In this document: in pieces, positions 1-47,759 of the stretch
How the letters are laid out: each line of letters starts with the position of its first letter
Position numbering within the stretch: the stretch's first letter is position 1
Source of the DNA: Candidatus Kaiserbacteria bacterium
GTDB lineage: Bacteria; Patescibacteriota; Minisyncoccia; Phycocordibacterales; UBA918
Direction: 5' to 3'
Assembly: GCA_031430855.1 (NCBI GenBank)
Contig: JANPCG010000003.1
Location: 1-47,759 of the forward strand
DNA: 47,759 nt
Notes under the pieces: model-generated
What the model was told of the DNA's origin: nothing
The model's input: the letters and a program-made list of their open reading frames with translations, nothing else
Database searches by the model: none
Program-made: the position numbers and the translations under genes

Positions 1-372
1 CAGTAGCCACCTCTTCTGCCGCCGGAAATGATGACACCTGGTATGGTGTCACCTACGGCAACGGCCGCTTTGTCGCAGTTGGTGATACTGGCGACCGCGT
101 CATGACCTCAACCGACGGTCTTACTTGGACGGCAGTAGCCACCTCTTCTGCCGCCGGAAATGATGACGCTTGGTTCTTAGTCACCTACGGCAACGGCCGC
201 TTTGTCGCGGTGGGTTCTGGTGGCGACCGCGTCATGACCTCAATCGACGGTCTTACCTGGACGGCAGTAGCCACCTCTTCTGCCGCCGGAAATGATGACA
301 CCTGGTATGGTGTCACCTACGGTAATGGCCGCTTTGTCGCGGTGGGTTCTGGTAGCGACCGTGTAATTGTTT
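1..372 (+). repeat. Near-identical 132-bp tandem coding repeats
   Basis: cagtagccacctcttctgccgccggaaatgatgac starts at 1, 133 and 265. Confidence 0.9.
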
Positions 373-3300
373 CTGATGGAGGACTGGGTGTCGATACGCC
401 TTTTACACTCTATAATAATCAGGGGAGTACGTCGGCTACGACGGTATTTATGGGCGCTAGCGGCGCAAGCAATCAAAGTGGAATTAATTTATATCAAAAT
501 ACCGTTTTGTCTCAGAATGCTACCACTTCAGCTACTAGTAGTGTGACGGACCTTGGCAGTCTGACTTTTTTTGATAGTACTGATGATAGTAATATTTTAT
601 ACACGGCTCCGGCAGCGGGTACTACTACCGTTCTCGCTGATTTAATCATTGCGACAGGAACTACCAAGGCGCATGGACGGCTGGTGCTAAATGGTGACTT
701 TACGCAAAATGGAACCTTTGATAATAACGGAGGATTAATAGAGTTTACCGGAACGGATGCAATTGTTTCGGGAACACTTACGGGTAGTAGTAGTTTTAAT
801 AATGTATCGATTGGCTACGCTCCCGGTGGACAGAACTGGATATCCCAATCTGATCCGGGGGGCGATAATGACTGGAACTCAGCCACCTATGGTAATGGGC
901 GCTTTGTCGCGGTGGCAGCCTACCAAGGGAATGATCGCGTTATGTATTCAAACGACGGGATAACCTGGGCCACGACTACAGCCCCTGGTTTAAGGTGGCT
1001 TGATGTCACCTACGGTAATGGTTTGTTTGTTGCGGTTGGTACGCTTGGGAATCGGGTAATGATCTCATCTGATGGTATTGCGTGGACAGATTATCCTGCG
1101 GCTGGTAATGATGATTCGTGGATAGGTGTCACCTATGGCAACGGCCGCTTTGTAGCGGTCGGTGATGGGGCGGAAAAAGTAATGTATTCGACTGATGGCA
1201 TCACTTGGGCGACGACGTCAGCTGCGGGTAATAATGACAGTTGGAGTGATGTCACCTATGGCAACGGCCGATTCGTGGCGGTAGGTGGATATTCAACCGA
1301 TGTAGTGATGACCTCCACTGACGGTATTACCTGGGCGACGTCCACAGCCGCTGGTGATAATGATAATTGGAGTAAAGTCACGTTTGGTAATGGCCTATTT
1401 GCTGCGGTTAGTTTTGGTAGTAGTGAAGACATCATGACCTCACCGGATGGTATTACCTGGACCGTTCGGACTGCTCCAATCGGTAGTAATTCCAATATGA
1501 CAGGTATTACCTTCGGTAACGGCCTCTTTGTGGCCGTTGGGAATAATCCAACTGCACTCACTTCACCAGATGGTATTACCTGGACCGCTTTTGATGCTTC
1601 AGATAATAATGAACCGTGGACAGATGTCACCTTCGGTAACGGCCTCTTTGTGTCCGTTGGACAGAGTGCCAAGGGTAATCAAGTGATGACGACTAATAAT
1701 AAAATTACCTTTACGAGTCCGGTCTCGATGCAGGATTTTTCGGTAGATAAAAATACGATATTTGGCGTAGCTTCTTCAGCGACATTGGCAGGGAACCTTA
1801 CTAACTTTGGTCGAATTGAAAATACAGCGACAGTCACCTTTTCTGGGGTTTCAAAAATCCTGACCGTGCAAGCGACAGCGACGGCATTTGCTAATCTCGG
1901 TAACATAGTTATTACTGGTTCAGCAACTGTGGTTGGTAACTCCACCACAAGTGACCTCACAATAAACTCGGGAGCCATTTTGGTTGCGAGTTCAACCCAT
2001 ATGACTATTGCTGGAGACTTGAATCAAAATGGTACTCTGCGCGCCGCGTCATCAACTACGTTTGCTGGCAAAGCGCCGGTCGTAACCGGTAACCTGACTG
2101 CCTCTAATACCTTCAGCAGCTTGGTCGTGGCGGAGCCTATTAATCCATGGACTGTCCAGGCGCTTCCGGTCGGAGCTACCAATGATGAATGGAATGGTAT
2201 TGCCTATGGTAACGGTTTGTTTGTGGCTAGTAGTATATATTCAGGTGATCCAATCATGACGTCACCTGACGGTATTACTTGGACTACAAGGTCGGCCGCT
2301 GGAAATAATGATAGCTGGAATGATATTATTTTTGCAAATGGTCAGTTTGTGGCAGTGGCAGATGGCACTGATCGAGTGATGACGTCACCGGATGGTATTA
2401 CTTGGACCGTCCAATCGGCGGCGGGGAATGATGATTCATGGGTTTCTATTACGTATGGCGAAGGACTGTATGTGGCGGTAGGTGGTGGAGGTGACTATGT
2501 TATGACGTCACCGGACGCTGTCAACTGGACTGTCCGAACTCCGGCCGGGGGTGTTAATAGTTGGTCGGCAGTGGCATACGGCAACGGTCGATTTGTGGCA
2601 ACGGCCGGATATGTTGGAGTTGATAGAATCATGTATTCAGACGATGGCTTTACTTGGGCCACGACCTCAGCCGCAGGTAATAATGATTGGTGGCTAGGAC
2701 TTGAATACGGAAATGGTTTGTTTGTTGCAGTGGCTGGCTATAATGATGGCAGTCAGGTTATAACTTCACCGGACGGAATTACGTGGACAATACAGACAGT
2801 GTCAGGCAATACCGGAGATTTGAATGATGTGACCTACGGCAACGGCCGGTTTGTGGCAGTAGGTAGTGGGTATGATCGAGTTATTACCTCAACCGATGGG
2901 ATAAACTGGTCAACCGTACCAGCGGCTGGTAACAATGAAAGTTGGAATTCAGTCACCTACAGCAACGGTCGGTTTGTGGCAGTAGGTAGTGGGTTTGGAG
3001 GGCAGGGTCAAGAAGATCAGGCGATGACCTATATCGAGTCTGATTTTGTGGCGACGCTTGCAACTTCAACCACTGTTACGTCAAGTATTTCGATTGCAAC
3101 GACGACCACTCTTCTCGCACCGACGTCGACCCTATCAATTGCCGGTAATTTCACCAATCGCGGTACCTTCATTCCGCGCGCTGGCACCACTACCCTCTCT
3201 GGGGCCAGTAAAACAATTGACGGCAACCTCACTTCTTGGGACTCCACCACGGAAAGTCCTGACTATGGTCTGACGAATATCACCGGTACCTATACCTACG

Positions 3301-6300
3301 TTGGAAACGGTACGACTTCGGCTCTTACTATCAATAGCGGAGCGTCACTAACAGCCTCCAGTAGTGGCCTCCTTACCGTGGCGCATAATTTTACCAACAA
3401 TGGTACGTATACCAACAACAGTGCAACGACCACGTTTGGAGGAAATCTTTTCGGTCGCGCAACGGGTACCAATGCACTCGGTAATACTGTGGTGAATGCG
3501 CGCAGTCAGGCGGATGGGTGGGCAAGCACCTCTGCTGCCGGTAATAATGACCCTTGGTATGGTGTCACCTACGGTAACGGCCGCTTCGTGTCTGTGGGTA
3601 CTGGTGGTGATGTTGTTATGACTTCCACCGACGGCATCACGTGGTTTTCCACGTCTGCCGCCGGTAATAACGACGTCTGGGAGGCCGTCACCTACGGCAA
3701 CGGCCGCTTTGTGGCGGTTGCTGATTCTGGCGACCGTGTCATGACCTCCACTGATGGCCTCACCTGGGCGACAACTTCTGCCGCTGGTAATAATGACAGT
3801 TGGCAATCAGTCACCTATGGCAACGGCCTCTTCGTGGCGGTAAGTAATGGTCCTGCTACAGACCGTGTCATGACCTCCACTGATGGCCTAACCTGGGCGA
3901 CGAGTAGTGCAGTAGGTAACAACGATGATTGGAACTCCGTTACCTATGGCAAGGGCCTGTTTGTAGCCGTTGGGAATAGTGCAGGCGATAATGTCATGAC
4001 CTCAATCGATGGACTCACCTGGGCGACCACCTCCGCCGCCGGTAATGACGACGGGTGGTATGGTGTCACCTACGGCAACAGTGAATTTGTGGCGGTAGGT
4101 ACTGGCGCTGATGTTGTAATGACCTCATCTGACGGCCTCATTTGGGCTGTCTCCTCCGCCGCCGGTAATAACGACTTCTGGCAGTCTGTCACCTACGGTA
4201 ATGGCGAATTTGTAGCGGTAGGTAATGGTCCTGCTACTGATCGCCTCATGACCTCAACTGACGGCCTTGCGTGGGTCACTGCCTCTGTCGCGGGTAACAA
4301 TGACAGTTGGTATGGCGTCACCTACGGCAACGGCCGCTTCGTGGTAGTGGGTGATGGTCTTGGTGTTGATCGTGTGCTGACCTCTAGTAATGTGAGTATA
4401 TTGACTGCTAATGCCAGCACCTCAAACCTCACTATCAACGCAAGTTCAACCCTCAATGCCTCGGGCACCACGGTTTCTCTAACTGGTAACTATACGAACT
4501 CCGGCACCCTGACGGCTTCTACCTCAACCTTTATTTTTAACGGTATTGGGGCACAGGTGGCGACCGGTACGATGTCCGCTTCAAGTAGTTTCCGTAGCCT
4601 CACGCTTAGTAACACTTCGGGTAATGGTACTGCGTCGCGGTCAATTACGTTTGGTGCGCCCTTGACGGTTGCGGGTACCTCAACCATCACCGCCTCGACT
4701 TCGGTGGCTTTCCTCGCCAATTCGACCACGAGTATTGCGACCGCAGTGTGGCAAGGTAGTGCAGGCGCCCCGGTGTATCTCCGTAGTACGGCTACTGGTA
4801 CCCAAACGAGACTCGCCATTGCGGGCACTAAAACGATTGATTTCGTTAATGTTCGGGACAACAATGCAAGTGGTACCGTGGGTGGTATTAGTCCCCTCAA
4901 TGCCACTAACGCTGGCAATAACACCAATTGGAATTTTATTACTACTCCGGTTTGGAACAACACCAATTGGACACTGTTTGATACCGTTACTATTAGAGAA
5001 ACAAATATTGATAGTGATCTCACTGATTTCCCGGTCTATGTAAACCTCGATGATTTAAGTAACACGTTCTGGAGTACTACCCCCGCAGGGGCGTCGCTCG
5101 TCGGGACTGATATTCGGGTAACGACCGCGGCGAATGTTGAAGTACCGCGAGAACTCGTATTCGCGTCTTCTACCCTAGGTACTGGAGAGCTCCACTTCAA
5201 AGCTCCAACGATCAGTAGTACCACTGACACCGTATTTAAGATTTGGTACAACGGGACAACGACGGGAGACTATGATGACACTGCGACGTATGGCGCCGAA
5301 AATGTATGGACGAACGACTTTGTAGCCGTCTATCATTTGGAAGAAGACCCGAGTGCTGGCACGGGTGCCGTTATCGACAGTACCCGTTTTAATCATGACG
5401 GTACTGGTTCTACTACTATGACAACCGCTGACTTGGTAGCGGGTAAGGTTGGTAAAAGCCATGACTTTGATGGGGCTTTAACTGATCGGGTGACGTTTGC
5501 AACAAGTAGTGCGTTTGCGAACCTAAACACCGTATCGGTCTGCACCTGGTACCAGCATGACACGTACCCAAATGCCTATGGTGTGCTAGTTGATAAATCA
5601 TCAAACGGGACGGATAGTTGGAATATGTATCTTGATAACAGTGGCGAGTTCGCTCTCCAGAGTCGGGTGGGTGGAATTAGAAGGGCGAGTACCACCGCAG
5701 GTGCCGGGTGGCAATACTTATGCTCTACCACCAACGGAGCAGGTGGAGGAGCAGGAATTGCCCTCTACCATAACGGGCTTAATGTTGTTGGTATCGGGCA
5801 AAGTTTTAGCGCTGGGTCAGATGATACAAATACTCCCCTGACGATTGGTTCAGGGAAAACAGCCTATCGTGTTGATGGTCGGATGGACGAAGTGCGGATT
5901 GCCTCCACTACCCGTACTGCCTCATGGATAAAAGCGGAGTACTATAACCAATCGACGTCGACTGATTTTTATGGAGTTAACTTAACCGGTGTGGTTGGTT
6001 CATCAACCATTGCCAACCACACGGCTGGCCAAGTCCCAAACACCTTCACTGCCGGACCAAAAACGAACGAATCCCTCTTTGCCTTTAGACTGACTCCAAA
6101 CAGTGGTACTGCTACCGTCACTGACGCAGTCATCACCCTCACCGGGGTCCAAGGGTTTAATCCCGTGACAGGATTCTCGAACCTCCGATTGTTTCGAGAT
6201 CTCGATAATGATGCTTTATACGACGCCTCTGATACCCAAGTAGGGGGAGCCGGGGCAGTTGTGGGAGCTAATCAAAATGGCACACTCACCTTCACTACTG

Positions 6301-7061
6301 ACTTCCTCTCGACGACGTCACAAAATTATCTGGTAGTGGGTGATTGGTCAGCTCCGGCCGATGGTAGTTTCATCACGTTCGACCTCTTCCCAAGCGGACT
6401 GAGTATCATTGACGCTACCTCATCCCAAAGTATCTTTGGCTCAGTCACGAGTGCCCAACATTTCCGCAATAACCGAGGCGCTGGTGGACGAGGATCTGGG
6501 GTGGGCGGCGACGCTCCAGCTGGTAATGGTACTACAACTGGCGGGGGGACTGAGGGGGGTGAACAGATTGGAGACGATCCTGACTTCTACTGGCCAAGTG
6601 CTAACTCAGGAAGTTGGAATAGTGGCGGCAATGCGTATGATCGCGAAGACGGCACCTACGCTACAACGTCTGCTGCCGTTACTCATTCATTTACAAACGC
6701 GGGGTTTGTAATTCCAGGCAATAACACTATTGGTGGAATTGAAGTGAAGTTGGAACTTGGCGGTACCAGCGTCGCCGGTACGGTGAACATTGAACTCTCT
6801 TGGAACGGGGGAACTAACTGGACGACGGCTAAAACTACCCCAACTCTCACCACGACTGACTCTGTCCGGATCGTGGGGTCGCCGGCTGATCTCTGGGGTC
6901 GGACTTGGACCGCGAGTGAATTTAGCAACGCAAATTTTGCGGTGCGCCTGACGGGTGCTCCGAGTGCAAATACCATCCGGGTGGACGCGCTCCAAATCAA
7001 GGTGTATCACGCCGCCGGGGGAGGTGGGGGCGGTGGAGGAGCAGGTGGTGGGGGGATATAG
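1..7061 (+). CDS. Giant secreted/surface protein, 5'-truncated (>2350 aa): Asp-box/BNR-like beta-propeller repeats, beta-helix-like spacers, DUF2341-like and LamG/ConA-like domains, Gly-rich C-terminus
   Basis: The frame is open from position 3 (VATSSAAGNDDTWYG...), so ATG 102 is internal. ~43-44 aa repeats VTYGNGRFVAVG..RVMTSxDGxTW; DUF2341-like segment DFPVYVNL..DIRVT..LHFKAP..KIWY; LamG-like VAVYHLEE..GKVGKSHDFDG..GRMDEVRIAS. Confidence 0.85.
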   Translation, partial: VATSSAAGNDDTWYGVTYGNGRFVAVGDTGDRVMTSTDGLTWTAVATSSAAGNDDAWFLVTYGNGRFVAVGSGGDRVMTSIDGLTWTAVATSSAAGNDDTWYGVTYGNGRFVAVGSGSDRVIVSDGGLGVDTPFTLYNNQGSTSATTVFMGASGASNQSGINLYQNTVLSQNATTSATSSVTDLGSLTFFDSTDDSNILYTAPAAGTTTVLADLIIATGTTKAHGRLVLNGDFTQNGTFDNNGGLIEFTGTDAIVSGTLTGSSSFNNVSIGYAPGGQNWISQSDPGGDNDWNSATYGNGRFVAVAAYQGNDRVMYSNDGITWATTTAPGLRWLDVTYGNGLFVAVGTLGNRVMISSDGIAWTDYPAAGNDDSWIGVTYGNGRFVAVGDGAEKVMYSTDGITWATTSAAGNNDSWSDVTYGNGRFVAVGGYSTDVVMTSTDGITWATSTAAGDNDNWSKVTFGNGLFAAVSFGSSEDIMTSPDGITWTVRTAPIGSNSNMTGITFGNGLFVAVGNNPTALTSPDGITWTAFDASDNNEPWTDVTFGNGLFVSVGQSAKGNQVMTTNNKITFTSPVSMQDFSVDKNTIFGVASSATLAGNLTNFGRIENTATVTFSGVSKILTVQATATAFANLGNIVITGSATVVGNSTTSDLTINSGAILVASSTHMTIAGDLNQNGTLRAASSTTFAGKAPVVTGNLTASNTFSSLVVAEPINPWTVQALPVGATNDEWNGIAYGNGLFVASSIYSGDPIMTSPDGITWTTRSAAGNNDSWNDIIFANGQFVAVADGTDRVMTSPDGITWTVQSAAGNDDSWVSITYGEGLYVAVGGGGDYVMTSPDAVNWTVRTPAGGVNSWSAVAYGNGRFVATAGYVGVDRIMYSDDGFTWATTSAAGNNDWWLGLEYGNGLFVAVAGYNDGSQVITSPDGITWTIQTVSGNTGDLNDVTYGNGRFVAVGSGYDRVITSTDGINWSTVPAAGNNESWNSVTYSNGRFVAVGSGFGGQGQEDQAMTYIESDFVATLATSTTVTSSISIATTTTLLAPTSTLSIAGNFTNRGTFIPRAGTTTLSGASKTIDGNLTSWDSTTESPDYGLTNITGTYTYVGNGTTSALTINSGASLTASSSGLLTVAHNFTNNGTYTNNSATTTFGGNLFGRATGTNALGNTVVNARSQADGWASTSAAGNNDPWYGVTYGNGRFVSVGTGGDVVMTSTDGITWFSTSAAGNNDVWEAVTYGNGRFVAVADSGDRVMTSTDGLTWATTSAAGNNDSWQSVTYGNGLFVAVSNGPATDRVMTSTDGLTWATSSAVGNNDDWNSVTYGKGLFVAVGNSAGDNVMTSIDGLTWATTSAAGNDDGWYGVTYGNSEFVAVGTGADVVMTSSDGLIWAVSSAAGNNDFWQSVTYGNGEFVAVGNGPATDRLMTSTDGLAWVTASVAGNNDSWYGVTYGNGRFVVVGDGLGVDRVLTSSNVSILTANASTSNLTINASSTLNASGTTVSLTGNYTNSGTLTASTSTFIFNGIGAQVATGTMSASSSFRSLTLSNTSGNGTASRSITFGAPLTVAGTSTITASTSVAFLANSTTSIATAVWQGSAGAPVYLRSTATGTQTRLAIAGTKTIDFVNVRDNNASGTVGGISPLNATNAGNNTNWNFITTPVWNNTNWTLFDTVTIRETNIDSDLTDFPVYVNLDDLSNTFWSTTPAGASLVGTDIRVTTAANVEVPRELVFASSTLGTGELHFKAPTISSTTDTVFKIWYNGTTTGDYDDTATYGAENVWTNDFVAVYHLEEDPSAGTGAVIDSTRFNHDGTGSTTMTTADLVAGKVGKSHDFDGALTDRVTFATSSAFANLNTVSVCTWYQHDTYPNAYGVLVDKSSNGTDSWNMYLDNSGEFALQSRVGGIRRASTTAGAGWQYLCSTTNGAGGGAGIALYHNGLNVVGIGQSFSAGSDDTNTPLTIGSGKTAYRVDGRMDEVRIASTTRTASWIKAEYYNQSTSTDFYGVNLTGVVGSSTIANHTAGQVPNTFTAGPKTNESLFAFRLTPNSGTATVTDAVITLTGVQGFNPVTGFSNLRLFRDLDNDALYDASDTQVGGAGAVVGANQNGTLTFTTDFLSTTSQNYLVVGDWSAPADGSFITFDLFPSGLSIIDATSSQSIFGSVTSAQHFRNNRGAGGRGSGVGGDAPAGNGTTTGGGTEGGEQIGDDPDFYWPSANSGSWNSGGNAYDREDGTYATTSAAVTHSFTNAGFVIPGNNTIGGIEVKLELGGTSVAGTVNIELSWNGGTNWTTAKTTPTLTTTDSVRIVGSPADLWGRTWTASEFSNANFAVRLTGAPSANTIRVDALQIKVYHAAGGGGGGGGAGGGGI

Positions 7062-7133
7062 AATATGGAATATAGAAGATGGGATAGAGGAGAGATAAAA
7101 TGGAATATTGAAAATTGAATAGAAGAGAGAGAA
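7057..7133. repeat. Degenerate purine-rich heptamer array
   Basis: tatagaa tatggaa tatagaa gatggga tagagga gagataa aatggaa tattgaa aattgaa tagaaga gagagaa. Confidence 0.6.
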
Positions 7134-7214
7134 ATACCCAAACCCCGCGAGCTACGCTCGGGAGGGTTTGGGTATTTCTCTCAGCCCTATCATATATGAT
7201 AGGGCTTTTCTCTT
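7127..7214 (+). terminator. Two adjacent hairpins after the giant gene; the second is followed by a T-tract
   Basis: 19-bp inverted repeat 7127-7145/7164-7182; perfect 24-bp palindrome agccctatcatatatgatagggct 7183-7206, then tttctctt. Confidence 0.65.
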
Positions 7215-7404
7215 ACGTGGAGTGAATACAATAATAGAGATAGATAAACGTAAAAAGGTTTCGTTCGAGAAATCTCATGAGGGTAACAGCCACTCTCATG
7301 CGTACCTTTTTATGGCTTAAAGGCTATGTTTATACACAGGCAGGGGGATGTTGCCGCGCCTTTTATCCCTATATAATAGGGTCATTACATATATCCATTG
7401 TTCT

Positions 7405-8106
7405 ATGCAACTCACCCTACTTTCACACAGTGCCAAAATCGCTTTTGCGCTTGCTTCGGTCACTCTCTTCATTGGCGCGCTCGCATTTCTCAGTCTAGAA
7501 CCTACGATCGGGCGCACGGCAACGTTTGCTTCTACCACTGATGAATTCTTGATTACGCAGTCTATCACAGGAGAAATCTCATTCTTGGTACCCGCGGCAG
7601 ACGTCACGATGGCGGGAGCAATCAATGGTATTACGGGAGGAAACTCAACGGGTACTACTTTTGCGGTGGTTCGAACAAACAGTGTGACTGGATATACTAT
7701 GGATCTCTCCTTCAGTAACAGTCCTGCGATGCGAGGAAACGTATCAACGAGTACCTCCATTCGAAACTATGTGGGAGTAGTTGGTGAACCACAATTTGCC
7801 TTCACGGCTAGTTCGGCTGCACTCTTTGCATACACGGTGAGTGCATCTAACACAGTAGACCTCGATCAGTCATTCTTGGATAACGGTTCAGTGTGTAACT
7901 CTGTAGGCGGTAGTGATACAGCTGATGCGTGTTGGATGGGTGGAATAGCTACGAGTACCTTCCGGATTGTTAACCGGTCATCTTCCGCTGATACCGGTGC
8001 AACAACGTCACTCAAGTTCCGAATCAACGTTCCAAACAACCCGAGTCCAGCCGTTGTTGCTGATACCTACACTGCGACCGCTACCTTGACAGCAACCAAC
8101 CAATAG
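7405..8106 (+). CDS. Secreted WxL-like surface protein
   Basis: N-terminal hydrophobic signal; C-terminal strand VVADTYTATATLTATNQ resembles WxL-type termini; paralogous to 9200..9964; ATG 7405 is in frame with ORF 7348. Confidence 0.6.
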   Translation: MQLTLLSHSAKIAFALASVTLFIGALAFLSLEPTIGRTATFASTTDEFLITQSITGEISFLVPAADVTMAGAINGITGGNSTGTTFAVVRTNSVTGYTMDLSFSNSPAMRGNVSTSTSIRNYVGVVGEPQFAFTASSAALFAYTVSASNTVDLDQSFLDNGSVCNSVGGSDTADACWMGGIATSTFRIVNRSSSADTGATTSLKFRINVPNNPSPAVVADTYTATATLTATNQ

Positions 8107-8125
8107 CTAGACTGTACTGATACGC

Positions 8126-9187
8126 ATGATCAGTCTAGTACCACAACGGACGTACGCCCTTTTAATTTGTATAGCAACTACGCTCGGTATTCTGCTACCT
8201 GCCGCTGTAATTCTTGCGCAAGAAGAGATGCTTTCTGAAGCAGTGATCAGTTCAACGACTGAGGCCACTACTACCGCAGTAGCACCAATAATTACTCGGT
8301 GGTATACCAGCGAAATGATTACCGGCAATGATATTGCCGTCGGTGACTTTGTGGTTGGTCCGGGTCGTCTTGAGGTAACGGTAAAACCAGGTGAGAGTGT
8401 TACTAAATTAATGACTGTTACTAATCGAATTAGTGATGACCGGGCGTTTGAACTGACCGTTGAAGACATGTCGGGGTCAGCTGACCCAAGTGAAGCGGTT
8501 GTTTTACTCGGAGATATGAGTGGACCGTATACATTAAAGAACCTCATCTCTTTCCCAGGGAAAACCCTGGAGCTTGATTTGGGGGAGCGGGCACAAGTAC
8601 CGGTTACCATTACGATGCCAGCAAATGCAGAGCCGGGTGGGTATTATGGTGCGGTCTTGGTTTCTACTGTCCAGGCTGGTGGAGCGATTAGTGAAAGTAG
8701 TGCTCGGTCACCGATAGTCGCCCGTATCGGAACCCTCTTTTTTATTACGGTGCCGGGGGAGGCTAATGTGGCCGGGGAATTTAAAGATTTGTCTACTAAG
8801 AACAACCAGTGGTGGTATCAAAATGGACCAATTGATTTTGGTGTACTCTATGAAAATACTGGCTCAGTCCACCTCAATCCCTACGGCGAAATAAAAATTA
8901 CCAACATGTTTGGCGAGGAGGTAGGTTTTGTGCAACTCGAGCCTTGGTTTATTTTACCAAAATCACTTCGTTTGCGTGAAGTGGTATGGGATCGTGAACT
9001 GTTGGCTGGACGCTATACGGCCACTGCCAAAGTTAATCGAGGGTACGACAATATTATTGATGAGCAGGTGACACATTTTTGGGTCGTGCCGTATAAATTA
9101 ATCGCAATGGTGTTTGGAGTTCTGTTTGTTGTATTTTTCATTACTCGATTATTCATGCGAACCTTTGAATTTAAGCGTAAGACGTGA
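8126..9187 (+). CDS. DUF916/WxL-interacting-like membrane-anchored protein
   Basis: Signal peptide; PANAEPGGYYGAVLV and ENTGSVHLNPYGEIKITNMFG motifs; C-terminal TM helix with basic tail. Confidence 0.65.
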   Translation: MISLVPQRTYALLICIATTLGILLPAAVILAQEEMLSEAVISSTTEATTTAVAPIITRWYTSEMITGNDIAVGDFVVGPGRLEVTVKPGESVTKLMTVTNRISDDRAFELTVEDMSGSADPSEAVVLLGDMSGPYTLKNLISFPGKTLELDLGERAQVPVTITMPANAEPGGYYGAVLVSTVQAGGAISESSARSPIVARIGTLFFITVPGEANVAGEFKDLSTKNNQWWYQNGPIDFGVLYENTGSVHLNPYGEIKITNMFGEEVGFVQLEPWFILPKSLRLREVVWDRELLAGRYTATAKVNRGYDNIIDEQVTHFWVVPYKLIAMVFGVLFVVFFITRLFMRTFEFKRKT

Positions 9188-9199
9188 TAATTTCGTAGT

Positions 9200-9964
9200 A
9201 TGTTTCGTTCGTTCTTTGTTCCATTTGGTCATGCTGCGGTATGTACTCTGTTGTGTATAGGAGTACTATCAATTGCGGGGGCACAAGTGATGAGTAGTAC
9301 CAACTACACGATTCAAAGTGATAGTGTGAACGTTGGTGGTGGTAACTCTACGTCAACAAACTATGGACTGGAATCTACGGTAGGTGAGATAGCGACGGGG
9401 CGTGCCTCGAGTACTAATTACGAATTGCGTGCGGGATACCAGCAGATGCAAGAGGTATTTTTAAGTCTCTCGGCAGCCGCTGATGTGACGCTACTCCCTA
9501 CACTCGGAGGGCTCACGGGTGGAGTCTCGAGTGGAACGACTGCGGTTGTGGTAACAACTGACAGTCCGGCCGGGTATCAATTAATGATTCAGGCGAGTGG
9601 TACGCCGGCCATGCGCTCGGGCGCGAGTAGTATTGCTAATTATGCACCGGTTGGTGTAGTGCCTGATTTTAATTTTATAACTGATCCTTCAGACGTACAG
9701 TTCGGATATTCTCCTGAAGGGAGTAATGTGGTGTTGCGTTTCCAAGATGCCGGCAGTGTCTGTGGGGTGGCTGGTAGTGACACAGCGTTTCGTTGTTGGG
9801 ATGGCTTATCGACCTCACCAGTTACTATCGCTCAGAGTAATACAGATAACCATCCCTTAGGTGCCACGACGACGATTCAATTTCGGGTCGGTATCGGTGG
9901 TACTATAGGTGTAGCGCCGGGAACATATGTCGCCACGACAACACTCACAGCGCTTCCGCTATGA
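9200..9964 (+). CDS. Secreted WxL-like surface protein (paralog of 7405..8106)
   Basis: Signal peptide; MSSTNYTIQSDSVNVGG N-terminal segment; shared AADVT..GxTGG.S.GTT..V.T.S..GY motif and Cys pair; C-terminus GTYVATTTLTALPL. Confidence 0.6.
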   Translation: MFRSFFVPFGHAAVCTLLCIGVLSIAGAQVMSSTNYTIQSDSVNVGGGNSTSTNYGLESTVGEIATGRASSTNYELRAGYQQMQEVFLSLSAAADVTLLPTLGGLTGGVSSGTTAVVVTTDSPAGYQLMIQASGTPAMRSGASSIANYAPVGVVPDFNFITDPSDVQFGYSPEGSNVVLRFQDAGSVCGVAGSDTAFRCWDGLSTSPVTIAQSNTDNHPLGATTTIQFRVGIGGTIGVAPGTYVATTTLTALPL

Positions 9965-11529
9965 TTCGTATTTTAATTTTTGTTCTATTTTCGTTTGTGT
10001 ACGGTGTGCTGCCAGGGCATGTGCTCGCTGCTGCAGTGGGGGATTCTTTTATTATCAGCAGCTTTGTTGGTGTGGATCTCAATCCGCCCACAACACCAAT
10101 ATTGCAGACTGTAGTACCGGTAGCTCCGACGCAAATAAATCTCGCGTGGCTCCCTTCAACCGATGATGTGTTTTTGATGGGGTATCGGGTGTATCGAGAT
10201 GGATTGCCAATTGCAACAACGACGCTCACCACTTTTTCTGATACGGGACTCTCACCTTCAACGACGTATAATTACACTGTCGATGCGTATGACAATTACG
10301 GCAATGTCTCTTCCTCTTCGGCAATGCTCGCAACAACAACGTTTGCGTTGCCTATACCACCCGCGACGACAACACTGGCGACCTCTTCAAGTTCTGGAGG
10401 GGTATCGTCGGTTCCGACGCTCCGCGTAATGACGGTTACACCTGACCGCATATCAGCTCTCATACAGTGGCAAACCTTCGGTCCAACTCGATACACTATT
10501 AGCTGGGGAAGAACATCAAATTATGAAATGGGAACAGTGAGCAGTAATGTGTTCGAGCAGCAGCATCAAACAACGCTGACTGATTTGGAGCCGGGGACGC
10601 GTTATTTCTTTCAGGTTACTGCTATCGACGGGAGGGGAGTATCGCGGGTAATTGCAACTGATTCGTTCACTACCATTGCGCAGGTGTCAACGAATAGTCC
10701 TGTGAATGTTCGATTATTCTCTGCTTTGGTGCGGGAGAGTGATGTTACCCTCCGTTGGGAAAACCCAGAACCACTTGATGGGGTGGTGCGAATCGTACGC
10801 AGCCATTTATTCTATCCGCAATCCCCTCAAGATGGTGCCTTGATTTACGAGGGAACCAATGAAGGGGTAACCGATATTAGTGCACTTTTGAATCGGTCGC
10901 CACAATTCTATACTGCGTTTATTATCACACCCGAAGGGTTAGTCTCCTCTGGTGCAATTGTTCGTGTTGAAAGGAAAGAAGCGGCTGAAGTGACACCACC
11001 TTTGGTAGATAACGAGTCACCTGAGCCTGAGTATCAAGAGTCGGGTGAGGTAACAATACTACGAGCAACTGACGTCATTATTGCCCAAGGCGTACATATC
11101 TGGCGTATGGATACGCTGCTCACGCTTGAGGCTCACACGGAGACATTAATTCGGATACCGGTAGACCGAGTAGTCAGGAACTTAAAATCAATCATTGTCT
11201 CACTCGAAAGTCCGACTGACCAACGTCAGGTCAGTAGTTATCTGTTAAAATTAAACCAATCGGGTGATGCCTATGAGGCTTTAGTTCCCGCCCCCTTGGT
11301 CGTGGGACGGGCGCGACTCACGGTAGAAGTATTTGACTATACCGAAGAAACCGTACGGCGGATCTCAACCATGATTACCTTTACTGATGAAGTAAATTCT
11401 AATGAATCAATATCAACGTCGGAAATATACCGCTGGCTGATCATTCTTATGGTGGGTGTGGTTGGGGTTCTCCTATCGTGGTGGTTTTTCCTCTCTAAAA
11501 GAAGAAGGTCAGATGAGGATAACCACTAG
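9961..11529 (+). CDS. Fibronectin type III domain protein with C-terminal membrane anchor
   Basis: Fn3 signatures (INLAWLPSTD..GYRVYRDG..DTGLSPSTTYNYTVDAYD; LTDLEPGTRYFFQVTAID); C-terminal TM then KRRR; ATGA overlap with the previous stop. Confidence 0.8.
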   Translation: MIRILIFVLFSFVYGVLPGHVLAAAVGDSFIISSFVGVDLNPPTTPILQTVVPVAPTQINLAWLPSTDDVFLMGYRVYRDGLPIATTTLTTFSDTGLSPSTTYNYTVDAYDNYGNVSSSSAMLATTTFALPIPPATTTLATSSSSGGVSSVPTLRVMTVTPDRISALIQWQTFGPTRYTISWGRTSNYEMGTVSSNVFEQQHQTTLTDLEPGTRYFFQVTAIDGRGVSRVIATDSFTTIAQVSTNSPVNVRLFSALVRESDVTLRWENPEPLDGVVRIVRSHLFYPQSPQDGALIYEGTNEGVTDISALLNRSPQFYTAFIITPEGLVSSGAIVRVERKEAAEVTPPLVDNESPEPEYQESGEVTILRATDVIIAQGVHIWRMDTLLTLEAHTETLIRIPVDRVVRNLKSIIVSLESPTDQRQVSSYLLKLNQSGDAYEALVPAPLVVGRARLTVEVFDYTEETVRRISTMITFTDEVNSNESISTSEIYRWLIILMVGVVGVLLSWWFFLSKRRRSDEDNH

Positions 11530-11586
11530 TCCTCTGCGTATATCTCGCGGTATAGTAGGTAATAGTTATCCTCGTAATTTTTAATC

Positions 11587-12603
11587 ATGGCAAAAGTAGC
11601 AATCAATGGATTTGGACGAATTGGACGAACGTTTTTTAGAATGGCGGTTGATCGGCCAGAGATTGAAATTGTTGCCGTGAACGACCTTGGTGATATCAAA
11701 AACCTGGCCTATCTTTTGAAATATGATTCAGCGTATGGCAGGGCACCTTTTGAGGTGACGGTGGAAGGAAACAATCTCCGGGTGAATGGAAAACTGGTAA
11801 CCTTTGTCCAAGAAAAAGAGCCTAAGAATTTACCGTGGGCTAGCATGGGGATTGATATAGTGGTGGAATCAACGGGCTTTTTCACGAGTTACGAAGGCTC
11901 ACAGCAACATATCACTGCCGGTGCCAAGCGTGTGGTGATTTCCGCTCCGGCTAAAAACAGTACAGACCCGAGCATCAGTGGTGCGACGGTCCTTATGGGG
12001 GTAAACGAGAGCGATTTGAAATCGTGTACGATTAGTTCTAACGCCTCATGTACTACAAATGCTACGAGTCCACTCATAGCGATTTTGAAAGAAACGATTG
12101 GTATACAGAAAGCGCTCCTCTCGACGGTGCACGCATACACGGCTTCGCAATCACTCGTTGATGGTCCAAAGAAAGATTTTAGGGAAGGTAGAGCTGCTGC
12201 ACTTAACATTGTACCAACGAGTACGGGTGCCGCCATTGCGACAACGCTTGCCCACCCAGAACTGGTGGGTAAGTTTGATGGAATTTCACTCCGGGTCCCG
12301 GTCCCGGTTGGTTCGATCGTAGATGTGACATTCCTCGCGAGCAGGCCCACAACCGTAGAGGAAGTGAATGCTGCTCTCGTGGCAGCTGCTGCCTCTCCTC
12401 GTTGGAAGAATCTTTTTGCTACGACTGATGAACAGCTCGTGTCGACTGATATTATCGGTGCGCGCTATGCCTCGATTGCTGACCTTGCGTTCACTCGAGT
12501 CGTGGATGGAGATTTAGTGAAAGTAATGGCCTGGTACGATAATGAAACGAGCTACACGCATACTTTGGTCGAGCATGTAGCAGCTGTTGCTGGTATTCTC
12601 TAA
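11587..12603 (+). CDS. gap: Type I glyceraldehyde-3-phosphate dehydrogenase
   Basis: AINGFGRIGR, SNASCTTN, AWYDNE motifs. Confidence 0.97.
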   Translation: MAKVAINGFGRIGRTFFRMAVDRPEIEIVAVNDLGDIKNLAYLLKYDSAYGRAPFEVTVEGNNLRVNGKLVTFVQEKEPKNLPWASMGIDIVVESTGFFTSYEGSQQHITAGAKRVVISAPAKNSTDPSISGATVLMGVNESDLKSCTISSNASCTTNATSPLIAILKETIGIQKALLSTVHAYTASQSLVDGPKKDFREGRAAALNIVPTSTGAAIATTLAHPELVGKFDGISLRVPVPVGSIVDVTFLASRPTTVEEVNAALVAAAASPRWKNLFATTDEQLVSTDIIGARYASIADLAFTRVVDGDLVKVMAWYDNETSYTHTLVEHVAAVAGIL

Positions 12604-12612
12604 GTCACTACT

Positions 12613-13098
12613 ATGAATCCCCGTACCCTCAAAACCATCTACGTCGCTTCCGACCATGCCGGCTTTGAATATAAGGCGGCAGTACTCGCCTGGCTGTCCT
12701 TTGAGGGGTACACCGTAATAGATGTGGGAGCTACCAGTTTCGATCCGCAGGATGATTTTCCTGACTACATCATGTCAGCGGCAGTCGCGGTCGCGGCAGC
12801 ACCAACGACGAGGGCAGCCATTATATTCGGCGGTTCGGGACAGGGAGAAGCAATGGCGGCGAATCGATTTCCCGGCGTGCGTGCTACCGTTTATTACGGA
12901 GGAAGTGATGATATAATCACTCTTTCTCGCGAACATAACGACGCGAATGTACTCGCGATTGGCGCGCGTTTTATACAGTTAGACGAGACTAAGCGAGTGA
13001 TTTGGTCCTGGCTCCATTTACCAGCCGGAGTTGATGAGAAGTACGCGAGGCGGAATCGAAAGATTGATAGTATCGCACGCAGTAAACGAGACATCTAA
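12613..13098 (+). CDS. rpiB: Ribose-5-phosphate isomerase B (RpiB/LacAB family)
   Basis: SDHAG, GGSGQG, REHNDANVL motifs. Confidence 0.92.
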   Translation: MNPRTLKTIYVASDHAGFEYKAAVLAWLSFEGYTVIDVGATSFDPQDDFPDYIMSAAVAVAAAPTTRAAIIFGGSGQGEAMAANRFPGVRATVYYGGSDDIITLSREHNDANVLAIGARFIQLDETKRVIWSWLHLPAGVDEKYARRNRKIDSIARSKRDI

Positions 13099-13105
13099 TA
13101 GATAA

Positions 13106-13771
13106 ATGATATCTTCACCCATTGTTCCGGCTTTTATTCCAACTTCGGTCGCTGATTTGGCAGCGGCGGTTTTTGCAGTTGGACATGTACCCGAAGTTCA
13201 CGTTGATGTAACTGACGGACAATTTGTCCCGTTCCGCTCGTGGCCATATATCACCCCTGATTCACCGTTGTCGGCCATAACCATACTTGAACCGTTTGCG
13301 CTTGAGGTTGATTTAATGGTAGCCGAACCACTTCCGGCGGCCGCTGATTGGTTGCGGGTAGGAGCTGACCGTCTGGTGTTTCATGTTGAATCAATTACGC
13401 TTGAGGCATTTATACGATTTGTTGAATCGACACCGATAACGGTCGGTATCGCTGCGAATAACGACACTGCATACGATGTATTGCGCGAATATCTTGCGGC
13501 AGCGGATTTTGTTCAGGTAATGGGTATTGCACACATCGGGGTGCAGGGACAACCATTTGACGAGCGAGCCTTCGCGCGGATTGCATCAATTCAGTCTAAT
13601 TTCCCCCAACTTCCTATCAGTGTTGACGGCAGCGTAAATAGTGAGACCCTGCCGCGGCTGCTTTCGTATCGACTCGAACGATATATTGTTGGCTCAGCCA
13701 TTGTGAAAAGTACTAACCCGGCTGAGTCCTACCAATCTTTTTCAGAATTAGCACGCAGTCAACAGGGGTAG
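13106..13771 (+). CDS. rpe: Ribulose-phosphate 3-epimerase (divergent)
   Basis: HVDVTDGQFVP, FHVE, VDGSVN, VGSAI motifs; pentose phosphate context. Confidence 0.85.
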   Translation: MISSPIVPAFIPTSVADLAAAVFAVGHVPEVHVDVTDGQFVPFRSWPYITPDSPLSAITILEPFALEVDLMVAEPLPAAADWLRVGADRLVFHVESITLEAFIRFVESTPITVGIAANNDTAYDVLREYLAAADFVQVMGIAHIGVQGQPFDERAFARIASIQSNFPQLPISVDGSVNSETLPRLLSYRLERYIVGSAIVKSTNPAESYQSFSELARSQQG

Positions 13772-13811
13772 GGCAAGAAGCACAGGTTGGTTTGCTATAC
13801 TACTACCATCT

Positions 13812-14708
13812 ATGCACTATTTAACGTCAGCTGATGTCACGAAATTAGAATTACAAGCCAACACCATCCGTCAAAGTATTATTGAGATGTTGGTGGAGGC
13901 AAAGTCCGGGCATACTGCTGGACCTTTGGGGATGGCGGATATTTTCACTCTCTTATATTTTGAGGTGTTGCAACATGACCCAAAAAACCCAAACTGGGCA
14001 GACCGTGACCGTGTCATATTATCAAATGGTCACATTTGCCCCGTGCTCTACGCGACGTTAGCACACGCCGGATATTTCCCGGTAGAAGAACTGCTTACGC
14101 TGCGTAAATTTGGGTCACGTCTGCAGGGTCATCCGCACCGTGAGTCGCTGCCTGGACTCGAAACCAGTTCTGGCCCACTCGGGTCTGGTTTGTCTCAAGC
14201 GGTTGGCATGGCGCTCGCCGAACGAATGAATAACCCCTATTCAGCTAAATACTTCTACTGTCTCGCGGGTGACGGAGAATTAAATGAGGGGCAGATTTGG
14301 GAAGCGGCCATGCTCGCCGGGAAAGAGAAACTCCATAACCTCATTCTGATTATTGATCGAAATGGTATCCAGATTGATGGATATACCAAAGACGTGATGC
14401 CGCTTGAACCCTTAGCTGAAAAGTTTGAATCATTTAATTTTGATGTACAAGAAGTGGATGGTCATAATATTCGGAGCGTGAATGATGCGATTGGTAAAGC
14501 ACAGGCAGTCTACGGACAGCCGTCGGTGATTATTGCACACACGATTGCTTCAAAGGGAGTTGATGTCTTTGAACGTGATTTTCGTTGGCATGGGAATCCT
14601 CCAGGTAAAGGTCCTGAGGACCGTGTTCCAAAAAGTGAACAAGCAGCAGTTGCGATGGAGAAATTACGGACGCTCGCCGGGCTTATTAGTAAAAGCGATA
14701 TTTCATAA
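13812..14708 (+). CDS. tktA: Transketolase, N-terminal (TPP-binding) subunit
   Basis: SGH, DRVILSNGH, LQGHP, GDGELNEGQIWEA motifs. Confidence 0.93.
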   Translation: MHYLTSADVTKLELQANTIRQSIIEMLVEAKSGHTAGPLGMADIFTLLYFEVLQHDPKNPNWADRDRVILSNGHICPVLYATLAHAGYFPVEELLTLRKFGSRLQGHPHRESLPGLETSSGPLGSGLSQAVGMALAERMNNPYSAKYFYCLAGDGELNEGQIWEAAMLAGKEKLHNLILIIDRNGIQIDGYTKDVMPLEPLAEKFESFNFDVQEVDGHNIRSVNDAIGKAQAVYGQPSVIIAHTIASKGVDVFERDFRWHGNPPGKGPEDRVPKSEQAAVAMEKLRTLAGLISKSDIS

Positions 14709-14713
14709 GTACC

Positions 14714-15700
14714 ATGTTTGCGTCACATCTTGATCCAAAAGTTGCCGAAGGTAATCCAGACTCAGTACCAACTCGTAATGGGTATGGTGATGGTCTCTTG
14801 GAGGCGGGGAAGCGTGATACGGCGGTCGTTGCTCTCTCAGCTGACCTTACAGAGTCCACAAAAACGCTACCGTTTGCCGAAGCTTTTCCGGAACGTTTTA
14901 TACAAGTTGGCATTGCTGAGCAGAATATGGCGTCAGTGGCTTCAGGAATGGCAGCGATGGGGAAGGTGCCGTTCATTGCGTCGTACGCAATGTTTTCACC
15001 TGGCAGAAACTGGGAACAGATTCGCACCACCGTGGCGTACAATAATGTGAATGTAAAAGTAATTGGCGCTCACGCGGGAATATCAGTTGGACCGGACGGG
15101 GCAACTCACCAGGCGGTAGAAGATATTGCACTGATGCGCGTGATTCCCAATATGGTGGTGATTAATCCGTGTGATGCCCATGAGGCACGTAAAGCTACGT
15201 TGGCTGCCGCAAAATATGACGGTCCGGTGTATATCCGCTTAGGTCGCAGTGATACTCCGGTCGTAACAACGGTTGAGTCGCCGTTTGAAATTGGGAAAGC
15301 AGAATGGTTTTACCGAAAGAATCCCGAACTTAAAAAAACAGTAGGAATTATAGTAACGGGGAATCTGGCATATAATGCACTGTGCGCCGCTGTGGCGCTT
15401 GAAGAAACCGAGATTGGCGCAAGTGTGCTCAATATTGCTACGATTAAACCGCTCGATACTAAAGCTCTTGACGAACTCGCACGCGAACATGATTGTCTTG
15501 TTACGGTTGAGGAGCATCAAATTGCTGGTGGATTAGGTAGTGCGGTGGCTGAGTATCTCTCGGGAGTGTCACCTAAAAAAATTGTCCGCATCGGTATTGA
15601 TGATCAGTTTGGTCAATCAGGTGAGCCGCACGAGCTTTTGGCGCACTACAAATTGGATGTCGCTGCCATCTTTAAGGCTGCGACGGAGGCAGTACATTAG
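14714..15700 (+). CDS. tktB: Transketolase, C-terminal subunit
   Basis: GIAEQNM, GPDGATHQ, VTVEEH motifs. Confidence 0.92.
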   Translation: MFASHLDPKVAEGNPDSVPTRNGYGDGLLEAGKRDTAVVALSADLTESTKTLPFAEAFPERFIQVGIAEQNMASVASGMAAMGKVPFIASYAMFSPGRNWEQIRTTVAYNNVNVKVIGAHAGISVGPDGATHQAVEDIALMRVIPNMVVINPCDAHEARKATLAAAKYDGPVYIRLGRSDTPVVTTVESPFEIGKAEWFYRKNPELKKTVGIIVTGNLAYNALCAAVALEETEIGASVLNIATIKPLDTKALDELAREHDCLVTVEEHQIAGGLGSAVAEYLSGVSPKKIVRIGIDDQFGQSGEPHELLAHYKLDVAAIFKAATEAVH

Positions 15701-15706
15701 TTTGAT

Positions 15707-15744
15707 AAAAAAGACCTATCCCTGCAAGGGATAGGTCTTTTTTT
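15707..15744. terminator. Bidirectional intrinsic terminator
   Basis: aaaaaagacctatccct-gca-agggataggtctttttt between convergent genes. Confidence 0.9.
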
Positions 15745-15754
15745 AATGGTTGGA

Positions 15755-16762
15755 CTAATCTATTTTTCGAGCTTCGTATTCAGCTGGACGGTTCTCGAGT
15801 AGCTCCTCTAAGGCAGTGCGCGAGAGGAGTCCGGCCTGAGCTCCGACATATTGTACTACTGACATTGAGTTGATTGGTCCCCAACTGAGAGCTTCAGCCG
15901 GTGTTTTACCGAGTATTATAGCGGCAGTAAAGGTAGAAGAGAATGAATCTCCGGCTCCCGTGCGGTCAACTGGTGGTGCTGGATCAGGATACATTGGCAT
16001 ATGCCATGATTGACCTTCAGAGTCGGTAACATAGGCACCGTATGGTCCGTCTGTGATAACGGGCATTTTTGGACCCAAGGCTTTCAGCCCGGCGATGAGT
16101 GTCGGGACATGTTGAACGTCAGTTTTTAAAATTTCCTGAGCTTCTTCCTTATTGCAGAAGAAGATTTCCGTTACGGCATAGAGATCTTTTAACTCTTCAA
16201 CGCCTAATTTAATTTGGAAGGTACCTGGTTGAAATACGAGTTTTGTTTCAGGGTGAGCTGTAATATAGTTCGCAAGTTCATGATGAAAGGGTACGCCATG
16301 TTCTCCAATTGAAGAAAAATAGATGTAGCGTGGTGGAACGGCAAACTCAGGTAGTACATACGGAAACTTTTCATGTTTAATCAGAATGGTTCGTTCTGGT
16401 CCGTACCGCAAGACATAATGATAATTGGTGGCTTTTCCTTCGTGCAGTTTAATGTAATCAGTGTCGATACCTTCTTGCCTAAATGTATCGAGACAGTCTT
16501 TACCATTACGGTCCTGTCCGAGGCTTGCCACAAGTGTCGATTTGAGTCCTAATCTATGGGCTGAAACAGCGGCATTGGGTGAATTACCAACGGCATTTAA
16601 TACTGCCACTTCGTCATACGCCAGCTTACTGCCAAAGGGCATATGAAGGGTTTGACGACCCGTATCCATGTCGGTACTAACATCTGCTCCGTCCTTATCT
16701 AATTTAATAAAAGCATCAATGACAATGTCTCCGATTGCCACAAAATCATATTGTTCTGACAT
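15755..16762 (-). CDS. PfkB-family carbohydrate kinase
   Basis: GNSPNAAVSAHRLG, NKEEA, DRTGAGDSF PfkB signatures. Confidence 0.92.
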   Translation of the reverse strand: MSEQYDFVAIGDIVIDAFIKLDKDGADVSTDMDTGRQTLHMPFGSKLAYDEVAVLNAVGNSPNAAVSAHRLGLKSTLVASLGQDRNGKDCLDTFRQEGIDTDYIKLHEGKATNYHYVLRYGPERTILIKHEKFPYVLPEFAVPPRYIYFSSIGEHGVPFHHELANYITAHPETKLVFQPGTFQIKLGVEELKDLYAVTEIFFCNKEEAQEILKTDVQHVPTLIAGLKALGPKMPVITDGPYGAYVTDSEGQSWHMPMYPDPAPPVDRTGAGDSFSSTFTAAIILGKTPAEALSWGPINSMSVVQYVGAQAGLLSRTALEELLENRPAEYEARKID

Positions 16763-16769
16763 ATCTACG

Positions 16770-16778
16770 AGTATAGCA
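16770..16778 (-). promoter_or_regulatory. Extended -10 (TGCTATACT) 7 nt before the PfkB ATG; leaderless-type
   Basis: Minus strand reads TGCTATACT-CGTAGAT-ATG. Confidence 0.6.
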
Positions 16779-16846
16779 TTACCGGCATCACCCTTTCTGT
16801 ACCACCCGTGAGTAGTCGGTCAGTTTTGGGCTCGAAAAGAGAATCA

Positions 16847-16855
16847 TGGTATACT
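16847..16855 (+). promoter_or_regulatory. Extended -10 (TGGTATACT) 8 nt before the rplY ATG
   Basis: TGGTATACT-GAAGGCCT-ATG, no SD. Confidence 0.6.
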
Positions 16856-16863
16856 GAAGGCCT

Positions 16864-17457
16864 ATGACACTTTCATTACAAGTTACCGAAAGAGACGAAA
16901 AGCAATCAACGAAGTCAGTGCGCACGAGTGGCCTTATTCCGGCTGTAGTATACGGACCAAAGCAATCAAGTATGAGTGTAACAATTGATAAAAAAGCCTT
17001 TGACTCTTTATTCAAGCAGGCTGGGGAATCAACAATTATCGTTTTACAAGGTCTAAAAAATCCGGTTGAAGTTTTAATCCACGATGTCGATTTTAGTCCG
17101 ATAAAAGGTGGTATCCAGCACGTAGATTTTTATGCCGTTGAAGCCGGCAAAGAAATTACTACCAACGTGACGTTAGAATTTGTCGGTGAATCACCGGTTG
17201 AAAAAATTGGCGGTATGGTGAGTAAAATTATGCATGAAGTAGAAGTAGTATGTATGCCGAACGTGCTACCGGCACACCTTACTGTTGATATTTCAACCCT
17301 GACTGAAATTGATCAGAAAATTCACGTGAGCGATCTCGTTTTGCCAAAAGGCGTCACTGTTTCAAATGACCCTCAAGAGGTAATTGCACTTACTGTTTCG
17401 GCCGGAGCTGAAGAAGAAGAGGTGGCTCCAGAAGCGGATGCTGCACCTGCAGCCTAA
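16864..17457 (+). CDS. rplY: 50S ribosomal protein L25/Ctc
   Basis: IPAVVYG, HVDFY, IHVSDL motifs; acidic tail. Confidence 0.95.
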   Translation: MTLSLQVTERDEKQSTKSVRTSGLIPAVVYGPKQSSMSVTIDKKAFDSLFKQAGESTIIVLQGLKNPVEVLIHDVDFSPIKGGIQHVDFYAVEAGKEITTNVTLEFVGESPVEKIGGMVSKIMHEVEVVCMPNVLPAHLTVDISTLTEIDQKIHVSDLVLPKGVTVSNDPQEVIALTVSAGAEEEEVAPEADAAPAA

Positions 17458-17520
17458 TGGTAGATACTTTCCGTGTTTACTCAGTAGTTGGTCGTAACGG
17501 TCTGGTATACTAGTCACTCT

Positions 17521-18885
17521 ATGGGACGCAACATTCTTCTATTGATTTTGATGCTTGTGCTTGCCGTACCGCCTTTTACGGTGGCAGCTGAGACTGATGC
17601 TGAGCGGAAAGCGCGACTCGAAGGGGCGCTTCAGCAGGTAGAGCAACAAATTGTCGTTCAGCAACGTTTAGTCGATACCAAAAAAACCGAACGAAAATCG
17701 CTCGAGCGAGACGTCAGTATCATTCAAGGAGAAATTAATAAAGCGCAGCTCGGTATTCAGGCACGAGCGATTGCTATCGCGCAACTCTCTGATCAGATTG
17801 GAGACAAGGTAGTTGTGTTACAAATTCTTGAAGAACGCCTTGCGCGACAAGAACAGTCGCTTGCCGACCTCGTGCGGAAATCAGCCGCTATTGATGATTT
17901 TTCCTTAGTTGAAGTAATGCTAAGTAAGAAAAGTTTTTCTGAGTTTTTTACTGACTATGCTCGCTTTCAGGCTATCAAAGAATCATTAAATGAATCTATG
18001 CGGGTGCTTGATGGGATTCAGCGTGATACCTACGAGCAGAAGTCACTCCTCGAAAGCAAACAAGATACCGAAGCGGAAATGAAGCGTATCCAAGAGCTTG
18101 AAAAAGATGGTATTCAAAAGAAAGAGCAAGAAAAGAAAGAAATCCTTACCACAACAAAAGGGCAAGAAGCGCAGTATCAGCGACTGTTGCAATCTCAGCA
18201 GCAAACTGCCGCACAGTTGCGTAACGCACTCTTTGCACTCTTGGGAGGTGGGGGAGGAATTTCTCTCCCCGACGCGGTCAGGCTCGCACAGTATGCTTCA
18301 GGTAAAACCGGCGTCAGTCCGTCTTTGATTTTGGCGATTCTCGAACAAGAAACAAATCTGGGTTCAAACTTAGGATCTTGTGTCTATAATGATATGCGTG
18401 GTGATCGACCGGTGATGCATCCTGATCGTGATCAGCCTATCTTCCTTGGGATTGCCGGAGTTCTCGGCTTTGACGCTCGTGCTCGTTCAGTATCATGTCC
18501 GTTAATGCGGGGAGGGGTGCGTACAGGGTGGGGTGGCGCTATGGGGCCGTCACAGTTCATCCCTTCCACCTGGGCAATTTACGGCGGTATTGTAAACACG
18601 GGTAGCGGATGGACCTATAGTCAATCAGCTGATGCCATCCGTCGCATTAATCCCGGGAGCACTCCGGCCAATCCGTTTAACAACCAGGATGCCTTTCTCG
18701 CAACCGCCTTATTACTGCGAGACAATGGAGCGGCCGGAACCTACGCGTCAGACCGTGTAGCGGCCTTGCGCTACTATGCAGGATGGGGAGGAGCAACAAA
18801 TCCAGCGAACGCGTTTTATGGTGATGGGGTGATGAATCGGAAGGCCAAGTTTGAAGGCCAAATCCGAGTATTATCTGGAGGGTAG
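17521..18885 (+). CDS. Secreted coiled-coil (PcsB/CwlO-like) plus lytic transglycosylase domain protein
   Basis: Signal peptide, long coiled coil, LAILEQETNLG catalytic Glu, GAMGPSQFIPSTW motif; ATG 17521 follows TGGTATACT. Confidence 0.8.
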   Translation: MGRNILLLILMLVLAVPPFTVAAETDAERKARLEGALQQVEQQIVVQQRLVDTKKTERKSLERDVSIIQGEINKAQLGIQARAIAIAQLSDQIGDKVVVLQILEERLARQEQSLADLVRKSAAIDDFSLVEVMLSKKSFSEFFTDYARFQAIKESLNESMRVLDGIQRDTYEQKSLLESKQDTEAEMKRIQELEKDGIQKKEQEKKEILTTTKGQEAQYQRLLQSQQQTAAQLRNALFALLGGGGGISLPDAVRLAQYASGKTGVSPSLILAILEQETNLGSNLGSCVYNDMRGDRPVMHPDRDQPIFLGIAGVLGFDARARSVSCPLMRGGVRTGWGGAMGPSQFIPSTWAIYGGIVNTGSGWTYSQSADAIRRINPGSTPANPFNNQDAFLATALLLRDNGAAGTYASDRVAALRYYAGWGGATNPANAFYGDGVMNRKAKFEGQIRVLSGG

Positions 18886-18892
18886 AGTTGGC

Positions 18893-19003
18893 TTTCAAAA
18901 ATGCTTAATTACTGCGTTGCCTGCGTCGCAATGATACTCACCGTACGAAAAGTACGGCTCGCACCATTACTCCTGGTCGCCTTGTACTGAAGCCTTTTTG
19001 AAA
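18893..19003 (-). repeat. Dispersed structured element, copy 1
   Basis: TTACTGCGTT..TCACCGTAC-gaaaa-GTACGGCTC..GCCTTGTACTG inside outer IR tttcaaaaa/tttttgaaa. Confidence 0.8.
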
Positions 19004-19107
19004 CCCCTTCGAACATTTGGGTAGCCTACTGACAGTACTGGACCCTGAGTTTGCAGACGAATTTGAGAACCTATCTGTGGCTTACTAGGATACTGCAAAA
19101 AATTGTT

Positions 19108-19461
19108 ATGAAATATTGGATTAATAGATTGTCCCATCCATTTCGAGGTCTTAAATATGCATTTACCCTGGACTTTGCTGTCCGTTCTGAAACCATTATT
19201 TTTGGAATTATTGGTATTCCGGCTGCGTATTTTTTGTTTGGACCACTTTCTAATCTCGAACTCTTGCTACTTATATTTTGCTGGTTTTTTATCGTTGTGA
19301 CTGAAATCCAGAATACAGCTATTGAAATCGCGTTAACTAAGCTGCATCCAGAACTCGATGAAGCAATTGGACGAAGTAAAGACTTAATGTCAGGAGCAGT
19401 AGTCTGGACGTTTATATTTGGTCTTATCGCGCTGGGGTTTATTTTATTCGGGAAGTTATAG
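19108..19461 (+). CDS. dgkA: Diacylglycerol/undecaprenol kinase (DgkA family)
   Basis: EIQNTAIE and SKDLMSGAV motifs; three TM segments. Confidence 0.85.
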   Translation: MKYWINRLSHPFRGLKYAFTLDFAVRSETIIFGIIGIPAAYFLFGPLSNLELLLLIFCWFFIVVTEIQNTAIEIALTKLHPELDEAIGRSKDLMSGAVVWTFIFGLIALGFILFGKL

Positions 19462-19535
19462 TGGATTTTACGTCTTATCTTGCCAAAAATAGTAAGTCTG
19501 CTATAGTGTTGGACAACAAACCTTAACTTATATAT

Positions 19536-19793
19536 ATGAAAGCTGAAATTCACCCACAAAACTACCGAACGGTCATTTTCCACGATAACTCAAGTGGTGA
19601 ACGGTTCTTAATTGGTTCAACTATTGAAACCACTAAGACTGAGAAGTGGACTGACGGAGTTGAATACCCAATTGCCTTTGTTGACGTTTCAAGTGCATCA
19701 CACCCATTTTATACCGGACAAGAAAAAGTAATGGATACTGCCGGTCGAGTAGAACGCTTCAAGACCCGCGCTGGTAAGGCTCGAAGTAAGTAA
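19536..19793 (+). CDS. rpmE2: 50S ribosomal protein L31 type B (no Zn-binding Cys)
   Basis: [23 protein letters not shown]. Confidence 0.95.
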
Positions 19794-19804
19794 TAATGCT
19801 AAAT

Positions 19805-19843
19805 CACGAAACGGCTACCGCATTTCGCGGTAGCCGTTTCGTG
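19805..19843. terminator. 17-bp hairpin after rpmE2, abutting the prfA extended -10
   Basis: cacgaaacggctaccgc/gcggtagccgtttcgtg; no T-tract; followed by gtatagt. Confidence 0.45.
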
Positions 19844-19868
19844 GTATAGTTCAGCCACCTATATACGT

Positions 19869-20873
19869 ATGGAATTCTCAGATGACCAGATCACGCAGTT
19901 CAAAGAAAATCACAAAACGCAATTCCTCGCGTCGCAGTTTTCGTCGTTACTGGCTACTCGTACTTCGGCAGCAGAAATGGCCGAAAGTGATCCTGATATA
20001 GCTGAATTGGCAGCTGAAGAAGTAGCTCAAATTACCGTACAACTCGAGAGTCTCTATGCTGAAATGGAACGAATTTTGGAAACTACCAAAGAGGAAGAAG
20101 AAATTCCGTATGGGGTAGTGCTTGAAGTTCGTGCGGGTGCCGGTGGTGATGAGGCGGCCCTGTTTGCGGAAGAATTAGCCCAAATGTATCTCATCTATGC
20201 TGAGAATAAAGGCTGGTCTACCAGTCGTGATCACGAATCGCGCGCAACTGCGGGTGGTTATAAAGAAGCGTCATTTGAAATCATTAGTCCCAAAGCCTAT
20301 ATCGCCCTCCAGTACGAAACGGGTGTCCATCGGGTCCAGCGGATTCCGGTGACAGAGAAAGCTGGACGAATCCATACCTCTACGGCGTCGGTCGCTATTT
20401 TACCGCTTCGTAAAAAGTCAATTATTGAAATCAATCCATCGGACATTCTAATGGAGTTTTCGCGTTCGGGAGGAGCCGGAGGGCAAAACGTAAACAAGGT
20501 TGAGACAGCGGTGCGTTTGGTTCATACTCCTACCGGGCTTGAAGTGCGGAGTCAGACCGAACGATCACAGCTCAAAAACCGAGAAAAGGCCATGGCGCTG
20601 TTGGTGGCAAAATTAGAGGCACTCCATAATGAAACCGAAGCAAAGGCACACGCGAGTACGCGAAAAAATCAGATTGGTACCGGTGATCGCTCGGAGAAGA
20701 TACGAACGTACAATTTTCCGCAAAACCGTATCACTGACCACCGAATCAAAGTATCCTGGCATAACATTGAAGGGATTTTACAGCAGGGTAAGCTCGATGA
20801 TGTAATTGCGAGCTTGTCGAAAGCAGCAGCGGGGGAAGTGGTTGAGGGGGCGGACGAATCGGTTGCAGAATAG
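19869..20873 (+). CDS. prfA: Peptide chain release factor 1
   Basis: [16 protein letters not shown] (PxT), GGQ, RTYNFPQ. Confidence 0.95.
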
Positions 20874-20930
20874 GTGGCCCCGTGGTACTATTGCCCAGCT
20901 CTTAATTACTCGAGCGGATTTTATTATATT

Positions 20931-21704
20931 ATGTCTACACAAACTACTACAAACCTCATCGAACGGCTCTTCTCAGCCGGAGCTCATTTCGGGTTCAAAA
21001 AAAGTCGACGTCATCCAACGGTTACTCCGTACCTCTTTACCTCAAAAGACGGAAACGATATTTTTGACCTTGAACAAAGTGCTGTTCTGATTGAAAGTGC
21101 TGCGGCAATCCTTAATGAAGCAGGAAAGAACGGCAAGACCGTTATCTTCGTTGGAACCAAAGATGAGGTAGCTAAGGTAGTGAAAGACAATGCAGAAAAG
21201 GCAGCAATGCCGTACGTCACCAATCGCTGGATTGGCGGAATGCTCACTAACTTTAGTGAAATCAAAAAGCGTATCCTCCGTCTTGAGTCACTCTCAAACG
21301 AACGTGAATCGGGTGAACTTGATCGCAAGTACACCAAAAAAGAACGAGTCCTTATTAATCGAGAAATTGATAAACTTATCTTTAACTTTGAAGGAATTAA
21401 GTCAATTAATAAGACTCCAGACTTCATGGTGGTAGTAGACCCACGTCACGATTCAATTGCAGTCCAGGAAGCGCTCGATATGCGCGTGCCAGTGATTGCT
21501 ATTATGAGTTCAGACTGCAACGCGGCTACTATTACTCACCCAGTATTTGTAAACGACGCCCTTCAGGCGAGTGTGAGTGTCGTGTTAGGCGAGCTTGTAG
21601 CTGCGTTCCAAGAAGGTAAGGCGGCATTCGTGCCAAAGCCTGTCGCTCCGCGACCGGTAATCTCGAGTGATAGTCGCACGCGGCGTCCTCGGACAGCTGC
21701 GTAA
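20931..21704 (+). CDS. rpsB: 30S ribosomal protein S2
   Basis: AGAHFG, FVGTK, RWIGGMLTNF; ATG 20931 preferred as start. Confidence 0.96.
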   Translation: MSTQTTTNLIERLFSAGAHFGFKKSRRHPTVTPYLFTSKDGNDIFDLEQSAVLIESAAAILNEAGKNGKTVIFVGTKDEVAKVVKDNAEKAAMPYVTNRWIGGMLTNFSEIKKRILRLESLSNERESGELDRKYTKKERVLINREIDKLIFNFEGIKSINKTPDFMVVVDPRHDSIAVQEALDMRVPVIAIMSSDCNAATITHPVFVNDALQASVSVVLGELVAAFQEGKAAFVPKPVAPRPVISSDSRTRRPRTAA

Positions 21705-21780
21705 CGTTCAGTAGTTGCGTAAATGCGCTTGTCCCCGTTGTCGCTCAGATTCTTTTGTTTAGTCATTTATACTTGTACCT

Positions 21781-22365
21781 ATGGAAATAACATCAACCAT
21801 GATCAAAGAGCTTCGTGACGCAACGGGTATTTCTGTCATGCAGTGTAAAAAAGCCCTTGAAGAAGCGGGTGGCGATATGGAGAAGGCCGTGATTATTCTT
21901 AAGAAGAAGCGTAGTGAAGCAGCAGACAAGAAATCAGATCGAGAATTAGGTGCCGGTGCGATTGGTGCCTACATCCACAACACAAACGAAGTGGCTGCGC
22001 TGGTGCTGCTTTCTTGTGAGACGGACTTTGTTTCTAAAAACGAAGAATTTATTGCACTTGCTAAAGATATTGCGATGCATGTAGCAGCGAGTAACCCAAC
22101 CTATATTCATAAATCAGAAATTGATGAATCTATCCTTGCTAAAGCGACTGAAGTGTTCGCCGCTGAAGTAGTTGGGAAGCCAGCAGAAATGCTAGAGAAA
22201 ATCCTCGCCGGTAAAATGGATGCGTATTTCAAAGAGCAGATTCTTATGGAGCAATCATTTATTAAAAATCCTGAGACTACCATTGGAGAAATGATTAGTG
22301 GTGCGGTCCAGAAATTTGGAGAAAACGTTTCAATCGCTAAAATTTCACGACTCTCGGTCAAATAG
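21781..22365 (+). CDS. tsf: Elongation factor Ts (short form)
   Basis: KELRDATG..CKKAL, CETDFV motifs; follows rpsB. Confidence 0.95.
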   Translation: MEITSTMIKELRDATGISVMQCKKALEEAGGDMEKAVIILKKKRSEAADKKSDRELGAGAIGAYIHNTNEVAALVLLSCETDFVSKNEEFIALAKDIAMHVAASNPTYIHKSEIDESILAKATEVFAAEVVGKPAEMLEKILAGKMDAYFKEQILMEQSFIKNPETTIGEMISGAVQKFGENVSIAKISRLSVK

Positions 22366-22370
22366 CTATA

Positions 22371-22802
22371 ATGACGAGCGCCCTCACGTTTGCTGCTGTA
22401 AATCTCGTCTTGCTGGTGATATTGGGTCGTGTATTTGCGCTTGAAAAGCACCGTGGCAGGCGTTATTTCGCGACTGGCGTTCGTAATGCTGTTGATGACC
22501 TCATTACTCTCATAACGCTACGGTGCCTTCGACTCTATACCTACATCGCGCGCTACGTCATTACGTTGTCGTGGTACTACAGTCTGCATGCGTTGCTAAA
22601 GGTGATTCTTCGTTTCCTTGCCGGCACCTATGCGGCGGTTGAAGCTCTCTTACATCATAATCGAAAGCGCGCCCGAATAATTAGGATTGAGCGAAAGCGC
22701 GAACGTTCTCATTTGTCGGTTATTGCTGATCATAAAGCTGATACGGCTCTTTCCCCGGGCGAGAAAGCCAAGCGAAAAGAAAAGGCGTTAGCGGGGAAGT
22801 AG
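22371..22802 (+). CDS. Hypothetical basic membrane protein
   Basis: 143-aa ORF starting 5 nt after tsf; N-terminal hydrophobic stretch. Confidence 0.6.
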   Translation: MTSALTFAAVNLVLLVILGRVFALEKHRGRRYFATGVRNAVDDLITLITLRCLRLYTYIARYVITLSWYYSLHALLKVILRFLAGTYAAVEALLHHNRKRARIIRIERKRERSHLSVIADHKADTALSPGEKAKRKEKALAGK

Positions 22803-22920
22803 ATAACCGTAGTTGCGTTTTTACGCCAATCGGGCATAATAGCGTAACTTCAAAAAAGAAGGTTGAGAAAATCTGTAGAGCGTAATTTTTTTAAAGAAGT
22901 ATAAATATTGAAACCTTAGA

Positions 22921-22993
22921 GCCATCTTAGCTCAGTTGGTAGAGCAACTCACTTGTAATGAGTAGGTCGTCAGTTCGAATCTGACAGATGGCT
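22921..22993 (+). tRNA. tRNA-Thr (anticodon TGT); CCA not encoded
   Basis: Cloverleaf: GCCATCT acceptor, D arm GCTC/GAGC, anticodon arm ACTCA-CTTGTAA-TGAGT, T arm GTCAG-TTCGAAT-CTGAC, discriminator T. Confidence 0.96.
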
Positions 22994-23198
22994 CTAAGGT
23001 TTTAATTTCCCATCTCAGTAGAGTCAGGAGAGGTGAGGATGGGTTGGGTGAGAAGTGACTAAACGTCACTACGTAAGACCTTTTGAGAAATCTTAGATTC
23101 CCAATAGGTTTACCACTTCTGTAAGAAGACATTCAAACTACTTGTAATGAGTAAGCAAAGCTTTCTTGAACGGCACTCAAGTCAGATATAAAAGTAAA

Positions 23199-23353
23199 CT
23201 TTTCTATCGACTTCCGAGTGAGGTCATACTGTATGCTTTGCATACAGATGCGAAAGCTAGCTTTCCGTTTGTTATTTTTTCATAAGTCATGCCAGGCACA
23301 GTCTGGCTTTTCTATTTCCGAATGAGGCCATACCGTACGCTCGCATACAGACG
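23199..23353. repeat. Two ~50-bp imperfect direct repeats, each containing a hairpin
   Basis: cttttctatcgacttccgagtgaggtcatactgtatgctttgcatacagatg (23199-23250) vs cttttctatttccgaatgaggccataccgtacgctcgcatacagacg (23307-23353). Confidence 0.7.
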
Positions 23354-23429
23354 GCTTAAATACTCGGTATCTATAAGCGTTGGTTGTGCTACATTTTACA
23401 AACTCCTTTATCCTCGATACCATACACCT

Positions 23430-23975
23430 ATGTCAATAAAAATAACCTATTTCGTTCACGGCACTACCACTGATAATGAGCAGCACCTCTCCTCTGGTTG
23501 GAATGATGTTGATCTCTCTGAGGAGGGGATTTCTCAATCCTGGGAATTAACTGAGCTGACAGAGCATTTAAAATTTGATGCGGTATTCTGCTCGGACCTT
23601 AAACGGGCGGTTGATTCAGCAGAAATTGCCTGGGGTGGTAAATATCCGATTATGCAAGACGCGAGGTTGCGTGAGTGTAACTATGGTGACCTGAATGGGC
23701 AGTCTTCAGATATTGTCGAACCAATGCAGGAAAAATCTATCACGGAACCAATGCCTAATGGTGAAAGTTATGAAATGGTTAAAGTGCGCATTGAAAGTTT
23801 CTTGCAGCATCTAAAAACAAATTTTGACAACAAACATATAGCGATTGTTGCCCATAAGGCCCCACAGCTTGCACTCGAGGTGATTCTAAACGGTATGACG
23901 TGGGAGGAGGCTTTTGCTAACGATTGGCGCAAAACGAAAGCTTGGAAGCCAGGCTGGGAGTACGTTTTAAACTAA
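23430..23975 (+). CDS. Histidine phosphatase (phosphoglycerate mutase-like) family protein
   Basis: VHG (RHG variant), SDLKRA, LRECNYG, GES, IVAH; ATG 23430. Confidence 0.85.
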   Translation: MSIKITYFVHGTTTDNEQHLSSGWNDVDLSEEGISQSWELTELTEHLKFDAVFCSDLKRAVDSAEIAWGGKYPIMQDARLRECNYGDLNGQSSDIVEPMQEKSITEPMPNGESYEMVKVRIESFLQHLKTNFDNKHIAIVAHKAPQLALEVILNGMTWEEAFANDWRKTKAWKPGWEYVLN

Positions 23976-24225
23976 TATCCGACCACACCTACCCGCACCC
24001 CTTCCAACAGAAGCTGTTCACTCATTGGTTAATTTGTTTCGCAAGCTCACAAATTACCTCAACGAGTCTTGCGAAGTGGGTTCTTACAGAACCTGTACGG
24101 GTTGCCAGCTATTTTCAAAAAATAGCGGGCAACCCTGTTATGAATGACATAAGTCATTCATAACCCCATCCCACTTCTCACCCCTTTTTTTCCCCACCAA
24201 ACCGGGGTATACTACACAGATACGT

Positions 24226-25779
24226 ATGGAAGAACAATCCCACCTGCTGCCGTATGCTCGGCGCTCTGATTTTCACGTCGGTCGCGCGACGGAGCTTTCT
24301 GGAAAGCGTCGAATCTTATATCGAGTTTTTGAAATCCTTCCCGGTCTTGCTTCCTGGTCAACCCTGATTGGAGTAATTTTGATGTCAATTTATGCGCCGT
24401 TTATCGCGGCGTACTTTATTATTGCCTTTGCGCTCTTTTGGGTACTTAAAACTGGTTTTTTGTCGTACCACCTCCGCTATAACTGGAAGCGATTGCAGCA
24501 TCACACAAAACTTGATTGGGGAGCTTTGGTTTCAGATTTTTCGTACAGTCACATCCATCACGTAATAATTTTGCCATTTTATAACGAACCTGAGTCGGTG
24601 ATTGATGCCACTCTGACATCACTTGCTAACACCAAATACGACAAGTCAAAGTTAATTGTCGTGTTGGCGAGCGAAGAACGGGCTGGAGAAGCTGCTACTA
24701 CGGTAGTTGCCAATATGACGGCCAAGTTTGGTACTGCGTTTGGTGTATTTTTAACGACAGTTCATCCGAAAAACGTGCCTGGTGAGATGGCAGGTAAAGG
24801 ATCAAACGCCACCTTTGCCGCTGAAAAAGTTCGAACTGAGGTGCTTGATAAAAAGGGTATTAGCTATGGCGAAACATTGGTATCGATTTTTGATATTGAT
24901 ACGGTTTTGTACCCGGATTATTTTAACTGCTTAGTGTGGCACTTTATGACAGCGCCGCGACCACTCAAGTCATCATTCCAACCGGTTCCCATCTTTAATA
25001 ACAACATGTGGGAAGCCCCTGCCTTGGCCCGAGTGGTCGCGATGAGTAGTACGTTTTGGGAAATGGTGCAACAGGAACGACCAGAACGGATGGCCACCTT
25101 TTCTTCGCACTCTGTCAGTTTTCAAGCGCTCTACGAAGTTGGCTATTGGCAGACTAATATGGTGAGTGAAGATTCTCGTATCTACTGGAACCTCATGATA
25201 GCAAATGATGGTGAATACGATGTGATCCCACTCTCTTACCCGGTCTCGATGGACGCAAACGCAGCACCGACCTTGTGGCGAACCATTGTACAAATCTATA
25301 AACAGCACCGCCGGTGGACCTATGGGGTTGAAAATTTCTGCTATATTCTATATCACTTTTTGAATAACCCGCGTATTCCACGTCGGACCCGGGTAAAAAT
25401 TGCTCTCCAGCAAGCCGAAGGGTATTGGTCATTAGTTACTAACCCAATCATGTTATTTATTCTGGGGTGGGCGCCGATTTTCTTGGGGAGTCAAGAATTT
25501 CACCAAACAGTGTTGTCATACAATTTGCCAATTGTGGTACGTGACTTGCTTATCCTTGCCATGTTTGGGTTAGTTATTTCATCCATTATTTCACTTTCCT
25601 TGATTCCACCGCGCCCCGCTAGCGCCAGTCGCCTCCGCTACATTGTGATGGCACTCCAGTGGTTCTTGGTACCAGCAACGATGATCTTCTTTAGTGCGAT
25701 TCCAGGCCTTGATGCCCAGACTCGTCTTATGTTCGGACGGTATATGGGATTCTGGGTCACGCCTAAGACGCGCGCATAA
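24226..25779 (+). CDS. Membrane GT2 processive-type glycosyltransferase
   Basis: PFYNE, DID, SED and QHRRW (QxxRW) motifs; multiple TM helices. Confidence 0.88.
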   Translation: MEEQSHLLPYARRSDFHVGRATELSGKRRILYRVFEILPGLASWSTLIGVILMSIYAPFIAAYFIIAFALFWVLKTGFLSYHLRYNWKRLQHHTKLDWGALVSDFSYSHIHHVIILPFYNEPESVIDATLTSLANTKYDKSKLIVVLASEERAGEAATTVVANMTAKFGTAFGVFLTTVHPKNVPGEMAGKGSNATFAAEKVRTEVLDKKGISYGETLVSIFDIDTVLYPDYFNCLVWHFMTAPRPLKSSFQPVPIFNNNMWEAPALARVVAMSSTFWEMVQQERPERMATFSSHSVSFQALYEVGYWQTNMVSEDSRIYWNLMIANDGEYDVIPLSYPVSMDANAAPTLWRTIVQIYKQHRRWTYGVENFCYILYHFLNNPRIPRRTRVKIALQQAEGYWSLVTNPIMLFILGWAPIFLGSQEFHQTVLSYNLPIVVRDLLILAMFGLVISSIISLSLIPPRPASASRLRYIVMALQWFLVPATMIFFSAIPGLDAQTRLMFGRYMGFWVTPKTRA

Positions 25780-25789
25780 TTACTTTGAT

Positions 25790-26956
25790 ATGACATTTAC
25801 TCCTCGATCTTCAATTGATGTTAAACCGTTACCTAGAGCCAGGCGTCGGTTTGTATTCGTTTCGTTATTGCTCTTTTTTCTCTGTGCCGTTCCAATTTTT
25901 GTATTTTACGCCACGGGATATCGCTATGACTTTTTAAACCCCAACGCCTCCATCACCGCGACCGGAGGATTGTATGTGTCAGTTGGAGCTGAAGGAGGAG
26001 AGGTGTATCTCGATGAGGCGCCGGTTCGTGACTCACGACTTTTCCGTGAAGCAATCTATATTCAAAATCTCACTCCAGGATTAAAGCGACTGCATGTGCA
26101 AGCGCCTGGTCTCCATACCTGGGTTAAGGAACTCCCGGTGTATCCGTATATTGTGACAGAGGCAGCTGCCTTCCAGTTGCCTCTGGTATCTCAAGTGCGT
26201 CCAATCACAGAATTTCAAACGAGTACTGGCACGGCGGTGTATGTCCGCGCCAGCTCCACTACGCCGTTATTTGCTGGTGTTTCAACGACAATTCCATTTA
26301 TAGCTACTACTACTCGAGCGACCACTACTTTTGAGCGAAACTCTGAATACGCGTTTATTCTCAGTTTATTTGCAACTTCAACCACCGCTACCTCAACGCT
26401 TTTAAATCGCGTGGTTGGTGAAGTAACTGATGCGCTGCAATTGAGTTCCAAGTCACCAACGACAACTGAACCAGTTGCGACTACTTCTGTACAAGTTGAT
26501 GACGTGATTATTCGTGAACAAGGAGATGATATTGTCGTGGCCTATGTCGGCAATGAACGAAACATTCCGTACTATTTCTGTGTACCACAGGCGGCACTGG
26601 CTTCGACGAGTGAATTATACGGTCCGTCAGTTATGCGCGGAGTGTCCCTCGTATTAGCAGCGGTACCGGAAGAGTCTGAGTCGAATACACTCAATCGATT
26701 GTGTCGAAATTCTATCGTGATTGATCGACAAAACCAAACAGTACGTAACTTCGATTTCTTCCCCGGCACTACTGACCTTGTTGTGTTACATCGAACTGAT
26801 GGCGTCTTTGTTGTCGAAGTCGATGACCGTTCATGGCAAAATACCCAAGCCCTGTATCCGTATCCGGTAGATGAGATGGTGGTAAACAACGGTCGGATTT
26901 ATGTTAAACAAGGCACAACAGTATTTGAGCTCCTAACTGAACTCGTTATTGAGTAA
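25790..26956 (+). CDS. Membrane-anchored PEGA-like domain protein
   Basis: N-terminal TM..YATGYRYD..TGGLYV..VYLD..NLTPG..WVKEL pattern; Ser/Thr-rich. Confidence 0.65.
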   Translation: MTFTPRSSIDVKPLPRARRRFVFVSLLLFFLCAVPIFVFYATGYRYDFLNPNASITATGGLYVSVGAEGGEVYLDEAPVRDSRLFREAIYIQNLTPGLKRLHVQAPGLHTWVKELPVYPYIVTEAAAFQLPLVSQVRPITEFQTSTGTAVYVRASSTTPLFAGVSTTIPFIATTTRATTTFERNSEYAFILSLFATSTTATSTLLNRVVGEVTDALQLSSKSPTTTEPVATTSVQVDDVIIREQGDDIVVAYVGNERNIPYYFCVPQAALASTSELYGPSVMRGVSLVLAAVPEESESNTLNRLCRNSIVIDRQNQTVRNFDFFPGTTDLVVLHRTDGVFVVEVDDRSWQNTQALYPYPVDEMVVNNGRIYVKQGTTVFELLTELVIE

Positions 26957-26963
26957 GTTTTAT

Positions 26964-27692
26964 ATGGCAACATTTATCCCTCGTGGACATCAGCATCCAC
27001 TCACCCATATGATTGCTGAAATTAACCAGATTTTTGCAGAGATTGGCTTTGTGTTTGCAGAAGGCCCAGAGGCTGAATTAGAATTGTATAACTTTGATCG
27101 TTTGAATATTAAGAAAGACCATCCGGCCAGAGATATGCAGGATACATTTTGGTTACGACCGGCTGATGTAACTGAGCCGACGGTATTACGGACCCACACG
27201 TCACCCGTTCAGGTACGTTACATGGAATCGCACCCGCTTCCGATTCGAATGATTTGCCCCGGTAAAGTATTTCGCAATGAAGCAACTGATGCTACTCATG
27301 AAGCGCAGTTCTATCAGCTAGAGGGAATGTATATTGATCGGGGGGTACATATGGGTCAACTCAAAGGTACCATTGAATATTTTTTTTCCAAATTCTTTAG
27401 TGGGGAGGTTGAGGTTCGGTTCCGACCTAGTTATTTCCCTTTTGTGGAGCCAGGCGTTGAGGTTGATATGATGCTAAAGGGGGGGGCGAGCAAGCTTGCT
27501 AATCGTTGGATTGAAGTCATGGGAGCTGGAATGATACATCCAAATGTTTTGCGCGGTTCCGGGATCGATACGAGCGATTTTTCAGGGTTTGCGTTTGGCG
27601 TCGGTATCGATCGACTCGCGGTCATGAAATACGGCATTGATGATATTCGCCACTTATATTCTGGCGATGCCCGTTTTGTGTCGCAGTTTTAG
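26964..27692 (+). CDS. pheS: Phenylalanine-tRNA ligase alpha subunit (N-terminally short)
   Basis: HPARDMQDTF, LRTHTS, FRNE, YFPFVEP, GFAFGVGIDRL. Confidence 0.96.
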   Translation: MATFIPRGHQHPLTHMIAEINQIFAEIGFVFAEGPEAELELYNFDRLNIKKDHPARDMQDTFWLRPADVTEPTVLRTHTSPVQVRYMESHPLPIRMICPGKVFRNEATDATHEAQFYQLEGMYIDRGVHMGQLKGTIEYFFSKFFSGEVEVRFRPSYFPFVEPGVEVDMMLKGGASKLANRWIEVMGAGMIHPNVLRGSGIDTSDFSGFAFGVGIDRLAVMKYGIDDIRHLYSGDARFVSQF

Positions 27693-27703
27693 TATATTTT
27701 CGT

Positions 27704-29644
27704 ATGGTACAAAAATATTCATACAATTGGCTTTGTGATTACTTGGGAGAAAATGCTCCGACGCCTGAGGTTATAGCTGACCTATTAACGGCGCATGCCT
27801 TTGAAGTGGAGGGGATAGATGAGCATGATAGCGATACGATTTTTGAATTAAAGATTTTGCCTGACCGAGGCTCTGACTGTCTCAGTCATCGAGGTATTGC
27901 GCGAGAGATTGCGACCTTAACGGGAGTGCCGCTCGCTGTGGACCCTCTTCATATACCAGTAACTATTTCTGCGACTGATCTCATTCAGGTTCAGATTGCC
28001 GATGTGACACTCTCTCCACGATTTACGGCGAGTTTAATACGTGGTGTCAAAGTAGACGAATCACCAGAGTGGTTAAAAACGCGCTTGGCCGCCATTGGTA
28101 CTCGCTCCATTAATAATATTGTCGACGCGACAAACTATGTTATGTACGCCATGGGGCAACCACTACATGCGTATGATGCTGTAAAGTTCCCTCAAGTGAA
28201 CGGGGTGTGGCAGTTTGTGGTACGTCCAGCCGAAGCCGGGGAGACGGTTAGTCTCTTGGCCGAAGGCGGTAAAGATGAAGACCGTATCGTGACTCTCCGC
28301 GGTGGCGAATTGTTGATTGTCGACGGAAGTGCAAATGTACCGATTGGATTAGCGGGCGTCAAGGGTGGACGTTTCGCTGGAGTAACAACAGAGACGACTG
28401 ATATCATTATTGAAGCTGCTCACTTTGATGCCGGACTAACACGTCGGACCGCTCGAGGGCTTGGAATTGTGATAGATGCGAGTAAGCGGTTTGAAAATGA
28501 ACCAGCACGCGCCTTGCCGCCTCTCTCCCAACAGATGATTACAGACTTAATTATAAAAATTGCCGGTGGTACCACCCTCGGAATGATTGATGTGTATCCG
28601 GTACCGAAGGTTCCTCCGGTTGTAAGTGTTGAAGTGCGTGCGGTTAATGCTCGTTTAGGAATCGAACTTTCAACTGAAGTAATGGTGGATATTTTAACGC
28701 GTGTCGGGGTCACTGTAGAAATGATGGGTGATACGCTTTCTTGTACAGGTCCGCTTGAACGTACTGATTTAAATATTCCTGAAGATTTTATTGAAGAAAT
28801 TGGTCGGGTCTATGGCTATCAACATGTCGTGTCGGTGGTTCCAGAAACGGTGCCGTTATCCGAATATAATGTGCGACATGTCTACAGTGAACAGATTAGG
28901 GCGGTTTTGGTAGCGGCTGGCTTTACTGAAATTATTACGACGTCATTTAGAAATCAAGATGAGATAGGGTTACAGTCTTCCCTCGCCAGTGATAAATGTT
29001 TTTTGCGTTCGGAGTTGTCTTCTGGTCTCGGTGACGCACTTTCGAAGAATGCACCCTTTACTGATCTCTTAGGTGTCGCCGATACAAAGTTATTCGAGAT
29101 TGGAACGGTCTTTACTCGCGAGAGTGGTACAGTCGTGGAGCATGTGTCGTTAGTTGTAGGTGTACGACTAAGGACGACTGGGTATAGCGGCAAAGAAGAC
29201 GCATCTCTTACGCTGGTGTGTAACCTGCTTGAAGCGGAGTTGGGGATACCATTTGATTGGGTTTTAAAAGCGGGCGTTGCTGAGTGTAGCGTAAGTACAC
29301 TTCTCGCTACGCTACCGGTACCAACTGCCTACGCCGTTGTACCGAAGGCAAAGGAAACAATCTATAAAGCTTTTTCTGTCTATCCTTCAGTCTCACGTGA
29401 TATTGCATTGTGGGTACAAGAGGGGACGGAGGTGAGTGCGGTAGAGGAAATTATACGTTTTGCAGCTGGACCACTCATGGTCAGATTGACGCACCTTGAT
29501 ACCTTCACGAAAGACGGGCGAACGAGTCTCGCGTTCAGGCTTGTATTTCAATCATCTGACCGGACTCTAGTAGATTTTGAAGTCAATGGTTTTATGGAAA
29601 GTATAAATAGTATTGTTGCTGAAAAAGGTTGGATAGTCAGATAG
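27704..29644 (+). CDS. pheT: Phenylalanine-tRNA ligase beta subunit (short)
   Basis: PDRGSDCLSHRGIARE, INNIVDATNY, GQPLHAYD, EEIGRVYGY, C-terminal FDX-ACB RDIAL..SLAFRL. Confidence 0.94.
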   Translation: MVQKYSYNWLCDYLGENAPTPEVIADLLTAHAFEVEGIDEHDSDTIFELKILPDRGSDCLSHRGIAREIATLTGVPLAVDPLHIPVTISATDLIQVQIADVTLSPRFTASLIRGVKVDESPEWLKTRLAAIGTRSINNIVDATNYVMYAMGQPLHAYDAVKFPQVNGVWQFVVRPAEAGETVSLLAEGGKDEDRIVTLRGGELLIVDGSANVPIGLAGVKGGRFAGVTTETTDIIIEAAHFDAGLTRRTARGLGIVIDASKRFENEPARALPPLSQQMITDLIIKIAGGTTLGMIDVYPVPKVPPVVSVEVRAVNARLGIELSTEVMVDILTRVGVTVEMMGDTLSCTGPLERTDLNIPEDFIEEIGRVYGYQHVVSVVPETVPLSEYNVRHVYSEQIRAVLVAAGFTEIITTSFRNQDEIGLQSSLASDKCFLRSELSSGLGDALSKNAPFTDLLGVADTKLFEIGTVFTRESGTVVEHVSLVVGVRLRTTGYSGKEDASLTLVCNLLEAELGIPFDWVLKAGVAECSVSTLLATLPVPTAYAVVPKAKETIYKAFSVYPSVSRDIALWVQEGTEVSAVEEIIRFAAGPLMVRLTHLDTFTKDGRTSLAFRLVFQSSDRTLVDFEVNGFMESINSIVAEKGWIVR

Positions 29645-29806
29645 TCAAACGGTCCAGGAATCTTCTCTAGGAGAGGAGCAGATTCGGACATAAATTCACA
29701 ATAATCGCTACGCTTATTTGTTCATTCAAAAAAACCCTCGACGCCGGCGTCGTTGATGCACAGATGAGTGCAATCTACGACGCTGTCGCGAAGACAGGCT
29801 TTGTGG

Positions 29807-30007
29807 TCAGATAGGTTTGATGATAAAGGTCATTCCCGGATTCAATCGAGACATTCCTATTATCATCAACTCGGCGTTTTCTCGCTTGAGGATTCGCGCG
29901 AGCTTGGGATCGAGTGTCATTGTGGTGTCTGTAGCGCTGTGGACGTATCTATCGATGTGGACACCGTTAGCTATACCCTCTCCCCAAATAAGAGCTTCTT
30001 CAGTCAT
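29807..30007 (-). CDS. Small hypothetical protein
   Basis: 66-aa ORF with GGAGG 9 nt upstream of ATG; GC-rich hairpin and T-tract downstream on the minus strand (~29728-29790). Confidence 0.45.
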   Translation of the reverse strand: MTEEALIWGEGIANGVHIDRYVHSATDTTMTLDPKLARILKRENAELMIIGMSRLNPGMTFIIKPI

Positions 30008-30123
30008 TTTGGGTTTCCTCCACTATCATCAATTCACCTAAAATACTACCTTTTAACCTCGCAAACAAGCCGTTTTTTTGGTATACTAGCGGCACATTAT
30101 TATTGCAGTAAGTACGACTTGTT

Positions 30124-32238
30124 ATGGCCGACAAAGCACCCAAAAAAGCAACCTATGATGCCTCCTCGATCTCTGTCCTCGAAGGACTTGATCCGGTGCG
30201 TAAACGACCGGGGATGTACATTGGTACAACTGGACCAGAAGGTTTCCACCACTTGATTTGGGAAGTATTTGATAACTCGCGCGATGAAGCGATGGGTGGT
30301 TTTGCAAACCGGGTCGAGGTAGCGTTGTTGCCGGGTGGGTATGTACGTGTAGTAGATAACGGGCGTGGTATTCCGGTTGACCTCCATAAACAAACGGGAG
30401 TCTCTGCCCTCGAGACCATTCTCACCGTGCTTCACGCCGGCGGTAAATTTGGGGGTGAGGATTCAGGGTACAAAGTGTCTGGTGGTCTCCACGGCGTGGG
30501 TGTGTCGGTTATGAATGCCCTTTCGACGCACGTCATTGTCGAAGTACATCGTGATGGAGGACACTATATTCAAGAATATGCTATCGGTATACCCAAGTAC
30601 AAAGTGAAAAAACTCGGTGCTTCGAAAATGCAAGGAACGGTCGTCACTTTCCAAGGGGACGCCAGTATTTTCCCTGATACCACCTATGACTTCAAAAAAA
30701 TTGTGACCCACTTGCGTCAACAGGCGTACTTAGTAAAAGCGATGCAACTGTCGGTGATTGATGCACGTACAGCTGCCGGAGAGGAAGCTGTAGTGCATGC
30801 CTCCACAGATAAAGCGCTCGGGAAATTTCTGGATGGACTACGGGGTAAAATGTATCTCTCGGATGAACACCTTGAAGTACCACATCAACATTTCTATTTT
30901 GAAGGAGGGCTCCGTTCGCTCGTAGCATTCAATAACCAGTATCAAAAACCCGTTCACAAAAACATTTTTTATGTAGAAAAAAATGATTATGATAAAATGG
31001 TACTTTCGGTTGAAGTAGCACTACAATACGTGGATGATATTTCTGCTCGTATCTCGGCCTTTGCGAATAATATCTACAATCCAGAACACGGAACTCACAT
31101 CACTGGGTTTAAGACAGCGCTCACCCGAACCCTAAATAACTACGCCAAGAAAAACAACTTCTTTAGTGTCAAAGACAAAGACGCCGGCTTTACGGGAGAT
31201 GATGTGCTCGAAGGAATTACCGCAGTAGTGTCAGTCAAGATGCCAGAAATTCAATTTGAAGGCCAAACAAAAGCGAAACTTGGATCAGTCGAAGCTCGTG
31301 GTGCCGTAGAGTCAGTGTTCGGCGAAGCCTTTAATATGTACCTTGAAGAGAATCCTGATGATGCCAAAGCCATTATCAATAAAGTGATTATCGCCGTGAA
31401 GGCGCGAAAGGCCGCGAAGGCTGCTAAGGATAGTGTCTTACGTAAGGGAATGCTCGAAGGGATGTCGCTCCCCGGTAAGTTGGCTGACTGCCAGAGTAAG
31501 AAGGCGAGTGATTCAGAGCTCTTTATTGTAGAGGGGGACTCAGCGGGTGGTTCGGCAAAGATGGGACGCGATCGAAAGACGCAGGCAATCCTTCCGCTCC
31601 GGGGAAAAATCCTCAATGTAGAACGCGCTCGTATCGATAAAATGCTCGGTTCAGAACAAATTAAAAACCTCGTGATTGCGATGGGCACTGCCATTGGTGA
31701 TGTGTTTGATATCGAAAAACTCCGGTATCATAAGGTAATTATTGCGACCGACGCTGACGTTGACGGAGCGCACATCCGGACGCTCTTGCTCACGTTGTTC
31801 TACCGGTACTTTAAACCGCTGATTGAAGCAGGGTTCATCTACATTGCCCAACCGCCACTCTATAAAATTCAGAAAGGGAAAGATGTTCGCTATGCCTATT
31901 CTGATTCAGAAAAAATGCAGGTCTTAAAAGACCTAGGTGAAGACCCAGCTGCCGATATCGGAGCGGTTGAAGACGAAGAAGAAGAGACAGAAGAAACAGC
32001 GACTGCTACCAAGAAGCCAGGTCGGGTGCGGATTCAGCGGTACAAGGGTCTCGGTGAAATGAATGCTGATGAATTGTGGGAAACAACAATGAACCCAGAA
32101 TTTCGTATCCTCAAGCAAGTAACGATTGATGATGGGCAATTAGCGGATAAGATTTTTGACATCTTAATGGGGACGGATGTACCGAGTCGGAAGTCTTTTA
32201 TTCAGTCTAACGCCAAGATGGCCACCCTCGACATCTAA
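30124..32238 (+). CDS. gyrB: DNA gyrase subunit B
   Basis: VRKRPGMYIG, DNGRGIP, HAGGKF, EGDSAGG, PLRGK, DADVDG, RYKGLGEM. Confidence 0.96.
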   Translation: MADKAPKKATYDASSISVLEGLDPVRKRPGMYIGTTGPEGFHHLIWEVFDNSRDEAMGGFANRVEVALLPGGYVRVVDNGRGIPVDLHKQTGVSALETILTVLHAGGKFGGEDSGYKVSGGLHGVGVSVMNALSTHVIVEVHRDGGHYIQEYAIGIPKYKVKKLGASKMQGTVVTFQGDASIFPDTTYDFKKIVTHLRQQAYLVKAMQLSVIDARTAAGEEAVVHASTDKALGKFLDGLRGKMYLSDEHLEVPHQHFYFEGGLRSLVAFNNQYQKPVHKNIFYVEKNDYDKMVLSVEVALQYVDDISARISAFANNIYNPEHGTHITGFKTALTRTLNNYAKKNNFFSVKDKDAGFTGDDVLEGITAVVSVKMPEIQFEGQTKAKLGSVEARGAVESVFGEAFNMYLEENPDDAKAIINKVIIAVKARKAAKAAKDSVLRKGMLEGMSLPGKLADCQSKKASDSELFIVEGDSAGGSAKMGRDRKTQAILPLRGKILNVERARIDKMLGSEQIKNLVIAMGTAIGDVFDIEKLRYHKVIIATDADVDGAHIRTLLLTLFYRYFKPLIEAGFIYIAQPPLYKIQKGKDVRYAYSDSEKMQVLKDLGEDPAADIGAVEDEEEETEETATATKKPGRVRIQRYKGLGEMNADELWETTMNPEFRILKQVTIDDGQLADKIFDILMGTDVPSRKSFIQSNAKMATLDI

Positions 32239-32360
32239 TTGCGTCAAAATCCTCATCTACTTCGTTGCTTCCTTTGTTCGTTGATTCACCGTACATTAAG
32301 TACGACTCATCAACTCACGCAGTCGCGCCTCGTAGCTGAGAGATTTATGTCCGCAATTAG
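32235..32360 (-). repeat. Dispersed structured element, copy 2 (overlaps gyrB stop)
   Basis: CTACTTCGTT..TCACCGTAC-attaa-GTACGACTC..GCCTCGTAGCTG; outer IR ctaattgcg/cgcaattag. Confidence 0.8.
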
Positions 32361-32401
32361 TTTATGGAAGTACCGGATGTTGCTAAAGGCTATTAATTAA
32401 A

Positions 32402-32442
32402 TAAAAAAATACCACCACCCGAGAGGGTGGTGGTGTTTTTTA
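32402..32442. terminator. Bidirectional intrinsic terminator
   Basis: aaaaaaataccaccaccc-gaga-gggtggtggtgtttttt. Confidence 0.88.
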
Positions 32443-32457
32443 TTGCTGCGAGTAACG

Positions 32458-33522
32458 TTACTTTACGGTAACCGCTCCGGTGAAGCTGTTGTTGGTGAGC
32501 TTGGTGTCGCCAGTTACCTTGAGGGTAACATCAAATGGTTGTACCCCGGTATCGTCAGTCATATTGAATCCAATCGTGAGTACTGCTCGTTCGTTCGGCT
32601 TGAGTCCCTTTTGAGATTTTGAGACATAGGTTGTGCCGTTCGGGAGGGTAGCAGCGAAACTAAAACTCTGTGAGGTCTTGGTGCCGAGATTACGAACTTC
32701 AATTTGAATGGCGCTGGCTCCGCCGCTCGTAATGGTACCGAGATTTATAAATTGATTATTGAGTATGGTGCCTGCACCGAGAGAACGTACAGCGAGATCA
32801 GTAAAGCCTTTCGGGTCACTGGTAGGGAGCGTAGAGACGGGTTTTGTTGGTGTAGGAGTAGGTTTTAAGGGCGTTGTTGGTTTTGTTGGTGTGGTAGGGG
32901 CTGGCTTTGGAACTTCTGGTTTAGTTGTGGTAGCAACTGGCGTTACTGGTTCTGGCGTAACTGTCTCTGGTGGGGTAGAGGTCGCAATGGTTTCGGTTGG
33001 GGCAATACTGACATTTACGAGCGAAAGAGTGCCTGATTGAGACGCGACATCAGCAATGGCACGTGGAGTGATAAACGAGATGGTGTAGGTTACGTCAGTA
33101 AACCGATTTCGTTCAGCCATAATACTGAGATCAACGCTCGTCACGTCACCGAGAATAACTGGTTCGTCACAGGTAGCTGGAGTGAGGTCGCCGCTTTCGA
33201 GTCGCACATCAATGGCGACACCGGGAGCACAATCATAGGTAAATGAGAACTCACCTTCAGGCTCTGGATCGTTCCAGGAAAGTTTTACTGACTCACCACT
33301 GTTAATGATATCTTTGTCACTTACGACGAGTAATTCTACCGGCTTATAGTTATAGACACTGTCAGCTAAAGAGGCGAGGGAGGTAAAGGCGTTTGGCATC
33401 ACCCGAACGAGCTGGATACCTAACCAGGAAATAATGATAACAAGACCGATGAGTCCACTGATGGCGAGTAACTTGAGGATACGGTCTTTATTCTGATTTT
33501 GCTCCGGATTTTCGGTATTCAT
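32458..33522 (-). CDS. Membrane-anchored protein with Pro/Thr linker and C-terminal CARDB-like Ig domain
   Basis: N-terminal TM; PT-rich stalk; DLAV..VRNLGTK..GLKPNE CARDB-like pattern. Confidence 0.7.
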   Translation of the reverse strand: MNTENPEQNQNKDRILKLLAISGLIGLVIIISWLGIQLVRVMPNAFTSLASLADSVYNYKPVELLVVSDKDIINSGESVKLSWNDPEPEGEFSFTYDCAPGVAIDVRLESGDLTPATCDEPVILGDVTSVDLSIMAERNRFTDVTYTISFITPRAIADVASQSGTLSLVNVSIAPTETIATSTPPETVTPEPVTPVATTTKPEVPKPAPTTPTKPTTPLKPTPTPTKPVSTLPTSDPKGFTDLAVRSLGAGTILNNQFINLGTITSGGASAIQIEVRNLGTKTSQSFSFAATLPNGTTYVSKSQKGLKPNERAVLTIGFNMTDDTGVQPFDVTLKVTGDTKLTNNSFTGAVTVK

Positions 33523-33628
33523 AGTACTTCGACCCTACCATAATCAACGATTCATGTCAATATTAGAAAATAGAAGTGACACTCGGTAAAGAGGCGATAG
33601 TTAGTTTCTAATTGAGGGAGGTAATTTA

Positions 33629-33657
33629 TTGACAAATCAATAAATTCATGCTAACAT
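33629..33657 (+). promoter_or_regulatory. Sigma70 promoter of the sortase gene
   Basis: TTGACA-17 nt-TAACAT with TG extension, 9 nt before ATG. Confidence 0.65.
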
Positions 33658-33666
33658 ACAGACCTT

Positions 33667-34344
33667 ATGCATCCATTTTTGCACGCTATTGATGCCATTC
33701 TTGACCGAAAGTGGTCATTCCTCGGTGCCTTTTTTGTATTTTTTACCCTCAGTTACGGCTTTTTATCACTTGCTGATTTCTTACCCGAATCACCTACTGA
33801 TGACACCGCTACTGAAGTAATGGCCACAACGACCATAGAGAACGTAGAGACAGCAGTAGTTGCTACCACGTCAGAATCTAATCAGGTGTTTTTGGGAGAG
33901 GTTGACGCTTTGCCGCAGACACTCAACATCGTAGCCCTTAATCGCACTATTCCGGTCCTCAATCCCGCCTCGCGCAGTATTCCAGCACTGGATGCGGCTT
34001 TACTTAAAGGAGTCGTCCGACACCCCGATTCAGCGACGATGAAAGATGAGGGTAATATCTTTATTTTAGGCCACTCCAGCTACCTTCCCATTGTTAATAA
34101 TCGTAATTTTCAAGCCTTAAATGGTATCCAGGACTTAGTTTGGGGGGATATAATCACTCTTTCGTCTGCGGATGTGGTGTCAACCTACCGTGTATCTAAG
34201 GTTTACAAAGCTAAGGCGTCAGCCCTGACAATCCCAATTACCGGGGAAGGGAAGCGTCTTACTCTCGCCACCTGTAACAGTTTTGGATCAACTGACGACC
34301 GCTACATTGTTGAGGCGGAATTGGTATCTTCCGAAGCTCGATAA
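33667..34344 (+). CDS. Sortase
   Basis: N-terminal TM; catalytic triad GHSS..LTLATC..R; LLKGVVRHP..GNIFILGH. Confidence 0.9.
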   Translation: MHPFLHAIDAILDRKWSFLGAFFVFFTLSYGFLSLADFLPESPTDDTATEVMATTTIENVETAVVATTSESNQVFLGEVDALPQTLNIVALNRTIPVLNPASRSIPALDAALLKGVVRHPDSATMKDEGNIFILGHSSYLPIVNNRNFQALNGIQDLVWGDIITLSSADVVSTYRVSKVYKAKASALTIPITGEGKRLTLATCNSFGSTDDRYIVEAELVSSEAR

Positions 34345-34467
34345 GAGTAAAATTACCGAGAAAAAATTAGAAAAGTCAGGTCTAAAGCTTGACTTTTCTT
34401 ATTTTATATGATATTATAGTGAAAGTATGAAACGCGCTACGGCGCCACATTGGCTTAGGAGGCCATT

Positions 34468-34773
34468 ATGATCAAGTTCTATCTCGCTCTCGCAACCGCT
34501 GCTGCACTCTCGGCGTGCGGCGCTCCCCAGGCCACGAGCCATGCTTCCGGTGGCGGCGGTACATCGACCAACTTCACGGTTGACACCAGTCCGACCGTCC
34601 CGACCCCGCCCGCCGTGGGTGATGGAGCGGGTACTCCGGCCCCGGCCCCAGCACCTGATGGTGCTCCTGCTACGGAAGCTGGAAACGAGAAGCCACCGCA
34701 AGGAGGTGACGTCGACGGCTTCCAGGCCGACAACTCCCCGACGACGGGAAATCCGCCGCAGCCAAACAACTGA
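34468..34773 (+). CDS. Small Pro/Gly-rich lipoprotein
   Basis: Lipobox LSAC; SD AGGAGG; own promoter TTGACT-17-TATTAT (34389-34417) and terminator. Confidence 0.65.
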   Translation: MIKFYLALATAAALSACGAPQATSHASGGGGTSTNFTVDTSPTVPTPPAVGDGAGTPAPAPAPDGAPATEAGNEKPPQGGDVDGFQADNSPTTGNPPQPNN

Positions 34774-34804
34774 AGCGGAAATACTATCCGCTCCCCATAC
34801 CACT

Positions 34805-34838
34805 GGCCCCTGCATACATGCAGGGGTCTTTCTTTTTA
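34805..34838 (+). terminator. Intrinsic terminator
   Basis: ggcccctgcat-ac-atgcaggggtc then tttcttttt. Confidence 0.75.
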
Positions 34839-35013
34839 TCCGTATATTAGTTTGGATTACGAGGGGGTTGACAGGATGCGATTATACTTGACAAATGCTG
34901 CATCGTCTGATAGTATGGTGTGGTACAACGTCCTATCTGTTCTTAACGAGAAGACGTCCTTTGAAACTCAGGGTGCCTGAAAGCATCTAAAAATGGCTGA
35001 GGAGGCCAATACG

Positions 35014-35535
35014 ATGAAAAACCTTATGTTGGCGGCCGTCCTGGCTGTTTCTGCCTTCGTCGGGATGTCTGATTCGGCGTTCGCAAATTGCGCACCCGAC
35101 ATGACTGTCTCGACCCGAGCTTGTCCTATCTTTACTCCCGAAGGTGACCTTGTCACCAGCGGAACGGTGATTCAGAATCTCGACCTTTGGGTCGATATCT
35201 GCTACCCGGCGGAAGATTGGCAATCTCAAGAAGCCCGGACCGGTCAGCGACCATTCTTTGTGTCGCTCAACGTTACTGGCGAACGTGGTGTCATTCGGGG
35301 GATTCCTCGCTATACGTCCCGTGAAGACATGAAAGATGCCAAACTGATTCAGGCCCAGTGCTACCGGCAGTACTATCTGCCGGGCTGGGTGGTGATGACC
35401 ATCACCAAATGTCGCGAGGAAGGCTTCAACGTCTTCCTTACGACCCGGGTCCTCTCCGCGGACGATCACGGGAACACTGTCTTCTTCGAAGGTCGGCCGG
35501 ACCTTGACCGTTACGCATACCGCGTGCGGTACTAA
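35014..35535 (+). CDS. Secreted hypothetical protein (Cys-containing)
   Basis: SD AGGAGG; signal peptide MKNLMLAAVLAVSA..AFA; promoter TTGACA-17-TAGTAT (34888-34916); downstream hairpin 35542-35573. Confidence 0.65.
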   Translation: MKNLMLAAVLAVSAFVGMSDSAFANCAPDMTVSTRACPIFTPEGDLVTSGTVIQNLDLWVDICYPAEDWQSQEARTGQRPFFVSLNVTGERGVIRGIPRYTSREDMKDAKLIQAQCYRQYYLPGWVVMTITKCREEGFNVFLTTRVLSADDHGNTVFFEGRPDLDRYAYRVRY

Positions 35536-35650
35536 GATCTCGGTATGGGCGCGAATTTATTTTCGCCCATACCACCTTTAATATTCTTGCGTACATGGTG
35601 TAGGTAAGAATATCGAGAGGTTATCAAATTTATTATTTCAATTATTGTTT

Positions 35651-38600
35651 ATGAAAACTACTATTACTAAAGTATCAATCACCCTCACCTTGGCGGTATT
35701 TGCCTTCGGTGTATTTGGGTATGCTACTTCAACTGATCTTTTGATCAACGAAGCCCAGGCTGTTGTCGGTGACTCAGGTGGATGTGGTAGTTGTGGAGGA
35801 GGTGGTTCAACCGGTGGCGATGGTGGAGGTGGCGGTACTACCGTTACTCCCCCAGCCTGTGATGTTTCAACAAATATTAGTTCAGTTGTGGCGGGTGCGT
35901 CATACACCATTACGTGGAATGTCGGATCTGCTTCTTCCGTAAACGTATACATCAATGGTGCACACGTAAACAAAACTGGTTCAGCAACCTATACCTTCCG
36001 TGACGTAAATAACACTGAGACGTTCCGTCTCACTGCACAAAACGCCGGTGGTAGCTGTAACGATACTGTTGTCGTGACAAAAACTGTTGTTAATACTCCG
36101 TCACCAACGTGTGATATCCGAACGAATCTCTCAGTCGTAAGTGCCGGTGAGGCGTATACCATTTCATGGAATGGGACACCATCAACCGGAACTACCTTCC
36201 GCGTGAATGGTGTGGTAGTGGCTCCGACCGATTCAGCTACGTACAGTTTCCGTGCTGTGAATAATACTGAAAAGTACACGATGACGGGAACAAACTCAGG
36301 CGGAACCTGTACTGATGAAGTAACGGTAACCAAGAAGGCTCCAGAAATTCGTACCTGTGATGTCCGAGCGAGTGCTACTTCAATTGCAACGGGTGGAAGT
36401 ATTACGCTTACCTGGGCAACCCAAGGCTTCTCAGATATTAAAATTAACGGCGTTGCTGTAACGGGCGCCAATGGAACAAAAACCTACACCAACATTCAGG
36501 CGAATACGACGTATACCCTGACTGCCAAAACGGCTGATGGTACCGGAAATTGTACGGCTACCGTAACGGTAATCTGTGTACCGCCAGTAGTATTGCCCCC
36601 TTCATGTGTGATTACGGCTAATCCGTACACAATCACTGCCGGCGGATCATCAAACCTCTCTTGGACATCACAGAATGCAGTATCAGCGTCACTTAACCAG
36701 TCAATTGGTAGTGTGGCAGTTAATGGTACGCGTTCAGTGTCACCAAGTAACACGACAACGTACACGATGACCGTGACGAACTCAGCTGGAGTTACTGCAA
36801 CGTGCGCTAGGGCAATTACTGTTACTCCGGTAGTGGTACCTGCACCTACGTGTGCACTGTATGGTAATCCACACACGATTGATGCTGGGAACTCAGCTCG
36901 TCTGACTTGGACGTCACAGAACGCAGTAACCGGTATTATCAATCAAGGTGTTGGTGAAGTAAATCCAACGAATACTGCCGGATACCGTGACGTGTCACCA
37001 AGTAACACGACAACCTACACGATGACGGTTACGAACTCAGCTGGAGTTACTGCAACGTGTGCTAAGACGATTACCGTTGTGCCACGACCAGAAGCTCCGG
37101 TGTGTAACTCATTTACTGCCAATCCTGCAACCATTACTCGTGGTGGAAACAGTACTCTTTCGTGGAATACTACCAACGTTACTGCTGTAACAATTAACAA
37201 TGGTGTCGGCGCTGTCGCGGTTTATGGTTCAACCAGTGTCTCTCCGATTGATACGGTGACCTACACGCTTACCGCAACAGGTGCCAATAACCAACAGGTA
37301 TCATGTCCGGTAACCGTAACGGTGAGTAATCCACCAGAAGATACTAAGCCGGTCTGTGAATCATTCACCGCTTCACCAAACTCACTTCCAAACGGAGGCG
37401 GAAACACGACACTTACGTGGAATACAAGTCGAGCTACTAACGTGAGTATTTCACCAAATATTGGTGCCGTAGCCACTGATGGACAGCGACTTGTGTCAGT
37501 AACTAACTCAACTACCTACACGCTCACTGCCCGTGATGCAGATAACGACTCAGATACCTGTACTGCACAAGTTACCGTAGCACCGGTTAATCCTCCTGTT
37601 ATTACTTGTTCAGCTAACGTAAACTTCACGGCCAGTCCAACCTCAATCCGAGAAGGACAGAGTACAAACCTTGCCTGGAACACCAATGGAATCACGAGTG
37701 TTCGATTTGATAATGGTATATCAACTACTGGTCTTTCAGGATCAGTGAGTGTCAATCCAACCAGTGATCGAACCTACACCCTTACCGCTTCAAACGGAAC
37801 TGATACTATCAATTGTCCAATCTCAATTAACGTTGATGAAGATAATGGTGGCGGTGGCGGAGGTGGTACACCAACCCCACGTTGTGAACTTAAAATCAGT
37901 GATCGTACCATCAATCGTGGTGATCGAGTAACCCTTACCTGGGAAACTTCAAATGCGACTGAAGTTGAGCTCGAAGACAATCACGGTAAAACCCTCATTA
38001 CGACTGACGGAAAGAAAAGTAGTGACAAGAAAGATCTCTACGATGGCGAAATCACGCTCCGTCCTGATCGAGATACAACCTACACCCTCTTAGCTGAGCG
38101 TGGAAGTAAGGATAAGACCTGTACAGTGAAAGTGGCTGTTAAAGATAGTGTCGTGGTTCTTGAAACTCGTGACCAACAGCCGCTCGTAGCAGGTATTGCC
38201 CTTACCCAAGTGCCATACACTGGATTCGAAGCTGGTCCTTTCATGACTGTGATGTTCTACACATTACTTGCTTTATGGGCACTCTACCTCGCCTACATCT
38301 TTGTGATTCGCCCAAAGATGGGGATGGTTCCAGCAACTGCTGCGGTCGTATCAGACAATGTCTTTACTCCGCATATGTTTGCAGCTCCAACAACGAGTGT
38401 ACCGAACTTCCATCCGGAAGTAGTGGCTACCCCAGCGATTGCCGCCCTTAGCACTGCAGTTGTTGGCTATGAATCACACGTGTCTGATGAAGTCACAATG
38501 ATTGAGAACCGCGCTCATGCAGCTCATATCCTTCTCTCAGGAGAAGCAATTGCACACCTTACGGTGATTGGGAATACCAATAATCTTGATGAAATTCTTA

Positions 38601-38692
38601 CGAGTGTATTTGTAAAAGCAAAGGCATCGTATCCAAGTGAGGAGGGGTGGGTTGTTATAAACCTCGAACGACTCGCTGCTCTCCTTAGTTAA
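35651..38692 (+). CDS. Large surface protein with nine Cys-bracketed Ig/PKD-like repeats, VPYTG sortase motif, TM helix and cytoplasmic C-terminal domain
   Basis: Repeats C..A.P.TI..G.S.TL.W...N......TTYTLTA....C; TQVPYTG then a hydrophobic helix and RPK; 255-bp-period DNA duplication at 36737/36992. Confidence 0.85.
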   Translation: MKTTITKVSITLTLAVFAFGVFGYATSTDLLINEAQAVVGDSGGCGSCGGGGSTGGDGGGGGTTVTPPACDVSTNISSVVAGASYTITWNVGSASSVNVYINGAHVNKTGSATYTFRDVNNTETFRLTAQNAGGSCNDTVVVTKTVVNTPSPTCDIRTNLSVVSAGEAYTISWNGTPSTGTTFRVNGVVVAPTDSATYSFRAVNNTEKYTMTGTNSGGTCTDEVTVTKKAPEIRTCDVRASATSIATGGSITLTWATQGFSDIKINGVAVTGANGTKTYTNIQANTTYTLTAKTADGTGNCTATVTVICVPPVVLPPSCVITANPYTITAGGSSNLSWTSQNAVSASLNQSIGSVAVNGTRSVSPSNTTTYTMTVTNSAGVTATCARAITVTPVVVPAPTCALYGNPHTIDAGNSARLTWTSQNAVTGIINQGVGEVNPTNTAGYRDVSPSNTTTYTMTVTNSAGVTATCAKTITVVPRPEAPVCNSFTANPATITRGGNSTLSWNTTNVTAVTINNGVGAVAVYGSTSVSPIDTVTYTLTATGANNQQVSCPVTVTVSNPPEDTKPVCESFTASPNSLPNGGGNTTLTWNTSRATNVSISPNIGAVATDGQRLVSVTNSTTYTLTARDADNDSDTCTAQVTVAPVNPPVITCSANVNFTASPTSIREGQSTNLAWNTNGITSVRFDNGISTTGLSGSVSVNPTSDRTYTLTASNGTDTINCPISINVDEDNGGGGGGGTPTPRCELKISDRTINRGDRVTLTWETSNATEVELEDNHGKTLITTDGKKSSDKKDLYDGEITLRPDRDTTYTLLAERGSKDKTCTVKVAVKDSVVVLETRDQQPLVAGIALTQVPYTGFEAGPFMTVMFYTLLALWALYLAYIFVIRPKMGMVPATAAVVSDNVFTPHMFAAPTTSVPNFHPEVVATPAIAALSTAVVGYESHVSDEVTMIENRAHAAHILLSGEAIAHLTVIGNTNNLDEILTSVFVKAKASYPSEEGWVVINLERLAALLS

Positions 38693-38812
38693 AGATTCCA
38701 AAATTGACGCATTGCTTCGTTCGGCACGTCGTCATAACTCTCATCGTACAGAAAGTACGCCTCGAGCTATGACTAGCACCGGCCTCGCACTGCATTCAAT
38801 TTTGAAACTTTA
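38690..38812 (-). repeat. Dispersed structured element, copy 3 (overlaps stop codon)
   Basis: TTGCTTCGTT..TCATCGTAC-agaaa-GTACGCCTC..GCCTCGCACTG; outer IR caaaattga/tcaattttg. Confidence 0.8.
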
Positions 38813-38832
38813 GAGTAAGTTAGACAGAAGAA

Positions 38833-38868
38833 ACAAAACCGCCAGGCCTTACTGCCTGGCGGTTTTGT
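38833..38868. terminator. Bidirectional intrinsic terminator
   Basis: acaaaaccgccaggc-cttact-gcctggcggttttgt. Confidence 0.85.
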
Positions 38869-38897
38869 GTTATAGGAAGTGCGTTTCGTTAATTGGA

Positions 38898-39482
38898 TTA
38901 ATTTGTACTCAGGTTAAGTAAGCACTGATACGTATCCTCACTTCCGGTCACAGTATAGGCAGTACCGCCTAATTTTTTGAAGATAGCACAACTTTTTATA
39001 GAATCTTCTACTAAATAAGCATTTTCGATATCTCCTTTTACGTACTTGATAAACGAAGATCCATTATCATCAGTCTTGAGTATTTTTTCATCGTAGGAGT
39101 TTACGATAACATCAAAATACTCAAAAAGCCGTAACGAGGGTACGGTGAATCTGTTAAAACAGTCCATGTTCCCAGTAATAAGAACTACATGAAATCTATT
39201 CTTCAGATCATGTATTAATTCAAGCAATTCTTTCCTTACTGTCATCGTATTACAATCATGTACGAATGTTTCCCAAAGATATTGGTAGTTAAGTCCAGTT
39301 TCTTTAGCAACAAGTGTATTAATTTCTTCAGAACTATATTTGCCTCTCATCCAATCAGTAACCAGGGGGTTCTTTTCAGAAAATAAATAATCTTGGACCT
39401 GTTTATTTTCAACGGTACGTAAACTCCTCCAAAATCGATCGTGGCAAATTGTGCCGTCAAAATCTACGAATAATGTCTCCAT
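38898..39482 (-). CDS. HAD-superfamily hydrolase
   Basis: FVDFDGT motif I, LITGN motif II, LVEDS motif IV; AT-rich. Confidence 0.85.
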   Translation of the reverse strand: METLFVDFDGTICHDRFWRSLRTVENKQVQDYLFSEKNPLVTDWMRGKYSSEEINTLVAKETGLNYQYLWETFVHDCNTMTVRKELLELIHDLKNRFHVVLITGNMDCFNRFTVPSLRLFEYFDVIVNSYDEKILKTDDNGSSFIKYVKGDIENAYLVEDSIKSCAIFKKLGGTAYTVTGSEDTYQCLLNLSTN

Positions 39483-39496
39483 TTTATATCTGAGGA

Positions 39497-41251
39497 TTAA
39501 ATCTTCTTAGTTCTAACTTCCTCTGTCAATTGTGGTGCAAGATTTTCGAGTTCAATCGTAGCCGAAGTCCCATCACGACTCTCAAGTGTTACAGTCTTGG
39601 CTTCGACTTCTTTGTCACCAATGACGATGAAGTAGGGGAGTCGGTCAGTCTTCGCCTTACGAATTTTCTTACCCATGGATTCGTTGTCGTCATCAAGGGA
39701 GGCACGCAGGCCGGCTGTTTTTAGAATTGTTACGACACCTGCTGCATATTCGTTGTGTGTCTCCATTACCGGGATGACGCGTACTTGTTCGGGCGCGAGC
39801 CAGAGCGGGAAGTTTCCACCGACGTGTTCAATCAAAACAGCTAGAAATCGTTCAAGTGATCCCGCAATCGCTGCGTGAATCATGACAATCGGTTCCTTCT
39901 CGCCTTTTTCGTTGGTGCAGAAAAGATTAAACCGACCTGGCATCAAGCGATCGAGTTGAATCGTCGCAACCTGGTGTGTACGTCCAATCGAATCCTTTGC
40001 CATAAAGTCGAGCTTAGGCGCATAAAACGCCGCCTCACCCACCCCTTCGAAATAGTCCGCTTCACGGTCCATAGCAATTTGCTTCATGAGGCCCTCAGTT
40101 TCTTCCCAGATACTTGGTTCACCTAGGTATTTTTCTTTGTTGGCGGGATCATGAAATGAAAGTCGTACTCGTAACTTAAAGTTAAAGGCTCCATAAAATT
40201 CGTTCACAATGTCCCAGATTTTTTCTATTTCATCACGTAGTTGTGATTCGCGACAGAACACATGCGCATCATCTTGGGTGATGGAGAGTACTCGCGTTAG
40301 ACCGTTTAACTCTCCAGACTGTTCGGCTCGGTACACCATGGTTGTTTCAGCATACCTTTGTGGGAGGTCTCGGTATGACCGTGGTACGGCGTCATAAATT
40401 TGGGTATGATGCGGACAATTCATTGGTTTGAGAACGTACATCTCATGTTCGTCACCTTCCTTGGCGCTTACTTTAAATAAATCCTCACTGTATTTATTCC
40501 AGTGTCCTGACGTTTCGTACAGTGATTTTTTGGCAATATGCGGAATGGTTACGTGTTCATACCCACGAGCATCTCGGAGTTCTTGCACAAAGTCGTCGAG
40601 TCGTTGTCGTAACGCTGTCCCTTTCGGAGACCAGAGAGGGAGTCCGGCTCCGACTAATTCAGAGAACGAAAATAGCCCCATCTCTTTACCGAGTTTTCGA
40701 TGGTCGCGTTTTTTGGCCTCTTCAATCATTTTCAGATACTCATCGAGTTCACCTGCGGTATCAAACGCTAAACCATACACGCGGGTGAGCATGGGGTTTT
40801 TCTCATCACCGCGCCAATATGCACCGGCTACCTTATCGAGCTTAAAGGCATCAGTATCAAGTTCTTTGTTTGGGTGCTCACAGTGTCCACCGCGACAGAG
40901 ATCGGTAAAATCTCCACAGGTATAGAGGGTAATGGTTTCGCCTCGTTCAGCGATTTCATTAACGAGTTCGAGTTTGTACGGATTTGAGGCATAGAGAGTG
41001 CGCGCCTCATCGACACTCACTTCACGATGTGAAAATTCATTCCATGAGTTCAAGATTTTCTTCATCGACTTCTGGATGTCCTTGAGGCCATCGTCACCAA
41101 GCGCTGGTCCACCAGAAAAATCAAAGTCATAGTAAAACCCATTATCAATTGCCGGACCAAGCGTCAGTTTGGCGTGTGGGTAATTCTGCAACACTGCTGC
41201 TCCCAGCAAATGCGCTAAGGTGTGCCGTTTATTTTGTAATGAATTTTCCAT
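39497..41251 (-). CDS. thrS: Threonine-tRNA ligase (no N-terminal TGS domain)
   Basis: RHTLAH, DLCRGGH, GAYWRGD, RDHRKLG, KPMNCP, QDDAH, GSLERF; ATG 41251. Confidence 0.97.
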   Translation of the reverse strand: MENSLQNKRHTLAHLLGAAVLQNYPHAKLTLGPAIDNGFYYDFDFSGGPALGDDGLKDIQKSMKKILNSWNEFSHREVSVDEARTLYASNPYKLELVNEIAERGETITLYTCGDFTDLCRGGHCEHPNKELDTDAFKLDKVAGAYWRGDEKNPMLTRVYGLAFDTAGELDEYLKMIEEAKKRDHRKLGKEMGLFSFSELVGAGLPLWSPKGTALRQRLDDFVQELRDARGYEHVTIPHIAKKSLYETSGHWNKYSEDLFKVSAKEGDEHEMYVLKPMNCPHHTQIYDAVPRSYRDLPQRYAETTMVYRAEQSGELNGLTRVLSITQDDAHVFCRESQLRDEIEKIWDIVNEFYGAFNFKLRVRLSFHDPANKEKYLGEPSIWEETEGLMKQIAMDREADYFEGVGEAAFYAPKLDFMAKDSIGRTHQVATIQLDRLMPGRFNLFCTNEKGEKEPIVMIHAAIAGSLERFLAVLIEHVGGNFPLWLAPEQVRVIPVMETHNEYAAGVVTILKTAGLRASLDDDNESMGKKIRKAKTDRLPYFIVIGDKEVEAKTVTLESRDGTSATIELENLAPQLTEEVRTKKI

Positions 41252-41259
41252 ATAGGAGG

Positions 41260-41379
41260 AAACGTGCACAATCAACGCATTACTTCGTTATGGAGCCTCT
41301 AAGATTTATTCACCGTATAGGGCATACGACTCACAAATCTTTTCTCCATGCCTCGTACTGCATTTGATTCTGAACGTTT
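41260..41379 (-). repeat. Dispersed structured element, copy 4 (inside the thrS 5' leader)
   Basis: TTACTTCGTT..TCACCGTAT-agggc-ATACGACTC..GCCTCGTACTG; outer IR aaacgt..aatcaa/ttgatt..acgttt. Confidence 0.8.
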
Positions 41380-41397
41380 AGTTGGTAGTTACCTTAA

Positions 41398-41610
41398 TAA
41401 TAAAAATCGCCCAAGCGACTACACGAAAAGTTCGTGTGTTCGCTCGGACGATTGAGGGCAAGAAATACTTGTCTCTAACGCGGTTCCACCGGGCTTCGTA
41501 GCAGTATGCCGCTACGCTCTTTGTTTTGATTCAGATTAGGTATTTGCACGCTCCCTAGGCCTTGCCTAGGGAGCGTTAATGGTTGGTAGCCACCCTAATT
41601 TCTGAAACCT
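41398..41610 (-). promoter_or_regulatory. T-box riboswitch leader of thrS
   Basis: T-box GGTGGAACCGCG at 41490-41479; antiterminator partner CGTCCG; terminator stem 41453-41405 plus T-tract; Stem III-like hairpin; upstream TTGACG..TGATAGGAT promoter (~41639-41612). Confidence 0.8.
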
Positions 41611-41658
41611 TATCCTATCACGCTGCTTTATGTCGTCAATAATCTAGCTGTAATAGAT

Positions 41659-41688
41659 ACCGCGCCCAGTGGATATTCTGGGCGCGGT
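41659..41688 (-). terminator. GC-rich hairpin after ORF 41703..42134
   Basis: accgcgcccag/ctgggcgcggt. Confidence 0.6.
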
Positions 41689-41702
41689 GTCAGTGTTGAC
41701 GC

Positions 41703-42134
41703 TTAGCGGCGTAGTTCTTGGTGGTGGTCGGAGATGAGGTGGTGCCAAGCCGAGAGGAGGGTCTGAGCCTCGTGAATGAGCGCTCGATTTCCTGGCTCGA
41801 CGATGACACGCTCAAGCATGGCCACGTTCGGTTCGAGCCACTGCTGCCAGTCTTCCCACATCACGGCTGCTACTTGGGTAATAGTGACCCTCTCACCCAT
41901 GTACCATGCTAACTGATAGGTCCAGTGGGCATAGCTGAAGCGATTCCGCTGCCCCTCTTCGGCGAGAAGTGACTTGAGAAATTGAAGGGCGAAATGAAAC
42001 TGTTGCGTCACCTTGCTGTGGAGTACCAATTCCGCGTTGGCTTCCATCAAGTCAGTAGTACATTCATGGGTAGTTCGTCCAAAAAAGAGATTGAACGCCG
42101 GGGTCACATCGATCTCGTCACTTATGAAGTTCAT
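41703..42134 (-). CDS. Hypothetical protein
   Basis: 143-aa ORF; SD GAGGAG 6 nt before ATG; downstream hairpin. Confidence 0.6.
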   Translation of the reverse strand: MNFISDEIDVTPAFNLFFGRTTHECTTDLMEANAELVLHSKVTQQFHFALQFLKSLLAEEGQRNRFSYAHWTYQLAWYMGERVTITQVAAVMWEDWQQWLEPNVAMLERVIVEPGNRALIHEAQTLLSAWHHLISDHHQELRR

Positions 42135-42298
42135 TTTACTCTCCTCATTCTAAAAGGTGCGGGGCGCGTTACAGCGCATGTCTGCGTTTCACTATGCGCC
42201 CAGCTCAATCAAAAATCAAGTAGTATCTCCAGATTCATATTCAAGTATTGTTATGTATGTCTGAAATTATACAAATGCATCGTCATTTGATAGTAATC

Positions 42299-45200
42299 TT
42301 ATGCCGCAAGTGCCTTTACCCGTTCGATAGCGATACTTGGTTCATCATTCCTGATGGTGAGTTTCCCTTTAATGGCGAGACAGGTCCCCGTCACAAATAA
42401 ATCTTTTTGCGCTGCGTACGTTTCAGGGAATGCGACCATTTCAATCGTGTCTTTGAGGTCTGCTAACACAAGGAAGGCCATCTTGTCACCCTTCTTGGTA
42501 ATGAGCTCACGCACACCAGTAATCATTCCGGCAGTAACGAGTGTGCCTTTCATTTGTACAACCGCCATTTCATTTTTGTCATTAACGGCTTGTTTGATGG
42601 CCGATACCGCCGTTCGTTTGGCGAGTTCCTCCTTGAATTCATTCAAGGGGTGACCCGACACGTACACACCAAGCAGGTCTTTCTCCCAGATTAATTTCTG
42701 TGCGGTAGTGGCGTCCTCTGCCTGTTCGAGGGTAAGGTCACTCACGCTACTGCCGCCACCAAAACTAAAGAGGGAATCTTGCGCTGATTCAGCACTCGCA
42801 ATTTGCTCCCGGTTAAATGCCAGCATACGATCAACATTTGCCAAGAGGTAGCCTCGAACCCCAAACGCATCAAAGGCGCCTACCATAATTAAGGCCTCAA
42901 GAGATTTTTTATTCAGGTTACGATTTTTAATGCGCATCAAAAAATCTTGCAGAGAAATAAATTTACCATTGGTTTTTCGTTCCGTTGTTATGGCTTCAGA
43001 GATTCCTTCCCCAAAGTTTTTAATCGTCGTCAGTCCAAAGCGAATCGTTTGTTTTCCGGGCACTACCGAGAAGTCAGAAAATGATTCATTGATATCAGGA
43101 GGTAATACTTCGATCCCCATGCGTTCACACTCATGGATAATTTCGTAGATTTTCTCAACATCGCCGGCGTCGGCAGTCAGTACGGCCGACATATATTCGA
43201 CCGGATAATTCGCCTTCATGTAGGCCGTTTGGTAGGCAACGCGGCCATAGGACGCCGCGTGAGCTTTGTTAAATCCGTAGGCAGCAAACGGCTCAATCAG
43301 TTTCCAGATTTTCTCCCCCAGGCCCGGTTTAAGTTTTCCAAAATTAGCAAACCCTGAGAGGAGTTTGTCTTTCTCGGCTTCCATCACCTCGGGAATTTTC
43401 TTTCCCATCGCTTTACGCAACATGTCAGCTTCAAGCCAGCTGTAGCCTGCCAGTTCACGCGCAATGGTCATAACGTCGTCCTGGTAGGTAATCACTCCGT
43501 AGGAACGGTCAAGGATTGAGGCCATCCGGGGGTCGAGGTACGTCACCAAACTCGGATTGTGTTTACGTTCAATATACTGCGGAATTGATTCCATTGGACC
43601 GGGACGGTAGAGGGCAACCATCGCGTTAATATCGTGAATACTGCTTGGTTTCAGTTGTTTTAAAAACGACGTCATACCTGAACCGTTTAACTGAAACAGT
43701 CCCATCGTTTGCCCGGCAGCGAGGATGGCAAAGGTTTTGGGGTCATCAAGTGGAATATTTTCGATATCAATGACTTCGTCACGGATTTTTTTTACGCGCT
43801 TTACGGCATCAGCCAAAATAGAGAGGTTCTTGATACCAAGGAAGTCAAACTTCAAAAGTCCTACCCCATCTTCACCGACTGATTTCATTTCGTACTGCGT
43901 CACGAATTTACCGGTCTTAGGGTCAGGTTGAATGGGTACAAACTGAGAGAGGGGAGCGGGTGCAATCACTACCCCAGCCGCGTGTACACCCAAGTGACGG
44001 ACACGACCTTCAATTTGTTTCGCTAAGTCCAAAACCTCACGTGACTCACTGTCGCTTTTATATAATTTTGCTAAATCAGGCTCAATCTCGAGGGCCTTTT
44101 TGATCGTCATCGGAAACCCCTGGCTTCCCATCGGGATCATTTTAGCGAGCCTGTCTCCAACAGAGTAGGGGTGCCCAAGAGCGCGCGCTACGTCACGGAC
44201 GGCAGCGCGCGCCATCATGGTTCCAAAGGTTCCAATCTGCGCTACCTTATCTGCGCCGTATTTGGTTTTCGCGTACTCAATAATTTCATCACGCCGATTA
44301 TCAGCATAGTCCATATCGATATCAGGTGCCGACGGACGCTCGGGGTTAAGGAATCGTTCAAACGGCAGTTTGTATTCGAGTGGATCTACATTCGTAATCC
44401 CGAGCACGTAGGTGGTGAGCGAACCGGCCACTGATCCTCGAATGGTAGTCAAAATTCCGCGCTCACGTGATTCTCGCAACAGGTCACCTACCACCAAAAA
44501 GTACTTGGCGTAACCTTTGTTTTTAATTACCTCAAGCTCATAATCTAAACGTTTTTTAACTTCAGGGTTCTCGAGTGAGAGTCCACGCCAGGCAACGCCT
44601 TCATAGGCGGTGACTTGAAGTTCATGGTCAGGTTCGCGACCAGATTCAATAATGTAGTTAGGGAAGTACCAGTGGGTCCCAATCTCAATTTCCACATTAC
44701 ACGCATTTGCTATCTTGATGGTATTTTCAATTGCGTCAGGTGTCGCAGCAAATTTATCAATCGCGTTGGCTTGGGTGATAAAACTAAAATCTTCCTCACT
44801 GCCTTGGTCTCCCGTGAGGTCGACCACGCCACCGGTTTGAATCTTTACCATCGTCTCACGCGCGACACGGTCTTCCGGCTTGAGGTAATACACGTCGTGA
44901 GCCGCGACCAGCTGTGTGTTTGTTTCGCGGGCCAGTTTAATCAGTCTGTCCTGATTCACTTCGTGGTCAGGTATTTCTGGATGGTGGGTAATTTCGAGAT
45001 AACAGTCATCCTGAAATACACGTTTGTACCAATCGAGTCGTTCGGCCGCCTGAGCTGGATCTTCATTTTTGAGTGATTGAGCAACTTCACCCGCAAACGA
45101 CGGAATAATACAGATGAGATCTTTCGCGTATTTCTCAATCAACTCATGGTCAATTCGCGGACGATAGTAGAAGCCTTCAATGTTTGAATCAGTGACTAGT

Positions 45201-45532
45201 CCAATTAGGTTTTGATAGCCGGCAAAGGTTTTAGCAAGGAGTACTAAACGGGCGCGCGGTTTATCAATCTGAGCTTCTTTGTCGTGACGGGTACGGGGAG
45301 CCATGTAGGCATCAATACCAATAATTGGTTTTATTTTTTCCTTGGTACACGCCTTATAGAAATCAATGGCACCGTAGAGGGCACCGGCATCAGTAATTGC
45401 TAACGCTTCTTGGCCATCGGCTTTGGCGGTAGCGGCGAGTTCTTTCGGAGTCGGAATGGCACCAAGGAGGGTATAGTGCGAGTGAACATGGAGATGGACA
45501 AATCGTGAGGCAATCGGCGTTGTTTCAGACAT
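42299..45532 (-). CDS. dnaE: DNA polymerase III alpha subunit
   Basis: PHP HLHVHS, RGSVAGS, PDIDMD, KFDFLG, YGFNKAH, C-terminal OB fold. Confidence 0.97.
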   Translation of the reverse strand: MSETTPIASRFVHLHVHSHYTLLGAIPTPKELAATAKADGQEALAITDAGALYGAIDFYKACTKEKIKPIIGIDAYMAPRTRHDKEAQIDKPRARLVLLAKTFAGYQNLIGLVTDSNIEGFYYRPRIDHELIEKYAKDLICIIPSFAGEVAQSLKNEDPAQAAERLDWYKRVFQDDCYLEITHHPEIPDHEVNQDRLIKLARETNTQLVAAHDVYYLKPEDRVARETMVKIQTGGVVDLTGDQGSEEDFSFITQANAIDKFAATPDAIENTIKIANACNVEIEIGTHWYFPNYIIESGREPDHELQVTAYEGVAWRGLSLENPEVKKRLDYELEVIKNKGYAKYFLVVGDLLRESRERGILTTIRGSVAGSLTTYVLGITNVDPLEYKLPFERFLNPERPSAPDIDMDYADNRRDEIIEYAKTKYGADKVAQIGTFGTMMARAAVRDVARALGHPYSVGDRLAKMIPMGSQGFPMTIKKALEIEPDLAKLYKSDSESREVLDLAKQIEGRVRHLGVHAAGVVIAPAPLSQFVPIQPDPKTGKFVTQYEMKSVGEDGVGLLKFDFLGIKNLSILADAVKRVKKIRDEVIDIENIPLDDPKTFAILAAGQTMGLFQLNGSGMTSFLKQLKPSSIHDINAMVALYRPGPMESIPQYIERKHNPSLVTYLDPRMASILDRSYGVITYQDDVMTIARELAGYSWLEADMLRKAMGKKIPEVMEAEKDKLLSGFANFGKLKPGLGEKIWKLIEPFAAYGFNKAHAASYGRVAYQTAYMKANYPVEYMSAVLTADAGDVEKIYEIIHECERMGIEVLPPDINESFSDFSVVPGKQTIRFGLTTIKNFGEGISEAITTERKTNGKFISLQDFLMRIKNRNLNKKSLEALIMVGAFDAFGVRGYLLANVDRMLAFNREQIASAESAQDSLFSFGGGSSVSDLTLEQAEDATTAQKLIWEKDLLGVYVSGHPLNEFKEELAKRTAVSAIKQAVNDKNEMAVVQMKGTLVTAGMITGVRELITKKGDKMAFLVLADLKDTIEMVAFPETYAAQKDLFVTGTCLAIKGKLTIRNDEPSIAIERVKALAA

Positions 45533-45538
45533 GGTGAC

Positions 45539-45564
45539 AGTATAGCAAAAAACCTTGGTATAGT
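45539..45564. promoter_or_regulatory. Divergent extended -10 pair (dnaE and original rnhB start)
   Basis: Minus strand: TGCTATACT-GTCACC-ATG (dnaE). Plus strand: TGGTATAGT-TATCTAC-ATG (45572). Confidence 0.6.
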
Positions 45565-45571
45565 TATCTAC

Positions 45572-45658
45572 ATGAAAAAGTGGGTAATTGGTATAGACGA
45601 AGCTGGTGAGAAAGCCTGGGTGAAAAATGTTGGGAGCATTTTACAAGAGGTTGCCTAG
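45572..45658 (+). pseudogene. Orphaned duplicate of the rnhB N-terminus (MKKWVIGIDEAG + 16 unrelated codons)
   Basis: 18-bp exact repeat ggtatagacgaagctggt at 45590-45607 and 45829-45846. Confidence 0.7.
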
Positions 45659-45800
45659 TATTTCTTGAGTTTACGAAAGAAGTACCGACAACCTGTACTG
45701 TTCCTGTAAACAAGTTTTCTTTTACTGTATTCGCAACTTGTATAAGCAAGCTTCCACACTTGTTCATTTGTAAAAGTAAGGAAGGGGTCCAATCGCTAAT

Positions 45801-46523
45801 ATGAAAAATAAATCTAAATTTATTATAGGTATAGACGAAGCTGGTAGAGGTCCGCTTGCCGGGCCAGTCGCTATCGGTCTCGTTCTCGTGCCGGTTAATT
45901 TTGATTGGAATCTCATTCCAGGCGTGAATGATAGTAAGAAGCTGTCAGAAATGAAGCGGGAAGTTATCTATGAGAGAGCGCTCGAGTTGGCGAGAGTAGG
46001 GAAGTTACAGTATGTGGTAGAAATGCCAACCGCGAAAGCCATTGATAAAAAAGGGATCGCGGTAGTAATTAAAGGGGCAATAGCTAATGGTTTAACTAAG
46101 CTTTTGCACAGGCAAGACCTGTGTAAAAATTGTAAAAGTACGAGGTCCTGCCTCCTTCTTCAGAATAAGCTTGGAAATGAACAAACGCTCAAAAGTGGAA
46201 GTAAGAGGCAGGACCTCCTACTTGACCCTGGTTCAGTCATGGTGAAATTAGATGGGGGACTGAAGGCCCCGTCAGAGTGGATACATCAGGAAACAATTAT
46301 TAAGGGAGACGCGAAGGAAAGGGTGATTGGGCTCGCCTCAATTATGGCTAAGGTGACGCGTGATCGGTATATGGAGAAATTAGCCCGCAAGCCACAGTAT
46401 GCACAGTACAATTTTGCGCAGCATAAAGGGTATGGCACTCTTGCACACCGCACCGCTATAAGTGAGTACGGCCTTTCAAGAGAACATCGGGCGAGTTTTT
46501 GTAAAAACATCAGCTTTCAATAA
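45801..46523 (+). CDS. rnhB: Ribonuclease HII with internal insertion
   Basis: GIDEAGRGPLAGP, DSKKLS, KGD, ASIMAKVTRD, HKGYGT, HRASF. Confidence 0.94.
   Translation: MKNKSKFIIGIDEAGRGPLAGPVAIGLVLVPVNFDWNLIPGVNDSKKLSEMKREVIYERALELARVGKLQYVVEMPTAKAIDKKGIAVVIKGAIANGLTKLLHRQDLCKNCKSTRSCLLLQNKLGNEQTLKSGSKRQDLLLDPGSVMVKLDGGLKAPSEWIHQETIIKGDAKERVIGLASIMAKVTRDRYMEKLARKPQYAQYNFAQHKGYGTLAHRTAISEYGLSREHRASFCKNISFQ
46102..46223. repeat. Three REP-like AGG-N5-CCT palindromes, in frame inside rnhB
   Basis: ttttgcacagg-caaga-cctgtgtaaaa (46102-46128); 19-bp IR 46136-46154/46205-46223 with one mismatch. Confidence 0.7.
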
Positions 46524-46642
46524 AAAATTCAGCTATACACAACCGGACAAGAAAGAGTTGTATTACAGATATATTTGTTGTATAATATTGAGCTGAGTCA
46601 GAGGGGCTCTGCCGCACAAGCGGATGATCTACGAGGGACAAT

Positions 46643-46924
46643 ATGGTACGCACACTGAGAGATTATTTGTGCACTGGCTGTCGGGCTGCAAAAGACCGCC
46701 AGCAAGAAAACGGTGTTACCACCGTTCTGTGCAAGGCTGCAGGACGTCGAATCGATGCAATTCCGCATCATGAAGGAATGCGTTTTGAGGATTGCCTCCA
46801 CCGACAAAATCCAGTCCCAGTCCCAGTGGTGTTGGGTAGAGTGGATGACTTGGTCCGGCTCGCACAAATTGCACGGACTATTGGTACTGCAGACCCAAAA
46901 GTGTTGAAGAACTACGAATTCTAG
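46643..46924 (+). CDS. Small hypothetical Cys-containing protein
   Basis: 93 aa, CTGC motif; GAGGGA before ATG; TGTATAAT upstream; terminator downstream. Confidence 0.5.
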   Translation: MVRTLRDYLCTGCRAAKDRQQENGVTTVLCKAAGRRIDAIPHHEGMRFEDCLHRQNPVPVPVVLGRVDDLVRLAQIARTIGTADPKVLKNYEF

Positions 46925-46954
46925 TCGGATTCTTTAACTCCCAGTGGTTACAGG

Positions 46955-46986
46955 AAGGCGGGGAGTTTTATACCCCCGCCTTTTAT
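46955..46986 (+). terminator. Intrinsic terminator
   Basis: aaggcgggg..ccccgcctt followed by tt. Confidence 0.7.
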
Positions 46987-47070
46987 CTTATCTGGAAGTC
47001 TGGTAGCTCGTTTTACAAAACCGTCGTCTTTCCTTGCAAATTTACCCATATCTGATATAGTTGCCGCACT

Positions 47071-47454
47071 ATGGTAATTCGAATGCGACATACGCGGGCA
47101 CATACCCGCAACCGCCGTTCTCATCACGCGCTCAAAGAGGTATCTCTTGCTGTGTGTTCAAATTGTAAGGCGTCGGTACGACCTCATCATATGTGTCTTG
47201 CATGTGGTTTTTATAATGGACGACAGGTTATTGATCTCTCTACACAGAGCGCAAAACGCGCTGAACGTATCCGTGCCAAAAAGGAGCGCGTACGTGCCGA
47301 GTCAGGAAGCAAGGTAGCTCCAACACCAGAAAATAGTCATGAGCATATAAAGGATACTGATCCAACCCCCGACAAGTCACAAACTACAAAACGAGGTGGC
47401 CGCTCAGTCGGTAAAGGGGTTTCTTCTAAAAAGGAGAAACAGGAATCGTCCTAA
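47071..47454 (+). CDS. rpmF: 50S ribosomal protein L32 with long C-terminal extension
   Basis: RNRRSHHAL..CSNC..PHHMCLACGFYNGRQV; precedes nusB. Confidence 0.93.
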   Translation: MVIRMRHTRAHTRNRRSHHALKEVSLAVCSNCKASVRPHHMCLACGFYNGRQVIDLSTQSAKRAERIRAKKERVRAESGSKVAPTPENSHEHIKDTDPTPDKSQTTKRGGRSVGKGVSSKKEKQESS

Positions 47455-47473
47455 TTTCAAAAAAGCTGAATCC

Positions 47474-47503
47474 ACAAAAAAGCCTGTACAAGGGCTTTTT
47501 TGT
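47474..47503 (+). terminator. Intrinsic terminator
   Basis: acaaaaaagcc..ggcttttttgt. Confidence 0.7.
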
Positions 47504-47538
47504 TGTACCTCTATGCTACACTGCTAGGTAGTTTCATT

Positions 47539-47759
47539 ATGGCAAATAGGCACCTTTCACGCAGTATCGTTCTTCAGACACTCTTCGAGTGGGATTTAAA
47601 TAGTCTTGGAAAAAGCGCGCTCGCGCAGGTCTTAAATCGCAATGTCGATGAATTTGCTCCGAACAAGTCTGATATGCCGTTTATGGACAAGCTCCTCGAT
47701 GGAGTACTCCAAAAACAAAAAGAACTTGACCTCGTCATAGAGAAAGCAGCGCCCGAGTG
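47539..47759 (+). CDS. nusB: Transcription antitermination factor NusB (3'-truncated; not in the ORF track)
   Basis: MANRHLSRSIVLQTLFEWD..LLDGVLQKQKELDLVIEKAAPE. Confidence 0.88.
   Translation, partial: MANRHLSRSIVLQTLFEWDLNSLGKSALAQVLNRNVDEFAPNKSDMPFMDKLLDGVLQKQKELDLVIEKAAPE

Follow-up and report, generated by a model that had tools for sequence, protein, structure and literature searches.

A strand-specific hairpin repeat positioned at stop codons within a single Patescibacteria family appears to be a new type of small mobile element

The window analysed here is a stretch of 47,759 nt from a Candidatus Kaiserbacteria genome (assembly GCA_031430855.1, contig JANPCG010000003.1). It contains four copies of a hairpin-forming repeat, delimited with a covariance model, R1. 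The first-pass annotation had placed four copies at gene ends, all in the same orientation, and R1 recovered them at these places with slightly wider bounds (E 5e-15 to 6e-22, all on the minus strand): copies 1–3 begin at stop codons, and copy 4 is found a short distance upstream of where thrS starts. The copies and their neighbouring features are as follows.

18883–18885, plus strand: TAG stop of the SLT-domain ORF 17488–18885, at the edge of copy 1
18884–19014, minus strand: copy 1 (R1 E 4.3e-21; fold −43.4 kcal/mol, z −6.45)
32232–32362, minus strand: copy 2 (R1 E 1.8e-19), directly 3′ of the gyrB stop
32236–32238, plus strand: TAA stop of gyrB (30124–32238; gyrB by domains), within the outer stem of copy 2
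32411–32434, no strand assigned: canonical GC-rich terminator hairpin, ~50 nt past copy 2 and outside the repeat
38687–38817, minus strand: copy 3 (R1 E 5.8e-22; fold −56.2 kcal/mol, z −7.0)
38690–38692, plus strand: TAA stop of ORF 35645–38692, within the outer stem of copy 3
38833–38868, no strand assigned: bidirectional terminator hairpin, ~16 nt past copy 3 and outside the repeat
41255–41385, minus strand: copy 4 (R1 E 5.4e-15), in the thrS leader, close upstream of the start codon

Copy 1 begins 0 nt past the TAG stop of the upstream plus-strand gene. All three nucleotides of the gyrB stop codon (3/3) are paired into the base of the copy 2 hairpin, and copy 3 lies between the TAA of a 1015-aa ORF and the bidirectional terminator. 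The ATG of thrS, in which ThrRS domains were detected, is at 41251–41249 on the minus strand, so that the folded strand of copy 4 is sense to thrS. The ordinary terminators noticed earlier near copies 2 and 3 are the hairpins at 32411–32434 and 38833–38868. On the minus strand, a promoter-like match (a consensus match only) is directed from the outer arm of copy 1 into the upstream gene; no promoter-like sites were found at copies 2 and 3.

The hairpin comprises ~130 bases, of which the shape and a few loop bases are kept while the sequence of the stems is free. From the base of the folded (bottom) strand, a variable outer stem of 14–32 bp with an A-tract/T-tract flavour is followed by a 3-bp helix and an invariant asymmetric internal loop, in which (G/T)AGGC lies opposite AACAAMG. 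Above this loop are a short helix with a small AAG-type loop, a variable stem of ~10 bp, an upper invariant motif of tandem G-A plus G-U (GAG opposite UGA) and, at the tip, a 5–6-bp apical helix with a loop of 4–6 nt. The shared motifs, and the stems that differ between copies and still pair, are visible in the sequences and in an alignment of 19 genome copies made with MAFFT, which was not fitted to the structure. In this alignment, compensatory changes were present at 27 of 34 pairs and 87.1 % of pairing cells were paired, compared with 64.5±1.4 % in 500 shuffles, none of which (0/500) reached the observed value. Pairing dropped to 33–44 % when the partner was slid by 1–3 columns, and the covariation score fell from 0.621 to 0.10–0.16. 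The compensatory change from CGTAC/GTACG to CGTAT/ATACG seen in the first-pass annotation is a single column pair, C-G in 14 copies and U-A in five.

The minus strand had also been proposed as the folded one, and this holds throughout the genome. The 19-copy alignment contained ~70 G-U cells (19 of them from one invariant pair) and seven A-C cells on this strand, and across 53 copies the minus-strand energy was lower in every case (53/53), with 235 G-U pairs on the minus strand and 96 on the plus strand. For copies 1–4 of the window, the minus-strand folds were −43.4, −46.7, −56.2 and −42.5 kcal/mol (z −6.5, −6.7, −7.0 and −5.7), compared with −30.5, −37.9, −35.8 and −29.8 kcal/mol (z −3.7, −6.1, −4.4 and −3.8) for the plus strand. 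Mutation bias does not explain the wobble asymmetry, by our reasoning, since the asymmetry opposes the local GC skew. No conserved sequence that could be a promoter was present 5′ of the fold in the alignment.

Four copies is the correct count for the window but understates the family: searching the whole genome (1.08 Mb) with R1 gave 55 matches at E≤1, 52 of these at E≤2e-5. Matches were present in all congeners (24/24, with 2–78 matches each). Of 120 other genomes from the GTDB family, 105 had matches, across nine of ten genera, and the remaining 15 had no R1 match. Beyond the family, one of 16 sister families of the order had matches, which were weak, and there were none in 983 kb of contigs from more distant Patescibacteria. 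The relatives are titled Candidatus Kaiserbacteria or Paceibacteria. A search of the whole window with Rfam 15 brought only a tRNA at 22921–22993 to its gathering score. At E≤10 over 38600–41500, seven weak Rfam matches appeared, none mainly on a copy, although two of them, centred on the terminator at 38833–38868, extend to 38781 and 38798 and touch the end of copy 3. The repeat, which had been left without a named family at first, is a lineage-specific family of one family of Patescibacteria (class Paceibacteria). This span of a whole bacterial family, and the anchoring to stop codons described below, go beyond the first-pass annotation.

With genes called crudely as the longest ORFs of at least 90 aa from a simple script, 39 of the 55 copies were anchored: the motif strand was in sense and the stop of an ORF fell −10 to +20 nt from the model start. 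The reverse arrangement occurred in only one copy. In the 39 anchored copies the folded strand is antisense to the gene, and for 27 of 55 copies it runs antisense to the ORFs on both sides. G018 is the closest relative, and there 16 of the top 20 copies follow a frame that is open across the 300-nt flank and ends at −8 to +11. The anchored stops comprised 22 TAA, 17 TAG and no TGA (n=39), compared with 472, 215 and 90 genome-wide (chi-square P=0.016; probability of no TGA 0.008). Gene-end copies lie upstream of that gene's own terminator. A canonical terminator followed ten of the 39 anchored copies, eight of these 19–32 nt past the element end, in agreement with the distance from stop to terminator of other genes, which had a median of 20 (IQR 10–28.5; 179 of 952 genes with a terminator). 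Terminators were equally frequent after the element and after other genes (10/39 vs 179/952, P=0.30), indicating that the element does not replace the terminator. An intrinsic terminator was also considered as an identity for the repeat itself and rejected, as a terminator scan found none inside copy 1 and separate terminators follow the ten anchored copies.

Comparison of orthologous loci, between species of which the closest is only ~75–80 % identical in DNA, revealed both filled and empty sites. At gyrB, a copy is present at the stop in eight of 30 congeners (by R1) and at ten of 80 further named MAG loci, and the C-terminus of GyrB is identical between filled and empty sites. The copy 3 site is filled in G024 and G012 and has no match in G018 or G009, while at the copy 4 site G018 and G024 have a short palindrome instead of a copy. 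The gyrB site holds different stem lineages among species, including G018, and copies with their loops persist at the same site across deep divergence. Such persistence with kept loops could equally mean a host function. Between near-identical strains, no insertion polymorphism was observed. Within genomes, four directly abutting copy pairs were found, in G002 and G024, and copies are mosaics of exchangeable modules: two have cores of ~86 nt that are 100 % identical with unrelated outer arms, and two others have identical outer arms and unrelated inner stems.

No enzyme could be matched to the repeat. The genome of the window, G000, contained no IS110 and no TnpB, and its only transposase-like genes were two RAYT-like ORFs. 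Only one reverse transcriptase was found, in two of 41 relatives. The single tyrosine recombinase scored best as XerC/XerD (187 bits, compared with ~70.5 bits for the integron-integrase model, cut-off 265), so that a check for tyrosine recombinases yielded only the XerC/D type and no integron integrase.

The repeat belongs to no named family, having the defining features of neither attC sites, REPINs nor classical MITEs. The bacterial MITEs Correia/NEMIS, ERIC and RUP form long hairpins and have TA as their target, and the repeat is like them in its size (~100–150 bp), its palindromic form, its intergenic position, its presumed co-transcription with neighbours, a possible TA target and its tandem or nested copies. 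However, MITE copies have in common their terminal inverted repeats and most of their sequence, whereas here the stems, including the termini and outer arms, are wholly different among copies and only the loops are kept. Orientation to the upstream gene is also strict, and a related autonomous IS or DDE transposase was looked for without success: in the five genomes with the most copies, a search for IS630-type and IS4/5-type DDE transposases gave no DDE_3 match above cut-off and no DDE_Tnp_1 match. IS200/IS605 elements have their active strand on the lagging-strand template as well as separate left and right sub-terminal hairpins; a PATE derived from them was rejected on the single continuous hairpin found here.

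REPINs are closer in several respects. Like them, the repeat is a dispersed extragenic hairpin (~100 nt in REPINs) with tens of copies and vertical persistence in its lineage, and a separate enzyme, here putative, was counted as a further likeness, the REPIN enzyme being a single-copy gene encoded elsewhere. The base of a REPIN is made of two inverted copies of one REP, whereas the conserved blocks here are not reverse complements: they are internal loops without complementarity and a G-A motif, distributed along the stem; this and the different repeat that flanks the RAYT-like genes exclude the family from the REPINs. To our knowledge, stop-codon anchoring in one orientation has not been described for REPINs. 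REPINs have been described as long hairpins in which some parts are conserved and a variable part often shows compensatory changes, with a putative intermediate that carries a 5′ tail (PMC3116915). The tail has a parallel in one copy pair here, in which ~13 nt of the donor gene's end is common to both copies 5′ of the hairpin.

Evidence on the RAYT-like genes bears on a narrower form of the mobile-DNA reading with a specified enzyme, in which a REPIN-like population is mobilised by the genomes' RAYT-like Y1 (HUH) transposases. In its favour are the lack of other transposase-like genes in G000, the resemblance to REPIN hairpins with the common 5′ flank, and the presence of Y1_Tnp in 12 of 14 genomes with at least 20 R1 matches, or a match count at the cap, compared with one of five with none (Fisher P=0.017, the relatives not being independent). 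Yet eight of the 24 congeners carry copies (2–23 matches) without a Y1_Tnp match, the other 16 having one; Y1_Tnp was also found in nine of 16 other families, the one with weak R1 matches not among them. Both RAYT-like genes of G000 are flanked by short palindromes of their own that are unrelated to the long element, and the specific REP/RAYT link suggested initially is not supported. R1 found no flanking copy at any of 14 Y1_Tnp loci or at a reverse-transcriptase locus; its sole match there lay ~1.4 kb from the G000 C10 gene. The two sides of the main loop are not inverted copies of one REP. This version is unlikely.

An integron origin, in which the hairpins would be attC sites that mark gene cassettes and are recombined by an integron integrase, is very improbable. 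In attC sites, complementary R″ and R′ core boxes (RYYYAAC ... GTTRRRY) pair to form the R box, whereas here (G/T)AGGC lies opposite AACAAMG in an internal loop and the two are not complementary, so the attC logic proposed earlier does not extend to the boxes. Nor are there arrays or an integron integrase, the sole tyrosine recombinase being of XerC/D type; copies are scattered, downstream of housekeeping genes whose synteny is conserved. The layout is nevertheless the same, with an imperfect palindrome (~60–140 nt) that lies directly 3′ of an ORF, folds on the bottom strand, keeps its structure and its unpaired features and is otherwise free in sequence. The bottom strand is on the leading-strand template for 36 of 47 copies, and a study of sedentary integrons gives the same bias for 25 of 30 (PMC5371416).

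The main rival, possible though rather unlikely, is a host cis-acting RNA in mRNA, mostly in the 3′ UTR and in a few cases in a 5′ leader or operon spacer, where it would stabilise the transcript against 3′ exonucleases, be a processing site or provide an additional bidirectional terminator; in other bacteria, REP, ERIC and Correia sequences have mRNA-stabilising, processing or terminator roles. Copies do lie inside transcription units, either between the stop and the native terminator or within operons (e.g. atpB-atpE-atpF), and they are preceded by housekeeping genes such as gyrB, rpoD, dnaG, atpE and a DEAD-box helicase. Pairing is maintained at orthologous sites across species, the A-tract/T-tract motifs of the outer arms resemble the terminators of the clade, and the orientation of anchored genes agrees with that of replication more often than for genes on average (27/32 vs 68 %). 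Against these points, the wobble asymmetry and the lower energy in 53/53 copies favour the strand that is absent from the mRNA, relatives that have the same gene set carry anywhere from 0 to 78 copies (15 of 120 without a match), and terminators are as frequent after the element as elsewhere. The other RNA reading, multicopy small antisense or independent ncRNAs transcribed from the minus strand, with the invariant purine-rich loops as the binding site of a protein, is distinctly unlikely. It would account for the strong strand-specific fold and the invariant internal loops, and tandem G-A plus G-U is a kind of motif common in RNA–protein sites, which would fit protein binding; the promoter-like match at copy 1 also agrees with it, as do four copies by count, and one upstream of atpE by eye, that lie in leaders with the folding strand in sense. 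However, the repeat carries no conserved promoter or flank and copies 2 and 3 have no promoter-like site, bidirectional terminators separate copies from convergent genes, 55 near-redundant RNA genes in 1.08 Mb would be implausible, and there is no Rfam relative. A protein-bound ncRNA was one of the two options in the first-pass annotation, and it is weakened rather than refuted because the folding strand in most copies is not the expected transcribed strand.

The other option, a non-autonomous single-stranded DNA hairpin element with its enzyme encoded elsewhere, fits better, given the range of copy number, the filled and empty sites, the tandem pairs, the mosaics and, again, the folding strand. 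The family appears to be a new type of small mobile element, and we infer its mechanism as follows. A probability of about 0.5 is given to a non-autonomous, structure-defined mobile DNA hairpin with REPIN- or attC-like logic, in which a putative enzyme reads the bottom-strand fold and the invariant loops. DNA rather than RNA is suggested by the folded strand being antisense to genes and by the lack of a conserved promoter-like 5′ sequence. The element would act as bottom-strand single-stranded DNA, and a putative dedicated, trans-acting, structure-specific enzyme would recognise the invariant loops, leaving the stems free as long as they pair. New copies would insert directly after a TAA or TAG stop, probably in its TA dinucleotide, leaving intact the reading frame together with the native spacer and terminator. 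Around TAR/YTA, a TA ... TA pattern was compatible in 13 of 39 clear cases, in a comparison without an exact empty site, and of 16 clear cases, 12 had a purine as the base after the 3′ YTA (P=0.04, weak statistics). Pairing continues beyond the stop codon in many copies, a feature not predicted by a simple TA duplication.

After insertion of such a mobile hairpin, modules would be exchanged between copies and the arms would stay complementary, sometimes extended into the last codons of the gene, through compensatory evolution or possibly intrastrand template switching. The latter has been proposed for RNA hairpins (PMC8794818). It would be expected to produce the features seen here: arms that pair perfectly, modules with symmetric boundaries, and the end of the flanking gene copied in inverted form. 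Template switching is a mutational process, not an element, and leaves the invariant loops, the family and the stop anchoring unexplained. Between G012 and G049, the 53 pairs of the gyrB copy comprise 33 unchanged, 12 doubly compensated, two changed on one side and six broken. Arm pairing sometimes reaches into coding sequence, the last codons of the gene, and in both G012 and G049 a 19-nt inverted copy of their own gyrB 3′ end closes the hairpin.

Genomes of Patescibacteria (the candidate phyla radiation) are about 1 Mb in size, and hardly any repeated or mobile DNA has been described in them. The element analysed here is a palindromic dispersed repeat that folds into an ~130-bp hairpin, and four copies are present in the window:

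18884-19014, minus strand: copy 1, after the TAG of an SLT-domain ORF
32232-32362, minus strand: copy 2, after gyrB
38687-38817, minus strand: copy 3, after a 1015-aa ORF
41255-41385, minus strand: copy 4, upstream of thrS

Reading and alignment of these copies found the conserved blocks, with unlike segments between them, as described in the first-pass annotation. The proposal that the minus strand is the folding strand was also upheld, with energies in the four copies, each folded alone, between -42.5 and -56.2 kcal/mol for this strand (z -5.7 to -7.0) and between -29.8 and -37.9 kcal/mol for the plus strand (z -3.7 to -6.1). Rfam 15 yielded nothing for the four copies, in keeping with a family lacking a named relative. 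The only match at gathering score across the window was a tRNA (22921-22993), and at E<=10 over 38600-41500 no match lay mainly on any copy; the terminator past copy 3 was the centre of two weak matches that reached the final bases of the copy. Full-text literature searches on palindromic, miniature inverted-repeat or repetitive extragenic palindromic elements of Patescibacteria, the candidate phyla radiation or Parcubacteria found no such element. We know of no palindromic repeat that combines conservation of internal loops only, a selected fold antisense to the gene and a hairpin locked to the stop codon.

The source genome (G000) is an assembly of 1.08 Mb in 16 contigs, rated 99.96 % complete, and the window is its contig C3. 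Nineteen copies were first gathered from G000 by a regular-expression search with the apical motif, and a covariance model, R1, was built from a MAFFT alignment of these copies that was unfitted to any structure. The dispersed family suggested by the four copies was borne out genome-wide, with 55 R1 matches (52 at E<=2e-5); at ~130 bp per copy, these account for ~0.7 % of the 1.08 Mb. Nineteen of the 55 matches were located on one contig (C4, 89.8 kb, carrying dnaG, rpoD and atp genes), while several large contigs had few or none (C11, none; C12, one). R1 matches were detected in all 24 congeners (2-78 each, as matches uncurated as copies). Of 120 further genomes from the GTDB family, 105 were positive, in nine of ten genera; up to 28 candidates per genome were scored in this survey, so its per-genome counts are lower bounds. 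Only one of 16 other families of the order was positive, with just two weak matches, and R1 gave zero matches on a 983-kb set of contigs belonging to more remote Patescibacteria, which came from a metagenome scan with ThrRS where relatives had at most 61 % identity. Relatives found with GyrB carry titles of Candidatus Kaiserbacteria, Paceibacteria or Parcubacteria MAGs. The commonest apical motif had no exact match in a viral contig collection, searched for phage carriage. The element has persisted throughout the radiation of a whole bacterial family and is a ready marker for this clade; R1 serves to annotate the element. Because the copies underlying R1 were picked by their apical motif, the model under-detects subfamilies with other apical stems, and elements of this type were seen by eye at gyrB in three relatives (G048, G012 and G049).

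Covariation between the arms, as claimed from the window copies, was recovered in the 19-copy alignment, for which RNAalifold gave a single long hairpin; compensatory changes were present in 27 of its 34 pairs. Paired cells amounted to 87.1 %, compared with 64.5 +/- 1.4 % in 500 shuffles, none of which reached the observed value. When partners were slid by 1-3 columns, 33-44 % of cells paired and the covariation score was 0.10-0.16, as against 0.621 in register. The apical helix covaries as well in more distant copies, and every loop residue set is purine-rich on the folded strand.

Hairpin features of the folded strand, in order from the base upward
Outer stem (base): variable, in many cases with a faint TTTCAAAA / TTTTGGAA flavour
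Next toward the tip: covarying 3-bp helix
Main internal loop: invariant and asymmetric, (G/T)AGGC opposite AACAAMG, with one G-C pair within
After the main loop: short covarying helix and small purine loop
Inner stem: ~10 bp, covarying
Motif below the apex: invariant GAG opposite UGA, which may form tandem G-A pairs and a G-U pair
Apex: helix of 5-6 bp, loop of 4-6 nt

The strand opposite to the motif, which is the minus strand of the window copies, folded better in all 19 copies found by regular expression and was lower in energy in 53 of 53 copies (means of -48.7 and -35.2 kcal/mol). For the minus strand, the 19-copy alignment contained seven A-C cells and ~70 G-U cells, of which one invariant pair contributed 19. 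Across the 53 copies, the minus strand had 235 G-U pairs and six A-C single mismatches, and the plus strand 96 and 56, respectively. Anchored genes are mostly on the G-rich strand, and mutational skew would therefore predict G-T pairs on the plus strand, the opposite of the observed asymmetry. This suggests selection on the minus-strand fold. Relative to the genes, the folding strand runs antisense to the anchored one in 39 copies and to those on both sides in 27. A search of sequencing runs returned eight DNA runs and one metatranscriptome, the latter with a small share (0.13) of the sampled words, and four runs yielded low-depth contigs, none of them informative over a copy.

Association with gene ends was assessed against crude gene calls for G000 (greedy longest ORFs of >=90 aa, n=998, 87 % of the genome). 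An ORF stop codon was located within -10 to +20 nt of the model start, in the sense of the motif strand, for 39 of 55 copies, with only one copy in the reverse arrangement and one further copy anchored to atpE, an ORF below the 90-aa cut-off. The pattern recurs in a second species (G018), where 16 of the 20 best copies lie behind a frame that stays open across the 300-nt flank and stops at -8 to +11. At the gyrB site, the R1 element begins at the stop in eight of 30 congeners and, among 80 additional named MAG loci, in 10; three extra cases were identified by eye, one decayed (G009), one divergent (G048) and one (G018) in which the contig ends inside the copy, an instance of the element breaking assemblies. 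GyrB C-terminal residues were identical between filled and empty sites, indicating that the stop is native, and at empty sites a canonical terminator directly follows the stop.

A canonical terminator follows 10 of the 39 anchored copies, a frequency no different from that of other genes (179 of 952; P=0.30). Eight of these ten lie 19-32 nt past the element, which is the normal stop-to-terminator distance (median 20, IQR 10-28.5 for the 179 genes), and window copies 2 and 3 have terminator-like sites beyond them. In orientation, which had been proposed as a check against replication direction, the element tracks the gene and not replication alone, being flipped along with the gene for the five anchored genes that are head-on to skew-defined replication, yet there is an excess of co-oriented genes among those anchored (27 of 32 vs 68 % genome-wide, P=0.03).

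Anchored stop codons comprised 22 TAA, 17 TAG and no TGA, compared with genome-wide counts of 472, 215 and 90 (P=0.016 by chi-square; a complete lack of TGA has a probability of 0.008), and in G018 eight TAG, seven TAA and one TGA. In their minimum-energy folds, 27 of 39 anchored copies have one or more stop nucleotides paired with the far arm, and 17 have all three paired. Under a strict ungapped Watson-Crick test, the stop was paired, together with at least two inward pairs, in 13 of 39; the helix ends at the stop or 1 nt past it in ten of these and 6-10 nt into the coding sequence in three. For gyrB copies across species, 1-6 nt of the coding end are paired with an inverted copy downstream of the element, and this reaches 16 nt in G012 and G049.

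Two further ideas were tried and rejected. One was that TAA or TAG is a fixed part of the end of each copy: nine of the 14 full-length copies without a called anchor ORF carry one of the two at the boundary, which was not significantly different from random 22-mers (43 %). Insertion of the core into the loop of a pre-existing terminator had been suspected from the terminator-like outer arms and from clade terminators that reach the stop; it was discarded as a general rule on account of the separate terminator at normal distance and the presence of identical outer arms at two loci. The intrinsic terminators of the clade, as seen downstream of gyrB in loci L034-L057, are themselves long and almost perfect palindromes whose arms are A-tracts and T-tracts; they can extend over the stop codon and last codons of the gene, as in L041.

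Comparison of orthologous loci, suggested as a search for empty sites, yielded filled and empty sites; an exact empty site was not among them, the nearest genome having ~75-80 % DNA identity. Copy 4 is absent upstream of thrS in G018 and G024, and at the site of copy 3 an element is present in G024 and G012, with no match in G018 or G009. The gyrB site has been occupied by at least six unrelated stem lineages: the copy in G018, the closest relative, bears no resemblance to that of G000, whose version recurs in the more distant G024 and G001. Four directly abutting tandem pairs were present. Mosaicism was evident in alignments of five chosen groups, which serve as examples rather than a census (a regular-expression parser resolved 31 of 53 copies). 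The copies at C4:46910 and C4:48447 have ~86-nt cores that are 100 % identical and outer arms that are unrelated yet pairing; these two same-orientation copies bracket a DEAD-box RNA helicase gene (C4:46910-48577). Copies at C4:19129 and C4:23087 share outer arms and main loop and have unrelated inner stems, and those at C10:20153 and C10:52385 are ~88 % alike over their full length plus ~13 nt of the end of the donor gene. Block boundaries in the mosaics are symmetric within the hairpin.

Orthologous copies were also compared in place, and their arms remain paired, with G000/G024 as the weakest case.

Fate of base pairs between orthologous copies
G012/G049 (gyrB): 53 pairs; 33 unchanged, 12 doubly compensated, 2 one-sided, 6 broken
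G007/L121: 56 pairs; 48 unchanged, 1 doubly compensated, 5 one-sided, 2 broken
G000/G024: 54 pairs; 38 unchanged, 2 doubly compensated, 4 one-sided, 10 broken

Intrastrand template switching has been proposed for RNA hairpins (PMC8794818), and since the ordinary terminators of the clade are long palindromes too, arm-copying by this route may act on all of its hairpins. General arm-copying would explain the perfect arms and leave the invariant loops unexplained.

Candidate enzymes were sought in G000 and its relatives. Of the HUH/RAYT and tyrosine recombinase genes raised as possible partners, G000 holds two weak RAYT-like Y1 ORFs, but each is flanked by its own short palindromes, unlike the element, and a single tyrosine recombinase, which is of XerC/D type. 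Mobilisation by a RAYT, a sub-case of mobile DNA, draws on a loose tracking of element abundance by Y1_Tnp, detected in 12 of 14 high-copy genomes versus one of five element-free genomes (Fisher P=0.017, with relatives that are not independent). Eight of 24 congeners have copies without Y1_Tnp, and nine of 16 other families have Y1_Tnp, the family with weak R1 matches not being among the nine. At 14 Y1_Tnp loci the sole R1 match was ~1.4 kb from the G000 gene on C10, and RAYT-driven movement is considered rather improbable. IS110 and TnpB were absent from G000, and the five highest-copy genomes tested had no DDE_3 above the cut-off and no DDE_Tnp_1 match. A reverse transcriptase was rejected as a general mobiliser, being a single unclassified ORF in G000 and found in two of 41 relatives. 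This ORF (G000:C13:153420-154442; L152 1421-2446) encodes 341 aa and is weakly similar to retron and group II RT models.

The RAYT-like Y1 ORF on C6 is flanked by two identical palindromes with 14-nt arms (G000:C6:39165-39185 and 39854-39874; L150:1662-1690 and 2351-2379), which is a classic REP-RAYT arrangement. This palindrome type has just these two copies in G000; in both G018 and G024 it recurs ahead of thrS, at the place held by copy 4 in G000. The second, shorter RAYT-like ORF (G000:C10, L151:2302-2745, minus strand) has a different palindrome, headed GTAG, in its flanks (2143-2255 and 2769-2810).

The element is best read, with a probability of about one half, as mobile, structure-selected DNA whose bottom-strand ssDNA form is recognized through the invariant loops, as in attC sites and REPINs. 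Mobile DNA fits the range of copy numbers, the filled and empty sites, the reoccupation of one site by unrelated copies, the tandems and the exchangeable modules. A ssDNA form of the bottom strand is favoured because the fold is antisense to the gene and the repeat has no promoter; an antisense ncRNA family, which would share that strand, is improbable. Long persistence in place would suit a cis-acting RNA serving the host, which appears unlikely; in that case the element would be a new type of gene-end signal, and if it is mobile, its enzyme would add a structure-specific tool for nucleic acids. With attC sites as described (PMC5371416), the element shares a bottom-strand fold that follows an ORF and in which only unpaired features are conserved, and REPINs are reported to be long hairpins whose variable parts compensate, with the enzyme encoded elsewhere (PMC3116915). 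By defining tests, however, the element is distinct from attC sites, REPINs, classical MITEs and IS200-type derivatives alike, and that it is a true integron attC is extremely improbable.

Mobile DNA of this kind might insert into the TA of TAA or TAG with duplication of TA. Such insertion fits the lack of TGA, ends of the form TAR...YTA, the purine that follows the 3' YTA (12 of 16, P=0.04) and the four tandem pairs, although duplication of TA alone does not account for the pairing beyond the stop. Orientation and stop anchor could result from insertion chemistry (a TA or TAR target) or from selection, if only such insertions spare reading frame, spacer and terminator; most likely both contribute. 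We tentatively propose that a bottom-strand ssDNA hairpin, known only by its invariant loops with self-correcting stems and inserted precisely at the TAA/TAG stops of ordinary genes by a candidate family-confined enzyme, may constitute a new class. If so, the element would be a dispersed, integron-independent counterpart of attC/REPIN logic, and a recombination system would be able to use the gene end as its target.

A second hairpin family of ~70 nt was observed at window ~23985-24080 and at eight other places in G000 (13-mer search with one mismatch, nine matches). Five of the nine adjoin the 3' side of low-scoring element copies and one more lies inside the G046 gyrB copy, which would fit nesting or a composite subfamily. 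Window 41403-41460, located between copy 4 and the ORF that comes next, is near-identical in G018 and G024, with flanks only ~75-80 % alike; it had no Rfam match at E<=10 and, lying upstream of thrS, is a candidate structured leader or small RNA. At the other end, window 3-7061 is occupied by an ORF of >2350 aa that runs off the window start.
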